Source of the DNA: an uncultured Gemmatimonadota bacterium
GTDB lineage: Bacteria > JAAXHH01
Assembly (NCBI GenBank): GCA_964655785.1
Contig: CAZZNP010000003.1
Coordinates: 30,486 to 89,066 of the forward strand
DNA: 58,581 nt
Direction: 5' to 3'
The translations under genes and the position numbers were made by a program. Below the pieces are notes generated by a model, which worked only from the letters and a program-made list of their open reading frames with translations, did not search any database and was not told where the DNA came from. Positions 1-58,581 of the stretch are shown here, in pieces. How positions within the stretch are numbered: position 1 is the first letter of the stretch; each line of letters starts with the position of its first letter.

Positions 1-40
1 ACGTCGAGAAGGTGCTGGACGAGGTGTCCGGCTGAGGCCC

Positions 41-78
41 GCGGTCCCTGGCGGTCCCTGGCGGTCCTGGCGGTCCGG
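41..78. repeat. tandem repeat, 10/10/9/9 bp x4
   Basis: gcggtccctg gcggtccctg gcggtcctg gcggtccgg, lying 6 nt after a TGA that closes a partial ORF at the left edge. Confidence 0.9.
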
Positions 79-85
79 TAAAGGC

Positions 86-201
86 GCAGGCGGCCGATGG
101 CGCCGCTTCATGCGCCCCGGACGCTGCAGCATGTACCCCGGACGCAGGCGGCCGATGGCGCTGCTTCATGTGCCCCGGACGCTACAGCATGTACCGCTTC
201 A
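86..201. repeat. tandem duplication, 58 bp x2
   Basis: Copies 86-143 and 144-201 match over ~52 nt with 3 mismatches. Copy 2 contains the last 6 codons plus the TAG (182-184, minus strand) of the isomerase gene. Confidence 0.85.
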
Positions 202-1048
202 GGTGGGCCCGCGCCCGGACAAAACCCTCTTCCTCGAGTTCCCAGGTGCCATAATAACGCCCGTCCTCGTGCTCGATGCTCAGAATGCCGTCGTATCCGA
301 AATCTTCGAGCCGTTTCATGATGCGCGCCCAGTCGGCGAGGCCCTCGCCGGGAATGCAGTACCGCCAGTAGCCTTCGCCGAAGGCGATCCGGGACTCGAA
401 GGAGGGTTTGATCCTCCCATAGAGATAGAGCGCTTCTTCGTCGAAGACGGTGTCCTTGGCGTGCACGTGGTGGGCCCGGTGTCCGAATTCGTCCAGGAAG
501 CGCATGGGATCCACGCCCAGTCTGATCAGGTGCGAGGGGTCGTAATTGATGCCGAAGGCCGGAGACGGACAGGCCTCGAACATGGCGCGAAGCATCTCGG
601 GGGTGGCTCCGATGCGCTCATGGTGCGTAGATCCCCCGGGCCAGCCCTCGAGGGCGATGGTTGCTCCTCGGGATTCGGCGAAATCCACGATGGCGGGCAT
701 GGTGCGCTTCCACTGCGTAAACGTCTCATCGCGGCCTTGCGCGGGATCCACCGGGGCCGGCGCCACGTAGAACATGTTGGTCACGCCATGATCCACCGCG
801 CGCTGTATGGAATCCCTGGAAGCGCCAAGGGCCTGCTCACGCTGGCCGGAATCATCGCTCAGCAGTTCCGTACCCGCGACCAGGTCCACCTGGCCGATCG
901 CCACGCCGTGTGCTTCGGCGGTCCGGACCATGTCCCCGTCGATCCGGGACACATCGATCGTATCGAACCCCTTTTCGGCCATCCACGCGCATACCGAATC
1001 GAAGGGCATCTCGTTCAATCGGCCCGTAGTGCGGATCCCCACTCTCAT
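182..1048 (-). CDS. sugar phosphate isomerase/epimerase (xylose-isomerase-like TIM-barrel family)
   Basis: 288-aa ATG ORF with family-typical strings GINYDPSHL, HHVHAKD and LSIEHED. The longer overlapping + strand ORF 110..1099 is Arg/Gly/Pro-rich antisense noise. Confidence 0.8.
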   Translation of the reverse strand: MRVGIRTTGRLNEMPFDSVCAWMAEKGFDTIDVSRIDGDMVRTAEAHGVAIGQVDLVAGTELLSDDSGQREQALGASRDSIQRAVDHGVTNMFYVAPAPVDPAQGRDETFTQWKRTMPAIVDFAESRGATIALEGWPGGSTHHERIGATPEMLRAMFEACPSPAFGINYDPSHLIRLGVDPMRFLDEFGHRAHHVHAKDTVFDEEALYLYGRIKPSFESRIAFGEGYWRYCIPGEGLADWARIMKRLEDFGYDGILSIEHEDGRYYGTWELEEEGFVRARAHLKRYML

Positions 1049-1099
1049 CGTGGTACTCCTTCAGGTTTGAGAAAACGTATCAGTTATATGAAAACGTAG

Positions 1100-1127
1100 T
1101 TGACACAACCGCCGGTAAATGTATATG
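1100..1127 (+). promoter_or_regulatory. putative sigma70 promoter of bioY (TTGACA-16-TATATG)
   Basis: -35 ttgaca at 1100-1105 and -10 tatatg at 1122-1127. It is preceded by a direct repeat gaaaacgta at 1071-1079 and 1090-1098. Confidence 0.4.
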
Positions 1128-1211
1128 AACCCGCATGGGGTGGCAAGGCAAAGCAGTCTCACGAAACAGCGCGGGAAACTCGACTCGACCTGAACGAATG
1201 AAAGGTTCATA

Positions 1212-1763
1212 TTGACCAGAAACGTAAAGCTGGCCACGGCCTCGCTGATGGCAGCGCTCACCGCGGTGAGCGCATATATATACCTGCCCATAGGACCCGT
1301 TCCGATCACGATGCAGACCTGCATCGTGCTGATCTCCGGGGCCGTGCTCGGAAGCCGCTGGGGCGCCGGCAGCCAGATCGTCTACGTCTGTCTCGGCCTG
1401 GCGGGCATGCCGGTCTTCGCCGGCGGCATGAGCGGTCCGGGCGTCGTGCTCTCGCCCACCTTCGGATACCTCGCCGGCTTCGTACTGGGCGCGTTTCTGA
1501 CCGGGTGGTATGTGGAGCGGTTCACAAGGCATAGCATATCTCATCTCGCCGCCGGCATGCTGATCGGCCAGGCCGCCATCTTCGTTTGCGGGCTGTTGTA
1601 CCTCTACGCCTACTTCAACTTGTACGCGGGCGTGGAAACCACCTGGCCCGCCACGCTGGCCGCCGGCCTGCTTCCCTTCATTCCTTTAGGACTGGTCAAA
1701 CTCGCCCTCGCGGTTTCCGTGACGCGCGTCCTGGCGAAGTACATCCGGCTTGAAAGCGTCTGA
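1212..1763 (+). CDS. bioY: biotin transporter, ECF S-component BioY
   Basis: 183 aa and very hydrophobic. LPIGPVPITMQTCIVLISGAVLG matches the conserved BioY core (vPiTlQt...G). TTG start, with a sigma70-like promoter 85 nt upstream. Confidence 0.8.
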   Translation: MTRNVKLATASLMAALTAVSAYIYLPIGPVPITMQTCIVLISGAVLGSRWGAGSQIVYVCLGLAGMPVFAGGMSGPGVVLSPTFGYLAGFVLGAFLTGWYVERFTRHSISHLAAGMLIGQAAIFVCGLLYLYAYFNLYAGVETTWPATLAAGLLPFIPLGLVKLALAVSVTRVLAKYIRLESV

Positions 1764-1803
1764 GCCGTCCGTCCGGGTGTACGGGCGCTCCGGCACGTCG
1801 ACT

Positions 1804-1845
1804 CGCCATACCCCGTTATTGACACGCCGTACCCCTTATTGTATA
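1804..1845. repeat. tandem duplication, 21 bp x2
   Basis: cgccataccccgttattgaca / cgccgtaccccttattgtata. Confidence 0.85.
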
Positions 1846-1847
1846 GT
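1819..1847 (+). promoter_or_regulatory. putative sigma70 promoter of the SBP gene (TTGACA-17-TATAGT)
   Basis: -35 at 1819-1824 and -10 at 1842-1847, about 80 nt upstream of ATG 1929. Confidence 0.45.
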
Positions 1848-1928
1848 CCTTAACCCGGTTGGAATGGTGGTTTCAACGCCGACCCCAGAACGAACTACTC
1901 ACGAACAACAAAGACTTCAGGTATCAAC

Positions 1929-3656
1929 ATGACTGATTGGACACGATCGATTCGGGAAGCGTACAGGCGGATCCCGGTTTCTTCCGTGCGGGGGCGCATT
2001 TTCGCCGCTGCGGCATGCCTCTTCGGGTTCACCCTCTGTTTCATGTCGGTGGATGTATCGACCAGCGCCGTCCCCGTGGTGAATTCCATCGGCAAGCCGA
2101 TGCCGCCGGACGCGGCGCCCCTGGACCAGCAGGTGTTCCGATACACGCTGGTCGAGCCGCTGACCTTCGATGTAAGTATCAACATCTACGAAGGCCAGGG
2201 AGCGCTAACGTTGTTCGAACGCCTGGTCATGCTCGACAGGAACCTGGAACTGGTCGGGGCGGCGGCCTCTACGTGGGAACAGTCGGCGGACGGACTGCGC
2301 TGGACGTTCAATCTCCGGCCCGACGGGAAATGGAGCGACGGCCGCAGGGTCACGGCGCACGACTTCGAATACACCTACAAGAGGTTTCTCGATCCGGCCG
2401 TGGCAAGCCCCTACGCCTTCTTCTACTACGAAATCAAGGGCGCCCGTCCTTACAACCAGGGCAGCGTAACCGACCCGTCTACGGTGGGCGTGCGGGCCCT
2501 GGACGATTTCACGCTGGAGATCGAAACGGAGAAACCCTGTCCCTATCTGCCCTTCATCGTCGCGTTCACCGGTTCGGGACCTGTACCCCGTTGGCAGGTG
2601 GAAAAATACGGTGCGCGGTGGAGCGAAGCCGGGAACCTGGTCTCCAACGCAAGCTACACCCTTTCGGAATGGCAAAAGGGCAGGCAGGCCACGCTGACCC
2701 TCAATCCCTACTATACCGGTCCCCACAAGGGGTTTCTCGAGAAGATCGTGCAGATCTTCACCACAGGACATCCGGGTACGCCGCCGTACGAGAACGACGA
2801 GATCGACTATTTGCGAGTTCTGCTGACCGACCTCCCTTTCATCGAGAATCATCCGACCCTGAAATCCGAGCTGGCCTACTACGCCTTCCCGGAAACCTGG
2901 TATCTGTTCTTCAGGACCCGCGAACCACCCTTTGACGATGTCCGGGTTCGGCGCGCGATCAGCCATGCCATCGACCGCGAGGCCCTGTGCAAAGTCGTCC
3001 TGAGAAATACGGGCGTGCCCGCGTACTCGATGCTTCCGCCGAATTTTCCGGGAAGCGCGGACGCGTCCATCCGGCAAGTCCAGGCCTACGATCCGGACCG
3101 CGCCAGGGCCCTGATGGCCGAAGCGGGCTATCCGGAAGGGAAGGGGTTTCCACCTGTAGATTTCTGGATCGGCAAGGCCAATCCCCAGATCAGCTACACG
3201 GCGCAGGCCGTGCAGGCCATGCTCGCCAACACCCTGGGGCTGCGCCTCCAGATTAGAGGTTCGGAGGACAAGGTGTACCGGGACAACATGTACAAGTGGA
3301 ACATCTCCATGGGCCTGGGAGGATTCAACGCGGATTATCCCGATCCCAACAACTTCCTCGGCATGGTATGGCGATCGCAGCCGAGAGGATTCGGGCGGCA
3401 AGACTGGCGCAATGACGAATTCGACCGGCTGATCGACGCGGCGGCGGACGAAATGGACCACGAAAAACGCATGGAAATGTACCGGCAGGCGGAGTGGCTG
3501 CTCGCGGAAGACGCGGGCGGCGCGTTCCTGTATCACAACTTGACGGTTGATCTGCGAAAACCCTACCTGAAAGGGCTCGAAGTGAACAAGTTCGGATATA
3601 CGATGTTCTCGTGGATCGGCGTCATGCACACCAGGATGTATATCGCCCGGCACTGA
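1929..3656 (+). CDS. ABC transporter substrate-binding protein, family 5 (peptide/nickel, OppA/DppA-like)
   Basis: 575 aa with an N-terminal hydrophobic anchor (IFAAAACLFGFTLCFMSV). Typical family-5 strings: FNLRPDGKWSDGRRVTAHDFEYTYKR, LTLNPYYTGP, GGFNADYPDPNNFL. No permease or ATPase gene is adjacent. Confidence 0.8.
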   Translation: MTDWTRSIREAYRRIPVSSVRGRIFAAAACLFGFTLCFMSVDVSTSAVPVVNSIGKPMPPDAAPLDQQVFRYTLVEPLTFDVSINIYEGQGALTLFERLVMLDRNLELVGAAASTWEQSADGLRWTFNLRPDGKWSDGRRVTAHDFEYTYKRFLDPAVASPYAFFYYEIKGARPYNQGSVTDPSTVGVRALDDFTLEIETEKPCPYLPFIVAFTGSGPVPRWQVEKYGARWSEAGNLVSNASYTLSEWQKGRQATLTLNPYYTGPHKGFLEKIVQIFTTGHPGTPPYENDEIDYLRVLLTDLPFIENHPTLKSELAYYAFPETWYLFFRTREPPFDDVRVRRAISHAIDREALCKVVLRNTGVPAYSMLPPNFPGSADASIRQVQAYDPDRARALMAEAGYPEGKGFPPVDFWIGKANPQISYTAQAVQAMLANTLGLRLQIRGSEDKVYRDNMYKWNISMGLGGFNADYPDPNNFLGMVWRSQPRGFGRQDWRNDEFDRLIDAAADEMDHEKRMEMYRQAEWLLAEDAGGAFLYHNLTVDLRKPYLKGLEVNKFGYTMFSWIGVMHTRMYIARH

Positions 3657-3660
3657 GCCT

Positions 3661-3700
3661 GTTGTCCGACGAGGCCGTTGTCCGACGAGCCGTTGTTCGC
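3661..3700. repeat. tandem repeat, 16/15 bp x2.5
   Basis: gttgtccgacgaggcc gttgtccgacgagcc gttgttcgc. It spans the annotated TTG start (3678) of the first PhyH gene. Confidence 0.85.
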
Positions 3701-4568
3701 AAGGAGTGCGCAGGACTTGAACATAGACCAGATCGTAACAGATGAAGTCGTGCGACAATACCGGGAAGATGGCGCGGTGTGCATCCGGGAGGCCTTCGAC
3801 CCGCACTGGGTGTCGGTCGTGGAAGCCGGCGTGTCGCGCAACGTGGCCGAGCCCAGTGCCTATGCCGGTACGTTGAAAGAAGGAGAAACAGACCGGGGCG
3901 GGTTTTTCGACGATTACTGCAACTGGCGGCGGATTCCCGAATTCCGGGATTTCGTGCAACGCTCACCCGCGGGCGCCATGACGGCACGGCTCATGGAATC
4001 AGCTCGGTCGATTTTCTATCACGAACATCTGCTCATTAAGTGGCCAGGCACGCTCAAGCGGACGCCCTGGCACCACGACCAACCCTATTACCCGGTAGAC
4101 GGCCGCCAGAACGTCTCGCTGTGGATGCCGCTGGATCCGGTATCGGAAGCGTCCTGCGTGCGATTCGTCAAAGGCTCGCACAACTGGAACCGCTGGTTCG
4201 TCCCGCGCAAGTTCGCCACCGAAAGCAACTACGCGCTGGAGGACGCATCCGCGAAGCCCATGCTCGGCGACCGTCCCTTCGAGGACGTGCCGCCCATCGA
4301 CGAACACCCGAATGACTACGATATCCTGGCGTGGGACATGAAGCCAGGAGACGTCATCGCCTTCCACATGTGCACGCTCCACGGGGCGGCGGGCAACCAG
4401 TCCCTCACCGAGGCGCGCCGCGTCCTGGCCACGCGCTGGCTCGGTGACGACGCCCGGTTCACGACCAGACCCTGGGAGATCTCACCCACGGTGACCGGAG
4501 GCCTTGCCCCGGGAGATCCCATGGCCTGCGAGCTTTTCCCACTAGTCTGGTCGGCAGGAAAAGAGTGA
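3678..4568 (+). CDS. phytanoyl-CoA dioxygenase (PhyH) family Fe(II)/2-oxoglutarate oxygenase
   Basis: 296-aa ORF with an H-x-D facial-triad segment (TPWHHDQPYYP) and a distal His (CTLHGAAGN). The start is uncertain: TTG 3678 lies inside a tandem repeat, while in-frame TTG 3717 sits 10 nt after AAGGAG (3701-3706). Confidence 0.75.
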   Translation: MSDEPLFARSAQDLNIDQIVTDEVVRQYREDGAVCIREAFDPHWVSVVEAGVSRNVAEPSAYAGTLKEGETDRGGFFDDYCNWRRIPEFRDFVQRSPAGAMTARLMESARSIFYHEHLLIKWPGTLKRTPWHHDQPYYPVDGRQNVSLWMPLDPVSEASCVRFVKGSHNWNRWFVPRKFATESNYALEDASAKPMLGDRPFEDVPPIDEHPNDYDILAWDMKPGDVIAFHMCTLHGAAGNQSLTEARRVLATRWLGDDARFTTRPWEISPTVTGGLAPGDPMACELFPLVWSAGKE

Positions 4569-4572
4569 ATTC

Positions 4573-5406
4573 ATGAACAATCATTTGACGGAACTCCAGA
4601 TCGCCTCATACCGGGAAAACGGTTTCCTCATTATTGACGATTTTCTCGATAGAGACGAACTGGAGACCTGGCGGACAGCGGTGAATGAAGCGGTCGCGCT
4701 TAGGGACCGGAACAGGTTGCCCGAGGGATCCTACCACCTGGACAGGAAGGTAACGGCAGGAGACGAAGCCGTATTCCGACAGCGGATCAACCTGTGGATG
4801 GACCATGACGGTGTCCGTACGTTGATGCTGGACGGCCGGCTGGGCAAAATGGCGGCCGACCTGGAAGGGGTCGACGGCATCCGGATCTGGCACGACCAGG
4901 CCCTGATCAAGCTGCCCTGGGCGAACCCCACTACCTGGCACCAGGACAACACCAAGTGGTCCTTCGCATCAGAGCATTCCATCACCATCTGGGTCGCCCT
5001 GGACGATGTAACCATCCAGAACGGCTGTATGTTTTTCATGCCCGGATCCCACAAAACGAGACGCGACGACTATCCGGCCGCGGGGAACCGACTGGGCGCC
5101 ATGTTCGAAGCATACCCCGATCTCGGAGAGACGGAACCCGTGCCCGTCGTCATGCCGGCGGGCGGATGCTCCTTTCACAACGGCCTGATCGTGCACGCCG
5201 CCAACGCGAATATGACGCCTTATCCGCGACGCGCCTTTACTTGCGCCTACATGCCCGATCACAGCCGATTCAATGGCACACCCAACGTGCTGCCTAAACG
5301 GATTCTGGATTCCATTCATATTGGCGACCCACTGGAAGATGACGACCAGAACCCGCTGATCCACACCAGCAACCCGACACGCAAAAGCCGCTCCGCCCCC
5401 GTGTGA
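4573..5406 (+). CDS. phytanoyl-CoA dioxygenase (PhyH) family Fe(II)/2-oxoglutarate oxygenase
   Basis: 277 aa. The N-terminus LQIASYRENGFLIIDDFL is PhyH-typical, with H-x-D (TTWHQDNTKW) and a distal His (GLIVHAANAN). It starts 5 nt after the previous PhyH gene. Confidence 0.8.
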   Translation: MNNHLTELQIASYRENGFLIIDDFLDRDELETWRTAVNEAVALRDRNRLPEGSYHLDRKVTAGDEAVFRQRINLWMDHDGVRTLMLDGRLGKMAADLEGVDGIRIWHDQALIKLPWANPTTWHQDNTKWSFASEHSITIWVALDDVTIQNGCMFFMPGSHKTRRDDYPAAGNRLGAMFEAYPDLGETEPVPVVMPAGGCSFHNGLIVHAANANMTPYPRRAFTCAYMPDHSRFNGTPNVLPKRILDSIHIGDPLEDDDQNPLIHTSNPTRKSRSAPV

Positions 5407-5418
5407 GGAGGAACATCG

Positions 5419-8127
5419 ATGAACCGGTTTACCGTCCTGCCACTTCTCAGCCTGGTGCTTCTCACCGGGATGATTTCCGGCGTTTCGAAGGCGCAGGACT
5501 TCGAATACTGGCCCGGCACCGAATACGATCCATCGATCCCGACCGCCGAGGAGGTCCTGGGCTACCGGATCGGCGACCGTATCACATCCCACGCCGGCCT
5601 GATGAAATACCTCGACGCGCTTCAAGCCGCGCTACCCGAACAGGTGCACTTGCTCGAATACGCCCGGTCCTGGGAAGGGCGCGAGCTGGTCTACGCCTTC
5701 GTGGGATCTCCGGAACGCATCGGTGCGCTGGCGGCCACCAGCGAGGGCATGAAACGGCTGGCCGACCCGAGAAGAACGCCCCGCGCGAGCGCCGACAGCC
5801 TGATCGCGTCGCTTCCGGTCATCGTCAACCTCAGTTACAGTGTACACGGTAACGAGATTTCTCCAGGTGATGCGGCACTATTCACGGCCTACCACCTGTT
5901 GGCCGCCCGTGACGATCCGGTCGTGGACAGGATCCTCGAAGAGGCGATCGTGATGATCGACCCGGTTCAGAATCCCGATGGGAGGGACCGGTTCGTCCAG
6001 AATTTCGAGATCGCCGAAGGCCTGGAGCCGAACGCCAGTCCGCTGGCAGCCGAGCACAACGAACCCTGGCCCGGGGGACGGACCAACCACTACTTGTTCG
6101 ACCTGAACCGCGACTGGATCTCGTTGAACCATCCCGAGACTTTGGGCAGGGTGAAGGTGCTGCAAGACTACTACCCGCCCGTATTCGTCGACCTGCACGA
6201 AATGGGGTCCAATGCCACCTATTACTTCGCGCCGGAGGCGATACCCTACAATCCGCACCTGGCCAGGGACCAGCGGGAGAGTCTCCAGCTCTTCGGCCGT
6301 AACAACGCGAAGTGGTTCGATCACTACGGGTTCTCCTATTTCACCCGGGAGATTTTCGACGCCTTCTATCCGGGCTACGGCGCGAGCTGGCCGTCCTACT
6401 ATGGCAGCGTGGCCATGACCTACGAGCAGGCATCGGCCAGAGGACTCGTCGTCCGACGGAGTGATGACTCGGTCATGCATTACAGGGACACAGTGCGGCA
6501 TCACTTCGTTGCTTCCATCTCCACCAGCGAAACAGCCGCGATGAACCGGGAAAAACTCCTGGCGGACTTCTACGCCTACCGGCAATCGGCGATAGAGGAG
6601 GGCCTGAGTGAGGAGATCAGATCCTATATCCTGCCGCGGAGGCCGGACGGCAATACCTCCGGGGTGGACAAGCTTGCCTGGCTCATGGCCTGTCACGGCG
6701 TGGAGATCCAGCAGGCCGGCGCGGAATTCCGGGTGGCCGGGAAGACCTATCCCGCGGGCAGTTACGTCATATCTCTCGCCCAACCCGCCAAGCGCCTCAT
6801 TCGCACGCTCATGGACACGCACGTACCCATGAGCGAGGACTTTATCGAGGAACAGGAACGCCGCAGAAGCAAGGGCATGAGCGACCAGATCTACGATGTG
6901 ACCGCCTGGTCCTTTCCACTGATGTACAACGTGGAAACCGTGGCCGTGGACCGACCGGTCGAGGCGAACCTCAGCCTGATCGATCCCCTCATGATTCCCC
7001 CTGGGTCGATCGAAGGGGGCCGGGCGGAAGTAGCCTACCTGGTTCCCTGGGGCACCCAGGCCGCGGGGCGGCTGCTGGCCGCTTCGCTCCGGGCGGGGCT
7101 CCGCGTATTCAGTTCCGACCTGGCCTTCGTCCAGGGAGACCAGCGCTATCCGTCCGGCACGCTGATCTACAAGGTCAAGGACAACCCGGACCGGCTGCAT
7201 GAAACGATGGAGGAAATCGCCGCTTCGTCGGGCGCGGAGGTCATAGCGACCGACACCGGATGGATAGATGAGGGTCCCAATTTCGGCAGCAACAACGTGG
7301 TGTATCTACGCAAACCCCGTATCGCCCTCGCTTGGGACCGCCCCACCCGGTCCTACAACGCCGGCGCCACCCGTTTCATCGTTGAACGCCAGATCGGGTA
7401 TCCTGTAACGGCCATCCGCACGCGACAACTGGCCACCGCCGACCTGAGAGACTTCGACGTGCTCCTGCTGCCGGATCCCGGGTTCGGCGCGTCCTACAGC
7501 GGCGTACTCGGAGAGCGGGGGACCCGGCGTATCAACGAATGGGTACGCGCGGGAGGCACGGTGGTCGGACTGGGCAGCGGCGCTACGGCTTACCTGGCCA
7601 GTGAGCTTACGGGCCTGCTTTCGACGACCAGGGAGGACGAAGCCACAGGCGACGGCGAAGAAGACGCCGATTCCGGGGACGGGAGTGCTTCCGGCATCAT
7701 CTACAGCACGGAAGAAGAATATCTGCGGGCACTAAAGTCCGACGATTCCGCGCCACCGGCCACGCAGGGCGTACTCCTCAAGGCCCGACTCGATCCCGAT
7801 CACTGGCTGGCGGCCGGACGGGACAGCACGGTGAACGCCCTGGTCAGCGGCAGCTCGATCTTTACCCCGCTCAAACTGGACGCGGGTAGTAACGTGGCGG
7901 TCTTTCTGGGACCCGACGAAGTACTCGCCAGCGGTTTCGCCTGGGAAGGCAGCACGAAACAACTGGCTTACAAACCCCTGCTCATGGAGGAACGGCACGG
8001 CCGAGGCATAGCCATCGGATTCACGGCCGACCCGAACTTCAGGGCCTATATGGACGGCCTGAACATCCTTTTCATCAACGCCCTGTTCCGGGCACCGGCA
8101 CATGCTGGTCCGGCTGTGACCGAATAA
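5419..8127 (+). CDS. secreted M14-family zinc carboxypeptidase with C-terminal class-I glutamine-amidotransferase-like domain
   Basis: 902 aa with a signal peptide (LLSLVLLTGMISGVSKAQ). Zn ligands are SVHGNEISPG (HxxE) and VDLHEMGS. The C-terminal DVLLLPDPGFG...AGGTVVGLGSGA resembles a GATase1/DJ-1 fold. Confidence 0.8.
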   Translation: MNRFTVLPLLSLVLLTGMISGVSKAQDFEYWPGTEYDPSIPTAEEVLGYRIGDRITSHAGLMKYLDALQAALPEQVHLLEYARSWEGRELVYAFVGSPERIGALAATSEGMKRLADPRRTPRASADSLIASLPVIVNLSYSVHGNEISPGDAALFTAYHLLAARDDPVVDRILEEAIVMIDPVQNPDGRDRFVQNFEIAEGLEPNASPLAAEHNEPWPGGRTNHYLFDLNRDWISLNHPETLGRVKVLQDYYPPVFVDLHEMGSNATYYFAPEAIPYNPHLARDQRESLQLFGRNNAKWFDHYGFSYFTREIFDAFYPGYGASWPSYYGSVAMTYEQASARGLVVRRSDDSVMHYRDTVRHHFVASISTSETAAMNREKLLADFYAYRQSAIEEGLSEEIRSYILPRRPDGNTSGVDKLAWLMACHGVEIQQAGAEFRVAGKTYPAGSYVISLAQPAKRLIRTLMDTHVPMSEDFIEEQERRRSKGMSDQIYDVTAWSFPLMYNVETVAVDRPVEANLSLIDPLMIPPGSIEGGRAEVAYLVPWGTQAAGRLLAASLRAGLRVFSSDLAFVQGDQRYPSGTLIYKVKDNPDRLHETMEEIAASSGAEVIATDTGWIDEGPNFGSNNVVYLRKPRIALAWDRPTRSYNAGATRFIVERQIGYPVTAIRTRQLATADLRDFDVLLLPDPGFGASYSGVLGERGTRRINEWVRAGGTVVGLGSGATAYLASELTGLLSTTREDEATGDGEEDADSGDGSASGIIYSTEEEYLRALKSDDSAPPATQGVLLKARLDPDHWLAAGRDSTVNALVSGSSIFTPLKLDAGSNVAVFLGPDEVLASGFAWEGSTKQLAYKPLLMEERHGRGIAIGFTADPNFRAYMDGLNILFINALFRAPAHAGPAVTE

Positions 8128-8262
8128 CGCGGCCCGGCCGAACGAAACATGAACCGCATGGACGGGCCGGGCTATACGTTCGTTTCAGATGCGCAGTCCG
8201 GCGGCGGTATGCGCTGGTCCCTGCGCCCGGCATGCGACATATGACAGAAAGGCGGTACGTAA

Positions 8263-9270
8263 ATGGCCACCATTCCCATGCGCAATACTCCGCCGGATCA
8301 TGGTATAAGGGTGCCGTACGGAGTCCATAAGGACTTCATCACGCAACTCTTCGTAGCGGCCGGCATGAACCCTGATGAAGCCGGGCTGATGGGCTGGATC
8401 CTCGCCACGGCCGACAAGCGTTGTGTGTACAGTCACGGCTCGCAGCAGGCACTGGGGTACCTGCCGAAGCTCCGCGGCGGCAAGGTGAACCCGCGCCCCG
8501 AGGTTACCGTGGTTCGCGAATCGGAGACCGTCGTGGTCCTGGACGGGGACGGCGGCATGGGGTACGGTCCGTCCCATCGGGGTATGGAGACCGCCATCGA
8601 AAAAGCGCTCATCCACGGCCTGGGAGCGGCCACTACTCGAAACCACAATCACTTCGGCGCCGCCGGGAACTACTCCCGCATGGCCCTCGAACACGGGTGC
8701 GTGGGATGGGCGCTGTCCACCCACCGCATCGCCCTGGATCCGAATAACGTGATCATGTCCGCAAGCGGCGGATCTCCCATGAGCCTGGCTTTCCCGACAC
8801 GGAACCAGCCTCCCCTGGTACTCGACATGGCCGCGGTCTTCATGAGGTACAAAGACGAACTTTTCCAGGAATACTATGCCCTGTTCGCCAAGAGCCTGGG
8901 TCTTGCGGTCGCCCTGCAGGCGCTCGGTGGCATCCTGGCCGGCATCTGGAGACCGGAATTCCAGCCGCCGCAAACAGAACGGGAATCCAACCAGGGCGCG
9001 TTTCTGCTGGCCATGAAGATCGATCACTTCATGGACCTGGACGAGTTCGAGCGGTCGCTGGACGATTTCGTATCACAGGCGAGGGCAATGAGGCCATTCC
9101 CGGGCATGCCTCATGCGGAACTGCCTGGCGGCATGGAGTGGCGGTGGGAAAAGGAAAACGAGGAGAAAGGGGTGCCGTTAAGCGACGAACACCGCGCGAA
9201 GCTGGAGGAAATCGCGGAATCGTTTAACGTAAAACCGCCCTACGGTGCTTACGAATCCACGCGATATTGA
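8263..9270 (+). CDS. Ldh_2 family oxidoreductase (malate/L-lactate/ureidoglycolate dehydrogenase-type)
   Basis: 335 aa with SHGSQQALGYLPKLRGGKVNPRP, DGDGGMGY and TRNHNHFGAAGNY, all typical of the Ldh_2 family. Its stop codon lies inside tandem repeat 9251-9410. Confidence 0.8.
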   Translation: MATIPMRNTPPDHGIRVPYGVHKDFITQLFVAAGMNPDEAGLMGWILATADKRCVYSHGSQQALGYLPKLRGGKVNPRPEVTVVRESETVVVLDGDGGMGYGPSHRGMETAIEKALIHGLGAATTRNHNHFGAAGNYSRMALEHGCVGWALSTHRIALDPNNVIMSASGGSPMSLAFPTRNQPPLVLDMAAVFMRYKDELFQEYYALFAKSLGLAVALQALGGILAGIWRPEFQPPQTERESNQGAFLLAMKIDHFMDLDEFERSLDDFVSQARAMRPFPGMPHAELPGGMEWRWEKENEEKGVPLSDEHRAKLEEIAESFNVKPPYGAYESTRY

Positions 9271-9410
9271 CGGCCTCTGCGCGCCTTACGAATCCACGCG
9301 ATATTGACGGCCTCTGCGCGCCTTTCGAATCCACGCGAATTTGACGGTCTGGGTGCCTTTCGAATCCACGCGAATTTGACGCTCTGGGTGCCTTTCGAAT
9401 CCACGCGAAC
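9251..9410. repeat. tandem repeat, 37/37/36/35 bp x4.4
   Basis: Units sit at 9251, 9288 (identical), 9325 and 9361, plus a partial at 9396. Unit 1 carries the last 6 codons and the TGA (9268-9270) of the Ldh_2 gene. Confidence 0.9.
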
Positions 9411-9460
9411 CTGAAACGAACTCGAGACCACGCCGGCCGGAGACGTATCGCCCGAAACGA

Positions 9461-9877
9461 TCACGAAGAAGGACGATCGAACCAGGTCTCGTGTACGCGG
9501 AGCCATTGCAGCCCATTCGGTTTTTCGTCATTGCGCCGGAAAACCGCGGTGCTGTGTCTCGAAGTCGTCTCCCCGCCCTCCGATTGCCATTCCTCGTATT
9601 CTGCGACAACGAGCGCGTGGTCTTCTTCCAGCACCCGGACATGCTCGATCCAGATACGGATGCCCTGGCGGCCGGTGTGGGCGTCATAGAGCGCCTTCAG
9701 CAGTGGCGCGCGTTCCACCTTGCTGCCCTGGGGCATGACGATCACGAAGGTATCGGCGAGCACGGTTTCGATACGGCTGAAAGCCTCCGCGGTACTGGGG
9801 ACACGTCCGTTGAACCAGTCTTCGAAACACTGGTGCAACGTTTCGATTTCATTACGGCATGCGTCATGAATCGCCAT
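9461..9877 (-). CDS. NTF2-like / DUF4440 (SnoaL-like) small protein
   Basis: 138-aa ORF. The size and pattern (LHQCFEDWFNG ... ALVVAEYEEWQ ... WLRVHETW) fit the cone-shaped NTF2-like fold family. There is no functional clue. Confidence 0.55.
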   Translation of the reverse strand: MAIHDACRNEIETLHQCFEDWFNGRVPSTAEAFSRIETVLADTFVIVMPQGSKVERAPLLKALYDAHTGRQGIRIWIEHVRVLEEDHALVVAEYEEWQSEGGETTSRHSTAVFRRNDEKPNGLQWLRVHETWFDRPSS

Positions 9878-9961
9878 GGATTGTCCTGGCTCTCCGTTTC
9901 AGGGTTGAGGCTTACGAATTCGGTTAACTATCTGAAATTAATGAAGTAAATAGTTCTCATT

Positions 9962-10082
9962 TCAAGCGGCGGGCTCATCAGGCGGCGGCCCCGTCAAGCG
10001 GCGGGCTCATCAGGTGGCGGCCCCGTCAAGCGGCGGGCTCATCAGGTGGCGGCCCCGTCAAGCGGCGGGCTCATCAGGTGGC
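9962..10082. repeat. tandem repeat, 32 bp x3.8
   Basis: tcaagcggcgggctcatcagg(c/t)ggcggccccg at 9962, 9994 and 10026, with a partial at 10058. It ends 4 nt from the OMP gene stop (10087-10089). Confidence 0.9.
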
Positions 10083-10086
10083 CTCC

Positions 10087-10626
10087 TCAACCGCCCACCC
10101 TGAAACCCACCATGGCGTAAACCGCGGTCGTGCTCACGCCCTTTTCCAGGTTGATGTATCTACCCTCGATCCCAACGAACACCATGCCGAGCGACGCTCC
10201 GATCAGAACGCCGGGTTGCGCGTAATAGGTGTTCGTGGTCCTCGTGATGTCCGTCCTGGTATCACCGTTCTGTTCTACCGTCTGCTCCGAATCCTGTGCC
10301 CGCCCCACTCCGATCATTGCACGCACGAGTATGGGCGACGAAACCACCGTCACGCCCGCGTCCAGGCCATACAGGAGCAGGGATTTCTCCCCGTCGCCCT
10401 CCGATGGCGCAAGGTGGTAGGTCGCTCTCGCCCCGACATGAACGGTCCTGATGCCGGTCGGCAGGTTCAACATTACGCTGCCGCCCCCGCCTCTTTCGTA
10501 TTCTTCCGTGGCCTGTCCGCCGTGAAGGCCGAATTCTGCGCCCTGGGCCTGGACCAGTTCCGGAGCAACGGCAGCCATAAGCCATATCAGAATGGCCGCA
10601 CGACGGATAGACTGCTTCAGGGTCAT
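10087..10626 (-). CDS. outer-membrane beta-barrel protein (porin/OmpW-like small barrel)
   Basis: I start at ATG 10626, which gives a signal peptide (MTLKQSIRRAAILIWLMAAVAPELVQAQ). The protein has alternating beta-strand hydrophobicity and ends in aromatic-rich AVYAMVGFRVGG. The upstream extension to 10704 runs through a tandem repeat. Confidence 0.6.
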   Translation of the reverse strand: MTLKQSIRRAAILIWLMAAVAPELVQAQGAEFGLHGGQATEEYERGGGGSVMLNLPTGIRTVHVGARATYHLAPSEGDGEKSLLLYGLDAGVTVVSSPILVRAMIGVGRAQDSEQTVEQNGDTRTDITRTTNTYYAQPGVLIGASLGMVFVGIEGRYINLEKGVSTTAVYAMVGFRVGG

Positions 10627-10815
10627 CGCTTTTTCCCGGTCCATTACATAATCATCGCCGATTCCGGACCATCGCGTGGTCATCGCCGATTCCGGACCTT
10701 TCACGTAGTCTCTTCCAATCCCGGTCCATTACATGATCATCGCCGATTCCGGACCATCGCGTGGTCATCGCCGATTCCGGACCATCACATGATCATCACC
10801 TATTGCGATCCACGC
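10621..10815. repeat. composite tandem repeat (28-bp unit x3 exact or near-exact, one 57-bp expanded unit, degenerate ends)
   Basis: tcatcgccgattccggaccatcgcgtgg at 10652 and 10737, with variants at 10680 and 10765. The first degenerate copy contains the OMP start codon (cat 10624-10626). Confidence 0.85.
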
Positions 10816-11006
10816 AACCGGACGACACAGCCAGCGGCAAAACAACACCCCGGATTCTCGCCTCGAGGGTTTGCCGAAGCTATGATACCCAAATAGTACG
10901 GTCTTCGTCCATTACTTTCCTTTCCCGCCAACCCGCACACTGCGTCAAGTTGCATGATTGAACGGCGAGTCCTGGACAGACTCCTGTGTACGGCAACGCT
11001 GGGACA

Positions 11007-11035
11007 TTGACCCCCTATCCGGTTTCGCGTATTTT
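11007..11035 (+). promoter_or_regulatory. putative sigma70 promoter of the SulP gene (TTGACC-17-TATTTT)
   Basis: -35 at 11007-11012 and -10 at 11030-11035. Confidence 0.35.
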
Positions 11036-11113
11036 GGAACCAATGAAATTCTCCGGATCCCCCTTGACGGGCGGGTCTATATTCCCCGCTGAGGTTTTCG
11101 GAACACACCATAC

Positions 11114-13294
11114 TTGAATCTATTATCCAAATCAGCCATTCCCGCGCTCTCGGCAGGGCTCACTTCGGGCCTGGGTCTACTCGTCGCCCAGATCGCCTTC
11201 GGCAGCTTCATTTACTCGGGCTCCCTGGCTCCCTACACTTCCCAGGGCGTGGGGCTGGTGCTCTTCGGGAATCTCGCGGCGTGTCTACTCATCGCCTTAC
11301 TGGGAGGATTCCGGGGGGTTATCGCGGGGCTTTCGCCCGCGCTGGTCATCGGCATGGCCGTGATCGGCTCCTCAATGGACGCAGAAGGCCACGCGCTGTT
11401 CGTGACCACGACCATCGCCCTGATGATCTGTGCGGTGGTCACGGGCCTGTGCTGCCTTGCTATCGGCCGGTTTGGACTCGCCAACCTGATGCGCTTTATT
11501 CCCTATCCCGTTGCCGGTGGTATCGTGGCCGGGATCGGCGGTGTCGTGTGCCTGGCGGCCCTGTCCCGGATGGGCGCCGAGCTCGACTGGCTGGCCATGC
11601 CGGCACTGTTCGAACCGTCTGTTCTGTGGAAGTGGGTACCCGGGGCGGCCTTCGGCGTCGCGCTTTACCTGTCCTTGAAACGATGGCGCAATCCGCTGGT
11701 ATTGCCCGCGGGCGTGCTGCTGGCCGTAGGCGCATATCACCTCGCGCTCAACAGTCGCGGCATTTCCGGGGAGGAGGCAAGGACCGCGGGACTGCTGCTG
11801 TCGAGCACGGCGGAAGGCAACTTGTGGCCGGCGATTTGGCCCGCCGACCTGCCACTTATCCACTGGACTTCGCTGAACTCGCAGATACCCAACATGCTGG
11901 CGCTGATGCTGGTGGCTTTCATCAGTATCATCATGAATATCGCCGGACTCGAAATGGCAACGAACCATGAACTGGAATGGGACCGGGAATTCAAGGTGAC
12001 GGGGCTGGCAAGCATGCTGGCGGGGATTGGCGGGGGGACGGTGGCGACGATTGTCGTTCCCGCGTCGCTGCGAAGCAAGTTGTTCGGAGCCACTACCCGG
12101 ATGACCGGCGTGGTCGCCGCGGCCGTCATCGGGCTGGCCCTCGTCCTGGGCGACGGCATGCTGGAAATAGTGCCCACCGCGCTCGTGGGCGGAATCCTGG
12201 TCTTCGCAGGCCTCGGCATGCTGGACGAAGGGCTTGTCAGGAGTTGCAGGCGGCTTCCGCGGCTGGAATACGGTATTGTACTTGTGATGTTCGTGGTGGT
12301 TATGTCGCTCGGATTGATCGAAGGGGTAGCCGCGGGCATGCTGGCCACGCTGGTTTTCTTTGCCGTGAGGCTCAGCAGGATTGACCCCATAGAATCGAGA
12401 TTCACCGCGCGGGAGCGAGAGAGTATAATGGCAAGAACCGTACCCGACCGGGCCATCCTGCGCCGGGACGGGGAGCGTATACATGTATTCAAGCTGCGTG
12501 GTTATATCTTCTTCGGCAGTGCCTACGCGCTCGCCGATGAGTTCAAGAAAAGACTGGGCGGCGCTACGAAACCCGTGTGCATGATGCTGGACTTCGCGGC
12601 CGTTTCAGGCCTCGACTTTTCGGCCGTGAACGCCATGGGAAGGTTTTACCAGGCAGCGAACGCGTCCGGCGTGCGTGTTGTGCTCAGCGCGATGTCCGAG
12701 GGCCTGAAGGACCGGTTCGAACGCAGCCTGCCGGTTCCGGTGTATCGCGAATTGCTGTGGGAACCCGACGTGGATCGCGGACTAGAGCGTTGTGAAGATC
12801 TCCTGATTGAAACGTGGAACGCCGAATCCGTCGGGCGCGATACCGGGCGCGACGCGCTGCTGGCACATTCCGCGGAAGCCCTGGAACACTACCTGGAACG
12901 ACAGATCGATTTCGAAACCCTGTTGGAATCCCTGCAGGGGTGGCTGAACCCGAACACGTACGAAGCAGGGGGGGTGCTCGCCGGAGCGGGCGCGTCCACG
13001 GACCATCTGCAACTGATCTACTCGGGCCGCGCATCCGGTTACGATGCGGAGGCGACCCGGCTGTATCAGTGCGGACCGGGCGACGCGGTCTGGCCGTCAG
13101 GCGCGTCTGACCAGAAAGCGCACCGCGTGGTGGCCGACGAACCCTGTCGAACGATGCTGATTTCGCCCACGGTCCTCGACTGGCTGGAGCAGAACGAAAA
13201 GCAATTGGTGCTTGACCTGTACCGTTACCTGCTGGCAGGCCGGCTACGCAGCGAACGGGAATCCGGAGCATCGCGAACAGACCCGTACGAATGA
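11114..13294 (+). CDS. SulP/SLC26 anion permease with STAS domain and C-terminal cyclic-nucleotide-binding-like domain
   Basis: 726 aa with a TTG start. It has a polytopic N-terminal ~430 aa and a STAS segment (IHVFKLRGYIFFGSAYALADEF ... MMLDFAAVSGLDFSAVNAM). The C-terminal YEAGGVLAGAGASTDHLQLIYSGRASG...CGPGDAV resembles the CAP/cNMP beta-roll. Confidence 0.8.
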   Translation: MNLLSKSAIPALSAGLTSGLGLLVAQIAFGSFIYSGSLAPYTSQGVGLVLFGNLAACLLIALLGGFRGVIAGLSPALVIGMAVIGSSMDAEGHALFVTTTIALMICAVVTGLCCLAIGRFGLANLMRFIPYPVAGGIVAGIGGVVCLAALSRMGAELDWLAMPALFEPSVLWKWVPGAAFGVALYLSLKRWRNPLVLPAGVLLAVGAYHLALNSRGISGEEARTAGLLLSSTAEGNLWPAIWPADLPLIHWTSLNSQIPNMLALMLVAFISIIMNIAGLEMATNHELEWDREFKVTGLASMLAGIGGGTVATIVVPASLRSKLFGATTRMTGVVAAAVIGLALVLGDGMLEIVPTALVGGILVFAGLGMLDEGLVRSCRRLPRLEYGIVLVMFVVVMSLGLIEGVAAGMLATLVFFAVRLSRIDPIESRFTARERESIMARTVPDRAILRRDGERIHVFKLRGYIFFGSAYALADEFKKRLGGATKPVCMMLDFAAVSGLDFSAVNAMGRFYQAANASGVRVVLSAMSEGLKDRFERSLPVPVYRELLWEPDVDRGLERCEDLLIETWNAESVGRDTGRDALLAHSAEALEHYLERQIDFETLLESLQGWLNPNTYEAGGVLAGAGASTDHLQLIYSGRASGYDAEATRLYQCGPGDAVWPSGASDQKAHRVVADEPCRTMLISPTVLDWLEQNEKQLVLDLYRYLLAGRLRSERESGASRTDPYE

Positions 13295-13298
13295 TTAA

Positions 13299-14151
13299 TC
13301 AGACAGCGTTTTTCGTGGCAATCCAAACCTGTTCTCCCCCGTGAACGAAGGGACCACGTTGGAAGTCTCCGTAAAGCGCCTCAATCTCAAAACCGCAGAG
13401 TTCGAGCAGGTACTGCATCTCGAAACGATTAAAATAGTGCAGGAATAACGGTATGCAGGATTTCGAAACCAATCTGCCTTCGCTATCGGTTTCTTCGAGA
13501 TAGAAGTTCCACTCCAGATTCTGTTCTGTCGGGGTGAACAACTTGGATTCGTGAACCGTGACCATGTTTCCGTTTACCGGATTTGTAAATGACTTTATGT
13601 ATCTGAGCGTCCCCCCTGACGAATTCATATGCGATGAAACAAACTCAACGTCTTGATCACTGATATTGAATATCAACTTGCCACCGTCCAAAAAGGTGGT
13701 TATGGATGTTCAGCAGTGCCTTGCGTTGATCTTCCACGGCTGACAAATGCAGTAACGACCGATAGGGGATAATGATCAGATCGAATTTGCAATCAAGGGC
13801 AAACGTCCTCATATCATCTTCAACCAGCCGTATTCGCATCCGGGCTTCATCAGTAATTGATTCGGACTTCATCCGGAGTGCTTCCAGCATAGACGGACTG
13901 TTGTCGAGCCCTACGACAGACACACCGGCTTCAGCCACAGGAATTAAAACTCGACCCGTGCCACAGCCCAATTCCAACACCTGTCCTCCGACCATACTGG
14001 CTTCTTCCACGTAAAACGATACGTCTCCATCAAGCCCGACCGCGACGTGATCGTAGTACTTTGCCGCAGATTCATCCAGGACCCTGTTCACGAACCCTCC
14101 CTTGAAAATCCAGAAAGACAAATGGTTGCATGTCAGCGTATTATATAGCAT
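13299..14151 (-). pseudogene. class I SAM-dependent methyltransferase, split by one extra base in a T5 run (ORFs 13657..14151 and 13299..13691)
   Basis: The upstream ORF carries motif I (VLELGCGTGRVL) and ends ...ALLNIHNHLF+junk. The downstream ORF begins (L)DGGKLIFNI, the usual post-motif-III segment. Removing one T from cacCTTTTTGgac (A5 on + strand, 13690-13694) gives a continuous NIHNHLLDGGKLIFNISDQ. The gene is markedly AT-richer than its neighbours. Confidence 0.7.
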
Positions 14152-14198
14152 GTTTTACAAAATTAGTGGGAGCAGAAAAAACACCATACGGTGGTTAA

Positions 14199-16968
14199 TT
14201 GGGAATGCGGGTTAAAAACAACGAAGGTGTTTACGGGGCCAAAGTGCCTTCAAGTGACGCAGAACGGAAACAGGTGTTCTCCGAACAACTTCCCCACGGG
14301 CTCATACTCCTGGTCGAGAACCCCAAACGACTGAGTGGTCAACGGTTGTGGACGGCGCTTGACGACGCGGACAAATCCGTGGCGTTACAGTCTTACCTGG
14401 GTAAAGAAAATGGCAGGAACGACCTCGTGGCGCACGTTGCCACCGCGCGCAACTTCCGCGTCAGGACGGTTACCAAATGGAGCGATGACAAGATCGTCGA
14501 TGCGATGAAGCATTTGTCGTTCTCCAATCAACTTGCGACGATACTCCTGGTCGGACTGAACCTCGAACGCGCCGGTATGTGTCAGCGTTTTCTGGACTCG
14601 ATCGATATCCCGAATGAAAACGGCATATCGACAAGTCAGTTGTTCGGATACGATCTCGATGAGGCGGCCGTACACGAGGCCGCGGACCATCTCGTACGCG
14701 AGCATGGATTCCTGCGCGTAGTCATTTATTTCCTAACGCTCGCGATCCAGCAACAACCATTCGCCGATCATCTCTGGACCTGGTTGAAAGGATTGCCTGC
14801 GCGCGCGGACGAAATCTCCTCGGCCGTACCCGAGTCCGTCGAGCCTGACAAGGCCGATCCCTATGAAACGGCCGAAGGCGACGTGATTGCCAGTCCTCAC
14901 CGTCTGACCACGCTCGACCGCCTGGTAAGGAAATCGATTATCGACACCAGGTCGGGCATCGTCGGCAGCTTGCTTGAAGACGAAATCCACGACGTCGTAG
15001 ACGAGTTACTGAGCCTCAATGCGGAGCGGCCACAGACCAGTTTTCACGCGGGTTTCCGCGACGCAGTCTTTGATCGGCCCCTCGAGAGGGAAGCGACGTC
15101 CGATAACAATCGCTGGTATTGGACGGGAGCGATACGCGGCTGGGCAAGCCAGGAAAACTGGTCCCGCATCGTAACTGAATTCGACAGCAATCCGGTTGTC
15201 CGTGGTTTAGGTGACGGCGCCGATTCCGCGACGGACGAAGTCTCATTGTACGTAGCTCGCGCATTGAAACTGGAAGGACGTCCGGGAGAGGTATCAGACT
15301 TCGTAAAGGCACAGGCACTTCGACGGCCCGGCGGTCCTCTGTTTCAGGAAATGCTCGAAATCGGAACCGAGCTGCTGCACCGGGAAGAAACCGGGGAGGC
15401 CAGAGCCGTCTTCGACCGGTTGATGGAGGCCGTAAAGGCCCTGGTGGAACTGGGCTACCCTCCGGCACACGCCCGATTCCTCACGGTCCGCAGACGACGG
15501 GCTCACTGTCTGCGCATGTTGCTCGAACACGACCAGGCGCGTATGATTTTGCGTGAACTCCTTGACCTGGAACCCGACCCCAACAACCAGGCGATGGTGC
15601 GCGCGGATATCGGGATGCTCGCGGGGAACTTCAACAGGCTGGAAGACATTTCACTTCCGCACAGGGAAGAGGAACTTCCCGATTTCCTGGACAGGCTGAC
15701 AGAAGGTCGGGAGGAATACCTTCGATCTGTGGAAAACGACGTACCCTACGCTTCACACGGTCACTACTGTCTCGGGGTCCTTGCCCTGGGGGCCAGGCGG
15801 TATAACGAGGCCGAGAACCACCTCGAACGGGCGCGCGGACATTTCAAGAGCCGGCTGAAGTCCTATGGAAACGATCTCGCCACGAGAACCGATCTGTATC
15901 TCGGTATATCCCGGGCGGCAGGCGTGCATTCGGCCGGGAACCTGACGCACGCGGCACGCGTCATGACAGGCGCCCTGCAGGCTGGCACGCCTTTCCCCCC
16001 CCTACCTGATCAATCCCGCCGTCGAAGGCCTCGAGGTCGGCGCTACCTCCGATGACTTGTCTAGCTTCATCGCCACCGTCCTCGAAACCGAAAGAGAATC
16101 GGTGTTGGATGTACTATCGAACAATGAGACGGCGATCGCGGTGGGACCGGTTACGGATGCACTGCGCAGCCAGGCGGAGAAACTCGAAGGGAGCGAGGCC
16201 GCCGCGTCGTATCTGCGGGCCTGCGTAAAGGGATATATGAAAGCGGAACGATACAAAGAAGCGGGCGATTTGCTTGACGAGCTCGAAGTCCTGGCGATAG
16301 ACGGTGTGGGCACGGCGGAATTCCTGGATCTGGTGCGTGATCCGGAACGCTTGCAGCCAGCCTGGGAACAGGAAGAGGTAGTCGTCGCAAGGGCTCGCTG
16401 TTTCGAAGCCCTCGGCGATCTCGAAACCGCAATGGGAGTCATCAGGCCGGTTTTTCACAGGTATGCGGCAAAGGGCGATATCCACGAAGCCGGGGGCATA
16501 CTCGAGTGCATACGACGCTACGGTCTTCCCGAAGAACGCTACGTTCAGGAGACAAGACGTCTTGAAGCCCTGATCGAACACGGACGGGAATCCGCGCCAC
16601 AGGTGAACGACCCGGACATGAAGATCGCGCCACGGCCACTGAATATCCTGTTCGTGGGCGGCAACGAGATTCAGAAGAAGCAGGAAAGCGCGGTAAGAAA
16701 TAACCTTCGGGAACGCGCTCCCCATGTAGATGTGACCTTCATCTTTACCGGATGGAGCGGTAACTGGCAACTTCACCTGGAGAAAGTGCAGTCTGAATTG
16801 CACAAGCACGATGCGTTGGTACTCATGCGATTCATGCGTACGAATCTGGGCAGGGAAATCAGAAGACTTTGCGGAAAGAAACAGTGGCGGTCCTGTTGGT
16901 CTTCAGGACACAAGGGTATGGCCGACGCGATTCTGGCCGCCGCCGAAGCAGCGAAGACCAATGTCTGA
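14199..16968 (+). pseudogene. large (~920 aa) TPR-like hypothetical protein with DUF2325-like C-terminus, split by one extra base in a C8 run (ORFs 14199..16055 and 16057..16968)
   Basis: The two frames are both open over 15967-16055, and the C8 tract (15995-16002) lies in that overlap. With 7 C the reading is ...QAGTPFPPYLINPAVEGLEVGATSDDLSSFIATVLETERES... joining both ORFs. The actual tail of ORF1 (LPDQSRRRRPRGRRYLR) looks like out-of-frame junk. Confidence 0.6.
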
Positions 16969-17051
16969 TGGCCCGTCCCTGCTCCGGTTTGCAATGAACA
17001 CGCATCACCTTGTCCGGTTTATCAACCTGCTTCTCCGCAATGTATTACTAC

Positions 17052-17924
17052 CTAAAAAACATACCCCGTCTCCAGCCCCTGCCCCTCTTCGATCAGTCGC
17101 CGCGATCTGTCTTCCTTTGCCTGCAGTTCCGGGATGACGCGGATCACGTCGGTCAGCGCGGCCCGTGGAAAGGCCATCACGCCGTTCACGTCCGCGGCGA
17201 CCACGTCCCCGGGCGCGATTTCGATTCCTCCGCAGACCACCGGCACGTTGGCGGCTACCGGCCGGATCACCGAACCGGGACCGTACAGGCAGATTCCCGC
17301 CGCGTAGACGGGCAGTCCAACCTCTTCCATCCCCTCGATATCCCGACAGCCGCCGTCGGTCACCATCCCGGCCAGACCCTTCCGGCGACAGGCCAGTACG
17401 ATCACGTCTCCGAACATGCTGAGTATTTCCGACGTACCGCTGGCCGTAACCCAGATGGAACCGGGCTCCGCCTCGTCCACGGGACGAAATACGTATGACC
17501 GGATATCGTCCCTGGTGGTCTGGGTGTCGCTCTCTTCGTATTTAGTCGTCACTGCCGGTCCCACGATCGTGCCTTTGGAACCTATCATGGGACGCACGTC
17601 GCGGGACATGGCCAGGGCCGTGCGGTCGAAACCCAGCCGGCTCAGCGCATCCATGATCAGAGGGGTGGGCGCCTGGCGGAGTGTCTCATACGCATCCTGA
17701 GCGGCCACCGGATCCCGGGCATCCTGAGCGGCCAGCGGATCCCGGTCATCCTCCTGAGCGGCCAGCGGATCCCGGTCATCCTCCTGAGCGGCCACCGGAT
17801 CCCGGGCATCCTCCTGAGCGGCCCGGACCGTGTCGAGACCGGCCAGGCTTCCTGCGGCGGCAGCGGTCATACCTGTTTTCAAGAATCCTCTGCGAGACAG
17901 ACTTCGGTTCAGTGGGGACATCAT
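17052..17924 (-). CDS. RraA-family protein (RraA / 4-hydroxy-4-methyl-2-oxoglutarate aldolase-like) with Tat signal peptide and repeat linker
   Basis: 290 aa. It has a twin-arginine motif (SRRGFLK) plus an h-region and VRA-A cleavage site, then (AAQEDDRDPL)n. The RraA core shows MFGDVIVLACRRKGLAGMVTDGGCRD and GDVVAADVNGV. Confidence 0.8.
   Translation of the reverse strand: MMSPLNRSLSRRGFLKTGMTAAAAGSLAGLDTVRAAQEDARDPVAAQEDDRDPLAAQEDDRDPLAAQDARDPVAAQDAYETLRQAPTPLIMDALSRLGFDRTALAMSRDVRPMIGSKGTIVGPAVTTKYEESDTQTTRDDIRSYVFRPVDEAEPGSIWVTASGTSEILSMFGDVIVLACRRKGLAGMVTDGGCRDIEGMEEVGLPVYAAGICLYGPGSVIRPVAANVPVVCGGIEIAPGDVVAADVNGVMAFPRAALTDVIRVIPELQAKEDRSRRLIEEGQGLETGYVF
17693..17826. repeat. in-frame intragenic tandem repeat, 27/27/30/30 bp x4.6
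   Basis: catcct(cct)gagcggcca(c/g)cggatcccgg(g/t). It encodes (AAQED(D)RDP(V/L))n in the RraA-family protein. Confidence 0.9.
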
Positions 17925-17966
17925 GAACTCCTGTGCCAGGGCCTGGGCGTATCGACGACTGGAATC

Positions 17967-17988
17967 GTTTCCAGCCTGTTTCCAGGTC
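17967..17988. repeat. tandem duplication, 11 bp x2
   Basis: gtttccagcct gtttccaggtc, about 45 nt upstream of the RraA-family start on the minus strand. Confidence 0.7.
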
Positions 17989-18011
17989 GATGCCGTTGAA
18001 TGATTAAACTG

Positions 18012-18040
18012 TTGATACCATGGGATTCCCCATCTATTAT
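18012..18040 (+). promoter_or_regulatory. putative sigma70 promoter of the LarA-like gene (TTGATA-17-TATTAT)
   Basis: -35 at 18012-18017 and -10 at 18035-18040. Confidence 0.4.
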
Positions 18041-18141
18041 ACCTCTGGTTACGAACAAATGGAAAGATCCTGTAAAATCCCAGGGTCTACAAGCCTTTAA
18101 CGCGAAAACGTGCGGCGCCTTCCCGCAACGCGAGGTGCGCG

Positions 18142-19704
18142 ATGAAATACCTGACCTACTCCGGCAACAACATCGTTCACGCGGACCTGCCCGAAGAAGC
18201 GACGGTGTTCTTCCCGCCGCCGCCTTTGCCGGGCATCCCGAACAAGGATATTCCCAGCCGGGTCAGGGCGGCCTTCGAATCTCCCCTGGACATGCCGCCT
18301 CTGGAAGAACTGGTCGACGAAAAGAGCAGGATCCTCATTGCGTTCGATGACAATTGCCAGCCTTTCCCGGCTACCACGCCGCCCGATATCCGCCAGCTCG
18401 CCATCGAGGCCCTGGTGGATATGCTCTACGAATACGGGGTCAGGCAGGAGAACATCGAGCTCATGTGCGCGGTCGCCCTGCACCGCAAGATGAAGACCCA
18501 CGAAATGGCCGCCATGCTGGGCAAGCGGATCATGAAGGCCTTCCACCCCCGCCAACTGGTGAACTTCGACGCCGAGGACCCCGATGACATCGTCGTGCTC
18601 GGAACGACCGAAGAGGGAGAGCCGGTGGAGACCAGCCGTAAGGTCATCGAAAGCGACCTGGTGATCTACGTGGACTCCATCCAGATCCCGCTGAACGGGG
18701 GGCACAAGTCCGTGGCCGTCGGACTCGGGACCTACAACAGCATCGCGCCGCACCACGCGCCCCAGATGACCGCGGAGAAACCCCACGTCATGCAGCCCGA
18801 AGGTTCCGAAATGCACGGTTCGATCGAACGCATCAGCCGGGTCATTTTAAAACACACGCGTATCATGGTCCTGGAAGCCGCCATGAACAACGCGTCCTAT
18901 CCGCCGCTGATGCGTTATCTCAGCAAGCCGGCCGATCAATGCAACCTGTTCGAAAGAGTCCTGAAGGCCACGACGCCGGCGTCCATGAAACTGCTGCCCG
19001 AATCCGTGCGTTTCAAGGTCTTCAAGGGCCTTCGGAGCGCCTATCTTCCCGTCGATATCAACGCCGGTTCCATCGACGCCGTGCACGAACCGACCCTGCA
19101 GACGCTGAAAGAACAGTTGCTGGTTACGACCGATCACCAGCACGACACCCTGATATTCGGCCTTCCCGATCTGAGTCCCTATTCCGTTGGCACCCGGATC
19201 AACCCGGTGCTGGTCCTGAGCGATGTGCTCGGATACGTGTTCAACTGGTTCTACAACAAGCCCTTCGTCAAACCGGGCGGCGTAGTCATCATCCTGAACC
19301 CCGTCTTCGAGTTCTTCCATCCCGAGTACCACGTCGCCTATGAGAAATTCTGGAACGAGGTACTGCCGGAAACCCAGGATCCCTTCGAGATGCAGTCGGC
19401 GTTCCAGGACAAATTCGCTCGAGACCCGCACCTGGTCGAATGCTACCGGAACCGGTTCGCCCACCACGGTTTTCATCCCTTCACCGTCTGGTACTGGGCG
19501 ACCTACCCGCTGAAATACCTGTCCCGCGTCATCCTGGCCGGACCGAAGACCGACTTCGCGGCCAAAAGGCTGGGGGTATCCTGGGCGCCAGACCTCGAGC
19601 ACGCCCTGGGACAAGCCCGTGAGGTCACGGGCGGCGATGACGTGGTGGCGCTGACCATTCCGCCCTTCATGTATATGCAGGTGAACGACGGGACGGCCGG
19701 CTAG
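18142..19704 (+). CDS. LarA-like (lactate racemase N-terminal domain / DUF2088) protein
   Basis: 520 aa. ILIAFDDNCQPFP...AVALHRKM...NGGHKSVAVGLGTYNSIAPHH parallels the LarA His108 / Lys184 / His200 segments. Confidence 0.7.
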   Translation: MKYLTYSGNNIVHADLPEEATVFFPPPPLPGIPNKDIPSRVRAAFESPLDMPPLEELVDEKSRILIAFDDNCQPFPATTPPDIRQLAIEALVDMLYEYGVRQENIELMCAVALHRKMKTHEMAAMLGKRIMKAFHPRQLVNFDAEDPDDIVVLGTTEEGEPVETSRKVIESDLVIYVDSIQIPLNGGHKSVAVGLGTYNSIAPHHAPQMTAEKPHVMQPEGSEMHGSIERISRVILKHTRIMVLEAAMNNASYPPLMRYLSKPADQCNLFERVLKATTPASMKLLPESVRFKVFKGLRSAYLPVDINAGSIDAVHEPTLQTLKEQLLVTTDHQHDTLIFGLPDLSPYSVGTRINPVLVLSDVLGYVFNWFYNKPFVKPGGVVIILNPVFEFFHPEYHVAYEKFWNEVLPETQDPFEMQSAFQDKFARDPHLVECYRNRFAHHGFHPFTVWYWATYPLKYLSRVILAGPKTDFAAKRLGVSWAPDLEHALGQAREVTGGDDVVALTIPPFMYMQVNDGTAG

Positions 19705-20726
19705 GCCAGTGCGCTTCGCAGTCTTTTCACCAGGTCCGGGGATGGCGTAAAGGGCAGGGTGACCACCGTCCGGCTCAACGCGCTTTCGAATATCCCCAGG
19801 ATCACACTGAAATCGCTCAGCGCCGAATCGATGTTCAGCGGGTGAACGGCCGAGTCGTCTTCGATCCAGTCGATCATGGCTTCCGTCATCGCCGCCTGGC
19901 CCAGAATGTCTTCCTCGGCGTAGAGGTGTTCCCCGCTTTCGTACTTTCCGTCGATCCTGGATTCCCATCCGTGCATGGTCCAGTGCACAAACCCCTTCTC
20001 GCCGTACACCGCGATCCGCTTATGGACGTTTGTCGTCCCGCCGATGACAACGCGAGGGGCAACGGCGCCGCAACGGAGCAGGGCGCTCACGCCGTTGCCG
20101 TAGTTGATGACCCCGGTGCACTCGTCCGGCGCGTAGTGATGCCTGGGTGTTTCAACCAGCCCTTCCGCACCCGAGACCTGTCCGAAAACATCGACGGGCG
20201 CGGCACCGGAATTGAATGCGGTGACGGCCTGCAGCGCGTGGGTGCCCTGGTAAGCCGGGTTCATGCCCGCGCTGGCCTCGATGAAGCGCAGGTTCCCGAT
20301 GGCGCCATCGCGCACCTGCCTTTGCAGGCGGCTCCGGCGGGGATGAAAGTGAAGCTGGTGATTGACGGCGATCTTGACGCGGGCCGAACGGGCGAAGGCC
20401 TGGATTCCGAGAAAATCCTCGCCCTGGATGGCCAGGGGTTTCTCGACCAGGACGGCCGGCACGCCCGCCTCCGCCGCCGCTTCGAAGATCTCCAGACGTA
20501 CCGACGGCGGCGTGTTCACGTGGACCAGGTCGGGTTTTTCACGAGCGAGCATCTCGCGGTAGTCCGTATATCTCGATGATACGTCGAAGGCCGAACCGAA
20601 CGATTCGAGCCGGTCCGGCCGGCGGGTCGACACGGCAACAAGCCGGGCGCGCCGTACGTGGCTGTAGGCCTCTGCCAGCCCGCGGGCCCTCCCGCCGCCG
20701 ACCCCTATGATTGCTGATTTGATCAT
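19701..20726 (-). CDS. Gfo/Idh/MocA family oxidoreductase
   Basis: 341 aa with an N-terminal Rossmann segment (MIKSAIIGVGGGRARG) and the EKP motif (VLVEKPLA). Confidence 0.85.
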   Translation of the reverse strand: MIKSAIIGVGGGRARGLAEAYSHVRRARLVAVSTRRPDRLESFGSAFDVSSRYTDYREMLAREKPDLVHVNTPPSVRLEIFEAAAEAGVPAVLVEKPLAIQGEDFLGIQAFARSARVKIAVNHQLHFHPRRSRLQRQVRDGAIGNLRFIEASAGMNPAYQGTHALQAVTAFNSGAAPVDVFGQVSGAEGLVETPRHHYAPDECTGVINYGNGVSALLRCGAVAPRVVIGGTTNVHKRIAVYGEKGFVHWTMHGWESRIDGKYESGEHLYAEEDILGQAAMTEAMIDWIEDDSAVHPLNIDSALSDFSVILGIFESALSRTVVTLPFTPSPDLVKRLRSALA

Positions 20727-20783
20727 GATGAGCCTGCCTCGACCGATGTAGGCTACGCGTCCCGGACGGTAGCCCGATGCACA

Positions 20784-21803
20784 TCAGGACCAGGGCCGGA
20801 TGACGACCTTCGCGCATTCGCCGGACACCTGCTTCTCCCATGCGCGCTCTATTTCGTCAATGGGATACACGTGCGTGATGAATCGATCCAGTTTCTTCCT
20901 GTTTCGAGCAATGATGCCCATGATATCGTGGGCATCCTTCATGTTGTAATGCCAGGACCCTATCAGGTCGATGCCTTTGCGGATCATGTCGTCGCTGACG
21001 ACCAGACGCGTGTCCGCACCGCTTTCGCCGACGAAGGCAAGGCTTCCTCTCCTGCGCAGCGCGTCGATGCAGAACCTGTGCGCGGCCGGAGAACCAGAGC
21101 AGTCCACGGCCTTGTCGACACCGATTCCGCCGGTCAGGGTTCGGATACGTTCCGCCGCGTGTTCGTCCCCGGGATCGATGACGTGTGCCGCGCCCAGTTC
21201 CGTGGCCTTCGCCTTACGGTAGGGATGGGATTCCACGGCGATGACCTCGGCGCCCATGTAGCTCGCGCAGATCACGCCACCCAGGCCCACCGGTCCCATG
21301 CCCGTAATGAGTACGGTCTCGCCGCCCCTCAGCCGAAGACGATCCAGCGCGCCATAGGTCGGTCCCAGTCCGCAGCAGGCCATGGCCCCGTGTTCGTAGG
21401 ACATGCCATCCGGAATCGGCGTCAACAGCCAGTCCGGTTTGAGCATGTACTGCGCCAGGGTCGCCCTGCCTTCGTCGGAACCCGTGAACGCGGTGAAATC
21501 CACGACGTTTTCGCAGTGAATGTAGTCCCCGGAACGACAAAGCGCGCATCCTCCGCACGGATACTGCGGCATGACCGCTACCCGGTCTCCCACTTTGACA
21601 AGGCCGGGCTGGGCTACTTCGACCACCTCGCCCGCCGCTTCGTGACCGAGAAAGTCTGCCCTGTGGCCCGCCGCGAACCCCTTGTACTCGGTGCAGAGCG
21701 GCGCCGCGTGAATCTTGACCAGTACCCAGTCTTCTCTTGGTTTCGGTTTGTCGGCCTCGACCGTGCCGCCCTGGTTTCGACCGAGTATCACTGCTCTTTT
21801 CAT
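20784..21803 (-). CDS. zinc-dependent alcohol dehydrogenase (MDR superfamily)
   Basis: 339 aa. It has GHEAAGEVV (catalytic Zn), CGGCALCRSGDYIHC (structural Zn) and ITGMGPVGLG (NAD). Confidence 0.85.
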   Translation of the reverse strand: MKRAVILGRNQGGTVEADKPKPREDWVLVKIHAAPLCTEYKGFAAGHRADFLGHEAAGEVVEVAQPGLVKVGDRVAVMPQYPCGGCALCRSGDYIHCENVVDFTAFTGSDEGRATLAQYMLKPDWLLTPIPDGMSYEHGAMACCGLGPTYGALDRLRLRGGETVLITGMGPVGLGGVICASYMGAEVIAVESHPYRKAKATELGAAHVIDPGDEHAAERIRTLTGGIGVDKAVDCSGSPAAHRFCIDALRRRGSLAFVGESGADTRLVVSDDMIRKGIDLIGSWHYNMKDAHDIMGIIARNRKKLDRFITHVYPIDEIERAWEKQVSGECAKVVIRPWS

Positions 21804-21838
21804 AAAGATTCCTCAGGCGGCCGTCCTGGTTTCGACCG
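21765..21838. repeat. direct repeat, 19 bp (14 exact) spaced 55 bp, flanking a start codon
   Basis: gccgccctggtttcgaccg (21765-21783) and gccgtcctggtttcgaccg (21820-21838) bracket the Zn-ADH ATG (cat 21801-21803). Confidence 0.8.
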
Positions 21839-21935
21839 CGACGTGAATCAGCGCGGGGTTTGTAATTTGTAAGCCGCAATATAACATCCGTCCGAACTTG
21901 ACGCAATAAACCACAGGTTGTTACTTGGTAAGTCA

Positions 21936-23183
21936 ATGAGCAGACTATACCACAACGAATCCGGCCGGGTCATCCCGTCACTGTGCGAGGAACTCACGCG
22001 GTTCCGGCGGGCCCGGGCGGTCCTGGATCTTCCGGAAACGGGATCGGACGCGGTCCTCTTCGTTCTGGCACGGCCACATCGGGCCGGCGATAATCCCCTT
22101 AACCTTTCTGTCAACGGGATAAGTCAGGAAGCTATACAAGCCGGACCGGACCCACATCACAAATGGCATGACCGGGTCGTAAAGGCCGGTAACCTGCGCG
22201 AAGGGAACAACGTGGTGGAGTTGTGGACCGAAGACAGCGCGATGACCGGATGGTCGCTCGCGCTGGAGGCGGGAAGCGACGCGGCCGGCAGTTTCCTTTC
22301 CGATGACGGCGGCAAACGCTGGCGCACTGACCGCATGGGATACCTGAACGCGGTGCGGGGGGAATACTGCGTGCGCATGCGGCTGCAGGAAGGCCGGGAC
22401 GACCCGCCTCCGGACATGATATGGGAGACCGCCGGCCATCCGAGGGCACAGTCGCTACGCGATTTGCTCCCACGCCGCGTCGCTAACGCCACCGACCGGC
22501 TTGCGCAGGTACGTGAACTGTCTTCCTGGCTGGCTTCGAGCTGGGAACATTCCGGGGCCCGGCGTGCTACGGTCTACGCGCCGTGGGACGCCCAAACCAT
22601 ACTCGCATGGGGCGCCAGCCAACGCGGTCATAACGGCGAGCGTCCCATCACCATGTGCGTACATTATGCCGTGGCCTTCGTCAGTGCCTGCCAGGCGCTT
22701 CGCATTCCGGCGCGCTGCGCCGCGTTGATGGGCACGCCGAACAGCTACGAGGGCCATTTCGTGGCGGAGGTCTGGTTCGAGGAACATCGGAAATGGGTGA
22801 TGGTCGACCCCAACTGCGACGCGATTGTGTTCCGTAACGGGCAGCCTCTGTCCATCGAGGAGATACAGGCATTGGGTGACGGACTGGAACCGTACGTGGA
22901 ATGGGGTAGCGGAACGCGGTACCAGCGGACTTTCTCCCACATACGCGATTTCATTCGCAACAGTCTGCTTCGCGGGGTTTGCTTCCGGCACAGGAGCGTC
23001 TGGCCGCGGACCGACTTCCTGTCTCATCCCGAACATACGCCACCGGGCCACGGATCGGTATCCTACTGTGAGACCGACCTGGTATGGGCGGAACCGGATG
23101 TGGAATCAGGCTTCGGGATGTTCAGATATTTCGCACCGCCCGGATACTTCTCCGCGCCACCGGACAGGACCGCCTATGCCTGA
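21936..23183 (+). CDS. transglutaminase-like (Cys-His-Asp papain-fold) domain protein
   Basis: The ORF is taken from ATG 21936. The core is ITMCVHYAVAFVSACQALRIPARC ... EGHFVAEVWFEEHRKWVMVDPN (C..H..D). There is no signal peptide. Confidence 0.65.
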   Translation: MSRLYHNESGRVIPSLCEELTRFRRARAVLDLPETGSDAVLFVLARPHRAGDNPLNLSVNGISQEAIQAGPDPHHKWHDRVVKAGNLREGNNVVELWTEDSAMTGWSLALEAGSDAAGSFLSDDGGKRWRTDRMGYLNAVRGEYCVRMRLQEGRDDPPPDMIWETAGHPRAQSLRDLLPRRVANATDRLAQVRELSSWLASSWEHSGARRATVYAPWDAQTILAWGASQRGHNGERPITMCVHYAVAFVSACQALRIPARCAALMGTPNSYEGHFVAEVWFEEHRKWVMVDPNCDAIVFRNGQPLSIEEIQALGDGLEPYVEWGSGTRYQRTFSHIRDFIRNSLLRGVCFRHRSVWPRTDFLSHPEHTPPGHGSVSYCETDLVWAEPDVESGFGMFRYFAPPGYFSAPPDRTAYA

Positions 23184-24189
23184 CCTGATCGCGAGCGAAG
23201 CAGCACTGATCGACCGGATGACGACGCCGTCGCAGGCAGTCGTCCAGGCCGTTTCCGAGCTCGACGGCGACGTGATGATTCTGGGAGCCGGCGGCAAGAT
23301 GGGACCGACCCTGGCGGAACTCCTCGTTCGGGCGGGCGCGCGGCGCGTCATCGGGGTCTCACGGTTCGGCGACGCAAAGACCAGGGCCTATCTCGATGAA
23401 GTGGGCGTGGATACCGTCAGAGCGGACCTGCTCGACGAGGCGGATCTGGACCGCCTTCCAGATGCGCCGTACGTCCTCTTCCTCGCGGGATTCAAGTTTG
23501 GCGCCACGGGCAATACGCCCATGACGTGGGCGATGAACGCCTGGCTGCCCGGCCGTGTCATGCAGCGTTATGCCAGGTCACGGATCATCTACGTCAGTTC
23601 CGGCAACGTGTATGCCTATACGCCGGTCACGGGAACCGGCTCTGGCGAAGAAGCTGAAATCGGTCCGGTCGGAGAATATGCCCAGTCGAGACTGGGCGGG
23701 GAACGCATCGCAGAGCATCTTTCCGCCGAACAAGGCACGCCGCTGCTCATCGTGCGGCTCTTCTACGCCACGGAACTGCGTTACGGCATTATACACGACC
23801 TGGGCAGAAAGGTCCACGAGGACGTGCCGATCGATCTGGCCATGGGTCACGTGAACCAGATCTGGCAGGGAGACGCGAACAGCTACCTGGCCCGCATGTT
23901 CCCGTTCTGCAGCAGTCCCGCCGCGATCCTGAACCTGACAGGGCCGGATATGCTGTCCGTACGGTCGATGTCCGAAATGCTTGGCCGCCGGCTGGAAAGG
24001 ACGCCTCGTTTTGCAGGCAGCGAAAGCGATACGGCATTGCTCGGCGACGCCCGCCGGCTATTTGACAGGCTGGGCAAACCGGAGATACCGGCCGAAAGGA
24101 TAGCGGACTGGGTCGCCCACTGGATCCGCATCGGGGGCCGAAGCCTGGATAAACCGACCGGCTACGAGTCGCGCTCCGGACGTTTCTGA
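23176..24189 (+). CDS. NAD-dependent epimerase/dehydratase family (extended SDR-like) protein
   Basis: An internal ATG at 23176 overlaps the upstream stop (ATGCCTGA). It has a Rossmann motif (MILGAGGKMG). The active-site region reads EYAQSR, so YxxxR sits where YxxxK is usual. Confidence 0.75.
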   Translation: MPDLIASEAALIDRMTTPSQAVVQAVSELDGDVMILGAGGKMGPTLAELLVRAGARRVIGVSRFGDAKTRAYLDEVGVDTVRADLLDEADLDRLPDAPYVLFLAGFKFGATGNTPMTWAMNAWLPGRVMQRYARSRIIYVSSGNVYAYTPVTGTGSGEEAEIGPVGEYAQSRLGGERIAEHLSAEQGTPLLIVRLFYATELRYGIIHDLGRKVHEDVPIDLAMGHVNQIWQGDANSYLARMFPFCSSPAAILNLTGPDMLSVRSMSEMLGRRLERTPRFAGSESDTALLGDARRLFDRLGKPEIPAERIADWVAHWIRIGGRSLDKPTGYESRSGRF

Positions 24190-24283
24190 GTGTGGCCGGC
24201 GTTCGATCCGACAGACGTTTCAGGGGACGAACACGCCCCTTAACGGTTAAGACCCTCCCATGGGATGAATTGAAACGATTCAG

Positions 24284-25360
24284 ATGCGGAGTGTATTCAT
24301 GAGTAATGTAATGCTCCCGGCAGTCAGCGCGGCGATGAAGCGAGGCGTGGTCATCCCGGCCCATCCCCTGGCAGTCACGGCGGAGCGAAAACTCGACGAA
24401 CGGCGGCAGCGTGCCCTCACGCGTTACTATCTCGCCTCCGGCGCAGGTGGGGTTGCCGTGGGCGTTCATACGACCCAGTTCGAGATCCGGGATCCGGCAT
24501 ACGGACTTTACGAACCGGTGCTCGGATTGGCCGCGGAGGTTCTGGACCGGGAAGCGCAGGCGGATTTTATACGGATCGCCGGGATCTGTGGACAAACGGC
24601 GCAGGCGGTTCACGAGGCGGAAACGGCACGATCTCTCGGCTACCATGCCGGCCTGCTGAGTCTGACTGCCATGGGCGGCGCTTCGGAGGACGACCTCATC
24701 GCGCACTGCCGGGCCGTGGCCGACACCATACCCGTCATGGGATTCTACCTGCAGCCGGCCGTCGGCGGCCTGGTGCTCCCCTTTCGATTCTGGCGTCGCT
24801 TCGTCGAACTCGACGGGGTCGTGGCCATTAAGGTCGCGGCATTCAACCGGTACCACACGCTCGATGTGCTGAGGGCCCTGGCGGAATCGGGCAGGCACGA
24901 TGAGATCACGCTTTACACGGGCAACGACGACAACATCGTGATGGATCTCCTTACCGAGCACACATTCCTGTGCGGGAACACGCGGAGGTCGGTACGTTTC
25001 AAGGGCGGGCTGCTGGGACACTGGGCCGTGTGGACCCGTGGAGCGGTGGAGTTGCTGCGGGCGTGCCATGGCGTCTCCCGGTCCGGCGAGGCGATCCCCC
25101 GGGACCTGGTGACCCGGTCGATCGAGGTCACGGACTGCAACGCAGCCTTCTTCGATCCGGCCCACGATTTCGCCGGGTGCATCTCCGGAATCCACGAGGT
25201 GCTGCGCAGGCAGGGCCTGCTAGAGGGCACCTGGTGCCTCAATCCCGATGAGACCCTTTCGCCCGGCCAATACGAGGAAATCGACCGCGTATACCGCGCC
25301 TATCCCCATTTGAACGACGACGACTTCGTCGCCGAACACCTGGATGATTGGCTCGAATGA
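24284..25360 (+). CDS. dihydrodipicolinate synthase family (class I aldolase) protein
   Basis: 358 aa with VIPAHPLAVT..., GAGGVAVGVHTTQF, a candidate Schiff-base Lys in VVAIKVAAFN, and YTGNDD. The stop codon lies inside the 54-bp repeat. Confidence 0.75.
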   Translation: MRSVFMSNVMLPAVSAAMKRGVVIPAHPLAVTAERKLDERRQRALTRYYLASGAGGVAVGVHTTQFEIRDPAYGLYEPVLGLAAEVLDREAQADFIRIAGICGQTAQAVHEAETARSLGYHAGLLSLTAMGGASEDDLIAHCRAVADTIPVMGFYLQPAVGGLVLPFRFWRRFVELDGVVAIKVAAFNRYHTLDVLRALAESGRHDEITLYTGNDDNIVMDLLTEHTFLCGNTRRSVRFKGGLLGHWAVWTRGAVELLRACHGVSRSGEAIPRDLVTRSIEVTDCNAAFFDPAHDFAGCISGIHEVLRRQGLLEGTWCLNPDETLSPGQYEEIDRVYRAYPHLNDDDFVAEHLDDWLE

Positions 25361-25520
25361 ACGTGCCGGCTGGGATGAATGTGCAAGGATGATCGTGCCG
25401 GCAGGGATGAATGTGCAGAGCCGGATGGGCAGGCCGGTGGGAATGAACGTGCCGGCAGGGATGAATGTGCAGAGCCGGATGGGCAGGCCGGTGGGAACGA
25501 TCGTGCCGGCAGGGATGAAC
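25355..25520. repeat. tandem repeat, 54 bp x~3
   Basis: A full unit, gaatgaacgtgccggcagggatgaatgtgcagagccggatgggcaggccggtgg, is at 25441-25494. A near-copy is at 25387-25440, with partial copies at 25355 and 25495. The first partial copy holds the TGA (25358-25360) of the DHDPS-like gene. Confidence 0.9.
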
Positions 25521-25566
25521 CACAGGCCATAGCTGAAGAACCGATCAGCCGGAAACGGAGCAGCAA

Positions 25567-26685
25567 ATGAAGATAACCCGCATTGAAGCCATCCCCATCG
25601 AAGTGCCGCTCAAGCAGGGCATGACGACCAAGACCGCCCACGGCGAACACATCGTCTCCCCGTACGTCATTCTTCGAATACACACGGACGAGGGACTGAC
25701 CGGACTGGGCGAGGCCACGGTCGCGCCGCGCTGGAGCGGTGAGACGTCCGCCTCCTGCACGGCCGCGATTCACGACCTGGTGGACCCCGCGCTGAAGGGC
25801 GAGAACCCGGCGGACGTGAACCGGCTTTGCGGCGTGATGGACGAGGTCATCAAGCTGAATCCATTCACCAAGGCGGGCGTGGAGATGGCCCTGTGGGACC
25901 TGGCGGGGAAGAGCGCGGGCAAACCGCTCTACCAGCTACTGGGCGGGAAGGTCCGGCAGGAGATTCCCATGAAGATGGTGGTCGGCGCCTTCGACGTTTC
26001 GACTTCCGTCGCTCTGGCGGAGAAGTTCCTGCAGTGGGGCGTGCAGTGCCTCAAGGTTAAAGTAGGACTGGACCCCGAAGAAGACCTGGAGCGCGTCCGC
26101 GCGGTCCGCGCGTTGGCCGGCCCCGGCATCCGCATGAGCATAGACGCGAATTGCGGGTGGCCTCCCGCGGTGGCGCGCCGCATGCTGCGCCTCCTCGAGC
26201 CGCTGGACATCCTGTTCGCGGAGCAACCCTCCGCCCCGCAGTTCGACGACGAAGCGGCCCTGATCCGCACGGGCACGACCATCCCCATCATGGCCGACGA
26301 AAGCGTCTTCACTCCGCACGACGCCATGCAGACGGCGCTGCGCCGCTCGGCGGACATCATCAGCGTCTATCCGGGCAAGAACGGGGGCATCGGCCAGACA
26401 CTGGGCATCTCGCACGTAGCCAGCGCGGCTGGACTGCGGTGCCACATGGGCAGCAACCTCGAACTGGGGATCGCCACGGCGGCCATGCTCCACGTGGCGG
26501 CGAGTGTGGAAGCCATCGACAGCGAGACCTATCCCGGCGACCTCCTGGGTCCGTTGTACCACGAAGGCGACATGATCGAGAAGCCGCTGGAACTCGGACC
26601 GGTCACCGCCCGGGTCCCCGACGGCCCTGGTCTCGGTGTCACCCTGGATGAAGCGCAGGTCGAGCGCTGGAGAGACGCGTCATGA
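25567..26685 (+). CDS. enolase-superfamily enzyme (mandelate racemase/muconate lactonizing family)
   Basis: 372 aa with CLKVKVG (KxK), SIDANCGW, LFAEQP and IMADESV, the metal-ligand series of the MR/MLE family. Confidence 0.85.
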   Translation: MKITRIEAIPIEVPLKQGMTTKTAHGEHIVSPYVILRIHTDEGLTGLGEATVAPRWSGETSASCTAAIHDLVDPALKGENPADVNRLCGVMDEVIKLNPFTKAGVEMALWDLAGKSAGKPLYQLLGGKVRQEIPMKMVVGAFDVSTSVALAEKFLQWGVQCLKVKVGLDPEEDLERVRAVRALAGPGIRMSIDANCGWPPAVARRMLRLLEPLDILFAEQPSAPQFDDEAALIRTGTTIPIMADESVFTPHDAMQTALRRSADIISVYPGKNGGIGQTLGISHVASAAGLRCHMGSNLELGIATAAMLHVAASVEAIDSETYPGDLLGPLYHEGDMIEKPLELGPVTARVPDGPGLGVTLDEAQVERWRDAS

Positions 26686-26760
26686 CCGGATCACGAGGCA
26701 AATTCGTTCCTGAAGTCCGCAATTCCCAAACGCCATCATAGATACAAAGAAAGGACAACC

Positions 26761-27819
26761 ATGGCTGAAAATCGGACTTACAAAGCTTGCGTGGTGGGCC
26801 TGAGCGGCATCGGGGCGGGACGGCCCTACGTCGACGGCGACCACGGTATGGGTCATGTAATGCCCAATTGCCACGTACCGGCCTACGCCCAACTGCCCTT
26901 TACGGAAGTGGCCGGCGTGTGTGACCTGAAAGAAGACCTCGTGCGGGACACCCTGAAGGACTGGTCGGACACCTTTCCGGGTCTGCGCGGGTTTGCGGAC
27001 TACCGTGAAATGCTCGACACCTGCAAGCCCGATATCCTGAGCGTGGTCACGTCGGACCACCGTCACGCGGACATTGTCGTGGACGCGGTCGAGGCGGGCG
27101 TCCGGGGCATATACTGTGAAAAGCCGATCGCGACCTCCCTTGCCGATGCCGACCGCATGATCGCCGCGGTGGAGAGCCGGAACGTACCCATGACCATCAA
27201 CCACACCCGCCGCTGGGGGACGGTATACCGGGAGGTCAGGAAGCTGCTCGATGACGGCGAGATCGGCGAGCTGAAACGCATCGTACTGAACTTCGGCGGT
27301 CCGCGGGCCATTCTTTTCCGCAACGGCACCCACATGATCGACATGACCTGTTATCTCGCGGGATCGCAACCCGCGTGGGTCTTCGCCGAACTCGACGAGG
27401 GCTACGAGGACTACTGGCCCTACCAGGGCGACGGCGGCAGGAACGCGGACCTGGAACCGGGCTGCTCCGGGTTCGTTCACTTCAAGAACGGTGTGCGGGC
27501 CTTCTACAACGGATCCAAGGGAAGGCAGTGCCGGGGCGGCTACCAGCTGGACGGCACCGACGGATGGATATTCGTACACGAGGACTATTACGAGATCGAT
27601 AAGGGAGACGGTATCCAGACCATCGCCCCGAAAGGTTCGACCCACTATTACTCAGCGGCAGCCATCCGGGACCTCGTCCACGTCATGGAGAATGGCGGAG
27701 AGACCATTTCCCCTCCACGCGCGGCCCGCGATACCCTGGAGATCATCCTGGGGTTTCTCGCATCACAGAAGCACGGCAATGTACGCATCGACTTCCCGCT
27801 GGACGAGACTGCCGTTTGA
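26761..27819 (+). CDS. Gfo/Idh/MocA family oxidoreductase
   Basis: 352 aa with YKACVVGLSGIGAG and IYCEKPIA. Confidence 0.85.
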   Translation: MAENRTYKACVVGLSGIGAGRPYVDGDHGMGHVMPNCHVPAYAQLPFTEVAGVCDLKEDLVRDTLKDWSDTFPGLRGFADYREMLDTCKPDILSVVTSDHRHADIVVDAVEAGVRGIYCEKPIATSLADADRMIAAVESRNVPMTINHTRRWGTVYREVRKLLDDGEIGELKRIVLNFGGPRAILFRNGTHMIDMTCYLAGSQPAWVFAELDEGYEDYWPYQGDGGRNADLEPGCSGFVHFKNGVRAFYNGSKGRQCRGGYQLDGTDGWIFVHEDYYEIDKGDGIQTIAPKGSTHYYSAAAIRDLVHVMENGGETISPPRAARDTLEIILGFLASQKHGNVRIDFPLDETAV

Positions 27820-27842
27820 TCGGCCATGTTTGATCGGCCATG
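27815..27842. repeat. tandem duplication, 14 bp x2
   Basis: tttgatcggccatg x2. The first copy contains the TGA (27817-27819) of the Gfo/Idh/MocA gene. Confidence 0.9.
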
Positions 27843-27846
27843 TACG

Positions 27847-27897
27847 ATAACCTGCCATGAGCGATAGCCTGCCATGAGCGATAGCCCACCATGAGCG
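27847..27897. repeat. tandem repeat, 17 bp x3
   Basis: ataacctgccatgagcg atagcctgccatgagcg atagcccaccatgagcg. The third copy carries the hydantoinase-A ATG (27891). Confidence 0.9.
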
Positions 27898-29933
27898 TTC
27901 GCATCGCCATAGACACGGGCGGCACGTTTACCGATCTCGTCCTGTCCGATCCCGACACCGGCCGGCTCGTATTCCACAAAGTGCCGAGTACGCCGGACGA
28001 TCCGAGCCGGGCGCTGGTGGACGGCGTCATGGGCGTCGTCGAAAAGGCCGGCGTGGGGACCGGCGAAATCCTGTTCCTCATTCACGGCACCACGGTGGCC
28101 ACCAATACCATCCTTCAGCGGCGGGGTGCCCGCACGGCCTTCATCACCACCGAGGGGTTCCGCGACGTGCTCCACATCCAGCGGCAGGACCGGCCGCACC
28201 TGTACAACATGCGCATTCGCCGGACGCCGGCCCTCGTGCCCCGGTCGCTGCGGTACGAGTTGCCGGAACGCATCCTGCACGACGGATCGGAAGCGCTTCC
28301 CGTCGACCACGGCCGCCTGGCTGAACTGTCGGCAGCGCTCAGGGAGGACGGTATTGAAGCCGTCGGAGTCGGGTTCCTCCACAGCCATATCGATCCGAGT
28401 CACGAGCAATCGGTCGGCGAAGTGCTGCGTCGGGCGCTGCCGGACACCACGGTCTGCCTCTCTTCCGACATGAGTCGCGAAGAGGGCGAATACGAGCGGT
28501 TCAGCACCTGCGCCATGAACGCCTACGTGCAGCCGGTGATGACCGGATACCTGAAAAGGGTGGACGAGGCCCTTTCTGAGGCGTCTGTTCCAGCGCCGCT
28601 CTTCGTCATGAAATCCAATGGCGGCGTAACCTCGGCCCGGGACGCAGCGGAACACTGCGTGCAAACGATCCTTTCCGGTCCGGCGGGAGGCGTGGTGGCC
28701 GGCGGGGAGATCGGCAGGCGGCTCGATCGGCCGAACGTCATCACCGCGGACATGGGAGGGACCAGTTTCGACGTGGCCATGATTCACGAACGGACCATCG
28801 CCTTCGCAAAGGACGCGGAAATAGACGGCCTCGCCCTGAAAGCCCCCATGATGGACATACACACGATCGGAGCGGGAGGTGGAAGCATCGCGTGGATCGA
28901 CTCGGGCGGCGCGCTGCGCGTGGGGCCGCAGTCCGCCGGGGCCGTGCCGGGTCCCGCCTGCTACGGGACGGGCGGCGCCGAGCCCACCGTAACGGACGCG
29001 AACCTGGTGCTGGGTCGCCTCTCCACGGACAGCCTGCTGGGCGGCGCCATCGCCCTGGACCCTTCGGCGTCGCGAAAGGTGATCGAGGAGCACATCGCCG
29101 CGAATCTGCGATGTACGGTGGAGGAAGCCGCCGAAGGCATTTTACGGGTAATCAACGCCTCCATGACCGCGGCCATCCGCAAGCTCACCGTGGAACGGGG
29201 ATTCGATCCCCGCCTGTTCACGCTGGTACCCTTCGGTGGCGCGGGGCCACTCCATGGCGTAGATCTCGCCCGGGAACTAGGGATAGGCGACGTGGTCATA
29301 CCGCTCGCGCCCGGGGTCGCTTCGGCCGAGGGACTGGTATTTTCGAACCTGCGCTCGGACCGGATCCAGACCCATGTAGCCTTGCTGGATCGCCTGGAAC
29401 AGTCGGAACTCGAGCAGATTCTGGAAGACCTGACAAGCCAGGCGATTGCGGATCTGGCCATCTCGGCAGAAGGGATCGAACCGGGTATCAGCCGCCGTGC
29501 GGGACTTCGATACGCGGGCCAGGGTTACGACATCCCCATAGGTCTGCCGCACGGCCCCTTCGACCTGGCATTCCTCGAGTCCGCCTTTCACACGGAACAC
29601 GAAAGGCAGTACGGATTCGCCCGGCTCGATCAGCGGGTTCAACTCGTCAATGTCTGGGTCGCCGCCGAATTGCCCATATCGGGGGACGGGCGTGTTCCCG
29701 CGGAACAAACCGCGTCGGATATGCCCGAACCACGCACCAGACGGCCCGTCTACCTCTCGGGCAGCTGGCTCGACACGGCCGTTTACGATCGTTCCAGACT
29801 GCGCCCCGGACAGCGGATAGACGGCCCGGCGATCGTCGAACAGCTCGATTCCACGACCCTTGTCGGTACCGGCCAGCAGGCGTGTATCGATGCCTGGGGA
29901 CAGATTGCCATATCCGGACTGGATTCGCCATGA
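27891..29933 (+). CDS. hydantoinase/oxoprolinase family, A (HyuA-like) subunit
   Basis: 680 aa. The N-terminus VRIAIDTGGTFTDLV is the family hallmark, with a second ATPase-fold segment ADMGGTSFDV. Confidence 0.9.
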   Translation: MSVRIAIDTGGTFTDLVLSDPDTGRLVFHKVPSTPDDPSRALVDGVMGVVEKAGVGTGEILFLIHGTTVATNTILQRRGARTAFITTEGFRDVLHIQRQDRPHLYNMRIRRTPALVPRSLRYELPERILHDGSEALPVDHGRLAELSAALREDGIEAVGVGFLHSHIDPSHEQSVGEVLRRALPDTTVCLSSDMSREEGEYERFSTCAMNAYVQPVMTGYLKRVDEALSEASVPAPLFVMKSNGGVTSARDAAEHCVQTILSGPAGGVVAGGEIGRRLDRPNVITADMGGTSFDVAMIHERTIAFAKDAEIDGLALKAPMMDIHTIGAGGGSIAWIDSGGALRVGPQSAGAVPGPACYGTGGAEPTVTDANLVLGRLSTDSLLGGAIALDPSASRKVIEEHIAANLRCTVEEAAEGILRVINASMTAAIRKLTVERGFDPRLFTLVPFGGAGPLHGVDLARELGIGDVVIPLAPGVASAEGLVFSNLRSDRIQTHVALLDRLEQSELEQILEDLTSQAIADLAISAEGIEPGISRRAGLRYAGQGYDIPIGLPHGPFDLAFLESAFHTEHERQYGFARLDQRVQLVNVWVAAELPISGDGRVPAEQTASDMPEPRTRRPVYLSGSWLDTAVYDRSRLRPGQRIDGPAIVEQLDSTTLVGTGQQACIDAWGQIAISGLDSP

Positions 29934-31609
29934 AGACCGATCCTATCACCCTGGAATTGATGCGTAACCGTTGGACGGGCATCGCGGAAGAAATGTGCGC
30001 CGCCCTGATACGCACCAGTTACTCCACCAATATCAAGGACCGCCGGGACTGTTCCGCGGCCATCGTGCAGCCCACGGGAGAGATCCTGGCGCAGGCGGAA
30101 TCGGGCGTCCCCCTTCACTTGGGCGTCATGCCCGGCGTGGTGAAGTCCATTCTGGAAGCCTATCCTGTGTCGTCCATGCGGCCCGGGGACGTCTACATCA
30201 CGAACCTGCCCTATCCGGAAGGACCGGGTCATCTGCCGGATGTTTCCCTGGTTTCCGCCATTTACCATGAAGACCTGCCGGTCGCGCTTGCGGCGTCCAC
30301 CGCCCATCACGTGGACATGGGCGGGTTCGCGCCTGGCAGCATGCCCTTCGGCGTGACCGAGATTTACCAGGAAGGACTCCAGATCCCACCGCTGCCCATT
30401 TTCAAGGGGGGAAGGCTCGACGAGGAGCTCTACAAGCTGATCAACCAGAACGTGCGGACGCAGTACGAAGTGCGGGGCGACCTCATGGCGCAGTTCGCCA
30501 GCGCCCAGATCGGCCAGCAGCGGGTAAGCGAACTCATGTCCCGGGAGTCTCCGGATGAAGTCATGCGATACATGGACGAGATTCAGGACTACGCGGAACG
30601 CCGGATGCGGGCGGGCATAAGCACGCTGCCTGACGGGGAGTATACTTTCGAAGACTACCTGGACGACGACGGCGTTACCGACGAGCCGGTGAGAATCATG
30701 GTCACCCTGACCATCTCGGGGGACGAACTGCGCGCGGATTTCTCCGGTTGCAGCGACCAGGTCCTGGGTCCCCTGAACGCCCGGCTGCCGGCGGCCCATT
30801 CCTGCATAAGCTATGTGTGCAAGGCCGTGATCGATCCGGACCTGCCGGCCTGCGCCGGGGCGTACAGGCCCCTGGACATCTTCGCGCCCGAGGGCTCCAT
30901 CCTGCAGGCCACCTACCCGGCAGCCATCGGCAATGCGAACATCCTGACGGACCAGCGGGTCGTGGACGTGCTCATGGGCGCGCTGTACCAGGCCACCCCG
31001 GACCGGGTGTGCGCCGCCTGCAGCGGGGAAATGAACCTGGTCAACATCGGCGGAATCGATCCCGCCACTGGCGATTACTACAACTACGTGGAGACCTACG
31101 CGGGCGGGCAGGGCGCCATGTTCGACCTCGACGGAGAAGACGGCGTGCACACCCACCTCACCAATACGCGGAACGCGCCGGTCGAAATCATGGAACGGAC
31201 CTACCCGCTGCGTGTGGAGCGTTACGGCCTGATCCCGGACACCGAGGGGCCGGGACGCCAGCGCGGCGGCTGCGGGATGATGCGGGAACTGAAATGCCTG
31301 GGCGAACGGACCATCATCACGCTGGGCTCCGATCGCAGGAAATTCACGCCGTGGGGCCTCGAAGGGGGCGGAAACGCGACAGGCGCCCACTGTTACGTCG
31401 TCGACACCGATGGGTGCGAAAAGGAGATCCCGACCAAGACCCACACCGAGCTACTGAGAAACGAAGTCCTTAGGATCGAGACGCCCGGCGGCGGCGGTTG
31501 GGGAGTCCCGGAGGAGCGGGATGGGGAGAAAGTTGAAGAGGATGTCCGGAACGAACTCGTTAGTCCGGAAAGGGCGGGCGAACACTACGGTTTGGCTCAG
31601 GGCCGGTAA
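29930..31609 (+). CDS. hydantoinase B/oxoprolinase family (HyuB-like) subunit
   Basis: ATG 29930 overlaps the hyuA-like stop (ATGA). The N-terminus MKTDPITLELMRNRWTGIAEEM is family-typical. The upstream part of track ORF 28892.. is out-of-frame overlap with the A subunit. Confidence 0.9.
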   Translation: MKTDPITLELMRNRWTGIAEEMCAALIRTSYSTNIKDRRDCSAAIVQPTGEILAQAESGVPLHLGVMPGVVKSILEAYPVSSMRPGDVYITNLPYPEGPGHLPDVSLVSAIYHEDLPVALAASTAHHVDMGGFAPGSMPFGVTEIYQEGLQIPPLPIFKGGRLDEELYKLINQNVRTQYEVRGDLMAQFASAQIGQQRVSELMSRESPDEVMRYMDEIQDYAERRMRAGISTLPDGEYTFEDYLDDDGVTDEPVRIMVTLTISGDELRADFSGCSDQVLGPLNARLPAAHSCISYVCKAVIDPDLPACAGAYRPLDIFAPEGSILQATYPAAIGNANILTDQRVVDVLMGALYQATPDRVCAACSGEMNLVNIGGIDPATGDYYNYVETYAGGQGAMFDLDGEDGVHTHLTNTRNAPVEIMERTYPLRVERYGLIPDTEGPGRQRGGCGMMRELKCLGERTIITLGSDRRKFTPWGLEGGGNATGAHCYVVDTDGCEKEIPTKTHTELLRNEVLRIETPGGGGWGVPEERDGEKVEEDVRNELVSPERAGEHYGLAQGR

Positions 31610-31671
31610 CCAGAGAACGGATTGGATCTGATCGTCGGTTGGCGATATAGCCTGAATTCGGATACTGGGAC

Positions 31672-33060
31672 ATGAAAAACGGTCGGCATGGCACGAAACC
31701 GAGGCGTATCGCCATTATCGGCGCGGGGGTATCCGGGCTCGGTGCCGCATGGGCGCTGAACCACCATCCCGACCGTTTCGATTTCCGATTGTACGAGGCC
31801 CGGGACCAGTTGGGCGGAAACGCTGTTACGGTCGACATGCCGCAGGCTGACGGCGGTTCCATTCCCTTTGATATATCCGTAACCGCCCTTATCCCTTCGG
31901 TTTATCATCACATCCTGCTGCTGATGCGGCGGTTCGGCATCGAATTGCTCGATACCCGGTTCAACTATAGCGTGAAATACCAGGGGCAGGTATACGCCCA
32001 CGATTTCGACTCCGAAATCAGGCGGCAACTGCAGCCGGAGATCGCCCGCTTTCAACGGCTGCTGAAACGTCTCCACCGGTTCGGCCGGCTCACCCACTCC
32101 CGGTCGAGGCTGGTCAATGCGCTGAATCCCTTCAACTACGTCAGCATGGGTACGTTGCTCAACCTGGGCGGTTTCTCCGGCGACTTCAGGTACAAGATCC
32201 TGAAACCCATGTTCGTCAATTTCCTGATGGCGACGAACGTCTTCGACATGCCGGCGGCGCTTTTCGCGCGGTACCTGGAGTTCTTCGACATCGAATCCGC
32301 GACGCCCATGCAGACCTGGGACCAGGGTACACGCCGAATCTATGAGCACCTGTCGTCAAGATTCCGGGACAGGATCTGCCTCGACAGGCCCGTTCGAAAA
32401 GTTTACCGCCGGTCTACCGGTGTCACGGTCTTGGACGCGGACGGCGTCGAGGAGACCTTTGACGAGGTGATCTTCGCGTGCAATGCGAACCAGACACTCA
32501 TGATGCTCGACCGGCCCACGTTCCTGGAGCGGTACATTCTGTCGTCGGTACGATACGAGAGCGAGCTCCACAATCACACGGTCGTGCATTCGGACGCCTC
32601 CGTCCTGCCGGACGACGAGGCGAAGCCTTTGGAGACGCGGAGTAACTTTATCGAGCAGTACGGCGCCAGGCCGGACAACTACGAGATCACCTACATCATG
32701 CATAACCAGCAGCCATGGGCCCATCGGTCCGACAAGCCCTGCCTGGTGACCTACAACCCGGTCAGTCCGATCGATGAACGGAAGATCGTCCAGAAGTGCT
32801 GGTTCCAGCACATCGTCCACGACGTGCGCCACGTCGCATATCTCGTTCAGTTGTTCCGATTCATCCAGGGCAAGCGGCGGACCTGGCACTGCGGCGCCCA
32901 TACCCTGGTGAACAGCCAGGAAACCTGCTTCGTCACCGGTCTCGCCGCCGCCCGGCAAATCGGCGCGGATTATCCCTTCGACGATCCCGAGGCCAGGCGG
33001 ATGTTCAATTACTACGGGAGGATTCTGCATGGCTGGCGGTTCAGGAAGGCGGAAGGGTGA
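31672..33060 (+). CDS. NAD/FAD-binding oxidoreductase (amine-oxidase-like, COG2907-type)
   Basis: 462 aa with RIAIIGAGVSGLGAAWAL (GxGxxG) and YEARDQLGGN. Confidence 0.75.
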   Translation: MKNGRHGTKPRRIAIIGAGVSGLGAAWALNHHPDRFDFRLYEARDQLGGNAVTVDMPQADGGSIPFDISVTALIPSVYHHILLLMRRFGIELLDTRFNYSVKYQGQVYAHDFDSEIRRQLQPEIARFQRLLKRLHRFGRLTHSRSRLVNALNPFNYVSMGTLLNLGGFSGDFRYKILKPMFVNFLMATNVFDMPAALFARYLEFFDIESATPMQTWDQGTRRIYEHLSSRFRDRICLDRPVRKVYRRSTGVTVLDADGVEETFDEVIFACNANQTLMMLDRPTFLERYILSSVRYESELHNHTVVHSDASVLPDDEAKPLETRSNFIEQYGARPDNYEITYIMHNQQPWAHRSDKPCLVTYNPVSPIDERKIVQKCWFQHIVHDVRHVAYLVQLFRFIQGKRRTWHCGAHTLVNSQETCFVTGLAAARQIGADYPFDDPEARRMFNYYGRILHGWRFRKAEG

Positions 33061-33177
33061 AATATGCACTGTTTCGACTGGAGCGAAACCGTCCTGCCGG
33101 CACAAGCCGGACAACGGAAAGCACGTCCCGCATCAGACGTTTCGAGCCGCGCGTCACGCACTCTTACCAAATCTCTC

Positions 33178-33206
33178 TTGTCGCGTTAACATTTTGTAGT
33201 TATAAT
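33178..33206 (+). promoter_or_regulatory. putative sigma70 promoter of the Rieske oxygenase gene (TTGTCG-17-TATAAT)
   Basis: -35 at 33178-33183 and a consensus -10 at 33201-33206, in an AT-rich patch about 115 nt upstream of ATG 33320. Confidence 0.45.
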
Positions 33207-33319
33207 ACTTACAGCGAGGGTTGCTATAGATTCATCTGAACCGGCGACCCATCCATACCCGGGCGAACACCCTGGCAACGCGGTGGGTCATTAGAGGATT
33301 GAAATTGAACAAATCCGAT

Positions 33320-34381
33320 ATGATCGCAACGCCGGCGGCCGACGCGGATGTCCCGCGCCCCGGCAGTCAAGCCATGGACGGCCTCCCTCCATTTCCGGAA
33401 GGCTGGTACCTGGTAACCACCCGCAATACGCTGCTGAGGTAAAAGCTGATCGAGAAGACGTGGATGGGTGAGGATATCGTCGCCTGGCGCGACGATGAGG
33501 GCCGGGGCTGCGTGGCCGACGCCGTCTGTCCGCACCTGGGTTCCGACCTGGGACCAAAAGTCGGCGGCAAGGTATGCGACGGCCGCCTGATCTGCCCGTT
33601 CCACGGGTTCGAGTTCGATGCGACCGGTCAGTGCGTCGCGACGCCGAACGCGCCGGCGCCGAAAGCCGCCAGACTAACCGTGTACGAAACGCGGGAGATC
33701 TCCGGCATGGTCTTCGCCTGGCACGGGATCGGCGGACGGTCCGCCCACTGGCGCCTGCCGGACGACCCGCCTACCGGCACGGAGTGGGGCGACTTGGGAT
33801 ACCGGACCCTTCGGTTCCGCAGCCATCCCCAGGAGACCGCGGAGAACTCGGTGGACATCGGCCACTTGCGTTACGTGCACGGTTACGACAACGTAAACAC
33901 GGTCGGATCCGTCACGGTGGAAGGCGCCTACCTTAGAAGTTGCTTCGACTTCAGGCGCGTACGAAGGGTCCTGGGTATAAAGGACCTGGTCTACGAAGTT
34001 TCGGCCGTCACGCACATCCAAGGACTGGGGTATTCCTACGTGGAAATCCACGAGAAGACCATCGATATGCACGCCAGGCTCTGGGTCCTGCCTACCCCGG
34101 TCGACGGCGAGTACATCGATCTCGTGCTGGCAAGCCAGTTGCGGGAGATCCGAAAGCCCCGGCGGTTCTTCTCGGACCTGGGCTTCCTGCCGTCGAAGTT
34201 GCGCTGGAGACTGATGAACCAGATCCTGCTTGCACAGCAGAAAAGGGACGTGCTCCAGGACGTGGTGATCTGGGAGCGGAAACGGTTCAGAACGCCGCCA
34301 CGGCTGTGTAAGGCCGATGGCCCCATCGGCCTGTACCGGCGCTATTGCCGGCAGTTCTATCCCGAATCAACCGTGGCTTGA
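33320..34381 (+). pseudogene. Rieske [2Fe-2S] non-heme-iron oxygenase (KshA/Neverland-like) with in-frame TAA at 33440-33442
   Basis: The track ORF starts at 33464, but the same frame upstream reads M(33374)DGLPPFPEGWYLVTTRNTLLR-TAA-KLIEKTWMGEDIVAWRDDEG. That is the normal first strands of a Rieske domain. The Rieske ligands CPHLG...CPFHG and the mononuclear-iron motif ENSVDIGHLRYVH are intact. Confidence 0.65.
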
Positions 34382-34454
34382 CCGATGCGTATTGTGATGA
34401 ATCAAGCAAAGGAATGACGTGCGTCGACCACCCGGCACCGGCCGCTCAAGGCCG

Positions 34455-35438
34455 CTATCCGCCATCCTCGAGCTGCACCAGTGCGTCCAGTACGTCCTGA
34501 TGGATAAATTCTTCGTAAGCATCCCGCACCGGTAGTTTGGCAGCCTTAGAAAGCAACGCCCCGGCCCGCTCCCGGCCGCTGTCTCGATCGAGTTCAGGAA
34601 GCCTGAGCGCATACTCCAGCAGCACGACCTTCGAGTCCGGTGCGAGTTCCAGGGCCCGTTCGTAATGGGCGATGGCGTTCTCGCGGTTCGCCTTGTACAT
34701 GAACCGGGCAATCCGTCCGGCGCGGGCAATGTCGGCGTGCCAGCCCCCGAAGGCCATGTGCGCCTCGGCGAAGTCGGGATAGACGGCAAGCGTGGCCTCG
34801 AGCAGACTGCGGGTCCTGCCCGCCAGACCTCGGCGAAGCGCCGTCAGCGTACCGACAGTCTGGGCATACCGGCCGACGGCGTGCGCGGACTGGTAATACG
34901 CTTCGTAATTGGTCGAATCGGCGCTCACCGCCTCCTCTCCGAAATTCATCGCCCGTTCCAGGAACCTCTTCCTTTCATCCCCGGTCGCCACATGATGGCC
35001 GTACACTGCGAGCGATTGCGCTGCCAGGGCGTAGCCTTCTGAGGTCCCTAGGGCTTCCGCGAGATCCGCCGCCTCGAGAAAGCGGCCTTCCACGAATGCG
35101 GCTGTTGCCTCATCGATCGGCTGCGCGTCGATACCGCTTGAGTCGGCTGCGACGCTTGAGTCGGCTGCGACGGTTGAGTCGGCTGCGACGGTTGAGTCGG
35201 CTGCGACGGTTGAGTCGGCTGCGACGGCTGTACCGGTTGGTTCCGCCTGGACAGCCGGGTCGGCTGCGACGGCTGTACCGGTTGGGTCCGCCTGGCCAGC
35301 CGGGTCGGCTGCGACGGCCGGGTCGGCTGCGACGGCCGGGTCGGCTGCGACGGCCGGGTCGGTCCGGCCGTCCAAGCTGACCGCGAGGAGCACGATTGGT
35401 CCAAATGCCGCGATGAGGAAAAAGCGGGTAACGGTCAT
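34455..35438 (-). CDS. secreted/anchored helical-repeat (TPR-like) protein with repeat-encoded low-complexity N-terminus
   Basis: 327 aa with an N-terminal hydrophobic segment (FFLIAAFGPIVLLAV). This is followed by (AADPAV)n, (AADSTV)n and a ~220-aa all-helical region (NAIAHYERALELAPDS). It starts 18 bp downstream of the P450 fusion gene on the same strand. Confidence 0.6.
   Translation of the reverse strand: MTVTRFFLIAAFGPIVLLAVSLDGRTDPAVAADPAVAADPAVAADPAGQADPTGTAVAADPAVQAEPTGTAVAADSTVAADSTVAADSTVAADSSVAADSSGIDAQPIDEATAAFVEGRFLEAADLAEALGTSEGYALAAQSLAVYGHHVATGDERKRFLERAMNFGEEAVSADSTNYEAYYQSAHAVGRYAQTVGTLTALRRGLAGRTRSLLEATLAVYPDFAEAHMAFGGWHADIARAGRIARFMYKANRENAIAHYERALELAPDSKVVLLEYALRLPELDRDSGRERAGALLSKAAKLPVRDAYEEFIHQDVLDALVQLEDGG
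35137..35370. repeat. nested in-frame intragenic tandem repeats (18 bp x5, 45 bp x2, 18 bp x3)
   Basis: The core gtcggctgcgac recurs 9 times. It encodes AADSTV / AADPAV / AVAADPAVQAEPTGT repeats of the TPR-like protein. Confidence 0.9.
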
Positions 35439-35456
35439 CTATACATCCGGTTCGAT

Positions 35457-37490
35457 CTAGGAGGCGGGCAATTCGCGCAGTTGCTCGGCGACGCGAAACT
35501 TCAGCTTCTTGCTCGGTTTCATGGAAGGAAGCGGACCGAACTTGAGCTTCCAGTCTTCCGGATACACCTCGAGCCTGAAATAACGCGCGACCATCAGCAC
35601 ATTCACCGCAAGCTGCAATTCCATCCACCGGTTGCCCAAGCACGTGTGGGTACCCAGTCCGTAAGGCGTGTACGCGCCGGGTGTGCGATGCTCGTTGCGT
35701 GGGGGGAGATAGCGGTCGATATCGAACTTATGGGGTTCCGGAAAATACTCTTCAAAGTAGTGTGGAGCCGTTTGGGCGATATGGACCTTCGTCCCCACCG
35801 GCAATTCATAGCCCTCGACCATACAGGTATTCATCACGTGACGCATGGACATGGCGATGATGGGGTGGATTCGCAGACTCTCCATGATGAAGCGGTGGGT
35901 CACGTCGATTTTCGCGGGGGTAAGGTCCTCCCCGGCCGGATCGCCGTTCTCGAACAGAGCGTCCGCTTCTTCGCGAATCCTATCGCAGAGATCGGGATGC
36001 GACGCCAGGGCGTACACCGTGAAGCTGAAGGCGTCACCCAGGTACACGCTGGCGATCAGCGCCGCGGACAGGGCGAAACGCAGGTTCGACTCGGGCACGA
36101 ACTGCGGATCGCTCGCGTGCAGGCTCAGCCAGTCGTCGGCGAGGTTCCGGGGACAGCCGCCCCGCTGAGCGGGCGTGTGAACGCTCTGAATCCGCTGCAG
36201 CAACGTGTCGACGGCTTTCGCGCGGCGCTTCATGCCCGGCGTATTCAGCATGAACTTGGGCAGAACCCGGACGATGTGCGTATTGAGCGCCCGTTCCTTG
36301 TAGGACATGAGATCGTCGATGATGTCCTGCGTGTCGACGCTGACCGAAAGCGGCGAAATCCGGCTATTGATCATCAGGTGGCACATCCGTCTCGCCTGAA
36401 AGACCTCCCCGACCTTCCAATGCGACATGAATCCGCGGGCGTGCTTGTACAGCTGATCCAGCTGGGCGGAAAGTCTCGCTCGCGAATAAGCCGGCGACAT
36501 GGCCTTGCGCAGCCTGAAATGATCGCCGCCGTCTAGGGAAGGCAGTACCCCGGATGCGCCGTAGACTTTTTCGAAGTCGGCGAAATAGTCCCTGGCTCTC
36601 AAGTACATGCGGCCGTGCCGGTGCGTCCATCGATTCACGTCCGTCCCGGCGATGAAGTACAGGCGCTTGCCGAAGGGCCGGCGGATCGCGAATACCGGGC
36701 CGTATTCCCAGGTCAGCTCGGCAAAGAACGCGGTGATGTTCCCGGTCCGGGTATTAGGATTTAACAGCAGCTTGCCGAGCGAAATTGTCGGGATTTCCTT
36801 GGTCAGGTGGGACCGCCGAAGCAATGGCCCTGCAATGTTCTGCTCGACGGCTGCGGCAATGGAGCGGCCGATCAGGTCCATCTGGCAGATGGCCTTGATG
36901 CGTTCCTCCGCTTCTTCATCGAGTTGGAACATGAAGCGCAGGACGTCGCAGGTGTTGATGAGGCAGATTACGATGACGTCTCTCGGATCGGGGATCTCGT
37001 TCATGAAGATCGCCCGGCTGATCCAAGTTCTGATGAACTGACTCGCCGTGCCCGGTTCGGCGTCGTCGTACAACTCCGACTCCCAGTCGGTCCGGGCCAG
37101 CGTCCAGAACTCGCCTTCGTGATGTTCCAGGATCTTCACTTCGACCAGGCGGTCCAGCACCGAATCGATGGCAGACTCCGCGCGCGGAACGAGCCTTTCG
37201 ATCCAGAACCGCGTGTTATGCTGGCTCGAATCGCTTGCGATTTCTTCCAGAATGGGGTCGATGGTGGGATTGCCCGTAGGCGTCTGGTCCAGGAGGAACA
37301 GGTATTCCACGTCCGTGTCGATGCGGGACCTGAGTGAAAGCTCCGCCAGCACGGCGCTGACCACGGCGCAGTTCAGGTTCCAGCCAGGCACCTGGTGGAA
37401 GTAGCCCGTCTCCTCGTTGAGGAGCGCCAAGATGAGCTCCTGGGTCAACGTAAGGGGTTGGGTTTTCGCACCTGGTGTAGTCACTGACAT
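35457..37490 (-). CDS. GPP34 (GOLPH3-like) domain - cytochrome P450 fusion protein
   Basis: 677 aa from ATG 37490. It has an N-terminal GPP34 pattern (ELILALLNEETGYF...AVVSAVLAELSLRSRID). The C-terminal P450 has ExxR (ESLR) and a heme Cys loop (YGLGTHTCLG). Confidence 0.8.
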   Translation of the reverse strand: MSVTTPGAKTQPLTLTQELILALLNEETGYFHQVPGWNLNCAVVSAVLAELSLRSRIDTDVEYLFLLDQTPTGNPTIDPILEEIASDSSQHNTRFWIERLVPRAESAIDSVLDRLVEVKILEHHEGEFWTLARTDWESELYDDAEPGTASQFIRTWISRAIFMNEIPDPRDVIVICLINTCDVLRFMFQLDEEAEERIKAICQMDLIGRSIAAAVEQNIAGPLLRRSHLTKEIPTISLGKLLLNPNTRTGNITAFFAELTWEYGPVFAIRRPFGKRLYFIAGTDVNRWTHRHGRMYLRARDYFADFEKVYGASGVLPSLDGGDHFRLRKAMSPAYSRARLSAQLDQLYKHARGFMSHWKVGEVFQARRMCHLMINSRISPLSVSVDTQDIIDDLMSYKERALNTHIVRVLPKFMLNTPGMKRRAKAVDTLLQRIQSVHTPAQRGGCPRNLADDWLSLHASDPQFVPESNLRFALSAALIASVYLGDAFSFTVYALASHPDLCDRIREEADALFENGDPAGEDLTPAKIDVTHRFIMESLRIHPIIAMSMRHVMNTCMVEGYELPVGTKVHIAQTAPHYFEEYFPEPHKFDIDRYLPPRNEHRTPGAYTPYGLGTHTCLGNRWMELQLAVNVLMVARYFRLEVYPEDWKLKFGPLPSMKPSKKLKFRVAEQLRELPAS

Positions 37491-38044
37491 ATATTTTGGA
37501 CTCCAGGTACCAACTCCTTCATGAAGACCAATAGCACGTATGGTACCAATTGATAAATATATGTAAACGACCGGGGCGTACAACGTTTAAATTGCCTGTC
37601 GGGTATGGCTTTCAGGTGAAAAGCGGGCGTCTCCGACCGGGGTTACCATGGGCGTATCAGGTTCGCAACCAGTCGATACATAATTCGTCGAATAAAACTT
37701 TTCCTATTTCATTATATAAGTAACTCGCAATTATGGACTTGACTGTACTTAACATACGTTGCATATTGATAATAAACAAGGGGTGCGTCGCCAAGTCCAC
37801 TGTTTCATATTTCATTTTTACCAGTTTTTATAGGACAGATATTGTACACGCATCTAAGCGTACATGCGTGCCAGTTCGTGCGCCTGTGGACGGTACCGGT
37901 TTCAACCTGCTGTCTGTCCGCTTTTTGCGTGTAACTCACCACCCACGGCAACAAACACATTTCCCGAGGCAATGCAAGTGTGAGCGCAGCGCCTACATTG
38001 CCGTCGGTTTCACGCGGTACCTACTTTTTCGTGAGAACTAGGCC

Positions 38045-40042
38045 ATGAAGATGCGATTTACCGAAGAACTGCTCCTTTTGCTTCACAGTGAAGAATCGGG
38101 TTATTTCGTTCCCATACCAGAATGGCAAATGTCCTGTGCTATAGCAGGCAGCGTGCTTATGGAGCTTGCTCTGGAAGAGCGCATCGACTCCGACCTGGAA
38201 TCATTGGTTCTGACCGATGCGACTCCGACGGGCGATGAGTTGCTTGATCCTACGCTCCAGGAGATAGTGCAGGGAGATAAAGTTCAGACTCCGCAGTACT
38301 GGGTTGAACGCATCGCTCGAAGGGCGGATGACATCAGCGATGCCGCTATAGACCGCCTGGTGAAAGCGGGTATTTTCCAGTCTGATGAAGGCGGATTCTG
38401 GACCCTGACCACCAAGGTAACCCGGACAGGTCGATATCCCCTGGTAGATGGAAGGGCGGGTGAAGAAATAAAAAGCCGGATCATGCGCACCCTGCTAGAC
38501 GACGAGATTCCACATCCTCGCGACATAGCCATAATTGGCCTCGTCAACTACTGTGGCGGGTTCAGGGCCATGATGGAGCCCGAAGAGTACGAGTGGGCAA
38601 AAAACCGCATTGAGCTCTTAAGCAGGATGGACCTGATCGGACGGGCTATCGGCCCGGCGGTACGCAGCTCCTACCGGCCGCCCGAGAGCATGCGCGCCGG
38701 CAGACGCCGTCCAATGCCTACCGTGAGTCTTTGGGAGTTGATTTCCTCCAAAACGGTCAGGGCGGGGAACTTCCCCAAGTTCTTTGCCGAGAAAAACAAT
38801 GAGCTTGGTGCTGTTTTTCGACTCAAAGTACCCGGACGGAAGCTCGTTGTAATATCTGGGGTCGAAATGAACAAGTGGGTCGGCAAGAAGGGCCGATTAT
38901 ACTTGCGGACTCGCGACTACCTGGAAGGATTTCAAACAGAGTGGGGTACGGCGAGGTCCGTTGCGAGCATGGACGGAGCGGACCACTTCCGCATGCGTAG
39001 GGCCGTACGGGCCGGTAATTCCAGACAGGTTGTCAGCGATCGGCTCCACGAACTGATTGCGGTCATAAGGCGCTCATTCCGCGAATGGGGAATCGGTAAC
39101 ACCATGCCGGGTGAAATGACCTGCCAGCGGTTCATAGGAAGACAGATCGCCGAGCTAAGCGTAAGTACGGATGTCGCCACCGATGTCCTTGATGACCTTC
39201 TCACGTTCGAGTACCGTGCACTGATGGTCCATGTACACAAGCTCCTGCCCAAATTCATGATACACACGCCTAGGATGAACCGGTATCGAAACCGCGTTCT
39301 GGACTTGTATGCACAGATCCACGCGTCTCACACGCCGGGGCAAAGAGAAGGAAAGCGGCGAGACCTGGTCGATGACTTGATGGAACTGCATCAATCCGAT
39401 CCGCAGTTTCTCCCGGAGACCGACCTGGGATTCGCTTTCATTGCACCGATCATCGCTGGACACTACACCGGAAGCGCGATGGGTTTTGCCATTTATGAAC
39501 TGTTGAAAAACCCACACATCCGGGAACAGATCGCCGCTGAAGCGGATGCGCTGTTCGAAGGCGGCGATCCGACCGCTGAGGATCTGACCCCTGCGGCTAT
39601 CGACGCGACCCACCGGTTCATCATGGAGGTCCTGCGGCTGCATCCGGTCATCCCGGTGCATTTGCGCACGGCCATGAATTCCTTTGAAGTCGAAGGCATT
39701 GAAGTACCGGCCTACAGCGAGGTCCTGGTAGCTTTCCCGGCAACGCATTACATGGAAAGGTACTTCGCGGAGCCGGAAAAGTTCGACATCGACCGGTATT
39801 CCGAGCCCCGAAATGAACACCGGCAGACCGGCGCATACAATCCCTTCGGCGTGGGTACCCACATGTGCGGCGGCTCACGCTGGACCGAATTGCAGATGGC
39901 CGCCAACGTACTTCTAGTCGCACGCCACCTGGAATTGGAACTGGTACCCAGAGATTACGAACTGAAGTTGAGTTCCCTTCCTAAAATCTGTGCCAACAAG
40001 GCGTTCAAGTTCCAGGTCCTGACACACAGGCATCCCATTTAG
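38045..40042 (+). CDS. GPP34 (GOLPH3-like) domain - cytochrome P450 fusion protein (paralogue)
   Basis: 665 aa with EELLLLLHSEESGYF...AIAGSVLMELALEERID. The P450 has an I-helix IIAGHYTGS, ExxR (EVLR) and a heme loop (FGVGTHMCGG). Codon usage is visibly AT-richer than in flanking genes. Confidence 0.8.
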   Translation: MKMRFTEELLLLLHSEESGYFVPIPEWQMSCAIAGSVLMELALEERIDSDLESLVLTDATPTGDELLDPTLQEIVQGDKVQTPQYWVERIARRADDISDAAIDRLVKAGIFQSDEGGFWTLTTKVTRTGRYPLVDGRAGEEIKSRIMRTLLDDEIPHPRDIAIIGLVNYCGGFRAMMEPEEYEWAKNRIELLSRMDLIGRAIGPAVRSSYRPPESMRAGRRRPMPTVSLWELISSKTVRAGNFPKFFAEKNNELGAVFRLKVPGRKLVVISGVEMNKWVGKKGRLYLRTRDYLEGFQTEWGTARSVASMDGADHFRMRRAVRAGNSRQVVSDRLHELIAVIRRSFREWGIGNTMPGEMTCQRFIGRQIAELSVSTDVATDVLDDLLTFEYRALMVHVHKLLPKFMIHTPRMNRYRNRVLDLYAQIHASHTPGQREGKRRDLVDDLMELHQSDPQFLPETDLGFAFIAPIIAGHYTGSAMGFAIYELLKNPHIREQIAAEADALFEGGDPTAEDLTPAAIDATHRFIMEVLRLHPVIPVHLRTAMNSFEVEGIEVPAYSEVLVAFPATHYMERYFAEPEKFDIDRYSEPRNEHRQTGAYNPFGVGTHMCGGSRWTELQMAANVLLVARHLELELVPRDYELKLSSLPKICANKAFKFQVLTHRHPI

Positions 40043-43000
40043 ACGGATGCGGATGCCAGGTTAAGAAACCGCTGGTGAATCGAGAACAGCGCGGGAACGA
40101 CGACCATGAGGATCGCTGTAGTAAACAGAATACCGAATCCCAGTGACGCGGCGAAGGGGATCAGGAACTGGGCCTGAATGGCGGTTTCCAGAATGAGCGG
40201 TGTGAATCCGAGGAATGTCGTAAGGGAAGTGAGCATGATCGGACGAAATCGACCCTTGGCGCCTTCGATGATCGCGGTCCGTGCCGGGTTGCCTTCACGC
40301 AGTTTTTGATCGATGAAGTCGATCATGACCAGGGAATCGTTCACTACTACACCACTCAGGCCAAAGATGCCCATGAAGGATACCGCGCTCAAGGCCAGCC
40401 CCAGCACCCAGTGACCGAGGATCACCCCGATGAACCCGAAGGGGATGATGGCCATGATGATGAACGGTTTGGTGTAGGAGCGGAGGGGGATGGCAAGCAG
40501 CGTGAAGATCATGATCAGGGCAACCGCGTACCCGCGGTACAGGGCGTCCAGAGAATCGAGCTGCTGCTGTTGTTCGCCTCCGAACGTGTAGGTCAGGTCC
40601 GGGTATATGTCGGTCAGGTCCGCCAGGATCGAGTTCTCCAGGATGTCGTTGGCTTCGTTGCCGGTAATCACCGCGGGATCCACGTCCGCGGTGACCGTGA
40701 CGATTCGCTGGCTATCCTTTCGCTTTATGGCCGGCGGCGACACACCTGAATTAAGCGTTGCCGCACGGGTCACCGGGACCTCTGCTCCGCCGGGCGTACG
40801 GAGCAGATACCTCTCGATATCCGTGATAGTGTTCCGCTCATCAGCGGGGAGGCGGACGTAGACGCGAACCTCTTCGCGGCCACGCTGCACCCGAACCGCC
40901 TCGGCACCGAAAAACGCCGCGCGCGCCTGGCCGGCCAGCGCATCAAGTGTGAGACCCAGGGTCCGCGCTTCAGGCCGCAGTTCCATCTGTATTTCCAGTA
41001 TGCCCGGGGTATGGTCCGAACGCACGTCGTAAACGCCTCCAACTTCGCGCAGGCCGTCGACCACGGAGTTGGCGATCTGGACGAGCCGATCGGGATCCGG
41101 ATGAGACATTTCGGCCTCGACAGGATTTCCCAGGTCCAGGACCTCGCCGCTGAAGGTAATGCCGCGCACATAGGGCAGCACCCCTACCTCCTCGCGCCAT
41201 GCCTGGACGAAGTCGATCGTGGAAATCTCTCTTTGCTGCGCTCCGAGCAGCTTGAATTCGATGGTGGCGATATTGGCTTGCGGATTAAGGGTCGGTGCAG
41301 GGTTCAACCCTCCACCAGGTACCCGCGGCCGCTGTCCGACCGTCACGATGACGCCGGACAACAGCGGAGGCGCATAATCGGGACGGTCAATCGAGAGGCG
41401 TTCAATTACCCGGTACCCGGCCTGCTCCAGTTCCCTGGCGACCTCAAATGTCCTCGGCGCGGTCGTGCCATCGGGCATGTCCAGCGTGACCGTGGCGTAA
41501 TCCCCTTCTACTTCTGCGGCCAACGTGGTTGGGACGATACCCGCGGGAATCAATGAGATGCTTAACACGAGCATGCCCACGGCCGCCGCGATCGTCACCA
41601 CCGGCTGGTCCGTTGCGAACCGAAGCGCCCGGTCCAGGGGACCCTGTACGAACCGGGCCATTTGGGTGTTGACACCACCCTGGACCCGTGAGATCATCCG
41701 GTCGAGCACGTTTTTCGGCTTCCATTCCGGGCCGTGCAGATGGGACAGGTGGTTGGGCAGGATCAGCAACGATTCCACCAAAGAAACCAGCAGGATGGCG
41801 ATCATTATGATCGGCAACGCCCGCCAGACCTCGCCTACGCCGCCGGGGATGAACAGCAGCGGTATGAAAGCCACCACCGAGGTGAGGACCGCAAAGGTCA
41901 TCGGCACTTTTATCCGTCGTACGCCTCGGATTGCGGCCTGGATTCCCGGGGTCCCCCGATTGCGTTCGTATTGAATATGTTCGGATACGACTATGGCGTC
42001 ATCCGCGACGATGCCGATGGCAAGGACAAAGGAAAACAGGCTCTGGGCGTTGATTGCCACGTCGAGAATCAGCATGGCCGCCAGGGCGCCGATACCCGAT
42101 ACGGCAAGGCCGACGGCGACCCAGAATGCAAGCCTTATTTCGAGAAACAGACTGAGCGCGATCAGTACCAGAAGCAGGCCCAGTATACCGTTCTTCAATA
42201 GAATATCGGTGCGTTCCTCGTAGTCCTGTGATTCATCATTCCATATGGTGATGCCCAGGCCGTCCGGGAGGGACGGGATCACCTCGTTCTCCAGGTGCTC
42301 CCGGACGTTCGCGGAGACTTCCAGCACGTGCTCGCCGTCAGCCCGGTAGACTTCGACGAACGCCGCCGGCTGGTTCTGGTGCCGGACGATCAGGTCCGAT
42401 TCCCGGAAGCCGTCGTTCACCGCTGCGATATCTCCGAGGCGTACGACCGTACCGTCACTGCCGCTGAGCAGGACGATCTCTTCGAAATCCTCCTGGTCGT
42501 AATTCTGGCCCAGGGTCCGGATGCGCACCTGGGATTCCCGCGTATTGATACTGCCGGAAGACAGCTCCAGGGAACTCCGGCGGATCGTACCGGCTATGTC
42601 GTCGAGGGTAAGCCCGAGGGCGCTCAGCCGATGCAGCGGAACTTCGATGGAGATCTCGTAGTCCCGCACTCCGCTTACTTCGACCTGGGACACGGACGGC
42701 AACGTCTTCAGCTCATCCTCTACCTGGTAGGCCAGTTCCTTCAGCGAGCGTTCGGATACGTCACCGTAGACGACGAGCCTCATCATGCTCTGGCGGTTGG
42801 TCATCTCCCTGAACTGGGGCCGTTCGGCGCCGCCTGGAAAAGACTGAATGCGGTTGACCGCGGACTCGATGTCATTCAGCGCTTGGGCCATGTCCGTGCC
42901 GGATTCCATCTGTACCCGGATGGACGCGATACCCGGCGCCGCCACGGACTTGACCGCCTTCACGTCATCCAGCCCGCTGACCTGGTTCTCGATTTTGACG

Positions 43001-43224
43001 ACGATCGACTCCTCCACTTCCTCCGGCGTGGCACCGGGATAGGCCATCGAGACCTCGACGTGGTAGAAGGGGACGGTCGGCCACGCTTCACGCTCCAGGC
43101 CGGTAAGCGACACGAGCCCGAAGGCGACGATTGCCAACATAAGCAGGTTGGCGGCCACGCTGTTGCCCGCCATGTAAGCGAGCGGGCCGGCAGGTTCCGT
43201 GCGGTTGCCGTTGTCTGCAGTCAT
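40039..43224 (-). CDS. RND efflux transporter, inner-membrane permease (AcrB-like)
   Basis: 1061 aa with 12-TM/two-large-loop organisation and a typical N-terminus (NSVAANLLMLAIVAFGLVSL...EVSMAYPGATPEEVE). The start overlaps the adaptor gene stop. Confidence 0.9.
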   Translation of the reverse strand: MTADNGNRTEPAGPLAYMAGNSVAANLLMLAIVAFGLVSLTGLEREAWPTVPFYHVEVSMAYPGATPEEVEESIVVKIENQVSGLDDVKAVKSVAAPGIASIRVQMESGTDMAQALNDIESAVNRIQSFPGGAERPQFREMTNRQSMMRLVVYGDVSERSLKELAYQVEDELKTLPSVSQVEVSGVRDYEISIEVPLHRLSALGLTLDDIAGTIRRSSLELSSGSINTRESQVRIRTLGQNYDQEDFEEIVLLSGSDGTVVRLGDIAAVNDGFRESDLIVRHQNQPAAFVEVYRADGEHVLEVSANVREHLENEVIPSLPDGLGITIWNDESQDYEERTDILLKNGILGLLLVLIALSLFLEIRLAFWVAVGLAVSGIGALAAMLILDVAINAQSLFSFVLAIGIVADDAIVVSEHIQYERNRGTPGIQAAIRGVRRIKVPMTFAVLTSVVAFIPLLFIPGGVGEVWRALPIIMIAILLVSLVESLLILPNHLSHLHGPEWKPKNVLDRMISRVQGGVNTQMARFVQGPLDRALRFATDQPVVTIAAAVGMLVLSISLIPAGIVPTTLAAEVEGDYATVTLDMPDGTTAPRTFEVARELEQAGYRVIERLSIDRPDYAPPLLSGVIVTVGQRPRVPGGGLNPAPTLNPQANIATIEFKLLGAQQREISTIDFVQAWREEVGVLPYVRGITFSGEVLDLGNPVEAEMSHPDPDRLVQIANSVVDGLREVGGVYDVRSDHTPGILEIQMELRPEARTLGLTLDALAGQARAAFFGAEAVRVQRGREEVRVYVRLPADERNTITDIERYLLRTPGGAEVPVTRAATLNSGVSPPAIKRKDSQRIVTVTADVDPAVITGNEANDILENSILADLTDIYPDLTYTFGGEQQQQLDSLDALYRGYAVALIMIFTLLAIPLRSYTKPFIIMAIIPFGFIGVILGHWVLGLALSAVSFMGIFGLSGVVVNDSLVMIDFIDQKLREGNPARTAIIEGAKGRFRPIMLTSLTTFLGFTPLILETAIQAQFLIPFAASLGFGILFTTAILMVVVPALFSIHQRFLNLASASV

Positions 43225-44492
43225 GGGGTCAGTTCCGCTTCCGACTGGACGCGCATGCCGTCCGTGGCAAACTGGATTCCGCCGGTGACGACGACCTGGC
43301 CGCTTTCGAGTGTCCCGGTCGCAGTACCCGTCACATAGGCCTTGTCGCCGCTGCGCTGCAGCACTTGGACCTGGACGATCCCGACCGTGCCGCCATCCTG
43401 TACGGTCCAGACCTCGTTTCCGGTTCGCAGCGCCGCTCGCGGCACCAGGAAATAGTCGTCCATTTCACGGCCCTCGATTTCCACCTCCACAAACTTGCCT
43501 ACCAACAGGGGGGAACTAACGCCGATCGGTACCGTGCCGTCTGTCGGCCGTCCTGCTCGAAGCGGGTCCGGCACACGGACGATTACGTCGATGGTACGCG
43601 TCTGACGGTCGAGGTGCGCCTCACCCCGGTCCACGTAGCCGTTCCAGACATAGGATCCCTCGCCGAAACGGCCGAAGACGCGCGCCGTCACGTGTCGGAT
43701 ACCGTCACCGGCCATAAGCGACCACAATCGCGGAATCAGGGCGGCGTCGGAATCGGACAGCGGCACAGAAATCTCCACGGCATCCGCCGAGTGAACCCGC
43801 GCGACGGGCTGGCCAGGCGCCACGATCCGGCCCACGTCCACGGATTCATTCTGTACGAAACCGTCGAAGGGTGCGGTTATCCGGGTCCGGGACAGGGCAA
43901 GCCTGGCGTCTGCAACCCTGGCCTCGTCGCGGGCCAACGCGGCCTGGGCCGCTTCAAGTTGCGGAGTTCTCAGCGCGAGTGGATTCGCGTCGCCGAGTGT
44001 AGACGCATTGGTAGGTGTAGACGCATCGTCGGACGAGGACTCGCTGCTACGCAAAGTGGTATAAAGTTCGTGTTGCGCGCGAGCTATCGAAGCCTGTTCC
44101 TTTTCTTTCAGCAACGCAACCCGGCTGGCCGCGAGATTGGCCTCAGCCTCCTGCACCAGGTACTGATAATCGACTTCTTCGATGCGGAAGAGCGTATCGC
44201 CCGCCGCGATACGGCCGCCGCTCAGGAATCCCGGGTCGACCCACACGACCCGGCCACCCACCTGCGGAACGATGTCGACCTCGGCGCTCGGCCGTACGGT
44301 GCCCGATCCGAATACGGGTATGGGTCCGGACCCGGCGGTGACCACGCCGGTCTGCACAAAGGGTATCTGGGGCGGCTGTTCCGTGCGCGTCGGTTCAGGG
44401 GCCAGTGAAATCAACAGGGCGGCGATCGCCACGGAAACGCCGAGAATGCCGCCGGCAACGAGAAAGCTGGTTAAACGCGACATGGAATTCAC
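43221..44492 (-). CDS. RND efflux periplasmic adaptor (membrane fusion protein)
   Basis: 423 aa with an N-terminal anchor, a coiled-coil hairpin (AEANLAASRVALLKE...LEAAQAALARDEARVADARLAL) and beta-barrel segments. It is translationally coupled on both sides. Confidence 0.85.
   Translation of the reverse strand: MNSMSRLTSFLVAGGILGVSVAIAALLISLAPEPTRTEQPPQIPFVQTGVVTAGSGPIPVFGSGTVRPSAEVDIVPQVGGRVVWVDPGFLSGGRIAAGDTLFRIEEVDYQYLVQEAEANLAASRVALLKEKEQASIARAQHELYTTLRSSESSSDDASTPTNASTLGDANPLALRTPQLEAAQAALARDEARVADARLALSRTRITAPFDGFVQNESVDVGRIVAPGQPVARVHSADAVEISVPLSDSDAALIPRLWSLMAGDGIRHVTARVFGRFGEGSYVWNGYVDRGEAHLDRQTRTIDVIVRVPDPLRAGRPTDGTVPIGVSSPLLVGKFVEVEIEGREMDDYFLVPRAALRTGNEVWTVQDGGTVGIVQVQVLQRSGDKAYVTGTATGTLESGQVVVTGGIQFATDGMRVQSEAELTP
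43997..44032. repeat. in-frame intragenic tandem duplication, 18 bp x2
   Basis: gtgtagacgcattggtag gtgtagacgcatcgtcgg. It encodes DASTPT/NASTLG in the RND adaptor. Confidence 0.8.
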
Positions 44493-46030
44493 TCCGTTGG
44501 GGGACTGGAGGGAGGACGCCGGTCCTGTTGCCGCAACCGGAGTGCCTCCAGGTCGGCGGCGGTCCAGGTGCCGCCCAGTGCGCGGTGCAGGGCCAGGCGG
44601 GCGTAACCCAGATCCCGCGCCGCCGCCGAGAGAACCGACCGCGCAGCGAGACGGGATTGCTCCGCCGACAGGAAAGCTTCGTATTCACCCACGCCCGACA
44701 GGTATTTTTGTTCCTGCAACAGGGATTCGGCCCGGGTTTCTTCGGAAAGGGACTCAAGCAGCGCATGACGCGCGCGGCTGGCCTCCAGCGCCAGGAGGGC
44801 GGTCTCTACCTCGTTGACCGCGGTGACCACGGAACGTCCATAAGCGGCGGCCGCCTCGTTCAACCTGGCCTCCGCCAGCGCTATGTTCTTGCGAAGGCGC
44901 GAGCCCTGGAAAACGGGGCCGAGCAGGTTCGCCGTGAGGTTCCGGAACCACTGATCCGGATCGAACCATTCGCTTGAATCCGTAGTCTGCAATCCGATCG
45001 CGCCCTGCAGCGACAGCCTCGGCAGCAGGTCCGCCCGGCGCGCGCCCACAGAGAACCGCGCCGCCTCTACGCGCTGCATGGCCGCGAGCACGTCGGGCCG
45101 CTGCATCATGAGATCTGCTGGGATGCCGGCGGGAACGGGATCAGACAACGCGGAGGGAGAAGGCGCGTCGCAGAGCAGGTGCGCGAGGTCGGCCCGGAAG
45201 CCGCCCATGAGTATCCACAGCCTTCCCTCGGCGTCCGCGCGCAAGGCTTCGATTAGCGGAAGTTCGGCCTGGGCTTCACGCAGACTCCGCCGCGCCGCGT
45301 GGAGGCCGGCCAGGCCGGCCAGCCCGCTTTCATACCTCGATTCGGCCAGAGATTTCAGTTGTGCCAGGACGTCCGCGATCTCACCGGCGTGCCGCTGCTG
45401 CACGCGCAGGTTTGCGATTTCCAGGTAGGTGCGGACCGTCTCGGCCAACACCCCCATTTGCGCGCTGAGGTAGTCCGCCTCCGTAGCCACCAGTTCGGCT
45501 CCCGCGGCGCGCGCGTCGTTGCGGTTGCGGCCCCAGAAATCGAGCTCATAGGCGAATTCCACGCTCAGGGTATAGGTCGTCAAACCGAGCCGGTCGGGGA
45601 TATCCACGCCGGCCGCGCTCAGCGACTCCGGGTCCAGACCGACTTCTTCCAGTTGCGCGCCGATGCCGGCATTCGTCGGACCGTCGAATTCGTTTACGCT
45701 CACGGACGGCTGCAGAAGCGGAAACACCGTCGACCCGGCGATTCCGTGACGCATCCTGGCCTGCTGCACACGGGCAACCGCCCCGGCCAGGTCGAAATTG
45801 GAGGACAGCACCTCTGCGATTACTCGGTCGAGGACCGGATCTTCGTAGGATTTCCACCACTCCAGCGGCTGGTAGGCACCGGAATCCACCCCGGTGGTAA
45901 ACGCTGAGGGAGGCTCCGGCACGGATTCGAGTACAGCGAGATTGCGGCTCGTAGCCAGGGAACAGGCCGTCAGGAACAGGCACGCGATCAGCGAAATGAA
46001 CCGTCCCATGTTTGAGATGAACCGTCCCAT
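44489..46030 (-). CDS. efflux outer-membrane factor lipoprotein (TolC/NodT family)
   Basis: 513 aa with a lipobox (FLTAC) and duplicated coiled-coil OEP repeats. The start codon is duplicated by a 21-bp tandem repeat, so the alternative start is 46009. Confidence 0.85.
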   Translation of the reverse strand: MGRFISNMGRFISLIACLFLTACSLATSRNLAVLESVPEPPSAFTTGVDSGAYQPLEWWKSYEDPVLDRVIAEVLSSNFDLAGAVARVQQARMRHGIAGSTVFPLLQPSVSVNEFDGPTNAGIGAQLEEVGLDPESLSAAGVDIPDRLGLTTYTLSVEFAYELDFWGRNRNDARAAGAELVATEADYLSAQMGVLAETVRTYLEIANLRVQQRHAGEIADVLAQLKSLAESRYESGLAGLAGLHAARRSLREAQAELPLIEALRADAEGRLWILMGGFRADLAHLLCDAPSPSALSDPVPAGIPADLMMQRPDVLAAMQRVEAARFSVGARRADLLPRLSLQGAIGLQTTDSSEWFDPDQWFRNLTANLLGPVFQGSRLRKNIALAEARLNEAAAAYGRSVVTAVNEVETALLALEASRARHALLESLSEETRAESLLQEQKYLSGVGEYEAFLSAEQSRLAARSVLSAAARDLGYARLALHRALGGTWTAADLEALRLRQQDRRPPSSPPTE

Positions 46031-46031
46031 G
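45996..46031. repeat. tandem duplication, 21-bp period x2, containing a start codon
   Basis: atgaaccgtcccatg at 45996-46010 and 46017-46031. On the minus strand this gives MGRFISN-MGRFIS at the N-terminus of the TolC-family lipoprotein. Confidence 0.9.
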
Positions 46032-46112
46032 ATACCATTCCGGGTTCAGGACCTCTTTTACATTCACGGTCACCGTTCGTTCGAATCGTGTTGCCGAAAG
46101 GAAAACGGTCCG

Positions 46113-46148
46113 GCATAACTTTGGAACTTGGCATAACTTCGGAACTTG
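46113..46148. repeat. tandem duplication, 18 bp x2
   Basis: gcataactttggaacttg gcataacttcggaacttg. Confidence 0.85.
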
Positions 46149-46269
46149 GTAAGATTACTATACTATTCCATAAAGAAAAGGGTCAAGGGTCAAATAGCTT
46201 CCACCCGGTGCTTGTCGCGCCACGCCGGCCGGCAGGCAACCGGGATTGAATGGCGTTGACAGACGGTTA

Positions 46270-46298
46270 TTGACAAATTCCCGCGCAACCGCTAACAT
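46270..46298 (+). promoter_or_regulatory. putative sigma70 promoter of the ECF A/T genes (TTGACA-17-TAACAT)
   Basis: -35 at 46270-46275. The -10 at 46293-46298 lies in the first unit of the 35-bp repeat array. Confidence 0.4.
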
Positions 46299-46424
46299 GC
46301 CCGCGGTAAACATGCCCGCGCAACCACTCACATGCCCGCGGTCTCCATGCCCGCGCAACCGCTAACATGCCCGCGGTAAACATGCCCGCGCAACCGTAAC
46401 ATGCCCGCGGTAAACATGCCCTGC
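46280..46424. repeat. tandem repeat, 35/35/35/34 bp x4.1
   Basis: cccgcgcaaccgctaacatgcccgcggtaaacatg at 46280 and 46350 (identical), with variants at 46315 and 46385. The 10-mer catgcccgcg occurs 8 times. The array lies between a TTGACA box and the ECF ATPase start. Confidence 0.9.
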
Positions 46425-46459
46425 CACATTCGGCGCAATTCCTTCACTTACCGGGTCTT

Positions 46460-48151
46460 TTGAATCAGCCGATCCTCACGCTCAGCGGCCTCGCGTTCAC
46501 CTACCGGGGCGACTCCAATCCCGCGCTCGACCAGATCAGCTACAGTCATCGTCGCGGTGAGTTCACGGTCATCGTCGGCGAGACAGGCGCTGGAAAGTCC
46601 ACCTTGTGCCGCTGCCTCAACGGACTGATCCCTTCCTTCGTCAAGGGCAGGCTGGAGGGCAGTCTGCAGGTAGCTGGCGGACCGGAGTCCGCCCATCCCC
46701 AGGTCTATGAACTGGCACGGATCGTCGGCCTGGTCTTCCAGGACTTCGAGGCGCAGCTGTTCTCCACCAACGTGGAACTGGAAACCGCTTTCGCGCTCGA
46801 GAACTTCGCCGTGGACCGCGAAGGGATGCGAACCCGCGTCGAACAGGCACTGCGCCGGGTCGGCCTGTCGGGCTTCGAGCAACGGGATCCTTCCAGCCTT
46901 TCGGGTGGCGAGAAACAGCGCCTTGCCATCGCGTCGGTACTCGCGGGCAGACCCGCGATAGTCGTGATGGACGAACCGACGACCGATCTGGATCCCGTGG
47001 GGAAAAGGGACATCTTCCGACTCGCCCGGGTTCTCCGGGATGAAATCGAAGGGATCATCCTGGTCGAGCACGAGACAGAACATGTCCTTGGCGCGGACAG
47101 GATCCTGTTGATGCACGAAGGGCGTATCGTCCTGGAGGGGCCGCCCGGCGAGATCCTGGCAGATCCCGAACGCGTGGAACGGCATGGCGTCCGGCCGCTC
47201 CAGACCACCGTACTGTTGTCCATGCTGGGCCTCGAGACCGACGCGTTGACTATCCGGGACGCGGTATCCCGTATCCGTTCGGCCGGATGGCGCGTCAAGG
47301 ACTCCGCCCGGGAAAGCCTGAACGGCGCGCGGCAGCGAGCGAAGCGCGAGCCGGTCGTTCGCATCAAGAACCTGGTCTTCAGATACGGGGATTCCCCACC
47401 GGCCGTGGACGGCGTATCGCTGGATATCATGGCCGGTGAATTCGTTGCGCTGGTCGGACAGAACGGCTGCGGCAAGACGACGCTCGCCAAGCATCTGAAC
47501 GGACTGCATCTTCCCACAGGCGGCGAAGTCGGGGTCCTGGGCAAGTCCACCACCGAATGGACCCTGCCCGATCTGGGACGCCGCGTGGGCTACGTATTCC
47601 AGAATCCGGATCACCAGATTTTCGCCAATACAGTCTGGGACGAAGTCGCCTTCGGCGCACGTAACTACGGTTTCTCCGAAGAAATGGTCAGGGCTCGGGT
47701 GGACGAGGCGCTGGCCGAGACCGGGCTGTCAGGCCGCGATCTCGAGGACCCTTTCAACCTGACCCGCGGTGAGCGGCAGCAACTCGCCGTGGCCTCGGTG
47801 CTGGTCACGGCCCCCGAGATACTCGTCCTGGATGAACCGACGACCGGGCTGGATTATCACGGCCAGGTCGCCATACTGAACCTGATCCGGCGGCTCAACG
47901 AATCCGGTCGAACCGTGGTGATGATTACCCACTCCATGTGGGTCGTCGCCGAGTATTCCGACCGCTGTGTCATCATGTCGGGCGGACGCATAGTCCAGGA
48001 TGGAGACGTCCGGTCGTGTTTCAACAACCCGGATCTACTCGAATCGCTGTACCTGGAAGCGCCAGAGGCAGTGCGCATCGGGTATGAATTCGGACTCGTG
48101 GCGCGCTCCGTCCGGGAGATTGCCGACTGCCTCGAGCGCCCGGCCGGTTAA
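46460..48151 (+). CDS. ECF transporter ATPase, fused EcfA1-EcfA2 (two ABC domains)
   Basis: 563 aa with a TTG start. It has Walker A x2 (GETGAGKST, GQNGCGKTT), signature x2 (LSGGEKQR, LTRGERQQ) and Walker B x2 (VVMDEPT, LVLDEPT). Confidence 0.85.
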   Translation: MNQPILTLSGLAFTYRGDSNPALDQISYSHRRGEFTVIVGETGAGKSTLCRCLNGLIPSFVKGRLEGSLQVAGGPESAHPQVYELARIVGLVFQDFEAQLFSTNVELETAFALENFAVDREGMRTRVEQALRRVGLSGFEQRDPSSLSGGEKQRLAIASVLAGRPAIVVMDEPTTDLDPVGKRDIFRLARVLRDEIEGIILVEHETEHVLGADRILLMHEGRIVLEGPPGEILADPERVERHGVRPLQTTVLLSMLGLETDALTIRDAVSRIRSAGWRVKDSARESLNGARQRAKREPVVRIKNLVFRYGDSPPAVDGVSLDIMAGEFVALVGQNGCGKTTLAKHLNGLHLPTGGEVGVLGKSTTEWTLPDLGRRVGYVFQNPDHQIFANTVWDEVAFGARNYGFSEEMVRARVDEALAETGLSGRDLEDPFNLTRGERQQLAVASVLVTAPEILVLDEPTTGLDYHGQVAILNLIRRLNESGRTVVMITHSMWVVAEYSDRCVIMSGGRIVQDGDVRSCFNNPDLLESLYLEAPEAVRIGYEFGLVARSVREIADCLERPAG

Positions 48152-48236
48152 GCACGGACCGAAACAGGCCGCTGCGGGACCATCGGTCCGGCTTCGCGGA
48201 CTGTGCTGGCATATTTCAGGCAAGCCCGGCCGCCCA

Positions 48237-48260
48237 CCGGGCCGCTCGCCGGGCCGCCTG
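48237..48260. repeat. tandem duplication, 12 bp x2
   Basis: ccgggccgctcg ccgggccgcctg, in the ecfA-ecfT spacer. Confidence 0.75.
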
Positions 48261-48304
48261 TTGAACCGTGGCGGATCGTTCCCACCGCCGCACAGGATTA
48301 GCGC

Positions 48305-49060
48305 ATGGTACTGTACATACCTTCGGATTCGCTTTTACACCGTCTCCATCCTTCGACCAAAATCGTGGGACTGGCGTTGTTGCTGATCCTCACCGTGGCC
48401 TTCCAGTCGCCCTGGTACCAGCTGGCCATCCTGGCGGCCGTACTGACGCTGGCAAAGACGGCCGGGGCGTTCAGGAATCTCCGGCGGATCCTTCCGCTCA
48501 TGATTACCGTGCTGATATTCAGCGCCGTCTCCTGGTCGCTATTCAGACGCGTAGGAGAACCGTTCTGGGCCTTCGGACCGTTTACCCTTTCCGTAGAGTC
48601 CATCCGGTTCGGGTTCGCCATGGGATTGCGGCTCGAGGCCATGCTGGTCTCCGGCATGATCTTCGTATCCTGCACGAAAGTGGAGGAGTTCGCCTACGGG
48701 CTCAGGACCATCGGGCTGCCCTTCGCCGTGAGTTTCGCGCTCTCCCTTGCCTTCAGGCTCGTCCCCCTGTTTTTTACCCGTATAGGCACGGTCGTCCAGG
48801 CCCAGCAGGCAAGGGGGCTCGATCTCAAGAGCGGAAACGTACTGCAGCGGGCCCGAAAGTACGTGCCTTTGCTGGTACCCATATTCGTGTATGCGATCCG
48901 GGATACCGACCTGCTCTCCATGGCGCTCGAATCCCGGGGATTCGGCATGCGGGGCAAGAGAACGGAATTCCTTTCTTTTCCCTTCCTTTGGCGCGATTAT
49001 GCCATATTGGGCATGCTGCTGATCCTGAATCTCGCGAGCTGGATGATTCCGGTCCCGTGA
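48305..49060 (+). CDS. ecfT: ECF transporter transmembrane T component (EcfT/CbiQ family)
   Basis: 251 aa and polytopic. The conserved coupling-helix region is VVQAQQARGLDL. It lies downstream of the fused ATPase. Confidence 0.8.
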   Translation: MVLYIPSDSLLHRLHPSTKIVGLALLLILTVAFQSPWYQLAILAAVLTLAKTAGAFRNLRRILPLMITVLIFSAVSWSLFRRVGEPFWAFGPFTLSVESIRFGFAMGLRLEAMLVSGMIFVSCTKVEEFAYGLRTIGLPFAVSFALSLAFRLVPLFFTRIGTVVQAQQARGLDLKSGNVLQRARKYVPLLVPIFVYAIRDTDLLSMALESRGFGMRGKRTEFLSFPFLWRDYAILGMLLILNLASWMIPVP

Positions 49061-49077
49061 GCGAACCATAACGAAAG

Positions 49078-50214
49078 ATGGCGGAAAGGGAAACGATGGA
49101 CAGGCGATACAGAGCGGGGGTAATCGGACGGACAGGCAGGGGCAATTACGGCCACGGCCTGGATACGGTATATCTCGAAATGGAAGACGTGGATATCATC
49201 GCTGTCGCCGACGACGATCCCGATGGACTGCGGGTCGCGGGCCGGCGGCTCGGCGTGCGTAACCTGTACTCCGACTACCGGGAAATGCTGCGTAACGAGT
49301 GGTTCGATATCGTCAGCATATGTCCCCGCTGGCTCGACCAGCATGCCGCCATGACGCTTGCCGTCGCCGAAGCCGGCGCCAGCATCTTCCTCGAGAAGCC
49401 CATTGCCCGCACGCTGGCTGAAGCCGACGCCATGATAGAAGCCTGTGAGAAGGCGGGTGTGATGATGGGCATTGCCCACCAGGGACGCATGCACGCGGCC
49501 GCCTGGAGAGCACGGCAATTGCTCGCCGAGGGCGTTATCGGCGACGTGCTCCACGTCCGCATGAACGGCAAGGAAGACCATCGCGGGGGCGGGGAAGACC
49601 TCATGGTGTTGGGTACACACCTATTCGACATGCTCCGGTTTCTCCTGGGCAGAAACCCCGCGTGGGTGCAGGCATCGGTGACCATGGCCGGGGGCCGCCC
49701 CGCGACCCTGGAAGACGCCCTGGAAGGTCCGGAGGAACTGGGGCTGATCGCCGGAGACGCCATTCACGCGATGTACGGATTCGGTCACGGTGTGACGGCC
49801 ACTTTCGAAACGCGCCGCAACCAGTCGGGCCACCCTCGTCGATATGGAATGTGGGTCTATGGCTCGGAAGGCATCATGACCGTCCACGATTCGTCCCAGC
49901 AGATCCGGATCCACGAGTCTCCGGTATGGCATCCGGACGAAGACGTGCCCATACGCGACGTTACCGCGGAATCCCTCGAACTTGCGCCTTCCGCACAGCC
50001 CTCCATGGCCTCGCTCCAGACGGCGGCCAACGTCGCCATCGTCCGCGACGTGTTCGAGGCGGCAAGGGACGGCCGCAGGCCGGTAAACAGCGGTTATGAC
50101 GGGCGCTGGGCGCTCGAAATGATTCACGGTGTATATGCCGCCCACCTGACGGGAAGCCGAATCGCCCTGCCCCTGGAGAACCGGGACCATCCCCTGCTGC
50201 CGAACCTCATCTAG
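49078..50214 (+). CDS. Gfo/Idh/MocA family oxidoreductase
   Basis: 378 aa with YRAGVIGRTGRGNYG and IFLEKPIA. Confidence 0.85.
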   Translation: MAERETMDRRYRAGVIGRTGRGNYGHGLDTVYLEMEDVDIIAVADDDPDGLRVAGRRLGVRNLYSDYREMLRNEWFDIVSICPRWLDQHAAMTLAVAEAGASIFLEKPIARTLAEADAMIEACEKAGVMMGIAHQGRMHAAAWRARQLLAEGVIGDVLHVRMNGKEDHRGGGEDLMVLGTHLFDMLRFLLGRNPAWVQASVTMAGGRPATLEDALEGPEELGLIAGDAIHAMYGFGHGVTATFETRRNQSGHPRRYGMWVYGSEGIMTVHDSSQQIRIHESPVWHPDEDVPIRDVTAESLELAPSAQPSMASLQTAANVAIVRDVFEAARDGRRPVNSGYDGRWALEMIHGVYAAHLTGSRIALPLENRDHPLLPNLI

Positions 50215-50301
50215 AGAAGGCGGCCGTACGGGAGTGCGTCCTGCCCCGGCAGGAACGCGTCCCGCACCAGGCACAAGCGCATCGCGACGAACGGAGCCGC
50301 C

Positions 50302-51498
50302 ATGAAAATCACCCATGTCCGAATCACACCGGTCAAGACGCCCGGCCCGGCGCCGGAGCCCTACGTCATCCATTCCATCAATCCGATTTACCGGTACCCC
50401 GACCTGAAGTACGACGCGCCGCCTGAGACCAGGCCGCGACAGCCGGACGGACCAGGCTCGCTCGTCATCGAAATCGAAACGGACGAGGGCGTGACCGGGG
50501 TGACGCAGAAGGGCTACGGCCTTCCCGGCGTGTATTCCGTCCTGGAAAACGTTCTGGCGCCCCTGCTGATCGGTGAGGACCCCATGCGGACGGACTGGCT
50601 GTGGGAGAAGATGCACCGGTACTGTATATCCCAGGCACGGGAAGGCATCGCCAGCGCCGCCATCAGCGCCATCGACACGGCCCTCTGGGACCTTAAGGGC
50701 CGATACCTGAACCAGCCGGTATACAACCTGCTCGGCGGGAAGACGAAAGACAGACTGCGCGCGTACGCAAGCCGGCTGTACGTGTACGCCAGCGACCGGG
50801 GCGATCCGGACCTGGGCCTCCTGAGGGAAGAGGCGTCGATGTACGTCGAACAGGGCTTTACGGCGGTAAAACAACGGTTCGGATTCAGCCAGGACGATGG
50901 TGTGGAAGGCATGAAGAAGAACCGGAAGGTGGTCGAGACGCTTCGTGAAACCATCGGGCCCGACATCGAACAAATGGTGGACTGCTGCCGGTCCTTCACG
51001 GCGGATTACGCCATCAAGATGATCCGCATGGTGGAGGAATTCGACCTCGCCTGGGTGGAGGAACCGGTGCATCCCCACGACTGGCCCGGTTACGTGAAGG
51101 TGCGGCAGTCCGCGTCCATGCCCATATCGGGTGGAGAGAACGAGTTCGGCAAGCACGCCTTCGCCCGCTGGCTCGAGATGGGATGCGCCGACATCTGGCA
51201 GCCCGACACGGATCGCTGCGCGGGTATCACGGAAGTGCAGAAAATCGTCCATCTGGCCGCGGCGAACGATATCCCGGTCATCGCGCACGGGGGGTGGATG
51301 GCCAACTTCCACCTCGCCATGGCTAACATGAACGTGCCCATGATCGAGTACTTCCCGGACCACAACCTGGATCGGGAAACACGGATTCTCACCGGCCAGC
51401 CTCGGCCCGTGGACGGATACATCACGCTTTCCGACGCCCCGGGCCTGGGCCTGGAACTGGACCGGGACGCCCTGAAGCGATTCACATGGGACGGTTGA
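50302..51498 (+). CDS. enolase-superfamily enzyme (mandelate racemase subgroup, sugar-acid dehydratase-like)
   Basis: 398 aa with FTAVKQRFG, QMVDCCRSF, WVEEPV and ISGGENE, which fit the metal and general-base positions of acid-sugar dehydratases. Confidence 0.85.
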   Translation: MKITHVRITPVKTPGPAPEPYVIHSINPIYRYPDLKYDAPPETRPRQPDGPGSLVIEIETDEGVTGVTQKGYGLPGVYSVLENVLAPLLIGEDPMRTDWLWEKMHRYCISQAREGIASAAISAIDTALWDLKGRYLNQPVYNLLGGKTKDRLRAYASRLYVYASDRGDPDLGLLREEASMYVEQGFTAVKQRFGFSQDDGVEGMKKNRKVVETLRETIGPDIEQMVDCCRSFTADYAIKMIRMVEEFDLAWVEEPVHPHDWPGYVKVRQSASMPISGGENEFGKHAFARWLEMGCADIWQPDTDRCAGITEVQKIVHLAAANDIPVIAHGGWMANFHLAMANMNVPMIEYFPDHNLDRETRILTGQPRPVDGYITLSDAPGLGLELDRDALKRFTWDG

Positions 51499-53168
51499 CG
51501 GACATGGACCTACAAACGAATGGATCCGCGGCATCCGAACACGACAGATCCGGGCCCGCGGCTTCGGCTTCGGCGGCGCCGGACAGGTCCTGCCGCGACT
51601 CGCTGGGGCGGATAGGGCTGCCGGAACCGGTATCGTCGCTCGCAGGTCGCGCGTGGGACGTAATCATCGTGGGCGCCGGCCACAACGGTCTGGCCTGCGC
51701 GGCCTACCTGGCCCGTGCGGGCAAGCGGGTCCTCGTACTCGAGGCGCGCGAACGCGTGGGAGGCGCCTGTACGCTCGAAGAGACCTGGCCCGGATACCGC
51801 GTGTCCCCGTGTGCCTACCTGGCCGGCCTGCTCCATCCCCTTGTGATCGAGGAACTCGACTTCCCGCGCTACGGCTATCGCTGGACCCCGGCGGAGGCCG
51901 GCATGTTCGTCCCTTTCGAGGATGGAACGAGCATTCAGCTGTGGGAGGACGACGAACGTTGCCGGGAGGAGATCCGGCGACTGTCTCCCCGCGACGTGGA
52001 CGGCTTCGAAGCCATGTACGCGCCGATGAAGCGGATTCGCGAGGCCCTGCGGCCGCCGGGCGAAGGCGACATCTGGATCGGGCGAGCACCTACGAGGGAA
52101 CAGATCGAAACGCGGCTCCGAGGCGACCGGGAATCCATCGACCTGCTCTTCGAATGGTCCATGGTCGAATACGTCGAGCGTTACCTCGCAGACGAGCGTC
52201 TGCGCATGGCCTTGATGGGTCAGGGCGTGATCGGGACGAACGCCAGCCCCTACGAGCCCGGGACCTCCTCCGTACACGTTTTCCACTCCTCGGGTACCAT
52301 GGCCGGCATGCCCGGTATGTGGGGATACGTCGAAGGCGGCATGGGTACCGTGTCCTTCATCCTGTGCGACATCGCCCGCGGCGCGGGCGCCGTCGTGGCA
52401 GCCGGCGTACCGGTCGCACGCATCGTGCCCGGCGAAGGGGTGGAACTCGAAGGCGGTGATCGCATAAGCGCACCCACCGTCGTATCGAATGCCGATCCCC
52501 GGGCGACTCTGCGCCTGCTCGGCGACCTGGCCGACGGAGCGTGGAAGGACCGTGTGGAATCGGTCCCCCAGACCGGCGCGACCGTGAAGATCAACGTCGG
52601 CTTGAGCGAACTGCCGGACTTCTCCAGCAGGCCGGGCACAGACGAAGACCATCACCGCGGACAGGTCAACCTGCCCATCACCGCGCGGCAGTGGCATGAC
52701 TTTCACGGGCTGGCGCGAGAGGGAAAACTGCCCCCGCGTCTATGGGAGGAACTGTACTTCCATACCGCTCACGACGGCAGCGTGGCGCCGGCCGGCCGGC
52801 ACACCATGAGCATATTCGCCCAGTACGTCCCCTACACGTTCGCCGAGGGCGACTGGGATACCCGGAGGGACGAAGTGGGACGACTGGCGCTGGACACGCT
52901 CGGGCGCTATTGCAGCAACATCCCGGACGCCGTCCTGCACATGGACGTCCTTGGACCGCCCGACATCGAGAAAAAGGTGGGGCTGACCGGCGGTCACATC
53001 TTCCAGGGCGAGATATTGCCGGCCTACATGTGGGACCGGCGGCTGGAGGCGCGCACGCCCATGGAGGGGCTGTATCTGTGCGGCGCCTGCACCCATCCGG
53101 GCGGCAGCGTCATCGCCATCAACGGGCGTAACGCGGCGATGGAAGTGCTCGGGAAGTACGAAGGATAG
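51486..53168 (+). CDS. FAD-dependent oxidoreductase, phytoene desaturase (CrtI/PYROXD2-like) family
   Basis: 560 aa with DVIIVGAGHNGLACAAYLARAG and LEARERVGG. The start is uncertain (51486 or ATG 51504). Confidence 0.75.
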   Translation: MGRLTDMDLQTNGSAASEHDRSGPAASASAAPDRSCRDSLGRIGLPEPVSSLAGRAWDVIIVGAGHNGLACAAYLARAGKRVLVLEARERVGGACTLEETWPGYRVSPCAYLAGLLHPLVIEELDFPRYGYRWTPAEAGMFVPFEDGTSIQLWEDDERCREEIRRLSPRDVDGFEAMYAPMKRIREALRPPGEGDIWIGRAPTREQIETRLRGDRESIDLLFEWSMVEYVERYLADERLRMALMGQGVIGTNASPYEPGTSSVHVFHSSGTMAGMPGMWGYVEGGMGTVSFILCDIARGAGAVVAAGVPVARIVPGEGVELEGGDRISAPTVVSNADPRATLRLLGDLADGAWKDRVESVPQTGATVKINVGLSELPDFSSRPGTDEDHHRGQVNLPITARQWHDFHGLAREGKLPPRLWEELYFHTAHDGSVAPAGRHTMSIFAQYVPYTFAEGDWDTRRDEVGRLALDTLGRYCSNIPDAVLHMDVLGPPDIEKKVGLTGGHIFQGEILPAYMWDRRLEARTPMEGLYLCGACTHPGGSVIAINGRNAAMEVLGKYEG

Positions 53169-53232
53169 GCTAAAACGGGCCTGGACCGCACGAGACCTGC
53201 CGAATGAACTCGGAATTCCTCGCCTTCCGGGA

Positions 53233-54663
<1,431 letters not shown>

Positions 54664-55077
54664 TTATGCTCCGGATTCCACCTTTTCGTCCGAGGTAGTC
54701 GCGAGATAGAAACGGCCGATTTCCACTTCGAAATGCCGGCCGTCCCCGTCCTGCATTTCATACTCGCCTTCCATGGTGCCCCACTCCGTGTCCAGGGGGC
54801 AAAGGCTCTGGTATTCGTGGCTTTCCCCCGGCTCGAGTTCGGGCTGCAATCCCACGACGCCCGGTCCTCTGACTTCGCTGCGTTTTCCGTCGGCGTTGAT
54901 GATGACCCAGTGGCGATTGATCAGCTTTACCCAACGCTTACTGCCATTGGTGATAACGATACGGTACGCGAACACGTACTGATCCCGCCCGGGATCTGAA
55001 TGATCGGGCAGGTAACCCGGGTAGACCTGCACCCGAATGCCATGGGTGACCGTGTCTGAATCCAGTGGTGTCGGCAT
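54664..55077 (-). CDS. apaG: ApaG (DUF525) protein
   Basis: 137 aa from ATG 55077. YVFAYRIVITNGS...VKLINRHWVIINADG...GPGVVGLQPELEPGESHEYQS matches the ApaG pattern. It lies 4 nt upstream of proS. Confidence 0.8.
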   Translation of the reverse strand: MPTPLDSDTVTHGIRVQVYPGYLPDHSDPGRDQYVFAYRIVITNGSKRWVKLINRHWVIINADGKRSEVRGPGVVGLQPELEPGESHEYQSLCPLDTEWGTMEGEYEMQDGDGRHFEVEIGRFYLATTSDEKVESGA

Positions 55078-55119
55078 CACGACGCTCCGCGGAAGTGACC
55101 TTGGAAATCGAAGGTGTAT

Positions 55120-55148
55120 AAGATAAATACCGGGAGCTGAAACGACAA
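55120..55148 (-). promoter_or_regulatory. putative sigma70 promoter of apaG-proS (TTGTCG-17-TATCTT on minus strand)
   Basis: cgacaa at 55143-55148 and aagata at 55120-55125 on the + strand, with a 17-nt spacer. Confidence 0.35.
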
Positions 55149-55201
55149 ACAAAAACCGAAAAAGACGCCGTGCGGGCGGCCGATCAGGGGGCAAAAACAC
55201 C

Positions 55202-55230
55202 TTGACACCACGGGGCCGCATCTCTATTCT
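55202..55230 (+). promoter_or_regulatory. putative sigma70 promoter of the citrate synthase gene (TTGACA-17-TATTCT)
   Basis: -35 at 55202-55207 and -10 at 55225-55230, 40 nt upstream of ATG 55271. Confidence 0.4.
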
Positions 55231-55270
55231 GTCCACGGCACAAACCGGCACCCCGCAGGAAAGGAACACA

Positions 55271-56401
55271 ATGGTTAACCAGGGTCTGGAAGGCGTTGTA
55301 GCCGCACAGTCGGCAATCTGCTTCATCGATGGCCAGCAGGGCAGAATGCTCTACAGCGGCCACGACATACACGACCTGGCCTCCTATTCGAATTTCGAGG
55401 AGACCGCCTACCTGCTGTGGCACGGCGTCCTGCCCGGACCGGTCCAGCTGGCGGAGCTCAACGAACAGCTTCTCGCCGGCAGAACCCTGCCTTGCGAAGT
55501 CATGGATTTGCTGCGGGCGATCCCGCGCGATACGGCGCCCATGGACGTGCTCCGTTCAGCCGTGTCCTTCCTGTCCGCGTATGACCCGGACGTGGCGAAC
55601 CATTCCCGCGAAGCGAACCTGCGCAAGGCCATCCGGCTGACCGCCCAACTCGCATCCGTTACTACAGCCTGGCACCGTATCTCGAATGACCGGCTTCCAG
55701 TGGATCCGAATCCCGGCCTCGGGCACGCCTCGAATTTCCTTTACACCCTGAGCGGCGCGGAACCGGACGCCCGTCATGCACGGGCTTTCGACATCGCCTT
55801 GATCCTGCACGCCGATCATGAGTTGAACGCGTCGACCTTCTCCGCCCGGGTGACCGCGGCCACGCTTTCGGATATACATTCGGCCGTCATTTCGGCCATC
55901 GGCACGCTGAAAGGGCCGCTGCACGGAGGCGCCAACAAAGATGTAATGGATATGCTGAACGAGATAGGGGAGATTTCCCGCGCCGAGGACTACGTCAGGG
56001 AAAAGCTGGCCGCCCGGGCAAAGATACCCGGTTTCGGCCACAGGGTCTACAAGACGGAAGATCCCAGGGCGACGCACCTGCGCCGGCTTTCCGAGGAACT
56101 CGGCAGGCGCGCGGGCGACCTGAAGTGGTATGAAATGTCCCGCGTAATCGAGCAGACCATGCTGGACAGGAAGGGCATCGCCTGCAACGTGGACTTCTAT
56201 TCCGGTTCGGTGTATGCCGCCATGGGTATTCCGGCCGCGTTGTTCACACCCGTTTTCGCCTGCAGCCGCATCGCCGGCTGGACCGCCCATCTCCTCGAAC
56301 AGTACGCCGATAACCGGATCATCCGGCCGGTTGGAGAATACACGGGTCCGACCGAAGCGCGTTACGTACCCATGGAATTCCGCCAGGCTGCCTCCGCCTG
56401 A
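55271..56401 (+). CDS. citrate synthase / 2-methylcitrate synthase (short, ~376-aa type)
   Basis: From ATG 55271. It has GLEGVVAAQSAICFIDG and the hallmark GFGHRVYKTEDPRA. I cannot separate citrate from methylcitrate specificity by eye. Confidence 0.85.
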   Translation: MVNQGLEGVVAAQSAICFIDGQQGRMLYSGHDIHDLASYSNFEETAYLLWHGVLPGPVQLAELNEQLLAGRTLPCEVMDLLRAIPRDTAPMDVLRSAVSFLSAYDPDVANHSREANLRKAIRLTAQLASVTTAWHRISNDRLPVDPNPGLGHASNFLYTLSGAEPDARHARAFDIALILHADHELNASTFSARVTAATLSDIHSAVISAIGTLKGPLHGGANKDVMDMLNEIGEISRAEDYVREKLAARAKIPGFGHRVYKTEDPRATHLRRLSEELGRRAGDLKWYEMSRVIEQTMLDRKGIACNVDFYSGSVYAAMGIPAALFTPVFACSRIAGWTAHLLEQYADNRIIRPVGEYTGPTEARYVPMEFRQAASA

Positions 56402-56437
56402 CCACGGACCGACTCGGCCGGATCGGGGACATCTCAC

Positions 56438-57025
56438 ATGATAAAGGTCTTTCGAACGCTGGTTTTCGCGGCAACGGTCAGTGCGTACGCGCTGCCGGCG
56501 TCCGGACAGATGAATTTCAACCTGGGTGGTGAAATGGCCCGGCCTGCTTCGGGTCTCGCAGGCCTGGTCGAAAAAGACTACGGTTACGGCGCTCATGCCG
56601 CCCTGACATACTGGATGAATTACAGTTTCCAGATCGTCTGCACGGGAAGCTACGTTACCTACGGAAGCGAGGCCTTCGAGTCCCGCGATGAATTGGAGCA
56701 ACTGGCCGACCGGGGCCTGGACGAAATCGTCGACCGGATCGAAGGCAATTACTCCAGCATTCCGGTGACCGTCGGACTGCGGTACTACCCCATGGAACGG
56801 TTTTTCCTCCAGGGCTCCGCCGGCGTGGTGTACAAAAGAACGCGCAGTCAGGAAAACGGGGCCTCGAATGAGGAAGACGGCTTCGTCACCGAAAGAGACC
56901 TCATCGTGTCGCCGGGGGTCGGGCTGTTGCTCGGCCGGTTCAGCCTGCAGGCGCAGTACAACGTATCCCAGGACGACTGGAAGTGGTTGAGCCTGGGGGT
57001 GTCGATGATCTTCGGGAAGCTGTAG
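56438..57025 (+). CDS. outer-membrane beta-barrel protein (small porin-family)
   Basis: 195 aa with a signal peptide (LVFAATVSAYALPASGQ), alternating strands and a C-terminal ...LGVSMIFGKL. Confidence 0.55.
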   Translation: MIKVFRTLVFAATVSAYALPASGQMNFNLGGEMARPASGLAGLVEKDYGYGAHAALTYWMNYSFQIVCTGSYVTYGSEAFESRDELEQLADRGLDEIVDRIEGNYSSIPVTVGLRYYPMERFFLQGSAGVVYKRTRSQENGASNEEDGFVTERDLIVSPGVGLLLGRFSLQAQYNVSQDDWKWLSLGVSMIFGKL

Positions 57026-57092
57026 GATCACGGGCCCGATTCGGATTTTCTCGATCCGGATCCACAAGACACGCCTTTGATCTTCCGTGCAG

Positions 57093-57959
57093 TCAAGGCA
57101 GGTCCCCACCGCGGTACTTTTCAATCAGGCTCCATAGGATGGCCGCAGTTTCCACGTCGGGCACGCCACGATAGTCCGAGGGGCGAAAATGCATTTGAAA
57201 TGCGCGTACGGCGAAGCGCGTCCGGTGGTCGAGTTCGCCGGTGGGTTCGACCAGGTATCCGAGCCTTAGCAGCGCGGCCTGCAGTTCTTCGACCGTCGGA
57301 GGCCGGTTTTCGAATCGCTCCATGTATACCAACCTGGTCTCCTCGTCATACCAGGCGCCTATGCCTTCGTCGTACAGCCGCCGCCAGGGGAAGAGGGGAC
57401 CCGGATCCGACCGGCGCCTGTGCGGGATCGCAATATCGGAGTGAGCGACGAAGTCGAGCGGGCCAATGCCGGGGTACCGACGTTGAATGCCCCGAAGCAA
57501 CTCGACCAACATCTCGATCTGCGCTTCGCTGAAAGGCGGGTATTCGCAAACGAGCGCGTCCGGGCCGTAATCCTCGGCGGCGTCCGGGTCCGGAACGCAT
57601 CTGAACTCGTTCACAATCTCGATCCCGATGGATCGGTCGTTGAGCCCCGTCTCCCCTGCCCAATAACTGATTCCGGCGTGCCATGCCCTTTGGCTTTCCT
57701 TCACGAACTGATGCAAACGCAACCGGCTGTGACCGTAGGACGGGTCGTTTTCGGCGGGGATCAGGTAATGCGCGCTGACCGGATTTTGGGTCCTGGTGGT
57801 GAGCAATCTTACAGATTCCGCGAAATTCGCCGAGGTGGCGTGAATCACCACGTAGTCGACCCGGCTGTTCTGGTTCACCGATTCCATATAGATGACGTTT
57901 GAACAACCGGTCATAAACACCGAAAGTATCCATAACCGCGTAACACTCGTTATCTTCAT
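57093..57959 (-). CDS. N-acetylmuramoyl-L-alanine amidase lipoprotein (Amidase_2 + PG-binding domain, AmiD-like)
   Basis: 288 aa with a lipobox (FMTGC). Amidase_2 strings are VVIHAT, RAWHAGISYW, GIEIVN and AHSDI..RRSDPGP. The C-terminal LQAALLRLGY...RFAVRAFQ resembles PG_binding_1. Confidence 0.85.
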   Translation of the reverse strand: MKITSVTRLWILSVFMTGCSNVIYMESVNQNSRVDYVVIHATSANFAESVRLLTTRTQNPVSAHYLIPAENDPSYGHSRLRLHQFVKESQRAWHAGISYWAGETGLNDRSIGIEIVNEFRCVPDPDAAEDYGPDALVCEYPPFSEAQIEMLVELLRGIQRRYPGIGPLDFVAHSDIAIPHRRRSDPGPLFPWRRLYDEGIGAWYDEETRLVYMERFENRPPTVEELQAALLRLGYLVEPTGELDHRTRFAVRAFQMHFRPSDYRGVPDVETAAILWSLIEKYRGGDLP

Positions 57960-58070
57960 GTCTGGTCCCGTTCGTAATACAGGCTGCAGCGCTGTGTTTG
58001 AGATTGAAACACCGGGGGCAAGTCAGCACATTGATGAGCCGTGTTGCCGCGAAACATGCCCTGTTGGGAT

Positions 58071-58098
58071 TTACAATGTAATGATTCCAGTGTAGAAT
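58071..58098 (+). promoter_or_regulatory. putative sigma70 promoter of the terminal partial gene (TTACAA-16-TAGAAT)
   Basis: -35 at 58071-58076 and -10 at 58093-58098. Confidence 0.3.
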
Positions 58099-58196
58099 CC
58101 AATCAGGAAGCGGGTTCGGGATATCTTAAAAACAATGGGTGGATGGGCACGGGCCCGATGGACCTGATGGTCAAACGTTCCACGCCGGAGAACTGA

Positions 58197-58581
58197 ATGA
58201 GCCGTTTCAAAGAAGCGCGAGACCGCGGCGGACGATACCTGCTCGCCCAGGTACGTGAGGACGGCGGGTTCGGGGATGCCGCGTTGGGCGTGACAGAGTA
58301 CTACAAGGTGCCGGCCGTCTTTCTCGTGTGCGGCCTGTCCCACGCCGCGAACCGCCTGCTTAACTGGATCCGGCACCACGGCATCCTGGCTAACGGCGAC
58401 TTCGGGCCAAGACCCGGTGGCGAACGCGACAGCTACTACTACACCTACCACAATTCATGGGTAATCAAGGCGGCCCATCGCATGGGCGCCTTCGACCTGT
58501 CCCGGCGCGGCATGGACTTCCTGCTCGGGTTCCGCGACCCCGCCGGCGGCGGGTTCTACTCCCATCCCACGGCGCGCGACA
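58197..58581 (+). CDS. partial (5' part) alpha/alpha-toroid, prenyltransferase/terpene-cyclase-repeat-like protein
   Basis: An open frame runs from ATG 58197 to the window edge. RGGRYLLAQVREDGGFG resembles the QW/prenyltransferase repeat. Only 128 codons are visible. Confidence 0.45.
   Translation, partial: MSRFKEARDRGGRYLLAQVREDGGFGDAALGVTEYYKVPAVFLVCGLSHAANRLLNWIRHHGILANGDFGPRPGGERDSYYYTYHNSWVIKAAHRMGAFDLSRRGMDFLLGFRDPAGGGFYSHPTARD

Follow-up and report, generated by a model that had tools for sequence, protein, structure and literature searches.

Short tandem arrays at gene boundaries in a 58.6-kb chromosomal segment of an uncultured marine bacterium

The stretch of DNA analysed here, referred to in its full length of 58.6 kb as the window, carries ordinary metabolic and housekeeping genes according to Pfam and is syntenic with bacterial chromosomes of 3.7-3.9 Mb. 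The source bacterium is uncultured and is associated with a marine invertebrate. Using Tandem Repeats Finder (TRF) with a score of at least 50 and a period of at least 7 as the census criterion, and printing the alignments unit by unit as well, we found 13 tandem arrays in the window, 8 of which reached a score of at least 150. Most were imperfect, with 75-96% matches between units. The arrays and the smaller duplications were as follows.

41-76, no strand: 10-nt array, 3.7 copies (TRF score 65), at the junction of two convergent gene ends (AhpC stop, AP-endonuclease stop)
85-201, minus strand: 58-nt array, 2 copies (TRF); unit 2 covers the 3' end of gene 182-1048, with its final codons and TAG stop (182-184)
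1800-1841, no strand: 21-nt array, 2 copies (TRF), intergenic, between the BioY and solute-binding-protein genes
3655-3696, plus strand: 16-nt array, 2.7 copies (TRF); begins within the solute-binding-protein TGA stop and precedes both the ribosome-binding site and the start of the first PhyH gene
9244-9409, plus strand: 37-nt array, 4.6 copies; the unit joins the final 24 nt of the Ldh_2 CDS to its TGA stop and the 10 nt that follow
9962-10082, minus strand: 32-nt array, 3.8 copies; a 16-nt sub-repeat, then near-perfect 32-nt units, perfect over 9984-10082; ends 5 nt from the stop of minus-strand gene 10087-10644
10634-10804, minus strand: 28-nt array, 5.4 copies, overlaid by an 85-nt higher-order repeat; takes in the region of the start codon of gene 10087-10644
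17695-17823, minus strand: 27/30-nt array, 4.4 copies, in frame; gives an RraA-like protein AAQEDDRDPL-type repeats in its N-terminal extension
21765/21820: spaced duplication, not tandem, of a 19-nt unit at 55-nt spacing
25357-25520, plus strand: 54-nt array, 2.4 copies, with 18/32-nt sub-structure; begins in the TGA stop of gene 24299-25360 and occupies most of the spacer up to the next gene
27814-27843, plus strand: perfect 14-nt array, 2 copies (2.1 by TRF); the unit is the GFO/IDH/MocA TGA stop, spacer and ATG
27837-27897, plus strand: 17-nt array, 3.4 copies; the unit consists of a former stop codon, 8 nt of spacer and the 7 nt with which the hydantoinase A gene begins
35138-35362, minus strand: 18-nt and 45-nt arrays, in frame; ADPAVA / ADSTVA repeats that directly follow the signal peptide in a secreted TPR-like protein (34455-35438)
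43997-44026, minus strand: 12-nt match at 18-nt spacing, in frame; duplication inside an HlyD-like gene
45993-46031, minus strand: 18-nt unit at 21-nt spacing, in frame; duplicated start codon region of an outer-membrane efflux gene
46112-46149, no strand: 18-nt array, 2.1 copies (TRF), intergenic, between two divergent gene starts
46280-46421, plus strand: 35-nt array, 4.1 copies, repeating the -10 region and transcript start directly downstream of a promoter-like site (TTGACA-17 nt-TAACAT), upstream of an ECF-type ABC ATPase gene
48228-48258, no strand: weak 12-nt array, 2.6 copies (TRF score 48), intergenic

The original prediction that short tandem duplications pervade this DNA was borne out. 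Fifty dinucleotide-preserving shuffles gave a mean of 0.34 arrays per window and a maximum of 2, against the 13 observed. Controls of about 275 kb, made up of eight unrelated loci of 54-71% G+C (175 kb), S. meliloti pSymB (50 kb) and E. coli K-12 (50 kb), contained 12 arrays scoring at least 50 and none scoring at least 80. At a score of at least 100, the density was 1.4 arrays per 10 kb in the window compared to 0 in the controls, which places the window far above both shuffles and unrelated high-GC DNA. Array sequence made up 17% of the window's intergenic DNA. The smaller spaced duplications at 43997/44015, 45993/46014 and 21765/21820 were real; another proposed at 17967 was not supported, being a match of 8 nt only. 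The last 10 kb of the window had no arrays, and none lay around the housekeeping genes at 48-58 kb. Since 58.6 kb was seen and its final 10 kb is array-free, any array density for the whole source genome is an extrapolation from the window.

Each array had a unique unit that came from local sequence, often taking in a stop codon, the short spacer behind it and the start codon that comes next. In an all-against-all comparison we detected no family shared between units, and no unit recurred elsewhere in the window. The G+C content was 64.6% in the arrays, 61.9% in coding DNA and 52.9% in other intergenic DNA. The arrays are thus close to coding and unlike intergenic DNA, which fits units copied from gene ends. 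Adenine was not enriched (16.7% A in the arrays), and microhomology at the array junctions was only 0-2 nt. The arrays gave no match in Rfam, and none of them folded better than shuffled sequences (folding z-scores of -1.5 to +2.2); the arrays thus lack the marks of a structured RNA, a terminator or a REP-type element. Nor are they laid out like a CRISPR array, as the units abut directly and have no unique spacers between them.

The location at operon junctions and the stop/start overlaps resemble MIRU, whose units are coupled to the downstream gene via a 4-nt stop/start overlap (PMC12548453). A high-GC genome, tandem units between operon genes and a copy number that varies between strains are further features in common with MIRU-VNTR. 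However, MIRU units, 40-100 bp long and related to each other, form a single family that is dispersed and apparently mobile, whereas the units of the window belong to no shared family and match the ends of the adjacent genes. It is thus extremely unlikely that the arrays represent a dispersed mobile repeat family of the MIRU, REP or CRISPR type.

Repeats are a classic cause of assembly error, and one array indeed differed by one unit between assemblies. Six sequencing runs were each assembled on their own, and the resulting contigs were 99.7-100% identical to the window. Four short arrays were reproduced gap-free, several independent run assemblies giving them exactly, and contigs ended inside four long arrays: three run assemblies ended at 9277 (within 9244-9409), and run assemblies began at 17783-17807 (within 17695-17823), broke at 25423 and 25468 (within 25357-25520) or ended at 35140 and 35185 (within 35138-35362). 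For array 27837-27897, three run assemblies held an allele one 17-nt unit shorter, which has a 31-nt word not in the window and must therefore derive from reads. Moreover, the units carry point substitutions relative to each other, an independent assembly (L041) reproduced array 41-76 exactly and was identical over array 85-201, and complete-chromosome records of relatives have arrays at the same sites. That the arrays are assembly artefacts is, in light of these observations, scarcely credible.

Of the 13 arrays, 11 touched intergenic DNA (expected 2.4, P<5e-5), and for 10 the nearest CDS boundary was no more than 50 nt away (expected 3.0, P=5e-5). The concentration at gene starts and stops put forward in the original prediction comes mostly from which arrays survive where genes are closely packed, and was to that extent overstated. 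With tiny spacers, which at several junctions ancestrally measured 8-30 nt, surviving units nearly always include a stop or start codon. With a uniform-breakpoint model of protein-neutral duplications, about 29% were predicted to span a CDS boundary, compared to the 6-7 of 12 observed (roughly P 0.04-0.1), a mild excess. Stop codons (20) were favoured over start codons (4) in pooled data whose counts are pseudo-replicated across related genomes, an asymmetry for which selection may not be the sole cause and which could point to the 3' ends of genes as a hot spot. [quoted passage not shown] This intergenic enrichment and MIRU (PMC12548453) are precedents for what the original prediction presented as lacking an equivalent description in a high-GC diderm bacterium.

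Periods of arrays inside genes had been said to be multiples of 3, and intergenic ones to be free of this constraint. Both statements were correct in the window, and in a pool of the window and 19 related loci the rule applied to 20 of 21 coding arrays compared to 13 of 40 non-coding ones. Linker repeats in the window's proteins sit in secreted and N-terminal segments (TPR-like, RraA-like). The proposed remodelling was also confirmed, in the form of longer 3' and 5' UTRs, a duplicated promoter -10 region (46280) and low-complexity protein linkers, as were layered rounds of duplication within arrays.

We then turned to related genomes, about 20 in number, with 79-84% protein identity and with records labelled Gemmatimonadetes or Latescibacterota. 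The same junctions were occupied in relatives, with their own units and copy numbers, and several kept a single copy. The junction of array 3655-3696 held a 15/16-nt array in 4 of 4 genomes compared, and the junction orthologous to 85-201 was 12-31 nt long. At the Ldh_2 junction, relatives had different arrays, each from its own CDS end, and at other junctions the units were likewise lineage-specific and derived from each genome's own CDS end. The stop orthologous to that of gene 10087-10644 was spanned by a 16-nt array of 5 copies in L047, which also had a 20-nt array of 4 copies upstream of the orthologous start; in L050 there was only a 14-nt spacer at the stop. RraA-like orthologues carried other in-frame arrays at the N-terminal extension (periods 9, 18 and 45), and orthologues of the TPR-like secreted protein ranged from 246 aa without a repeat up to DANAQS repeated 12 times. 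Two conspecific strains, L050 and L051 (97.8% identical), differed by 8 indels, all in or beside arrays, indicating ongoing turnover. Arrays can also be old: the 17-nt array at the hydantoinase junction, where copy-number states grouped by clade, was common to the window, L007 and L009, three species only about 85% identical in DNA that a tree placed together.

The arrays share with VNTRs head-to-tail units of about 7 nt or more, copy-number differences between strains and species, and conservation of frame in CDS; bacterial VNTRs are usually attributed to slipped-strand mispairing. We consider it likely that the arrays are genuine minisatellites (VNTRs) on an ordinary bacterial chromosome, in a clade of marine bacteria that are uncultured and represented by metagenome-assembled genomes, and that they arose by duplication followed by selection. 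A local segment of 10-58 nt would be duplicated head to tail, most likely by slipped-strand mispairing or template switching in replication, and slippage or unequal exchange between units would then expand, contract and homogenise the array. Selection would purge out-of-frame arrays in genes, leaving in-frame ones only in tolerant segments, for example an N-terminal extension or the linker that follows a signal peptide. A duplication spanning a stop, or a stop-spacer-start junction, would leave both proteins intact and could for that reason persist.

The original prediction of an unusually high rate of duplication was too strong, since most arrays are imperfect and at least one is common to three species; the high density may just as well be due to arrays that persist for long or to weak selection. 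Indeed, an ordinary duplication rate combined with weak purifying selection, in which a small effective population of a host-associated bacterium lets slightly harmful intergenic expansions accumulate and persist, is a possible if less probable explanation. It would accommodate the imperfect units, the array retained at about 85% DNA identity, the absence of arrays around the housekeeping genes at 48-58 kb and the wide variation in density between sister species. However, three regions remain perfect, conspecific strains differ at arrays only, and the strict frame rule means that selection is still effective.

At the hydantoinase junction, some relatives had a single copy (stop, 8 nt, ATGAGCG), while others carried between one and four further 17-nt units. 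In the window the array forms a relay of 6-codon mini-ORFs, each stop overlapping the next start as ATGA (27840-27894). This relay was also present in the orthologous arrays of L007 and L009 and was absent from other arrays. Small ORFs of MIRU similarly overlap stop and start by 4 nt, so that downstream translation can stay coupled (PMC12548453), a likeness confined in the window to 27840-27894; by inference, the mini-ORF chain preserves translational coupling. The retained relay, the occupation of the same junctions in several lineages and the placement of linker repeats in secreted and N-terminal segments would fit arrays that are useful, as contingency-locus-like spacers tuning translational coupling, UTR length, promoter output or secreted-protein linker length. 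Yet a 17-nt period with ATGA at the gene start gives the relay automatically, many relatives do without any array at this junction, no structure is predicted for the RNAs and the units differ between lineages, making such usefulness quite unlikely.

Comparison with the Borgs of Methanoperedens, in which perfect repeats make up 0.62% of DNA at about 0.5-0.7 per 10 kb (PMC9879509), appeared quantitatively fair. Applying the Borg criterion (at least 50 nt, at least 3 units, zero mismatch), we found 3 regions in two arrays, i.e. 0.51 per 10 kb and 0.40% of the window's DNA, a share taken from 58.6 kb only and compared to an average of 0.10% in close relatives. As in Borgs (PMC9879509), arrays are many, each with its own unit, with partial units at their flanks and some starting in an ORF end; periods within ORFs are divisible by 3 and produce low-complexity repeats, many of them in proteins that are secreted or of the membrane; homologous proteins gained different repeats independently; and assemblers break or collapse at arrays. 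In contrast to Borgs, which are giant linear archaeal extrachromosomal elements, the window is bacterial chromosome, has 61% G+C and shows no adenine bias, and about 85% of its arrays are non-coding compared to roughly half in Borgs (PMC9879509). Borg units are essentially perfect, of recent formation and private to single genomes, whereas most of the window's arrays are imperfect and some are common to several species; they are thus not uniformly recent.

L006, L008 and L016 had 0 arrays, compared to 15 in 43 kb for L009/L047. Part of the clade, made up of the window's genome and L009/L047, is characterised by high array density, which could stem from more mutational input or weaker purging. 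The sharp contrast between sister species, the apparently Borg-like density of perfect repeats (PMC9879509) and the recurrence of stop-spanning arrays would suit a dedicated, lineage-specific repeat generator, for example an unusual polymerase, a nuclease, or a lineage that has lost mismatch repair or single-strand exonucleases, with a parallel in the process acting in Borgs. This is very unlikely, however, as Pfam revealed no candidate gene in the window and the arrays have no compositional signature such as the adenine bias of Borg repeats. Taken as minisatellites shaped by duplication and selection, the arrays make the window an unusually dense case of a known genome instability, with no new mechanism.

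A bolder and unlikely reading is that part of the clade is in a heritable, switchable state of hyper-duplication, with a Borg-level density of perfect repeats on a bacterial chromosome and with new duplications favouring operon junctions and the 3' ends of genes. If so, the Borg repeat phenomenon would not be specific to Borgs, and the clade would be a natural experiment for the gene or genes controlling minisatellite birth. The clade contains both repeat-rich and repeat-poor sister species, several of which have complete chromosome records.

Tandem Repeats Finder (TRF) identified 13 arrays, i.e., head-to-tail tandem repeats, in the window (score of ≥50, period of ≥7, overlapping rows merged), and 8 of these 13 reached a score of ≥150. 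Arrays made up about 2.5% of the whole window; within its intergenic DNA, their share was 17%. Dinucleotide-preserving shuffling of the window (50 shuffles) yielded a mean of 0.34 arrays, with a maximum of 2. Since a TRF score of 50 discriminates poorly, higher thresholds and G+C-matched controls were used for comparison. Indeed, three loci with 67 to 70% G+C (L026, L027, and L032) contained about 2 arrays per 10 kb at a score of 50 and none at ≥100; very high-GC genomes yield many low-scoring TRF hits, and a threshold of ≥100 thus represents a fair comparison. We detected 9 arrays scoring ≥50 and none scoring ≥80 in 175 kb from eight unrelated loci (54 to 71% G+C), 2 arrays in 50 kb of Sinorhizobium meliloti pSymB, and 1 in 50 kb of Escherichia coli K-12, with none of the latter reaching 100. 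At ≥100, 8 arrays in the window compared with 0 in about 275 kb of controls, in agreement with the original prediction of a higher density than in unrelated genomes. TRF placed an array at essentially every coordinate listed in that prediction. The smaller duplications at 43997, 45993, and 21765/21820 were also real, the array at 48228 was present but weak, and the duplication proposed at 17967 turned out to be only an 8-nt match.

We compared the window with contigs assembled separately from single sequencing runs (SRR8304770, 771, and 783-786), which showed 99.7 to 100% identity to it. The arrays at 41, 85, 1800, and 3655 were gap-free in these contigs. Contig ends were found at 9277, 17783-17807, 25423/25468, and 35140/35185, all inside long arrays, as expected if real repeats exceed the word size of the assembler. 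The sole length difference from the window was one 17-nt unit fewer at 27837-27897, observed in three runs. A 31-nt word of this shorter allele was missing from the window, indicating that the shorter allele must exist in the reads. Thus, exact short arrays, breaks inside long ones, and a shorter allele stemming from the reads ruled out an assembly artefact. Such arrays fragment short-read assemblies.

The 17-nt array lies at the junction between the GFO/IDH/MocA gene and the hydantoinase A gene. This junction was compact in eleven relatives, consisting of the stop codon, 8 nt, and ATGAGCG. Other relatives carried one to four extra 17-nt units, each exactly composed of stop codon, spacer, and ATGAGCG, and in the window, two 14-nt units preceded three 17-nt units. 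This comparative series documents the stepwise growth of an 8-nt operon junction into a 70-nt repeat tract, with both proteins unaltered. In a neighbor-joining tree, the window clustered with L007 and L009, the related loci holding most copies. Since, in the two hydantoinase genes, their DNA and that of the window are only about 85 to 86% identical, the 17-nt array is old and not fresh; it evolves in concert. The 17-nt units encode 6-codon mini-ORFs (MYDNLP, MSDSLP, and MSDSPP), in which every TGA stop overlaps the following ATG, with the last overlap located at the hydantoinase start codon. A perfect relay of four 6-codon mini-ORFs was found in L009. This relay is an automatic outcome of a 17-nt period and of ATGA at the gene start, and, judging from the sequence, it would keep translational coupling. 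An identical 4-nt overlap architecture exists in mycobacterial interspersed repetitive units (MIRUs), where it is thought to allow positioning at a start codon with little effect on expression (PMC12548453). In addition, a 7-nt by 8 array was located directly upstream of the hydantoinase A start codon (9943-9998) in L026, from a distant Phycisphaeraceae genome with 55% protein identity on hydantoinase A. This may be a coincidence, or the hydantoinase A start may tolerate repeats well.

In the left part of the window, four genomes were compared at syntenic loci found through the Ldh_2 protein. All four had arrays at the junction between the solute-binding-protein stop and the PhyH start as well as at the Ldh_2 stop, where the units came from each genome's own coding-sequence end. 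Arrays at both the stop and the start of gene 10087-10644 were present only in the window and L047, and the spacer at this gene measured 14 nt in L050. Gene 10087-10644, on the reverse strand, encodes a conserved protein of 176 to 199 amino acids, which was present in all syntenic relatives and had no Pfam match. The successive rounds of duplication that had been proposed were apparent as sub-periods of 16 and then 32 nt at 9962 and of 28 and then 85 nt at 10634. Located just 3′ of a TTGACA-17 nt-TAACAT site, the 35-nt array at 46280 contains repeated copies of a −10 region and transcript start. The LarA-like and GFO/IDH/MocA genes end face to face with a 4-nt overlap in the window (19701-19704), and this junction carried arrays with periods of 16 to 48 nt in at least seven relatives, at the following locus positions:

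14861-14994 in L050, array-filled LarA-like/GFO/IDH/MocA junction
about 1740-2150 in L007, L009, L012, L013, L020, and L021, array-filled LarA-like/GFO/IDH/MocA junction

Coding arrays contributed acidic or Ala/Pro/Thr-rich low-complexity segments. For the secreted TPR-like protein (34455-35438), four orthologues of 246 to 248 amino acids were repeat-free, and others carried 12 copies of DANAQS, 12 copies of DANAQA, ANAQSD-type units, or duplicated signal-peptide segments. The protein of the window carried ADPAVA and ADSTVA units. All these repeats directly followed the signal peptide, and different linkers were gained in different lineages. Where an array duplicates a start region, the choice of start codon was ambiguous (26761/26791, 8263/8311, and 46009/46030). 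A codon-usage gene caller disagreed with the gene calls stored for the public contigs at the first two sites, and the alternative start at the third came from an ORF listing. Arrays thereby mislead gene callers on start codons.

The proposal that units inside coding sequence are multiples of 3 in length held for 20 of 21 coding arrays in the window and 19 related loci. The period was divisible by 3 in 13/40 (33%) of the noncoding or boundary arrays, which corresponds to random expectation. Intergenic DNA, about 10% of the sequence of the same loci, held two thirds of the arrays. These data demonstrate that selection filters arrays by reading frame. The predicted clustering at gene starts and stops was strong against random placement, with a strong excess of arrays in intergenic DNA and at 50 nt or less from the edge of a coding sequence, but was reduced to a mild excess under our preferred null model. 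This model allows any duplication leaving proteins unaltered, with uniform breakpoints, and was built on the collapsed spacers of the window and the observed unit lengths. It predicted about 29% boundary-spanning arrays, compared with 6 to 7 of 12 observed. In the pooled 533 kb, 19 arrays spanned only a stop, 3 only a start, and 1 both, and 32 further arrays were intergenic without a boundary; these numbers come largely from a few junctions common to related genomes and hence do not prove a 3′-end hot spot. The excess at stops fits a harmless lengthening of the 3′ UTR, as opposed to a harmful displacement of promoters or ribosome-binding sites.

Other roles and origins of the arrays were considered. 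A structured RNA or terminator role was rejected, since Rfam gave no match at gathering thresholds and none of ten folded arrays did better than its own shuffles (z-scores of −1.5 to +2.2). An all-against-all comparison of units, which were also compared with the window, revealed no common family and no recurrence elsewhere, excluding a dispersed family of the MIRU, REP, or CRISPR type. As to a link to CATG or methylation sites, the CATG present in several units was accounted for by C-ATG starts and by the TAACAT −10 box. Our comparisons establish that units are locally derived and that copy number shifts stepwise between species and strains. Moreover, the G+C content of arrays (64.6%) was like that of coding DNA and unlike that of other intergenic DNA (52.9%), as expected of units that were copied from the ends of genes. 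The birth and turnover of arrays would be accounted for by replication slippage, by template switching, or by unequal exchange, the processes to which bacterial VNTRs are usually attributed (cited in PMC9879509). Microhomology at young two-copy arrays was 0 to 2 nt, which is uninformative on the initiating mechanism.

The genes of the window are ordinary chromosomal genes, including ECF and ABC transporters, dehydrogenases, hydantoinase A/B, an RND efflux system with an outer-membrane factor, prolyl-tRNA synthetase, and citrate synthase. The nearest genomes, deposited as Gemmatimonadetes, Gemmatimonadota, or Candidatus Latescibacterota, had the same gene order and, on hydantoinase A, a protein identity of 79 to 84%. 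They are metagenome assembled, several being complete chromosomes of 3.7 to 3.9 Mb, and, judging from their isolate names, they may stem from sponges and corals. Within the same 22 kb, three related loci (L006, L008, and L016) had no arrays, and L009 and L021 had six each; L047, which belongs to the L009 genome, had nine in 21 kb. Between the conspecific L050 and L051 (97.8% identical), all 8 indels over 16 kb were in or beside arrays. The array richness of this genome and some sisters may reflect more mutational input, such as a repair or exonuclease defect, or may result from weaker purging in a host-associated population. Since sister species with complete chromosomes span from no arrays to very many, the clade could serve to find a genetic determinant of minisatellite formation.

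Tandem repeats are usually held to contribute little to the evolution of prokaryotic genomes, to which Borgs, extrachromosomal elements of Methanoperedens, have been presented as a striking exception. Borgs contain 460 regions in ten genomes, amounting to 0.62% of their DNA, compared with ≤0.01% in the host Methanoperedens (PMC9879509). Applying the strict definition used for Borgs (≥50 nt, ≥3 units, and no mismatch), we found 3 regions in the window, i.e., 0.51 per 10 kb, covering 0.40% of the 58.6 kb read. Array anatomy was the same and perfect-repeat density was near the Borg level, on an ordinary bacterial chromosome. However, the two differ in replicon type and composition, the window arrays are older, and they lack the adenine bias of Borg repeats. 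Similarly, MIRU-VNTRs follow the same junction and overlap logic but form one dispersed family, whereas window units are unrelated between arrays. Intergenic enrichment of tandem repeats was reported in 2025 for 5,374 prokaryotic genomes (PMC12418385), and our literature search on sponge symbionts, Latescibacteria, and Gemmatimonadota found no earlier description of tandem repeats. The window is an unusually dense and well-documented case of a known phenomenon and not a new mechanism.

Two further gene arrangements were observed. Paralogues at 35457-37448 (reverse strand) and 38159-40042 (forward strand) carry a GPP34 (Golgi phosphoprotein 3) domain at the N terminus and a cytochrome P450 domain at the C terminus, a fusion unusual in a bacterium; the genes are divergent and lie about 700 nt apart, with low-GC DNA (55 to 57% G+C) between them. 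Moreover, 11249-16968 is a variable insertion site, corresponding to 12039-12236 in L050 and 12587-19104 in L047. At this site, the window harbors a gene for a STAS-domain sulfate permease and then two ORFs, at lower G+C (57%). One of these ORFs is TPR-like, and neither has more than a weak sub-threshold Pfam match. In L050, no gene separates the unknown gene from the RraA-like one, and L047 carries ankyrin-repeat, Big_2/LRR, and ion-channel genes, encoding eukaryote-like repeat proteins.

Follow-up and report, generated by a model that had tools for sequence, protein, structure and literature searches.

The fusion of an N-terminal GPP34 domain (PF05719) to a C-terminal cytochrome P450 (PF00067), about 660-690 aa in length, has been described under the name GPP34_L, with 656 proteins across sponge-symbiont phyla and a presence in 92.6 % of the Gemmatimonadota genomes from sponges (Ferreira et al. 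2025, Microbiome 13:4; PMC11706023). That study found genomes to carry between one and six GPP34 genes and proposed GPP34_L to be a secreted PI4P-binding effector, without covering biochemistry, P450 subtype, binding pocket, secretion signals or the gene neighbourhood of the long form. Known sponge symbionts of the same phyla also harbour sterol pathways and functional sterol C-24 methyltransferases (SMTs), encoded in horizontally transferred clusters defined by ERG24-CYP51-LSS, sdmAB and SMT (PMC10070321, PMC9531527), and neither paper mentions GPP34, the P450 fusion treated here, an RND pump or a Rieske oxygenase of KshA type.

We analysed a stretch of 58,581 nucleotides (the window) from a Gemmatimonadota bacterium, which contains two divergent genes, A and B, with the GPP34_L plan (Table 1). 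By their sequences, the two proteins are anciently diverged members of this published family. An earlier note knew of no characterised P450 with this module. The architecture is not new, and it is common, with at least 574 relatives among species-representative genomes; what the note says on characterised P450s still holds for GPP34_L as described.

Table 1. Features of the fusion gene pair and its surroundings (positions in the window)
Feature	Position	Strand	Remarks
FAD-dependent amine-oxidase-family enzyme	31672..33060	plus	full-length LkcE match, E 1.8e-30
KshA-like Rieske non-heme-iron oxygenase	33305..34381	plus	Rieske + KshA_C
Exported TPR-like protein	34455..35438	minus	N-terminal hydrophobic segment, ADPAVA/ADSTVA repeats
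Gene A, GPP34-P450 fusion	35457..37490	minus	677 aa, ATG 37490
Gene A P450 domain	35505-36743	minus	Pfam
Gene A Cys-ligand loop	35634-35663	minus	YGLGTHTCLG
Gene A ExxR	35871-35885	minus	MESLR
Gene A I-helix	36033-36056	minus	IASVYLGD
Gene A GPP34 domain	36843-37448	minus	Pfam
Divergent intergenic region	37491..38044		554 nt, GC 0.46
21-nt direct repeat	37536 and 37752		
Promoter-like site	37567-37540	minus	
Promoter-like site	37739-37767	plus	
Gene B, GPP34-P450 fusion	38045..40042	plus	665 aa, ATG 38045
Gene B GPP34 domain	38063-38665	plus	Pfam
Gene B P450 domain	38726-39961	plus	Pfam
Gene B I-helix	39452-39475	plus	IAGHYTGS
Gene B ExxR	39623-39637	plus	MEVLR
Gene B Cys-ligand loop	39845-39874	plus	FGVGTHMCGG
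RND inner-membrane permease	40039..43224	minus	AcrB/HAE1 type
RND periplasmic adaptor (MFP)	43221..44492	minus	
Outer-membrane efflux lipoprotein (OEP)	44489..46030	minus	NodT type, lipobox LTAC

The coordinates, strands and lengths given for the two reading frames in the earlier note were exact, and every peptide quoted there was found, i.e. IPDPRD / IPHPRD as well as the ExxR and Cys-ligand strings of Table 1. A longer form of A starting at a TTG (37583) is possible, and a public gene call lets B start at Met39 (627 aa); orthologue evidence favours the ATG at 37490 for A, and the ATG at 38045 is favoured for B because orthologue alignments begin at residue 2-3. Both domains of both proteins were recognised by Pfam far beyond chance, as the note had expected: in A, GPP34 covers residues 15-216 (E 5.5e-27; 95.6 bits, the cut-off being 29.1 bits) and p450 residues 250-662 (E 7e-34), and in B the domains span residues 7-207 (E 2.9e-33) and 228-639 (E 2e-39), respectively. 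A and B are soluble cytoplasmic two-domain proteins; no signal peptide or transmembrane helix was found in either, and such segments are present in the neighbouring MFP, OEP and TPR-like proteins.

The end-to-end likeness of A and B, put at about 40 % by eye, amounts by BLASTP to 44 % identity (642 residues aligned, 5 gaps). A and B each belong to their own deep, cross-phylum orthologue clade, which has not been reported previously. Either clade holds 120 or more clusters, every one of which has the two domains, and there is at least one additional clade, about 44 % identical to A as well as to B. The fusion is therefore older than the duplication, as had been suggested. In addition, B shares 73-79 % identity with copies in Binatia, Acidobacteriota and Gammaproteobacteria, while the ProRS of the window reaches only about 63 % outside its own lineage, which points to horizontal transfer of B. 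The GC3 of gene B (0.64) is atypical within the window.

The fold of the N-terminal domain, when predicted alone (pLDDT 85, pTM 0.84), matched GOLPH3 (TM 0.71 and 0.68) and Vps74 (TM 0.58-0.67) with a Foldseek probability of 1.0, and no other solved structure matched below E = 0.3, confirming the assignment to GPP34. Fold, Pfam family and a hydrophobic beta-hairpin are shared with these proteins, but identity is only 17-20 %, the disordered N-terminal region is missing and the domain is joined to an enzyme. In GOLPH3, PtdIns(4)P is bound by W81, R90, R171 and R174, and binding is abolished by R90L (PMC13408441). In our alignment of 240 fusions, the R90 column held A/V/I/G/T throughout and the R174 column S/N/G/T/I/V, neither being basic in any protein, while the R171 column was D/E in 229; set against GOLPH3/Vps74, the three residues are replaced by A/V (R90), D/E (R171) and S/I (R174). 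A near-invariant Trp sits 2-3 residues off the W81 position. In a set of 150 diverse relatives of both the long and the short form, a basic residue stood in the R90 column of none and in the R171 column of six. At the sequence level, the GOLPH3 pocket is thus not conserved in the fusions, three of its four residues being replaced.

These replacements bear directly on the proposal that secreted GPP34 proteins, the P450 fusions among them, bind host PI4P on the phagosome and arrest its maturation, which would protect the symbiont from being digested by sponge cells (Ferreira et al. 2025). The true GOLPH3/Vps74 fold of the domain is in its favour, as are the strong enrichment of the family in sponge (and coral) symbionts, its absence from the free-living relatives analysed and the fact that the relatives we retrieved were all metagenome-assembled genomes, many with recognisable sponge names. 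However, not only is the pocket replaced, but A and B carry no signal peptide, a heme enzyme needing a reductase chain is unlikely to be a secreted lipid binder, and the gene context consists of an efflux pump as well as cytoplasmic and inner-membrane enzymes such as SAM-dependent SMTs and a Rieske oxygenase. Altogether, the pocket, the missing secretion signal and the RND/Rieske/SMT context lead away from the effector proposal, which we regard as very improbable for these fusions. Of the idea in the earlier note that GPP34 may serve as a membrane or lipid module, the phosphoinositide part is not supported by the pocket residues, and a membrane- or lipid-related role as such is still the most plausible one. 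The hairpin (GGFWTL / GEFWTL) is retained in the fusions, where its two strands appear at residues 111-113 and 119-121 and G116, F118 and L121 are invariant, and a fusion of GPP34 to a patatin phospholipase among the close relatives fits a module acting at the membrane surface.

Alternatively, GPP34 might be a protein-protein module that, in the way GOLPH3/Vps74 bind the tails of enzymes or oligomerise, joins the P450 to partner enzymes or a redox partner, or regulates it. The groove of GOLPH3 recognises basic tails of client enzymes (PMC13408441), GPP34 is found with varied fusion partners (STAS, patatin and tandem GPP34 in addition to the recorded Rieske and ABC ATPase fusions; PMC11706023), separate P450 genes often lie near stand-alone GPP34_S genes, and a recruiting device would be useful where no redox partner is encoded nearby; the pTM of the full-length model (0.75) would also be compatible with a fixed interdomain contact. 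Against this, E159, an acidic residue of the GOLPH3 client groove, is R/H in the fusions (the remaining groove residues could not be aligned), no candidate partner whose basic tail is conserved was identified, and the hairpin, which inserts into the membrane in GOLPH3, is still present. We consider such a role rather unlikely.

The C-terminal domain is a complete E-class P450 with invariant Cys-ligand loop, ExxR and DRY/F motif. The I-helix differs by clade, i.e. A-G-H-Y-T/L-G-S in the B clade and A-S-V-Y-L-G-D in the A clade, in which the conserved Thr is lost. CYP51 was the top solved sequence relative of the B domain (E 6e-28) and near the top for A, the best match of which was CYP120A1, and the AGHYTGS of the B clade resembles the AGHHTSS of CYP51 (including the Methylococcus-type structures 6mi0 and 6mcw), with which the fusions also share sponge-symbiont sterol contexts. 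However, the match to CYP51 lies mainly in the conserved C-terminal half, A is slightly nearer to CYP120A1 and CYP184A1, and the fold is equally close to BM3 (TM about 0.78-0.81), CYP184A1, CYP3A4 and CYP97. The P450 itself therefore does not single out sterols. An identity as CYP51 was rejected, given this lack of preference in the fold search, the Tyr-Thr/Leu in place of the CYP51 His-Thr pair and the presence of true CYP51 genes as separate members of symbiont sterol operons (Brown 2023, PMC10070321; Kelly 2022, PMC9531527). Like P450 BM3 (CYP102A1) and the CYP51-ferredoxin fusion, the heme domain is covalently tied to an accessory domain, which here is N-terminal, has a membrane/lipid-associated fold and lacks a flavin or Fe-S motif. 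In agreement with the earlier note, a motif scan of every window ORF of at least 50 aa for ferredoxins returned the Rieske cluster only, and Pfam detected no FNR-type or KshB-type reductase among about 40 window ORFs.

The Rieske oxygenase, the FAD oxidase and the three-part RND pump that flank the pair and recur across phyla had not been mentioned in the earlier note. The neighbourhood was compared in 79 related loci with 10-kb flanks, which are the best-scoring relatives and in which the B clade is over-represented (52 B, 4 A and 33 other). An RND orthologue adjoined the fusion in 61 of these, accompanied by MFP (42/79) and OEP (38/79) genes; its 64-75 % identity across phyla indicates orthologues rather than random pumps, and in the window the stop codon of the permease overlaps that of gene B. 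In 47 loci a KshA-like Rieske orthologue was encoded no more than 10 kb from the fusion, and in 17 the LkcE-like FAD oxidase (about 80 % identity) co-occurred with it. SMTs, all with Sterol_MT_C, were present in 29 loci (33 copies) and absent from 50. At least one partner gene was present in 71 of the 79. The fusion thus belongs to a conserved set of genes that also comprises an efflux pump and enzymes of steroid type, a context not described before. The TPR-like gene, which carries 18-nt tandem repeats (35138-35362), was confined to the window and its nearest relative (L029), and its product is probably not part of the module.

Like KshA, the 3-ketosteroid 9alpha-hydroxylase that is its closest solved relative (E 2.8e-20), the Rieske protein carries a D-x2-H-x4-H iron motif; no NCBIfam name was assigned to it. 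Unlike in KshAB, no KshB-type reductase is encoded nearby, and further genes of steroid catabolism (KstD, Hsa) were not encountered. With the symbiont sterol clusters the module shares hosts and phyla, horizontal transfer and the inclusion of SMTs. In Binatia it immediately adjoins an SMT, an SE-OSC fusion and genes of SdmB-like and SdmA-like type; in one such locus, 13 kb hold a KshA-like Rieske gene, a B-type fusion, an FAD oxidase, a 3beta-HSD/epimerase, a Rieske+VanA_C gene, an SMT and a squalene-epoxidase/oxidosqualene-cyclase fusion of 1269 aa.

The best reading, at a little short of an even chance, is that A and B are membrane-docked cytoplasmic P450s of a horizontally spread module for the tailoring and export of sterols or triterpenoids; the functional evidence for it is entirely by gene association. 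The conserved gene set points to sterol modification rather than the binding of a host signalling lipid. GPP34 may dock the P450 to the inner membrane from the cytoplasmic side, as a substitute for the N-terminal anchor of eukaryotic microsomal P450s; judged from sequence and model, docking would involve the hairpin and the conserved basic residues R46, R89, R104, K143, R145, R159 and R200, and not the eukaryotic PI4P pocket. The P450 would thereby reach a membrane-embedded substrate, putatively a sterol or related polycyclic triterpenoid, either made by the symbiont or derived from the sponge. Since their I-helices differ and the Thr is lost in the A clade, A and B may catalyse different steps. 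Electrons would be supplied by redox partners whose genes lie outside this region of the genome, and the co-inherited RND pump might deliver the modified lipid to the outer membrane or export it from the cell.

The same genes could instead serve detoxification, with the P450s and the Rieske enzyme oxidising toxic hydrophobic secondary metabolites of sponge or microbial origin (terpenoids, alkaloids), the pump expelling the products and the link to sterol genes being incidental. P450 and efflux are a classic xenobiotic pairing, the most constant neighbour is a pump of the generic multidrug HAE1 type, the P450 fold is closest to broad-substrate enzymes (BM3, CYP3A4), and no SMT belongs to the module as present in the window. 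Nevertheless, detoxification leaves unexplained the recurrent SMTs, some only 11-85 nt from the fusion and in one locus (L004) three in tandem, as well as the contiguity with SdmAB-like and SE-OSC genes in Binatia and the KshA-like nature of the Rieske partner, and the very high conservation across phyla (65-80 %) suggests a single, defined substrate and not a broad range of them. We consider it unlikely, yet with an appreciable chance of being correct.

Several observations count against sterol tailoring: no SMT is encoded within the 58 kb of the window, an in-frame TAA (33440-33442) interrupts the Rieske gene, and the multidrug-type pump, as the most constant partner, fits detoxification equally well.

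The head-to-head arrangement, which the earlier note had highlighted, is local: among the 79 loci it was shared with the nearest relative alone. Within the intergenic region, about 330 nt on the gene A side are conserved in this relative, and about 225 nt on the gene B side were found in the window only.

The two divergent ORFs described in the earlier note are present as reported, as are all the motifs quoted from them. Both products, referred to here as A and B, carry a GPP34 domain (PF05719) followed by a cytochrome P450 domain (PF00067), with nearly the whole of each Pfam profile covered and scores far above the curated cut-offs, i.e. 95.6 bits in A and 116.1 bits in B for PF05719 (cut-off 29.1; profile positions 1-199 and 3-199 of 201, respectively) and 117.8 and 136 bits for PF00067 (cut-off 22.8). 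The two proteins are 44% identical end to end over 642 residues, with only five gaps. One polypeptide with an N-terminal GPP34 and a C-terminal P450 domain is what Ferreira et al. 2025 (Microbiome 13:4, PMC11706023) named GPP34_L, a plan found in 656 of 663 long GPP34 proteins. Therefore, while the observation made in the earlier note stands, and its interpretation in part, the architecture was wrongly taken as previously unseen, since the fusion is already in the literature and is common.

According to the same authors, GPP34_L occurs in the majority of sponge-symbiont phyla (for the Gemmatimonadota, in 92.6% of the sponge genomes), and no free-living relative that they analysed has it. Our searches found at least 574 relatives among GTDB species representatives, and both domains were present in all of the best 120 clusters for A (69-89% identity) and for B (63-83% identity). 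The 79 related loci kept for comparison all come from MAGs; many of these have labels recognisable as those of sponge MAGs, and one is from a coral. Searching with the N-domain only gave 1981 representatives after 50% clustering; the best 150 comprised 34 full-length fusions, 58 short proteins and a further 58 intermediate in length, a good many of the last group probably being fragments. Inside the 79 loci there were no stand-alone short GPP34 genes, only frameshift fragments of fusions. This very widespread family, spanning many phyla, is without any characterised member.

Features of the window, their recurrence in the 79 related loci, and the Binatia loci with sterol genes
Feature	Coordinates	Strand	Product or domains	Loci with orthologue	Identity
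A	37490 down to 35457	-	677 aa; GPP34 residues 15-216, P450 250-662 (Pfam)		
B	38045-40042	+	665 aa; GPP34 residues 7-207, P450 228-639 (Pfam)		
RND permease	40039-43224			61/79	64-75%
MFP adaptor	43221-44492			42/79	
NodT-type outer-membrane lipoprotein	44489-46030			38/79	
Rieske/KshA_C oxygenase	33305-34381	+		47/79	
FAD amine-oxidase-family enzyme	31672-33060			17/79	~80%
TPR-like exported protein	34455-35438	-			
ProRS	53233-54660	-			
Two adjacent PhyH-family dioxygenases	3678-5406	+			
Hydantoinase A/B pair	27891-31609	+			
Second FAD amine-oxidase-like gene	51486-53168	+			
Fusion module and sterol genes, Binatia locus L047	8895-21407				
Fusion module and sterol genes, Binatia locus L004	8931-21696				

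Structure prediction gave a model of B with a mean pLDDT of 87 and a pTM of 0.75, and a separate model of the N-domain with a pLDDT of 85 and a pTM of 0.84. The latter matched GOLPH3 (TM 0.71 and 0.68) and Vps74 (0.58-0.67) and, among all solved structures in the PDB, nothing else at E < 0.3. As modelled, the N-domain thus has the GOLPH3/Vps74 three-dimensional fold, in line with the earlier note.

The PtdIns(4)P (PI4P) site of GOLPH3 is formed by W81, R90, R171 and R174, and binding is abolished by R90L (PMC13408441). The corresponding columns were located by pairwise phmmer, by hmmsearch with a family profile and by hmmalign with the same profile on a wider set, all of which agree, and their residues were tallied in 240 fusions and in 150 wider relatives, both short and long. 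The R90 column holds A/V/I/G/T in the fusions and is basic in 0/240 of them and in 0/150 wider relatives. At R171 the fusions have D/E in 229/240 (wider relatives: basic in 6/150), and at R174 they have S/N/G/T/I/V, none basic (wider relatives: basic in 86/150). The W81 column shows I/V or P in the fusions, with a Trp that hardly varies lying 2-3 residues downstream, and V/L/I in the wider relatives. Therefore, the canonical PI4P pocket is absent from the whole bacterial group. As far as the searched literature shows, this pocket analysis is new; PMC11706023 does not cover pocket residues, secretion signals, the P450 type or the neighbourhood of the long form.

These results bear on the published model, in which GPP34 proteins act as secreted PI4P-binding effectors that stop phagosome maturation (PMC11706023). 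The likeness of the predicted fold to GOLPH3 is consistent with such a role, but a secreted PI4P binder is poorly supported and runs against the sequence evidence gathered here: besides the replaced pocket, neither A nor B has a signal peptide or a transmembrane helix, features that are found in the neighbouring MFP, OEP (both efflux pump parts) and TPR-like proteins. We consider the model very improbable for these proteins; A and B are two cytoplasmic GOLPH3-fold/P450 fusions of a described family, without the eukaryotic PI4P pocket.

Conservation within the GPP34 domain lies in the fold core, in seven basic positions (R46, R89, R104, K143, R145, R159 and R200) and in a hairpin, 'G-G/E-F-W-T-L' (G116-x-F118-W-x-L121), which by alignment probably corresponds to the membrane-inserting hairpin of GOLPH3 (residues 190-201) and is modelled as two predicted strands (111-113 and 119-121). 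Alternatively, GPP34 might serve as a protein scaffold. The variety of its fusion partners would suit such a role: close GPP34 relatives include STAS-GPP34 (four representatives), GPP34-patatin-like phospholipase, tandem GPP34 and GPP34-GPP34-P450 (872 aa) architectures (proteins P0346, P0371, P0372, P0390, P0353, P0242 and P0243), and fusions to Rieske and ABC-ATPase domains have also been described (PMC11706023). The conserved hairpin would rather suit a membrane surface, and we regard a scaffold as distinctly unlikely.

The C-domains of A and B belong to the cytochrome P450 family, as seen from the profile, the Cys-ligand loop (FxxGxxxCxG), the ExxR and a PERF-type motif. Across 240 sequences there is no variation in the Cys loop, the ExxR or the DRY/F motif (C608, E528, R531 and R584 in B numbering), and the modelled domain reaches a TM of 0.75-0.82 to solved P450s. 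In typical monooxygenases, an acid-alcohol pair in the I-helix (A/G-G-x-D/E-T) serves O2 activation. This pair is missing from the 240 sequences, the acid position being an invariant Tyr in both clades, and the position of the 'conserved Thr' is Leu in 120/121 A-clade sequences and T71/L43 in the B clade. Such an unusual I-helix marks what is probably an unusual chemistry; catalysis is not thereby excluded.

Since CYP51 tops the PDB list for B (a Methylococcus-type enzyme, E 6e-28, 101 bits, mainly over residues 185-410 of the domain, i.e. its C-terminal half), membership in that family was considered. It is ruled out by the matches of A, which is nearest to CYP120A1, then CYP184A1 and only then CYP51, and by the fold search, in which BM3, CYP184A1, CYP3A4 and CYP97 scored about equally, with no preference for CYP51. 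Moreover, the I-helix signature of CYP51 includes HTS, whereas the fusions read HYT/L or VYL at the same place. The sequence and fold matches therefore indicate an E-class, 'eukaryote-like' P450 that is not CYP51. Naming by NCBIfam failed as well, P450 equivalogs such as pentalenene oxygenase, albaflavenone monooxygenase and ApyO remaining far below threshold at 74-80 bits versus cut-offs of 525-800. The P450 sequence alone does not point to a substrate.

In BM3-type fusions an electron-transfer domain is joined to the P450, whereas the sole extra domain of A and B is GPP34, with neither a flavin-domain match nor an Fe-S motif in Pfam and motif searches. The same two kinds of search found no ferredoxin, flavodoxin-like protein or FNR/KshB-type reductase in the window and none that recurs in the 79 loci, in agreement with the lack of a redox partner gene pointed out before.

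A and B fall into separate orthologue clades, each spanning phyla. The related loci hold 89 fusion copies, i.e. 52 of B type, 4 of A type and 33 in one or more further clades that are ~44% identical to both, so that the sampled loci are skewed towards the B clade. Because A, B and the further clades each hold fusions, the fusion predates several duplications. The head-to-head pairing is not a conserved trait: L029, the nearest relative (92% and 87% identity), alone shares the layout, which is therefore a local arrangement. In L029 (OZ241838.1), the ORF of the B orthologue (region 10001-11997) stops at 11545 (514 aa) while similarity runs on to 11997, so that this MAG has a putative stop or frameshift there.

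The window is a stretch of ordinary chromosome that encodes ProRS, citrate synthase, ApaG and AmpD as well as proteins of sugar-acid metabolism and of hydantoin metabolism. ProRS shows 92-93% identity to Gemmatimonadota MAG proteins, followed by a tier at 73-79% and by other phyla at ~63%, which places the host in the Gemmatimonadota. In contrast, B is 79% identical to Binatia, 75% to Acidobacteriota copies and 73% to one Halieaceae copy, implying horizontal transfer under strong constraint. B also differs in composition (GC 0.555, GC3 0.644) from A (GC3 0.789) and from the other genes checked (0.72-0.82), and looks like a later arrival than A.

When every ORF of the window was searched by tblastn against the 79 loci with 10-kb flanks, partner genes recurred across loci. 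The partner set is kept between lineages although gene order varies. For the Rieske protein, which has the D-x2-H-x4-H iron motif, the nearest relative among solved structures is KshA, a 3-ketosteroid 9alpha-hydroxylase (E 2.8e-20). The match of the FAD enzyme to LkcE (E 1.8e-30) is full-length. The PhyH pair, the hydantoinase A/B genes and the second FAD amine-oxidase-like gene did not recur with the fusion in other genomes. The Rieske gene of the window is interrupted by an in-frame TAA (33440-33442), at a codon that is GAG (Glu) in the intact, 390-aa L029 orthologue; either the gene is a pseudogene with a true nonsense mutation, or the sequencing or assembly is in error here.

One more recurrent partner, missing from the window, came to light when all ORFs of the 79 loci were clustered de novo, namely a ~346-aa protein present in 29 loci (33 copies in total). 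Taking all partners together, 71 of the 79 loci have one or more of them. All 33 copies carry Sterol_MT_C (PF08498) and a class I methyltransferase domain, and are therefore sterol C-24 methyltransferase (SMT)-type enzymes. The gene lies 11-85 nt from the fusion in three loci (L026, L006 and L062) and occurs three in tandem in L004. The Binatia locus L047 has, within 13 kb and in this order, the KshA-like Rieske oxygenase, a B-type fusion, the FAD oxidase, a 3beta-HSD/epimerase-family protein (SdmB-like), a Rieske+VanA_C protein (SdmA-like), an SMT and a squalene-epoxidase/oxidosqualene-cyclase fusion; L004 and L006 are similarly ordered. The cyclase fusion beside the Binatia module has 1269 aa, and the SMTs there number one to three. 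Sponge-symbiont SMTs methylate sterols (Brown et al. 2023, PMC10070321), and horizontally transferred ERG24-CYP51-LSS operons have been found in these same phyla, in 115/537 sponge MAGs (Kelly et al. 2022, PMC9531527). Identity with these published clusters was rejected, as they are canonical ERG24-CYP51-LSS/sdmAB clusters, and neither paper mentions GPP34, the P450 of the fusion, the KshA-like oxygenase or the RND pump. As far as the searched literature shows, the genomic context of the fusion is new.

A and B sit in a horizontally mobile gene set. It includes an efflux pump, and also enzymes for which the closest characterised relatives have steroids as substrates. Our tentative reading, to which we give nearly an even chance, is that of membrane-docked P450s acting on a sterol or triterpenoid: the N-domain would dock the P450 on the inner membrane and give it access to the membrane-embedded substrate, A and B would perform different oxidative steps, and the RND pump may relocate the product. 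The functional evidence for sterol tailoring is associative throughout, and the reading is weakened by the absence of an SMT gene from the window, the TAA in the Rieske gene and the B-clade bias of the loci. The main rival reading is that the module detoxifies hydrophobic metabolites of the sponge and expels them. This would suit a pump of the generic HAE1 multidrug type and accounts less readily for the steroid-related partners; we deem it unlikely.

A wider version of the sterol reading, possible though on balance doubtful, is that sponge symbionts carry a horizontally transferred, as yet undescribed island for the tailoring and export of sterols, with the fusions as its signature enzymes. 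It would consist of one to three P450s docked on the membrane together with a KshA-like Rieske oxygenase, SMTs, an LkcE-like oxidase and a dedicated RND pump, and the GOLPH3-fold domain would be a bacterial membrane- or sterol-handling module without a PI4P pocket. If so, some of the unusual 'sponge' sterols would be produced or remodelled by symbionts, a point relevant to the debate over the 24-isopropylcholestane biomarker, and PI4P binding by GOLPH3 would have been added in eukaryotes to a more ancient fold for docking enzymes on lipid surfaces. The partnership with the RND pump, the KshA-like oxygenase and the SMTs, together with the link to the Binatia oxidosqualene cyclase, makes the function directly and cheaply testable, and the matter bears on how bacteria persist in sponges and on which organisms produce the unusual sterols of sponges that serve as the oldest biomarkers of animals.

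The divergent spacer between A and B (37491-38044) is AT-rich (GC 0.46). Its ~330 nt beside A show the same strength of conservation with L029 as coding sequence does, while ~225 nt (roughly 37810-38035) are missing there. A promoter and terminator scan gave counts not above those of shuffled sequence, and promoter-like sites were noted solely for their position in blocks conserved with L029. A 21-nt direct repeat at 37536 and 37752 (ACGTATGGTACCAATTGATAA / ACATACGTTGCATATTGATAA) overlaps the -10 regions of both such sites and might serve the two as a common operator. Scans for tRNAs and against Rfam gave no match in the window. The stop codons of the convergent B and RND genes overlap at 40039-40042 (plus-strand TAG 40040-40042, minus-strand TAA 40039-40041), leaving no space for a terminator between them. 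The TPR-like exported protein encoded between the Rieske gene and A is known only from the window and L029, and its gene contains perfect 18-nt tandem repeats (35138-35362) encoding ADPAVA/ADSTVA units.
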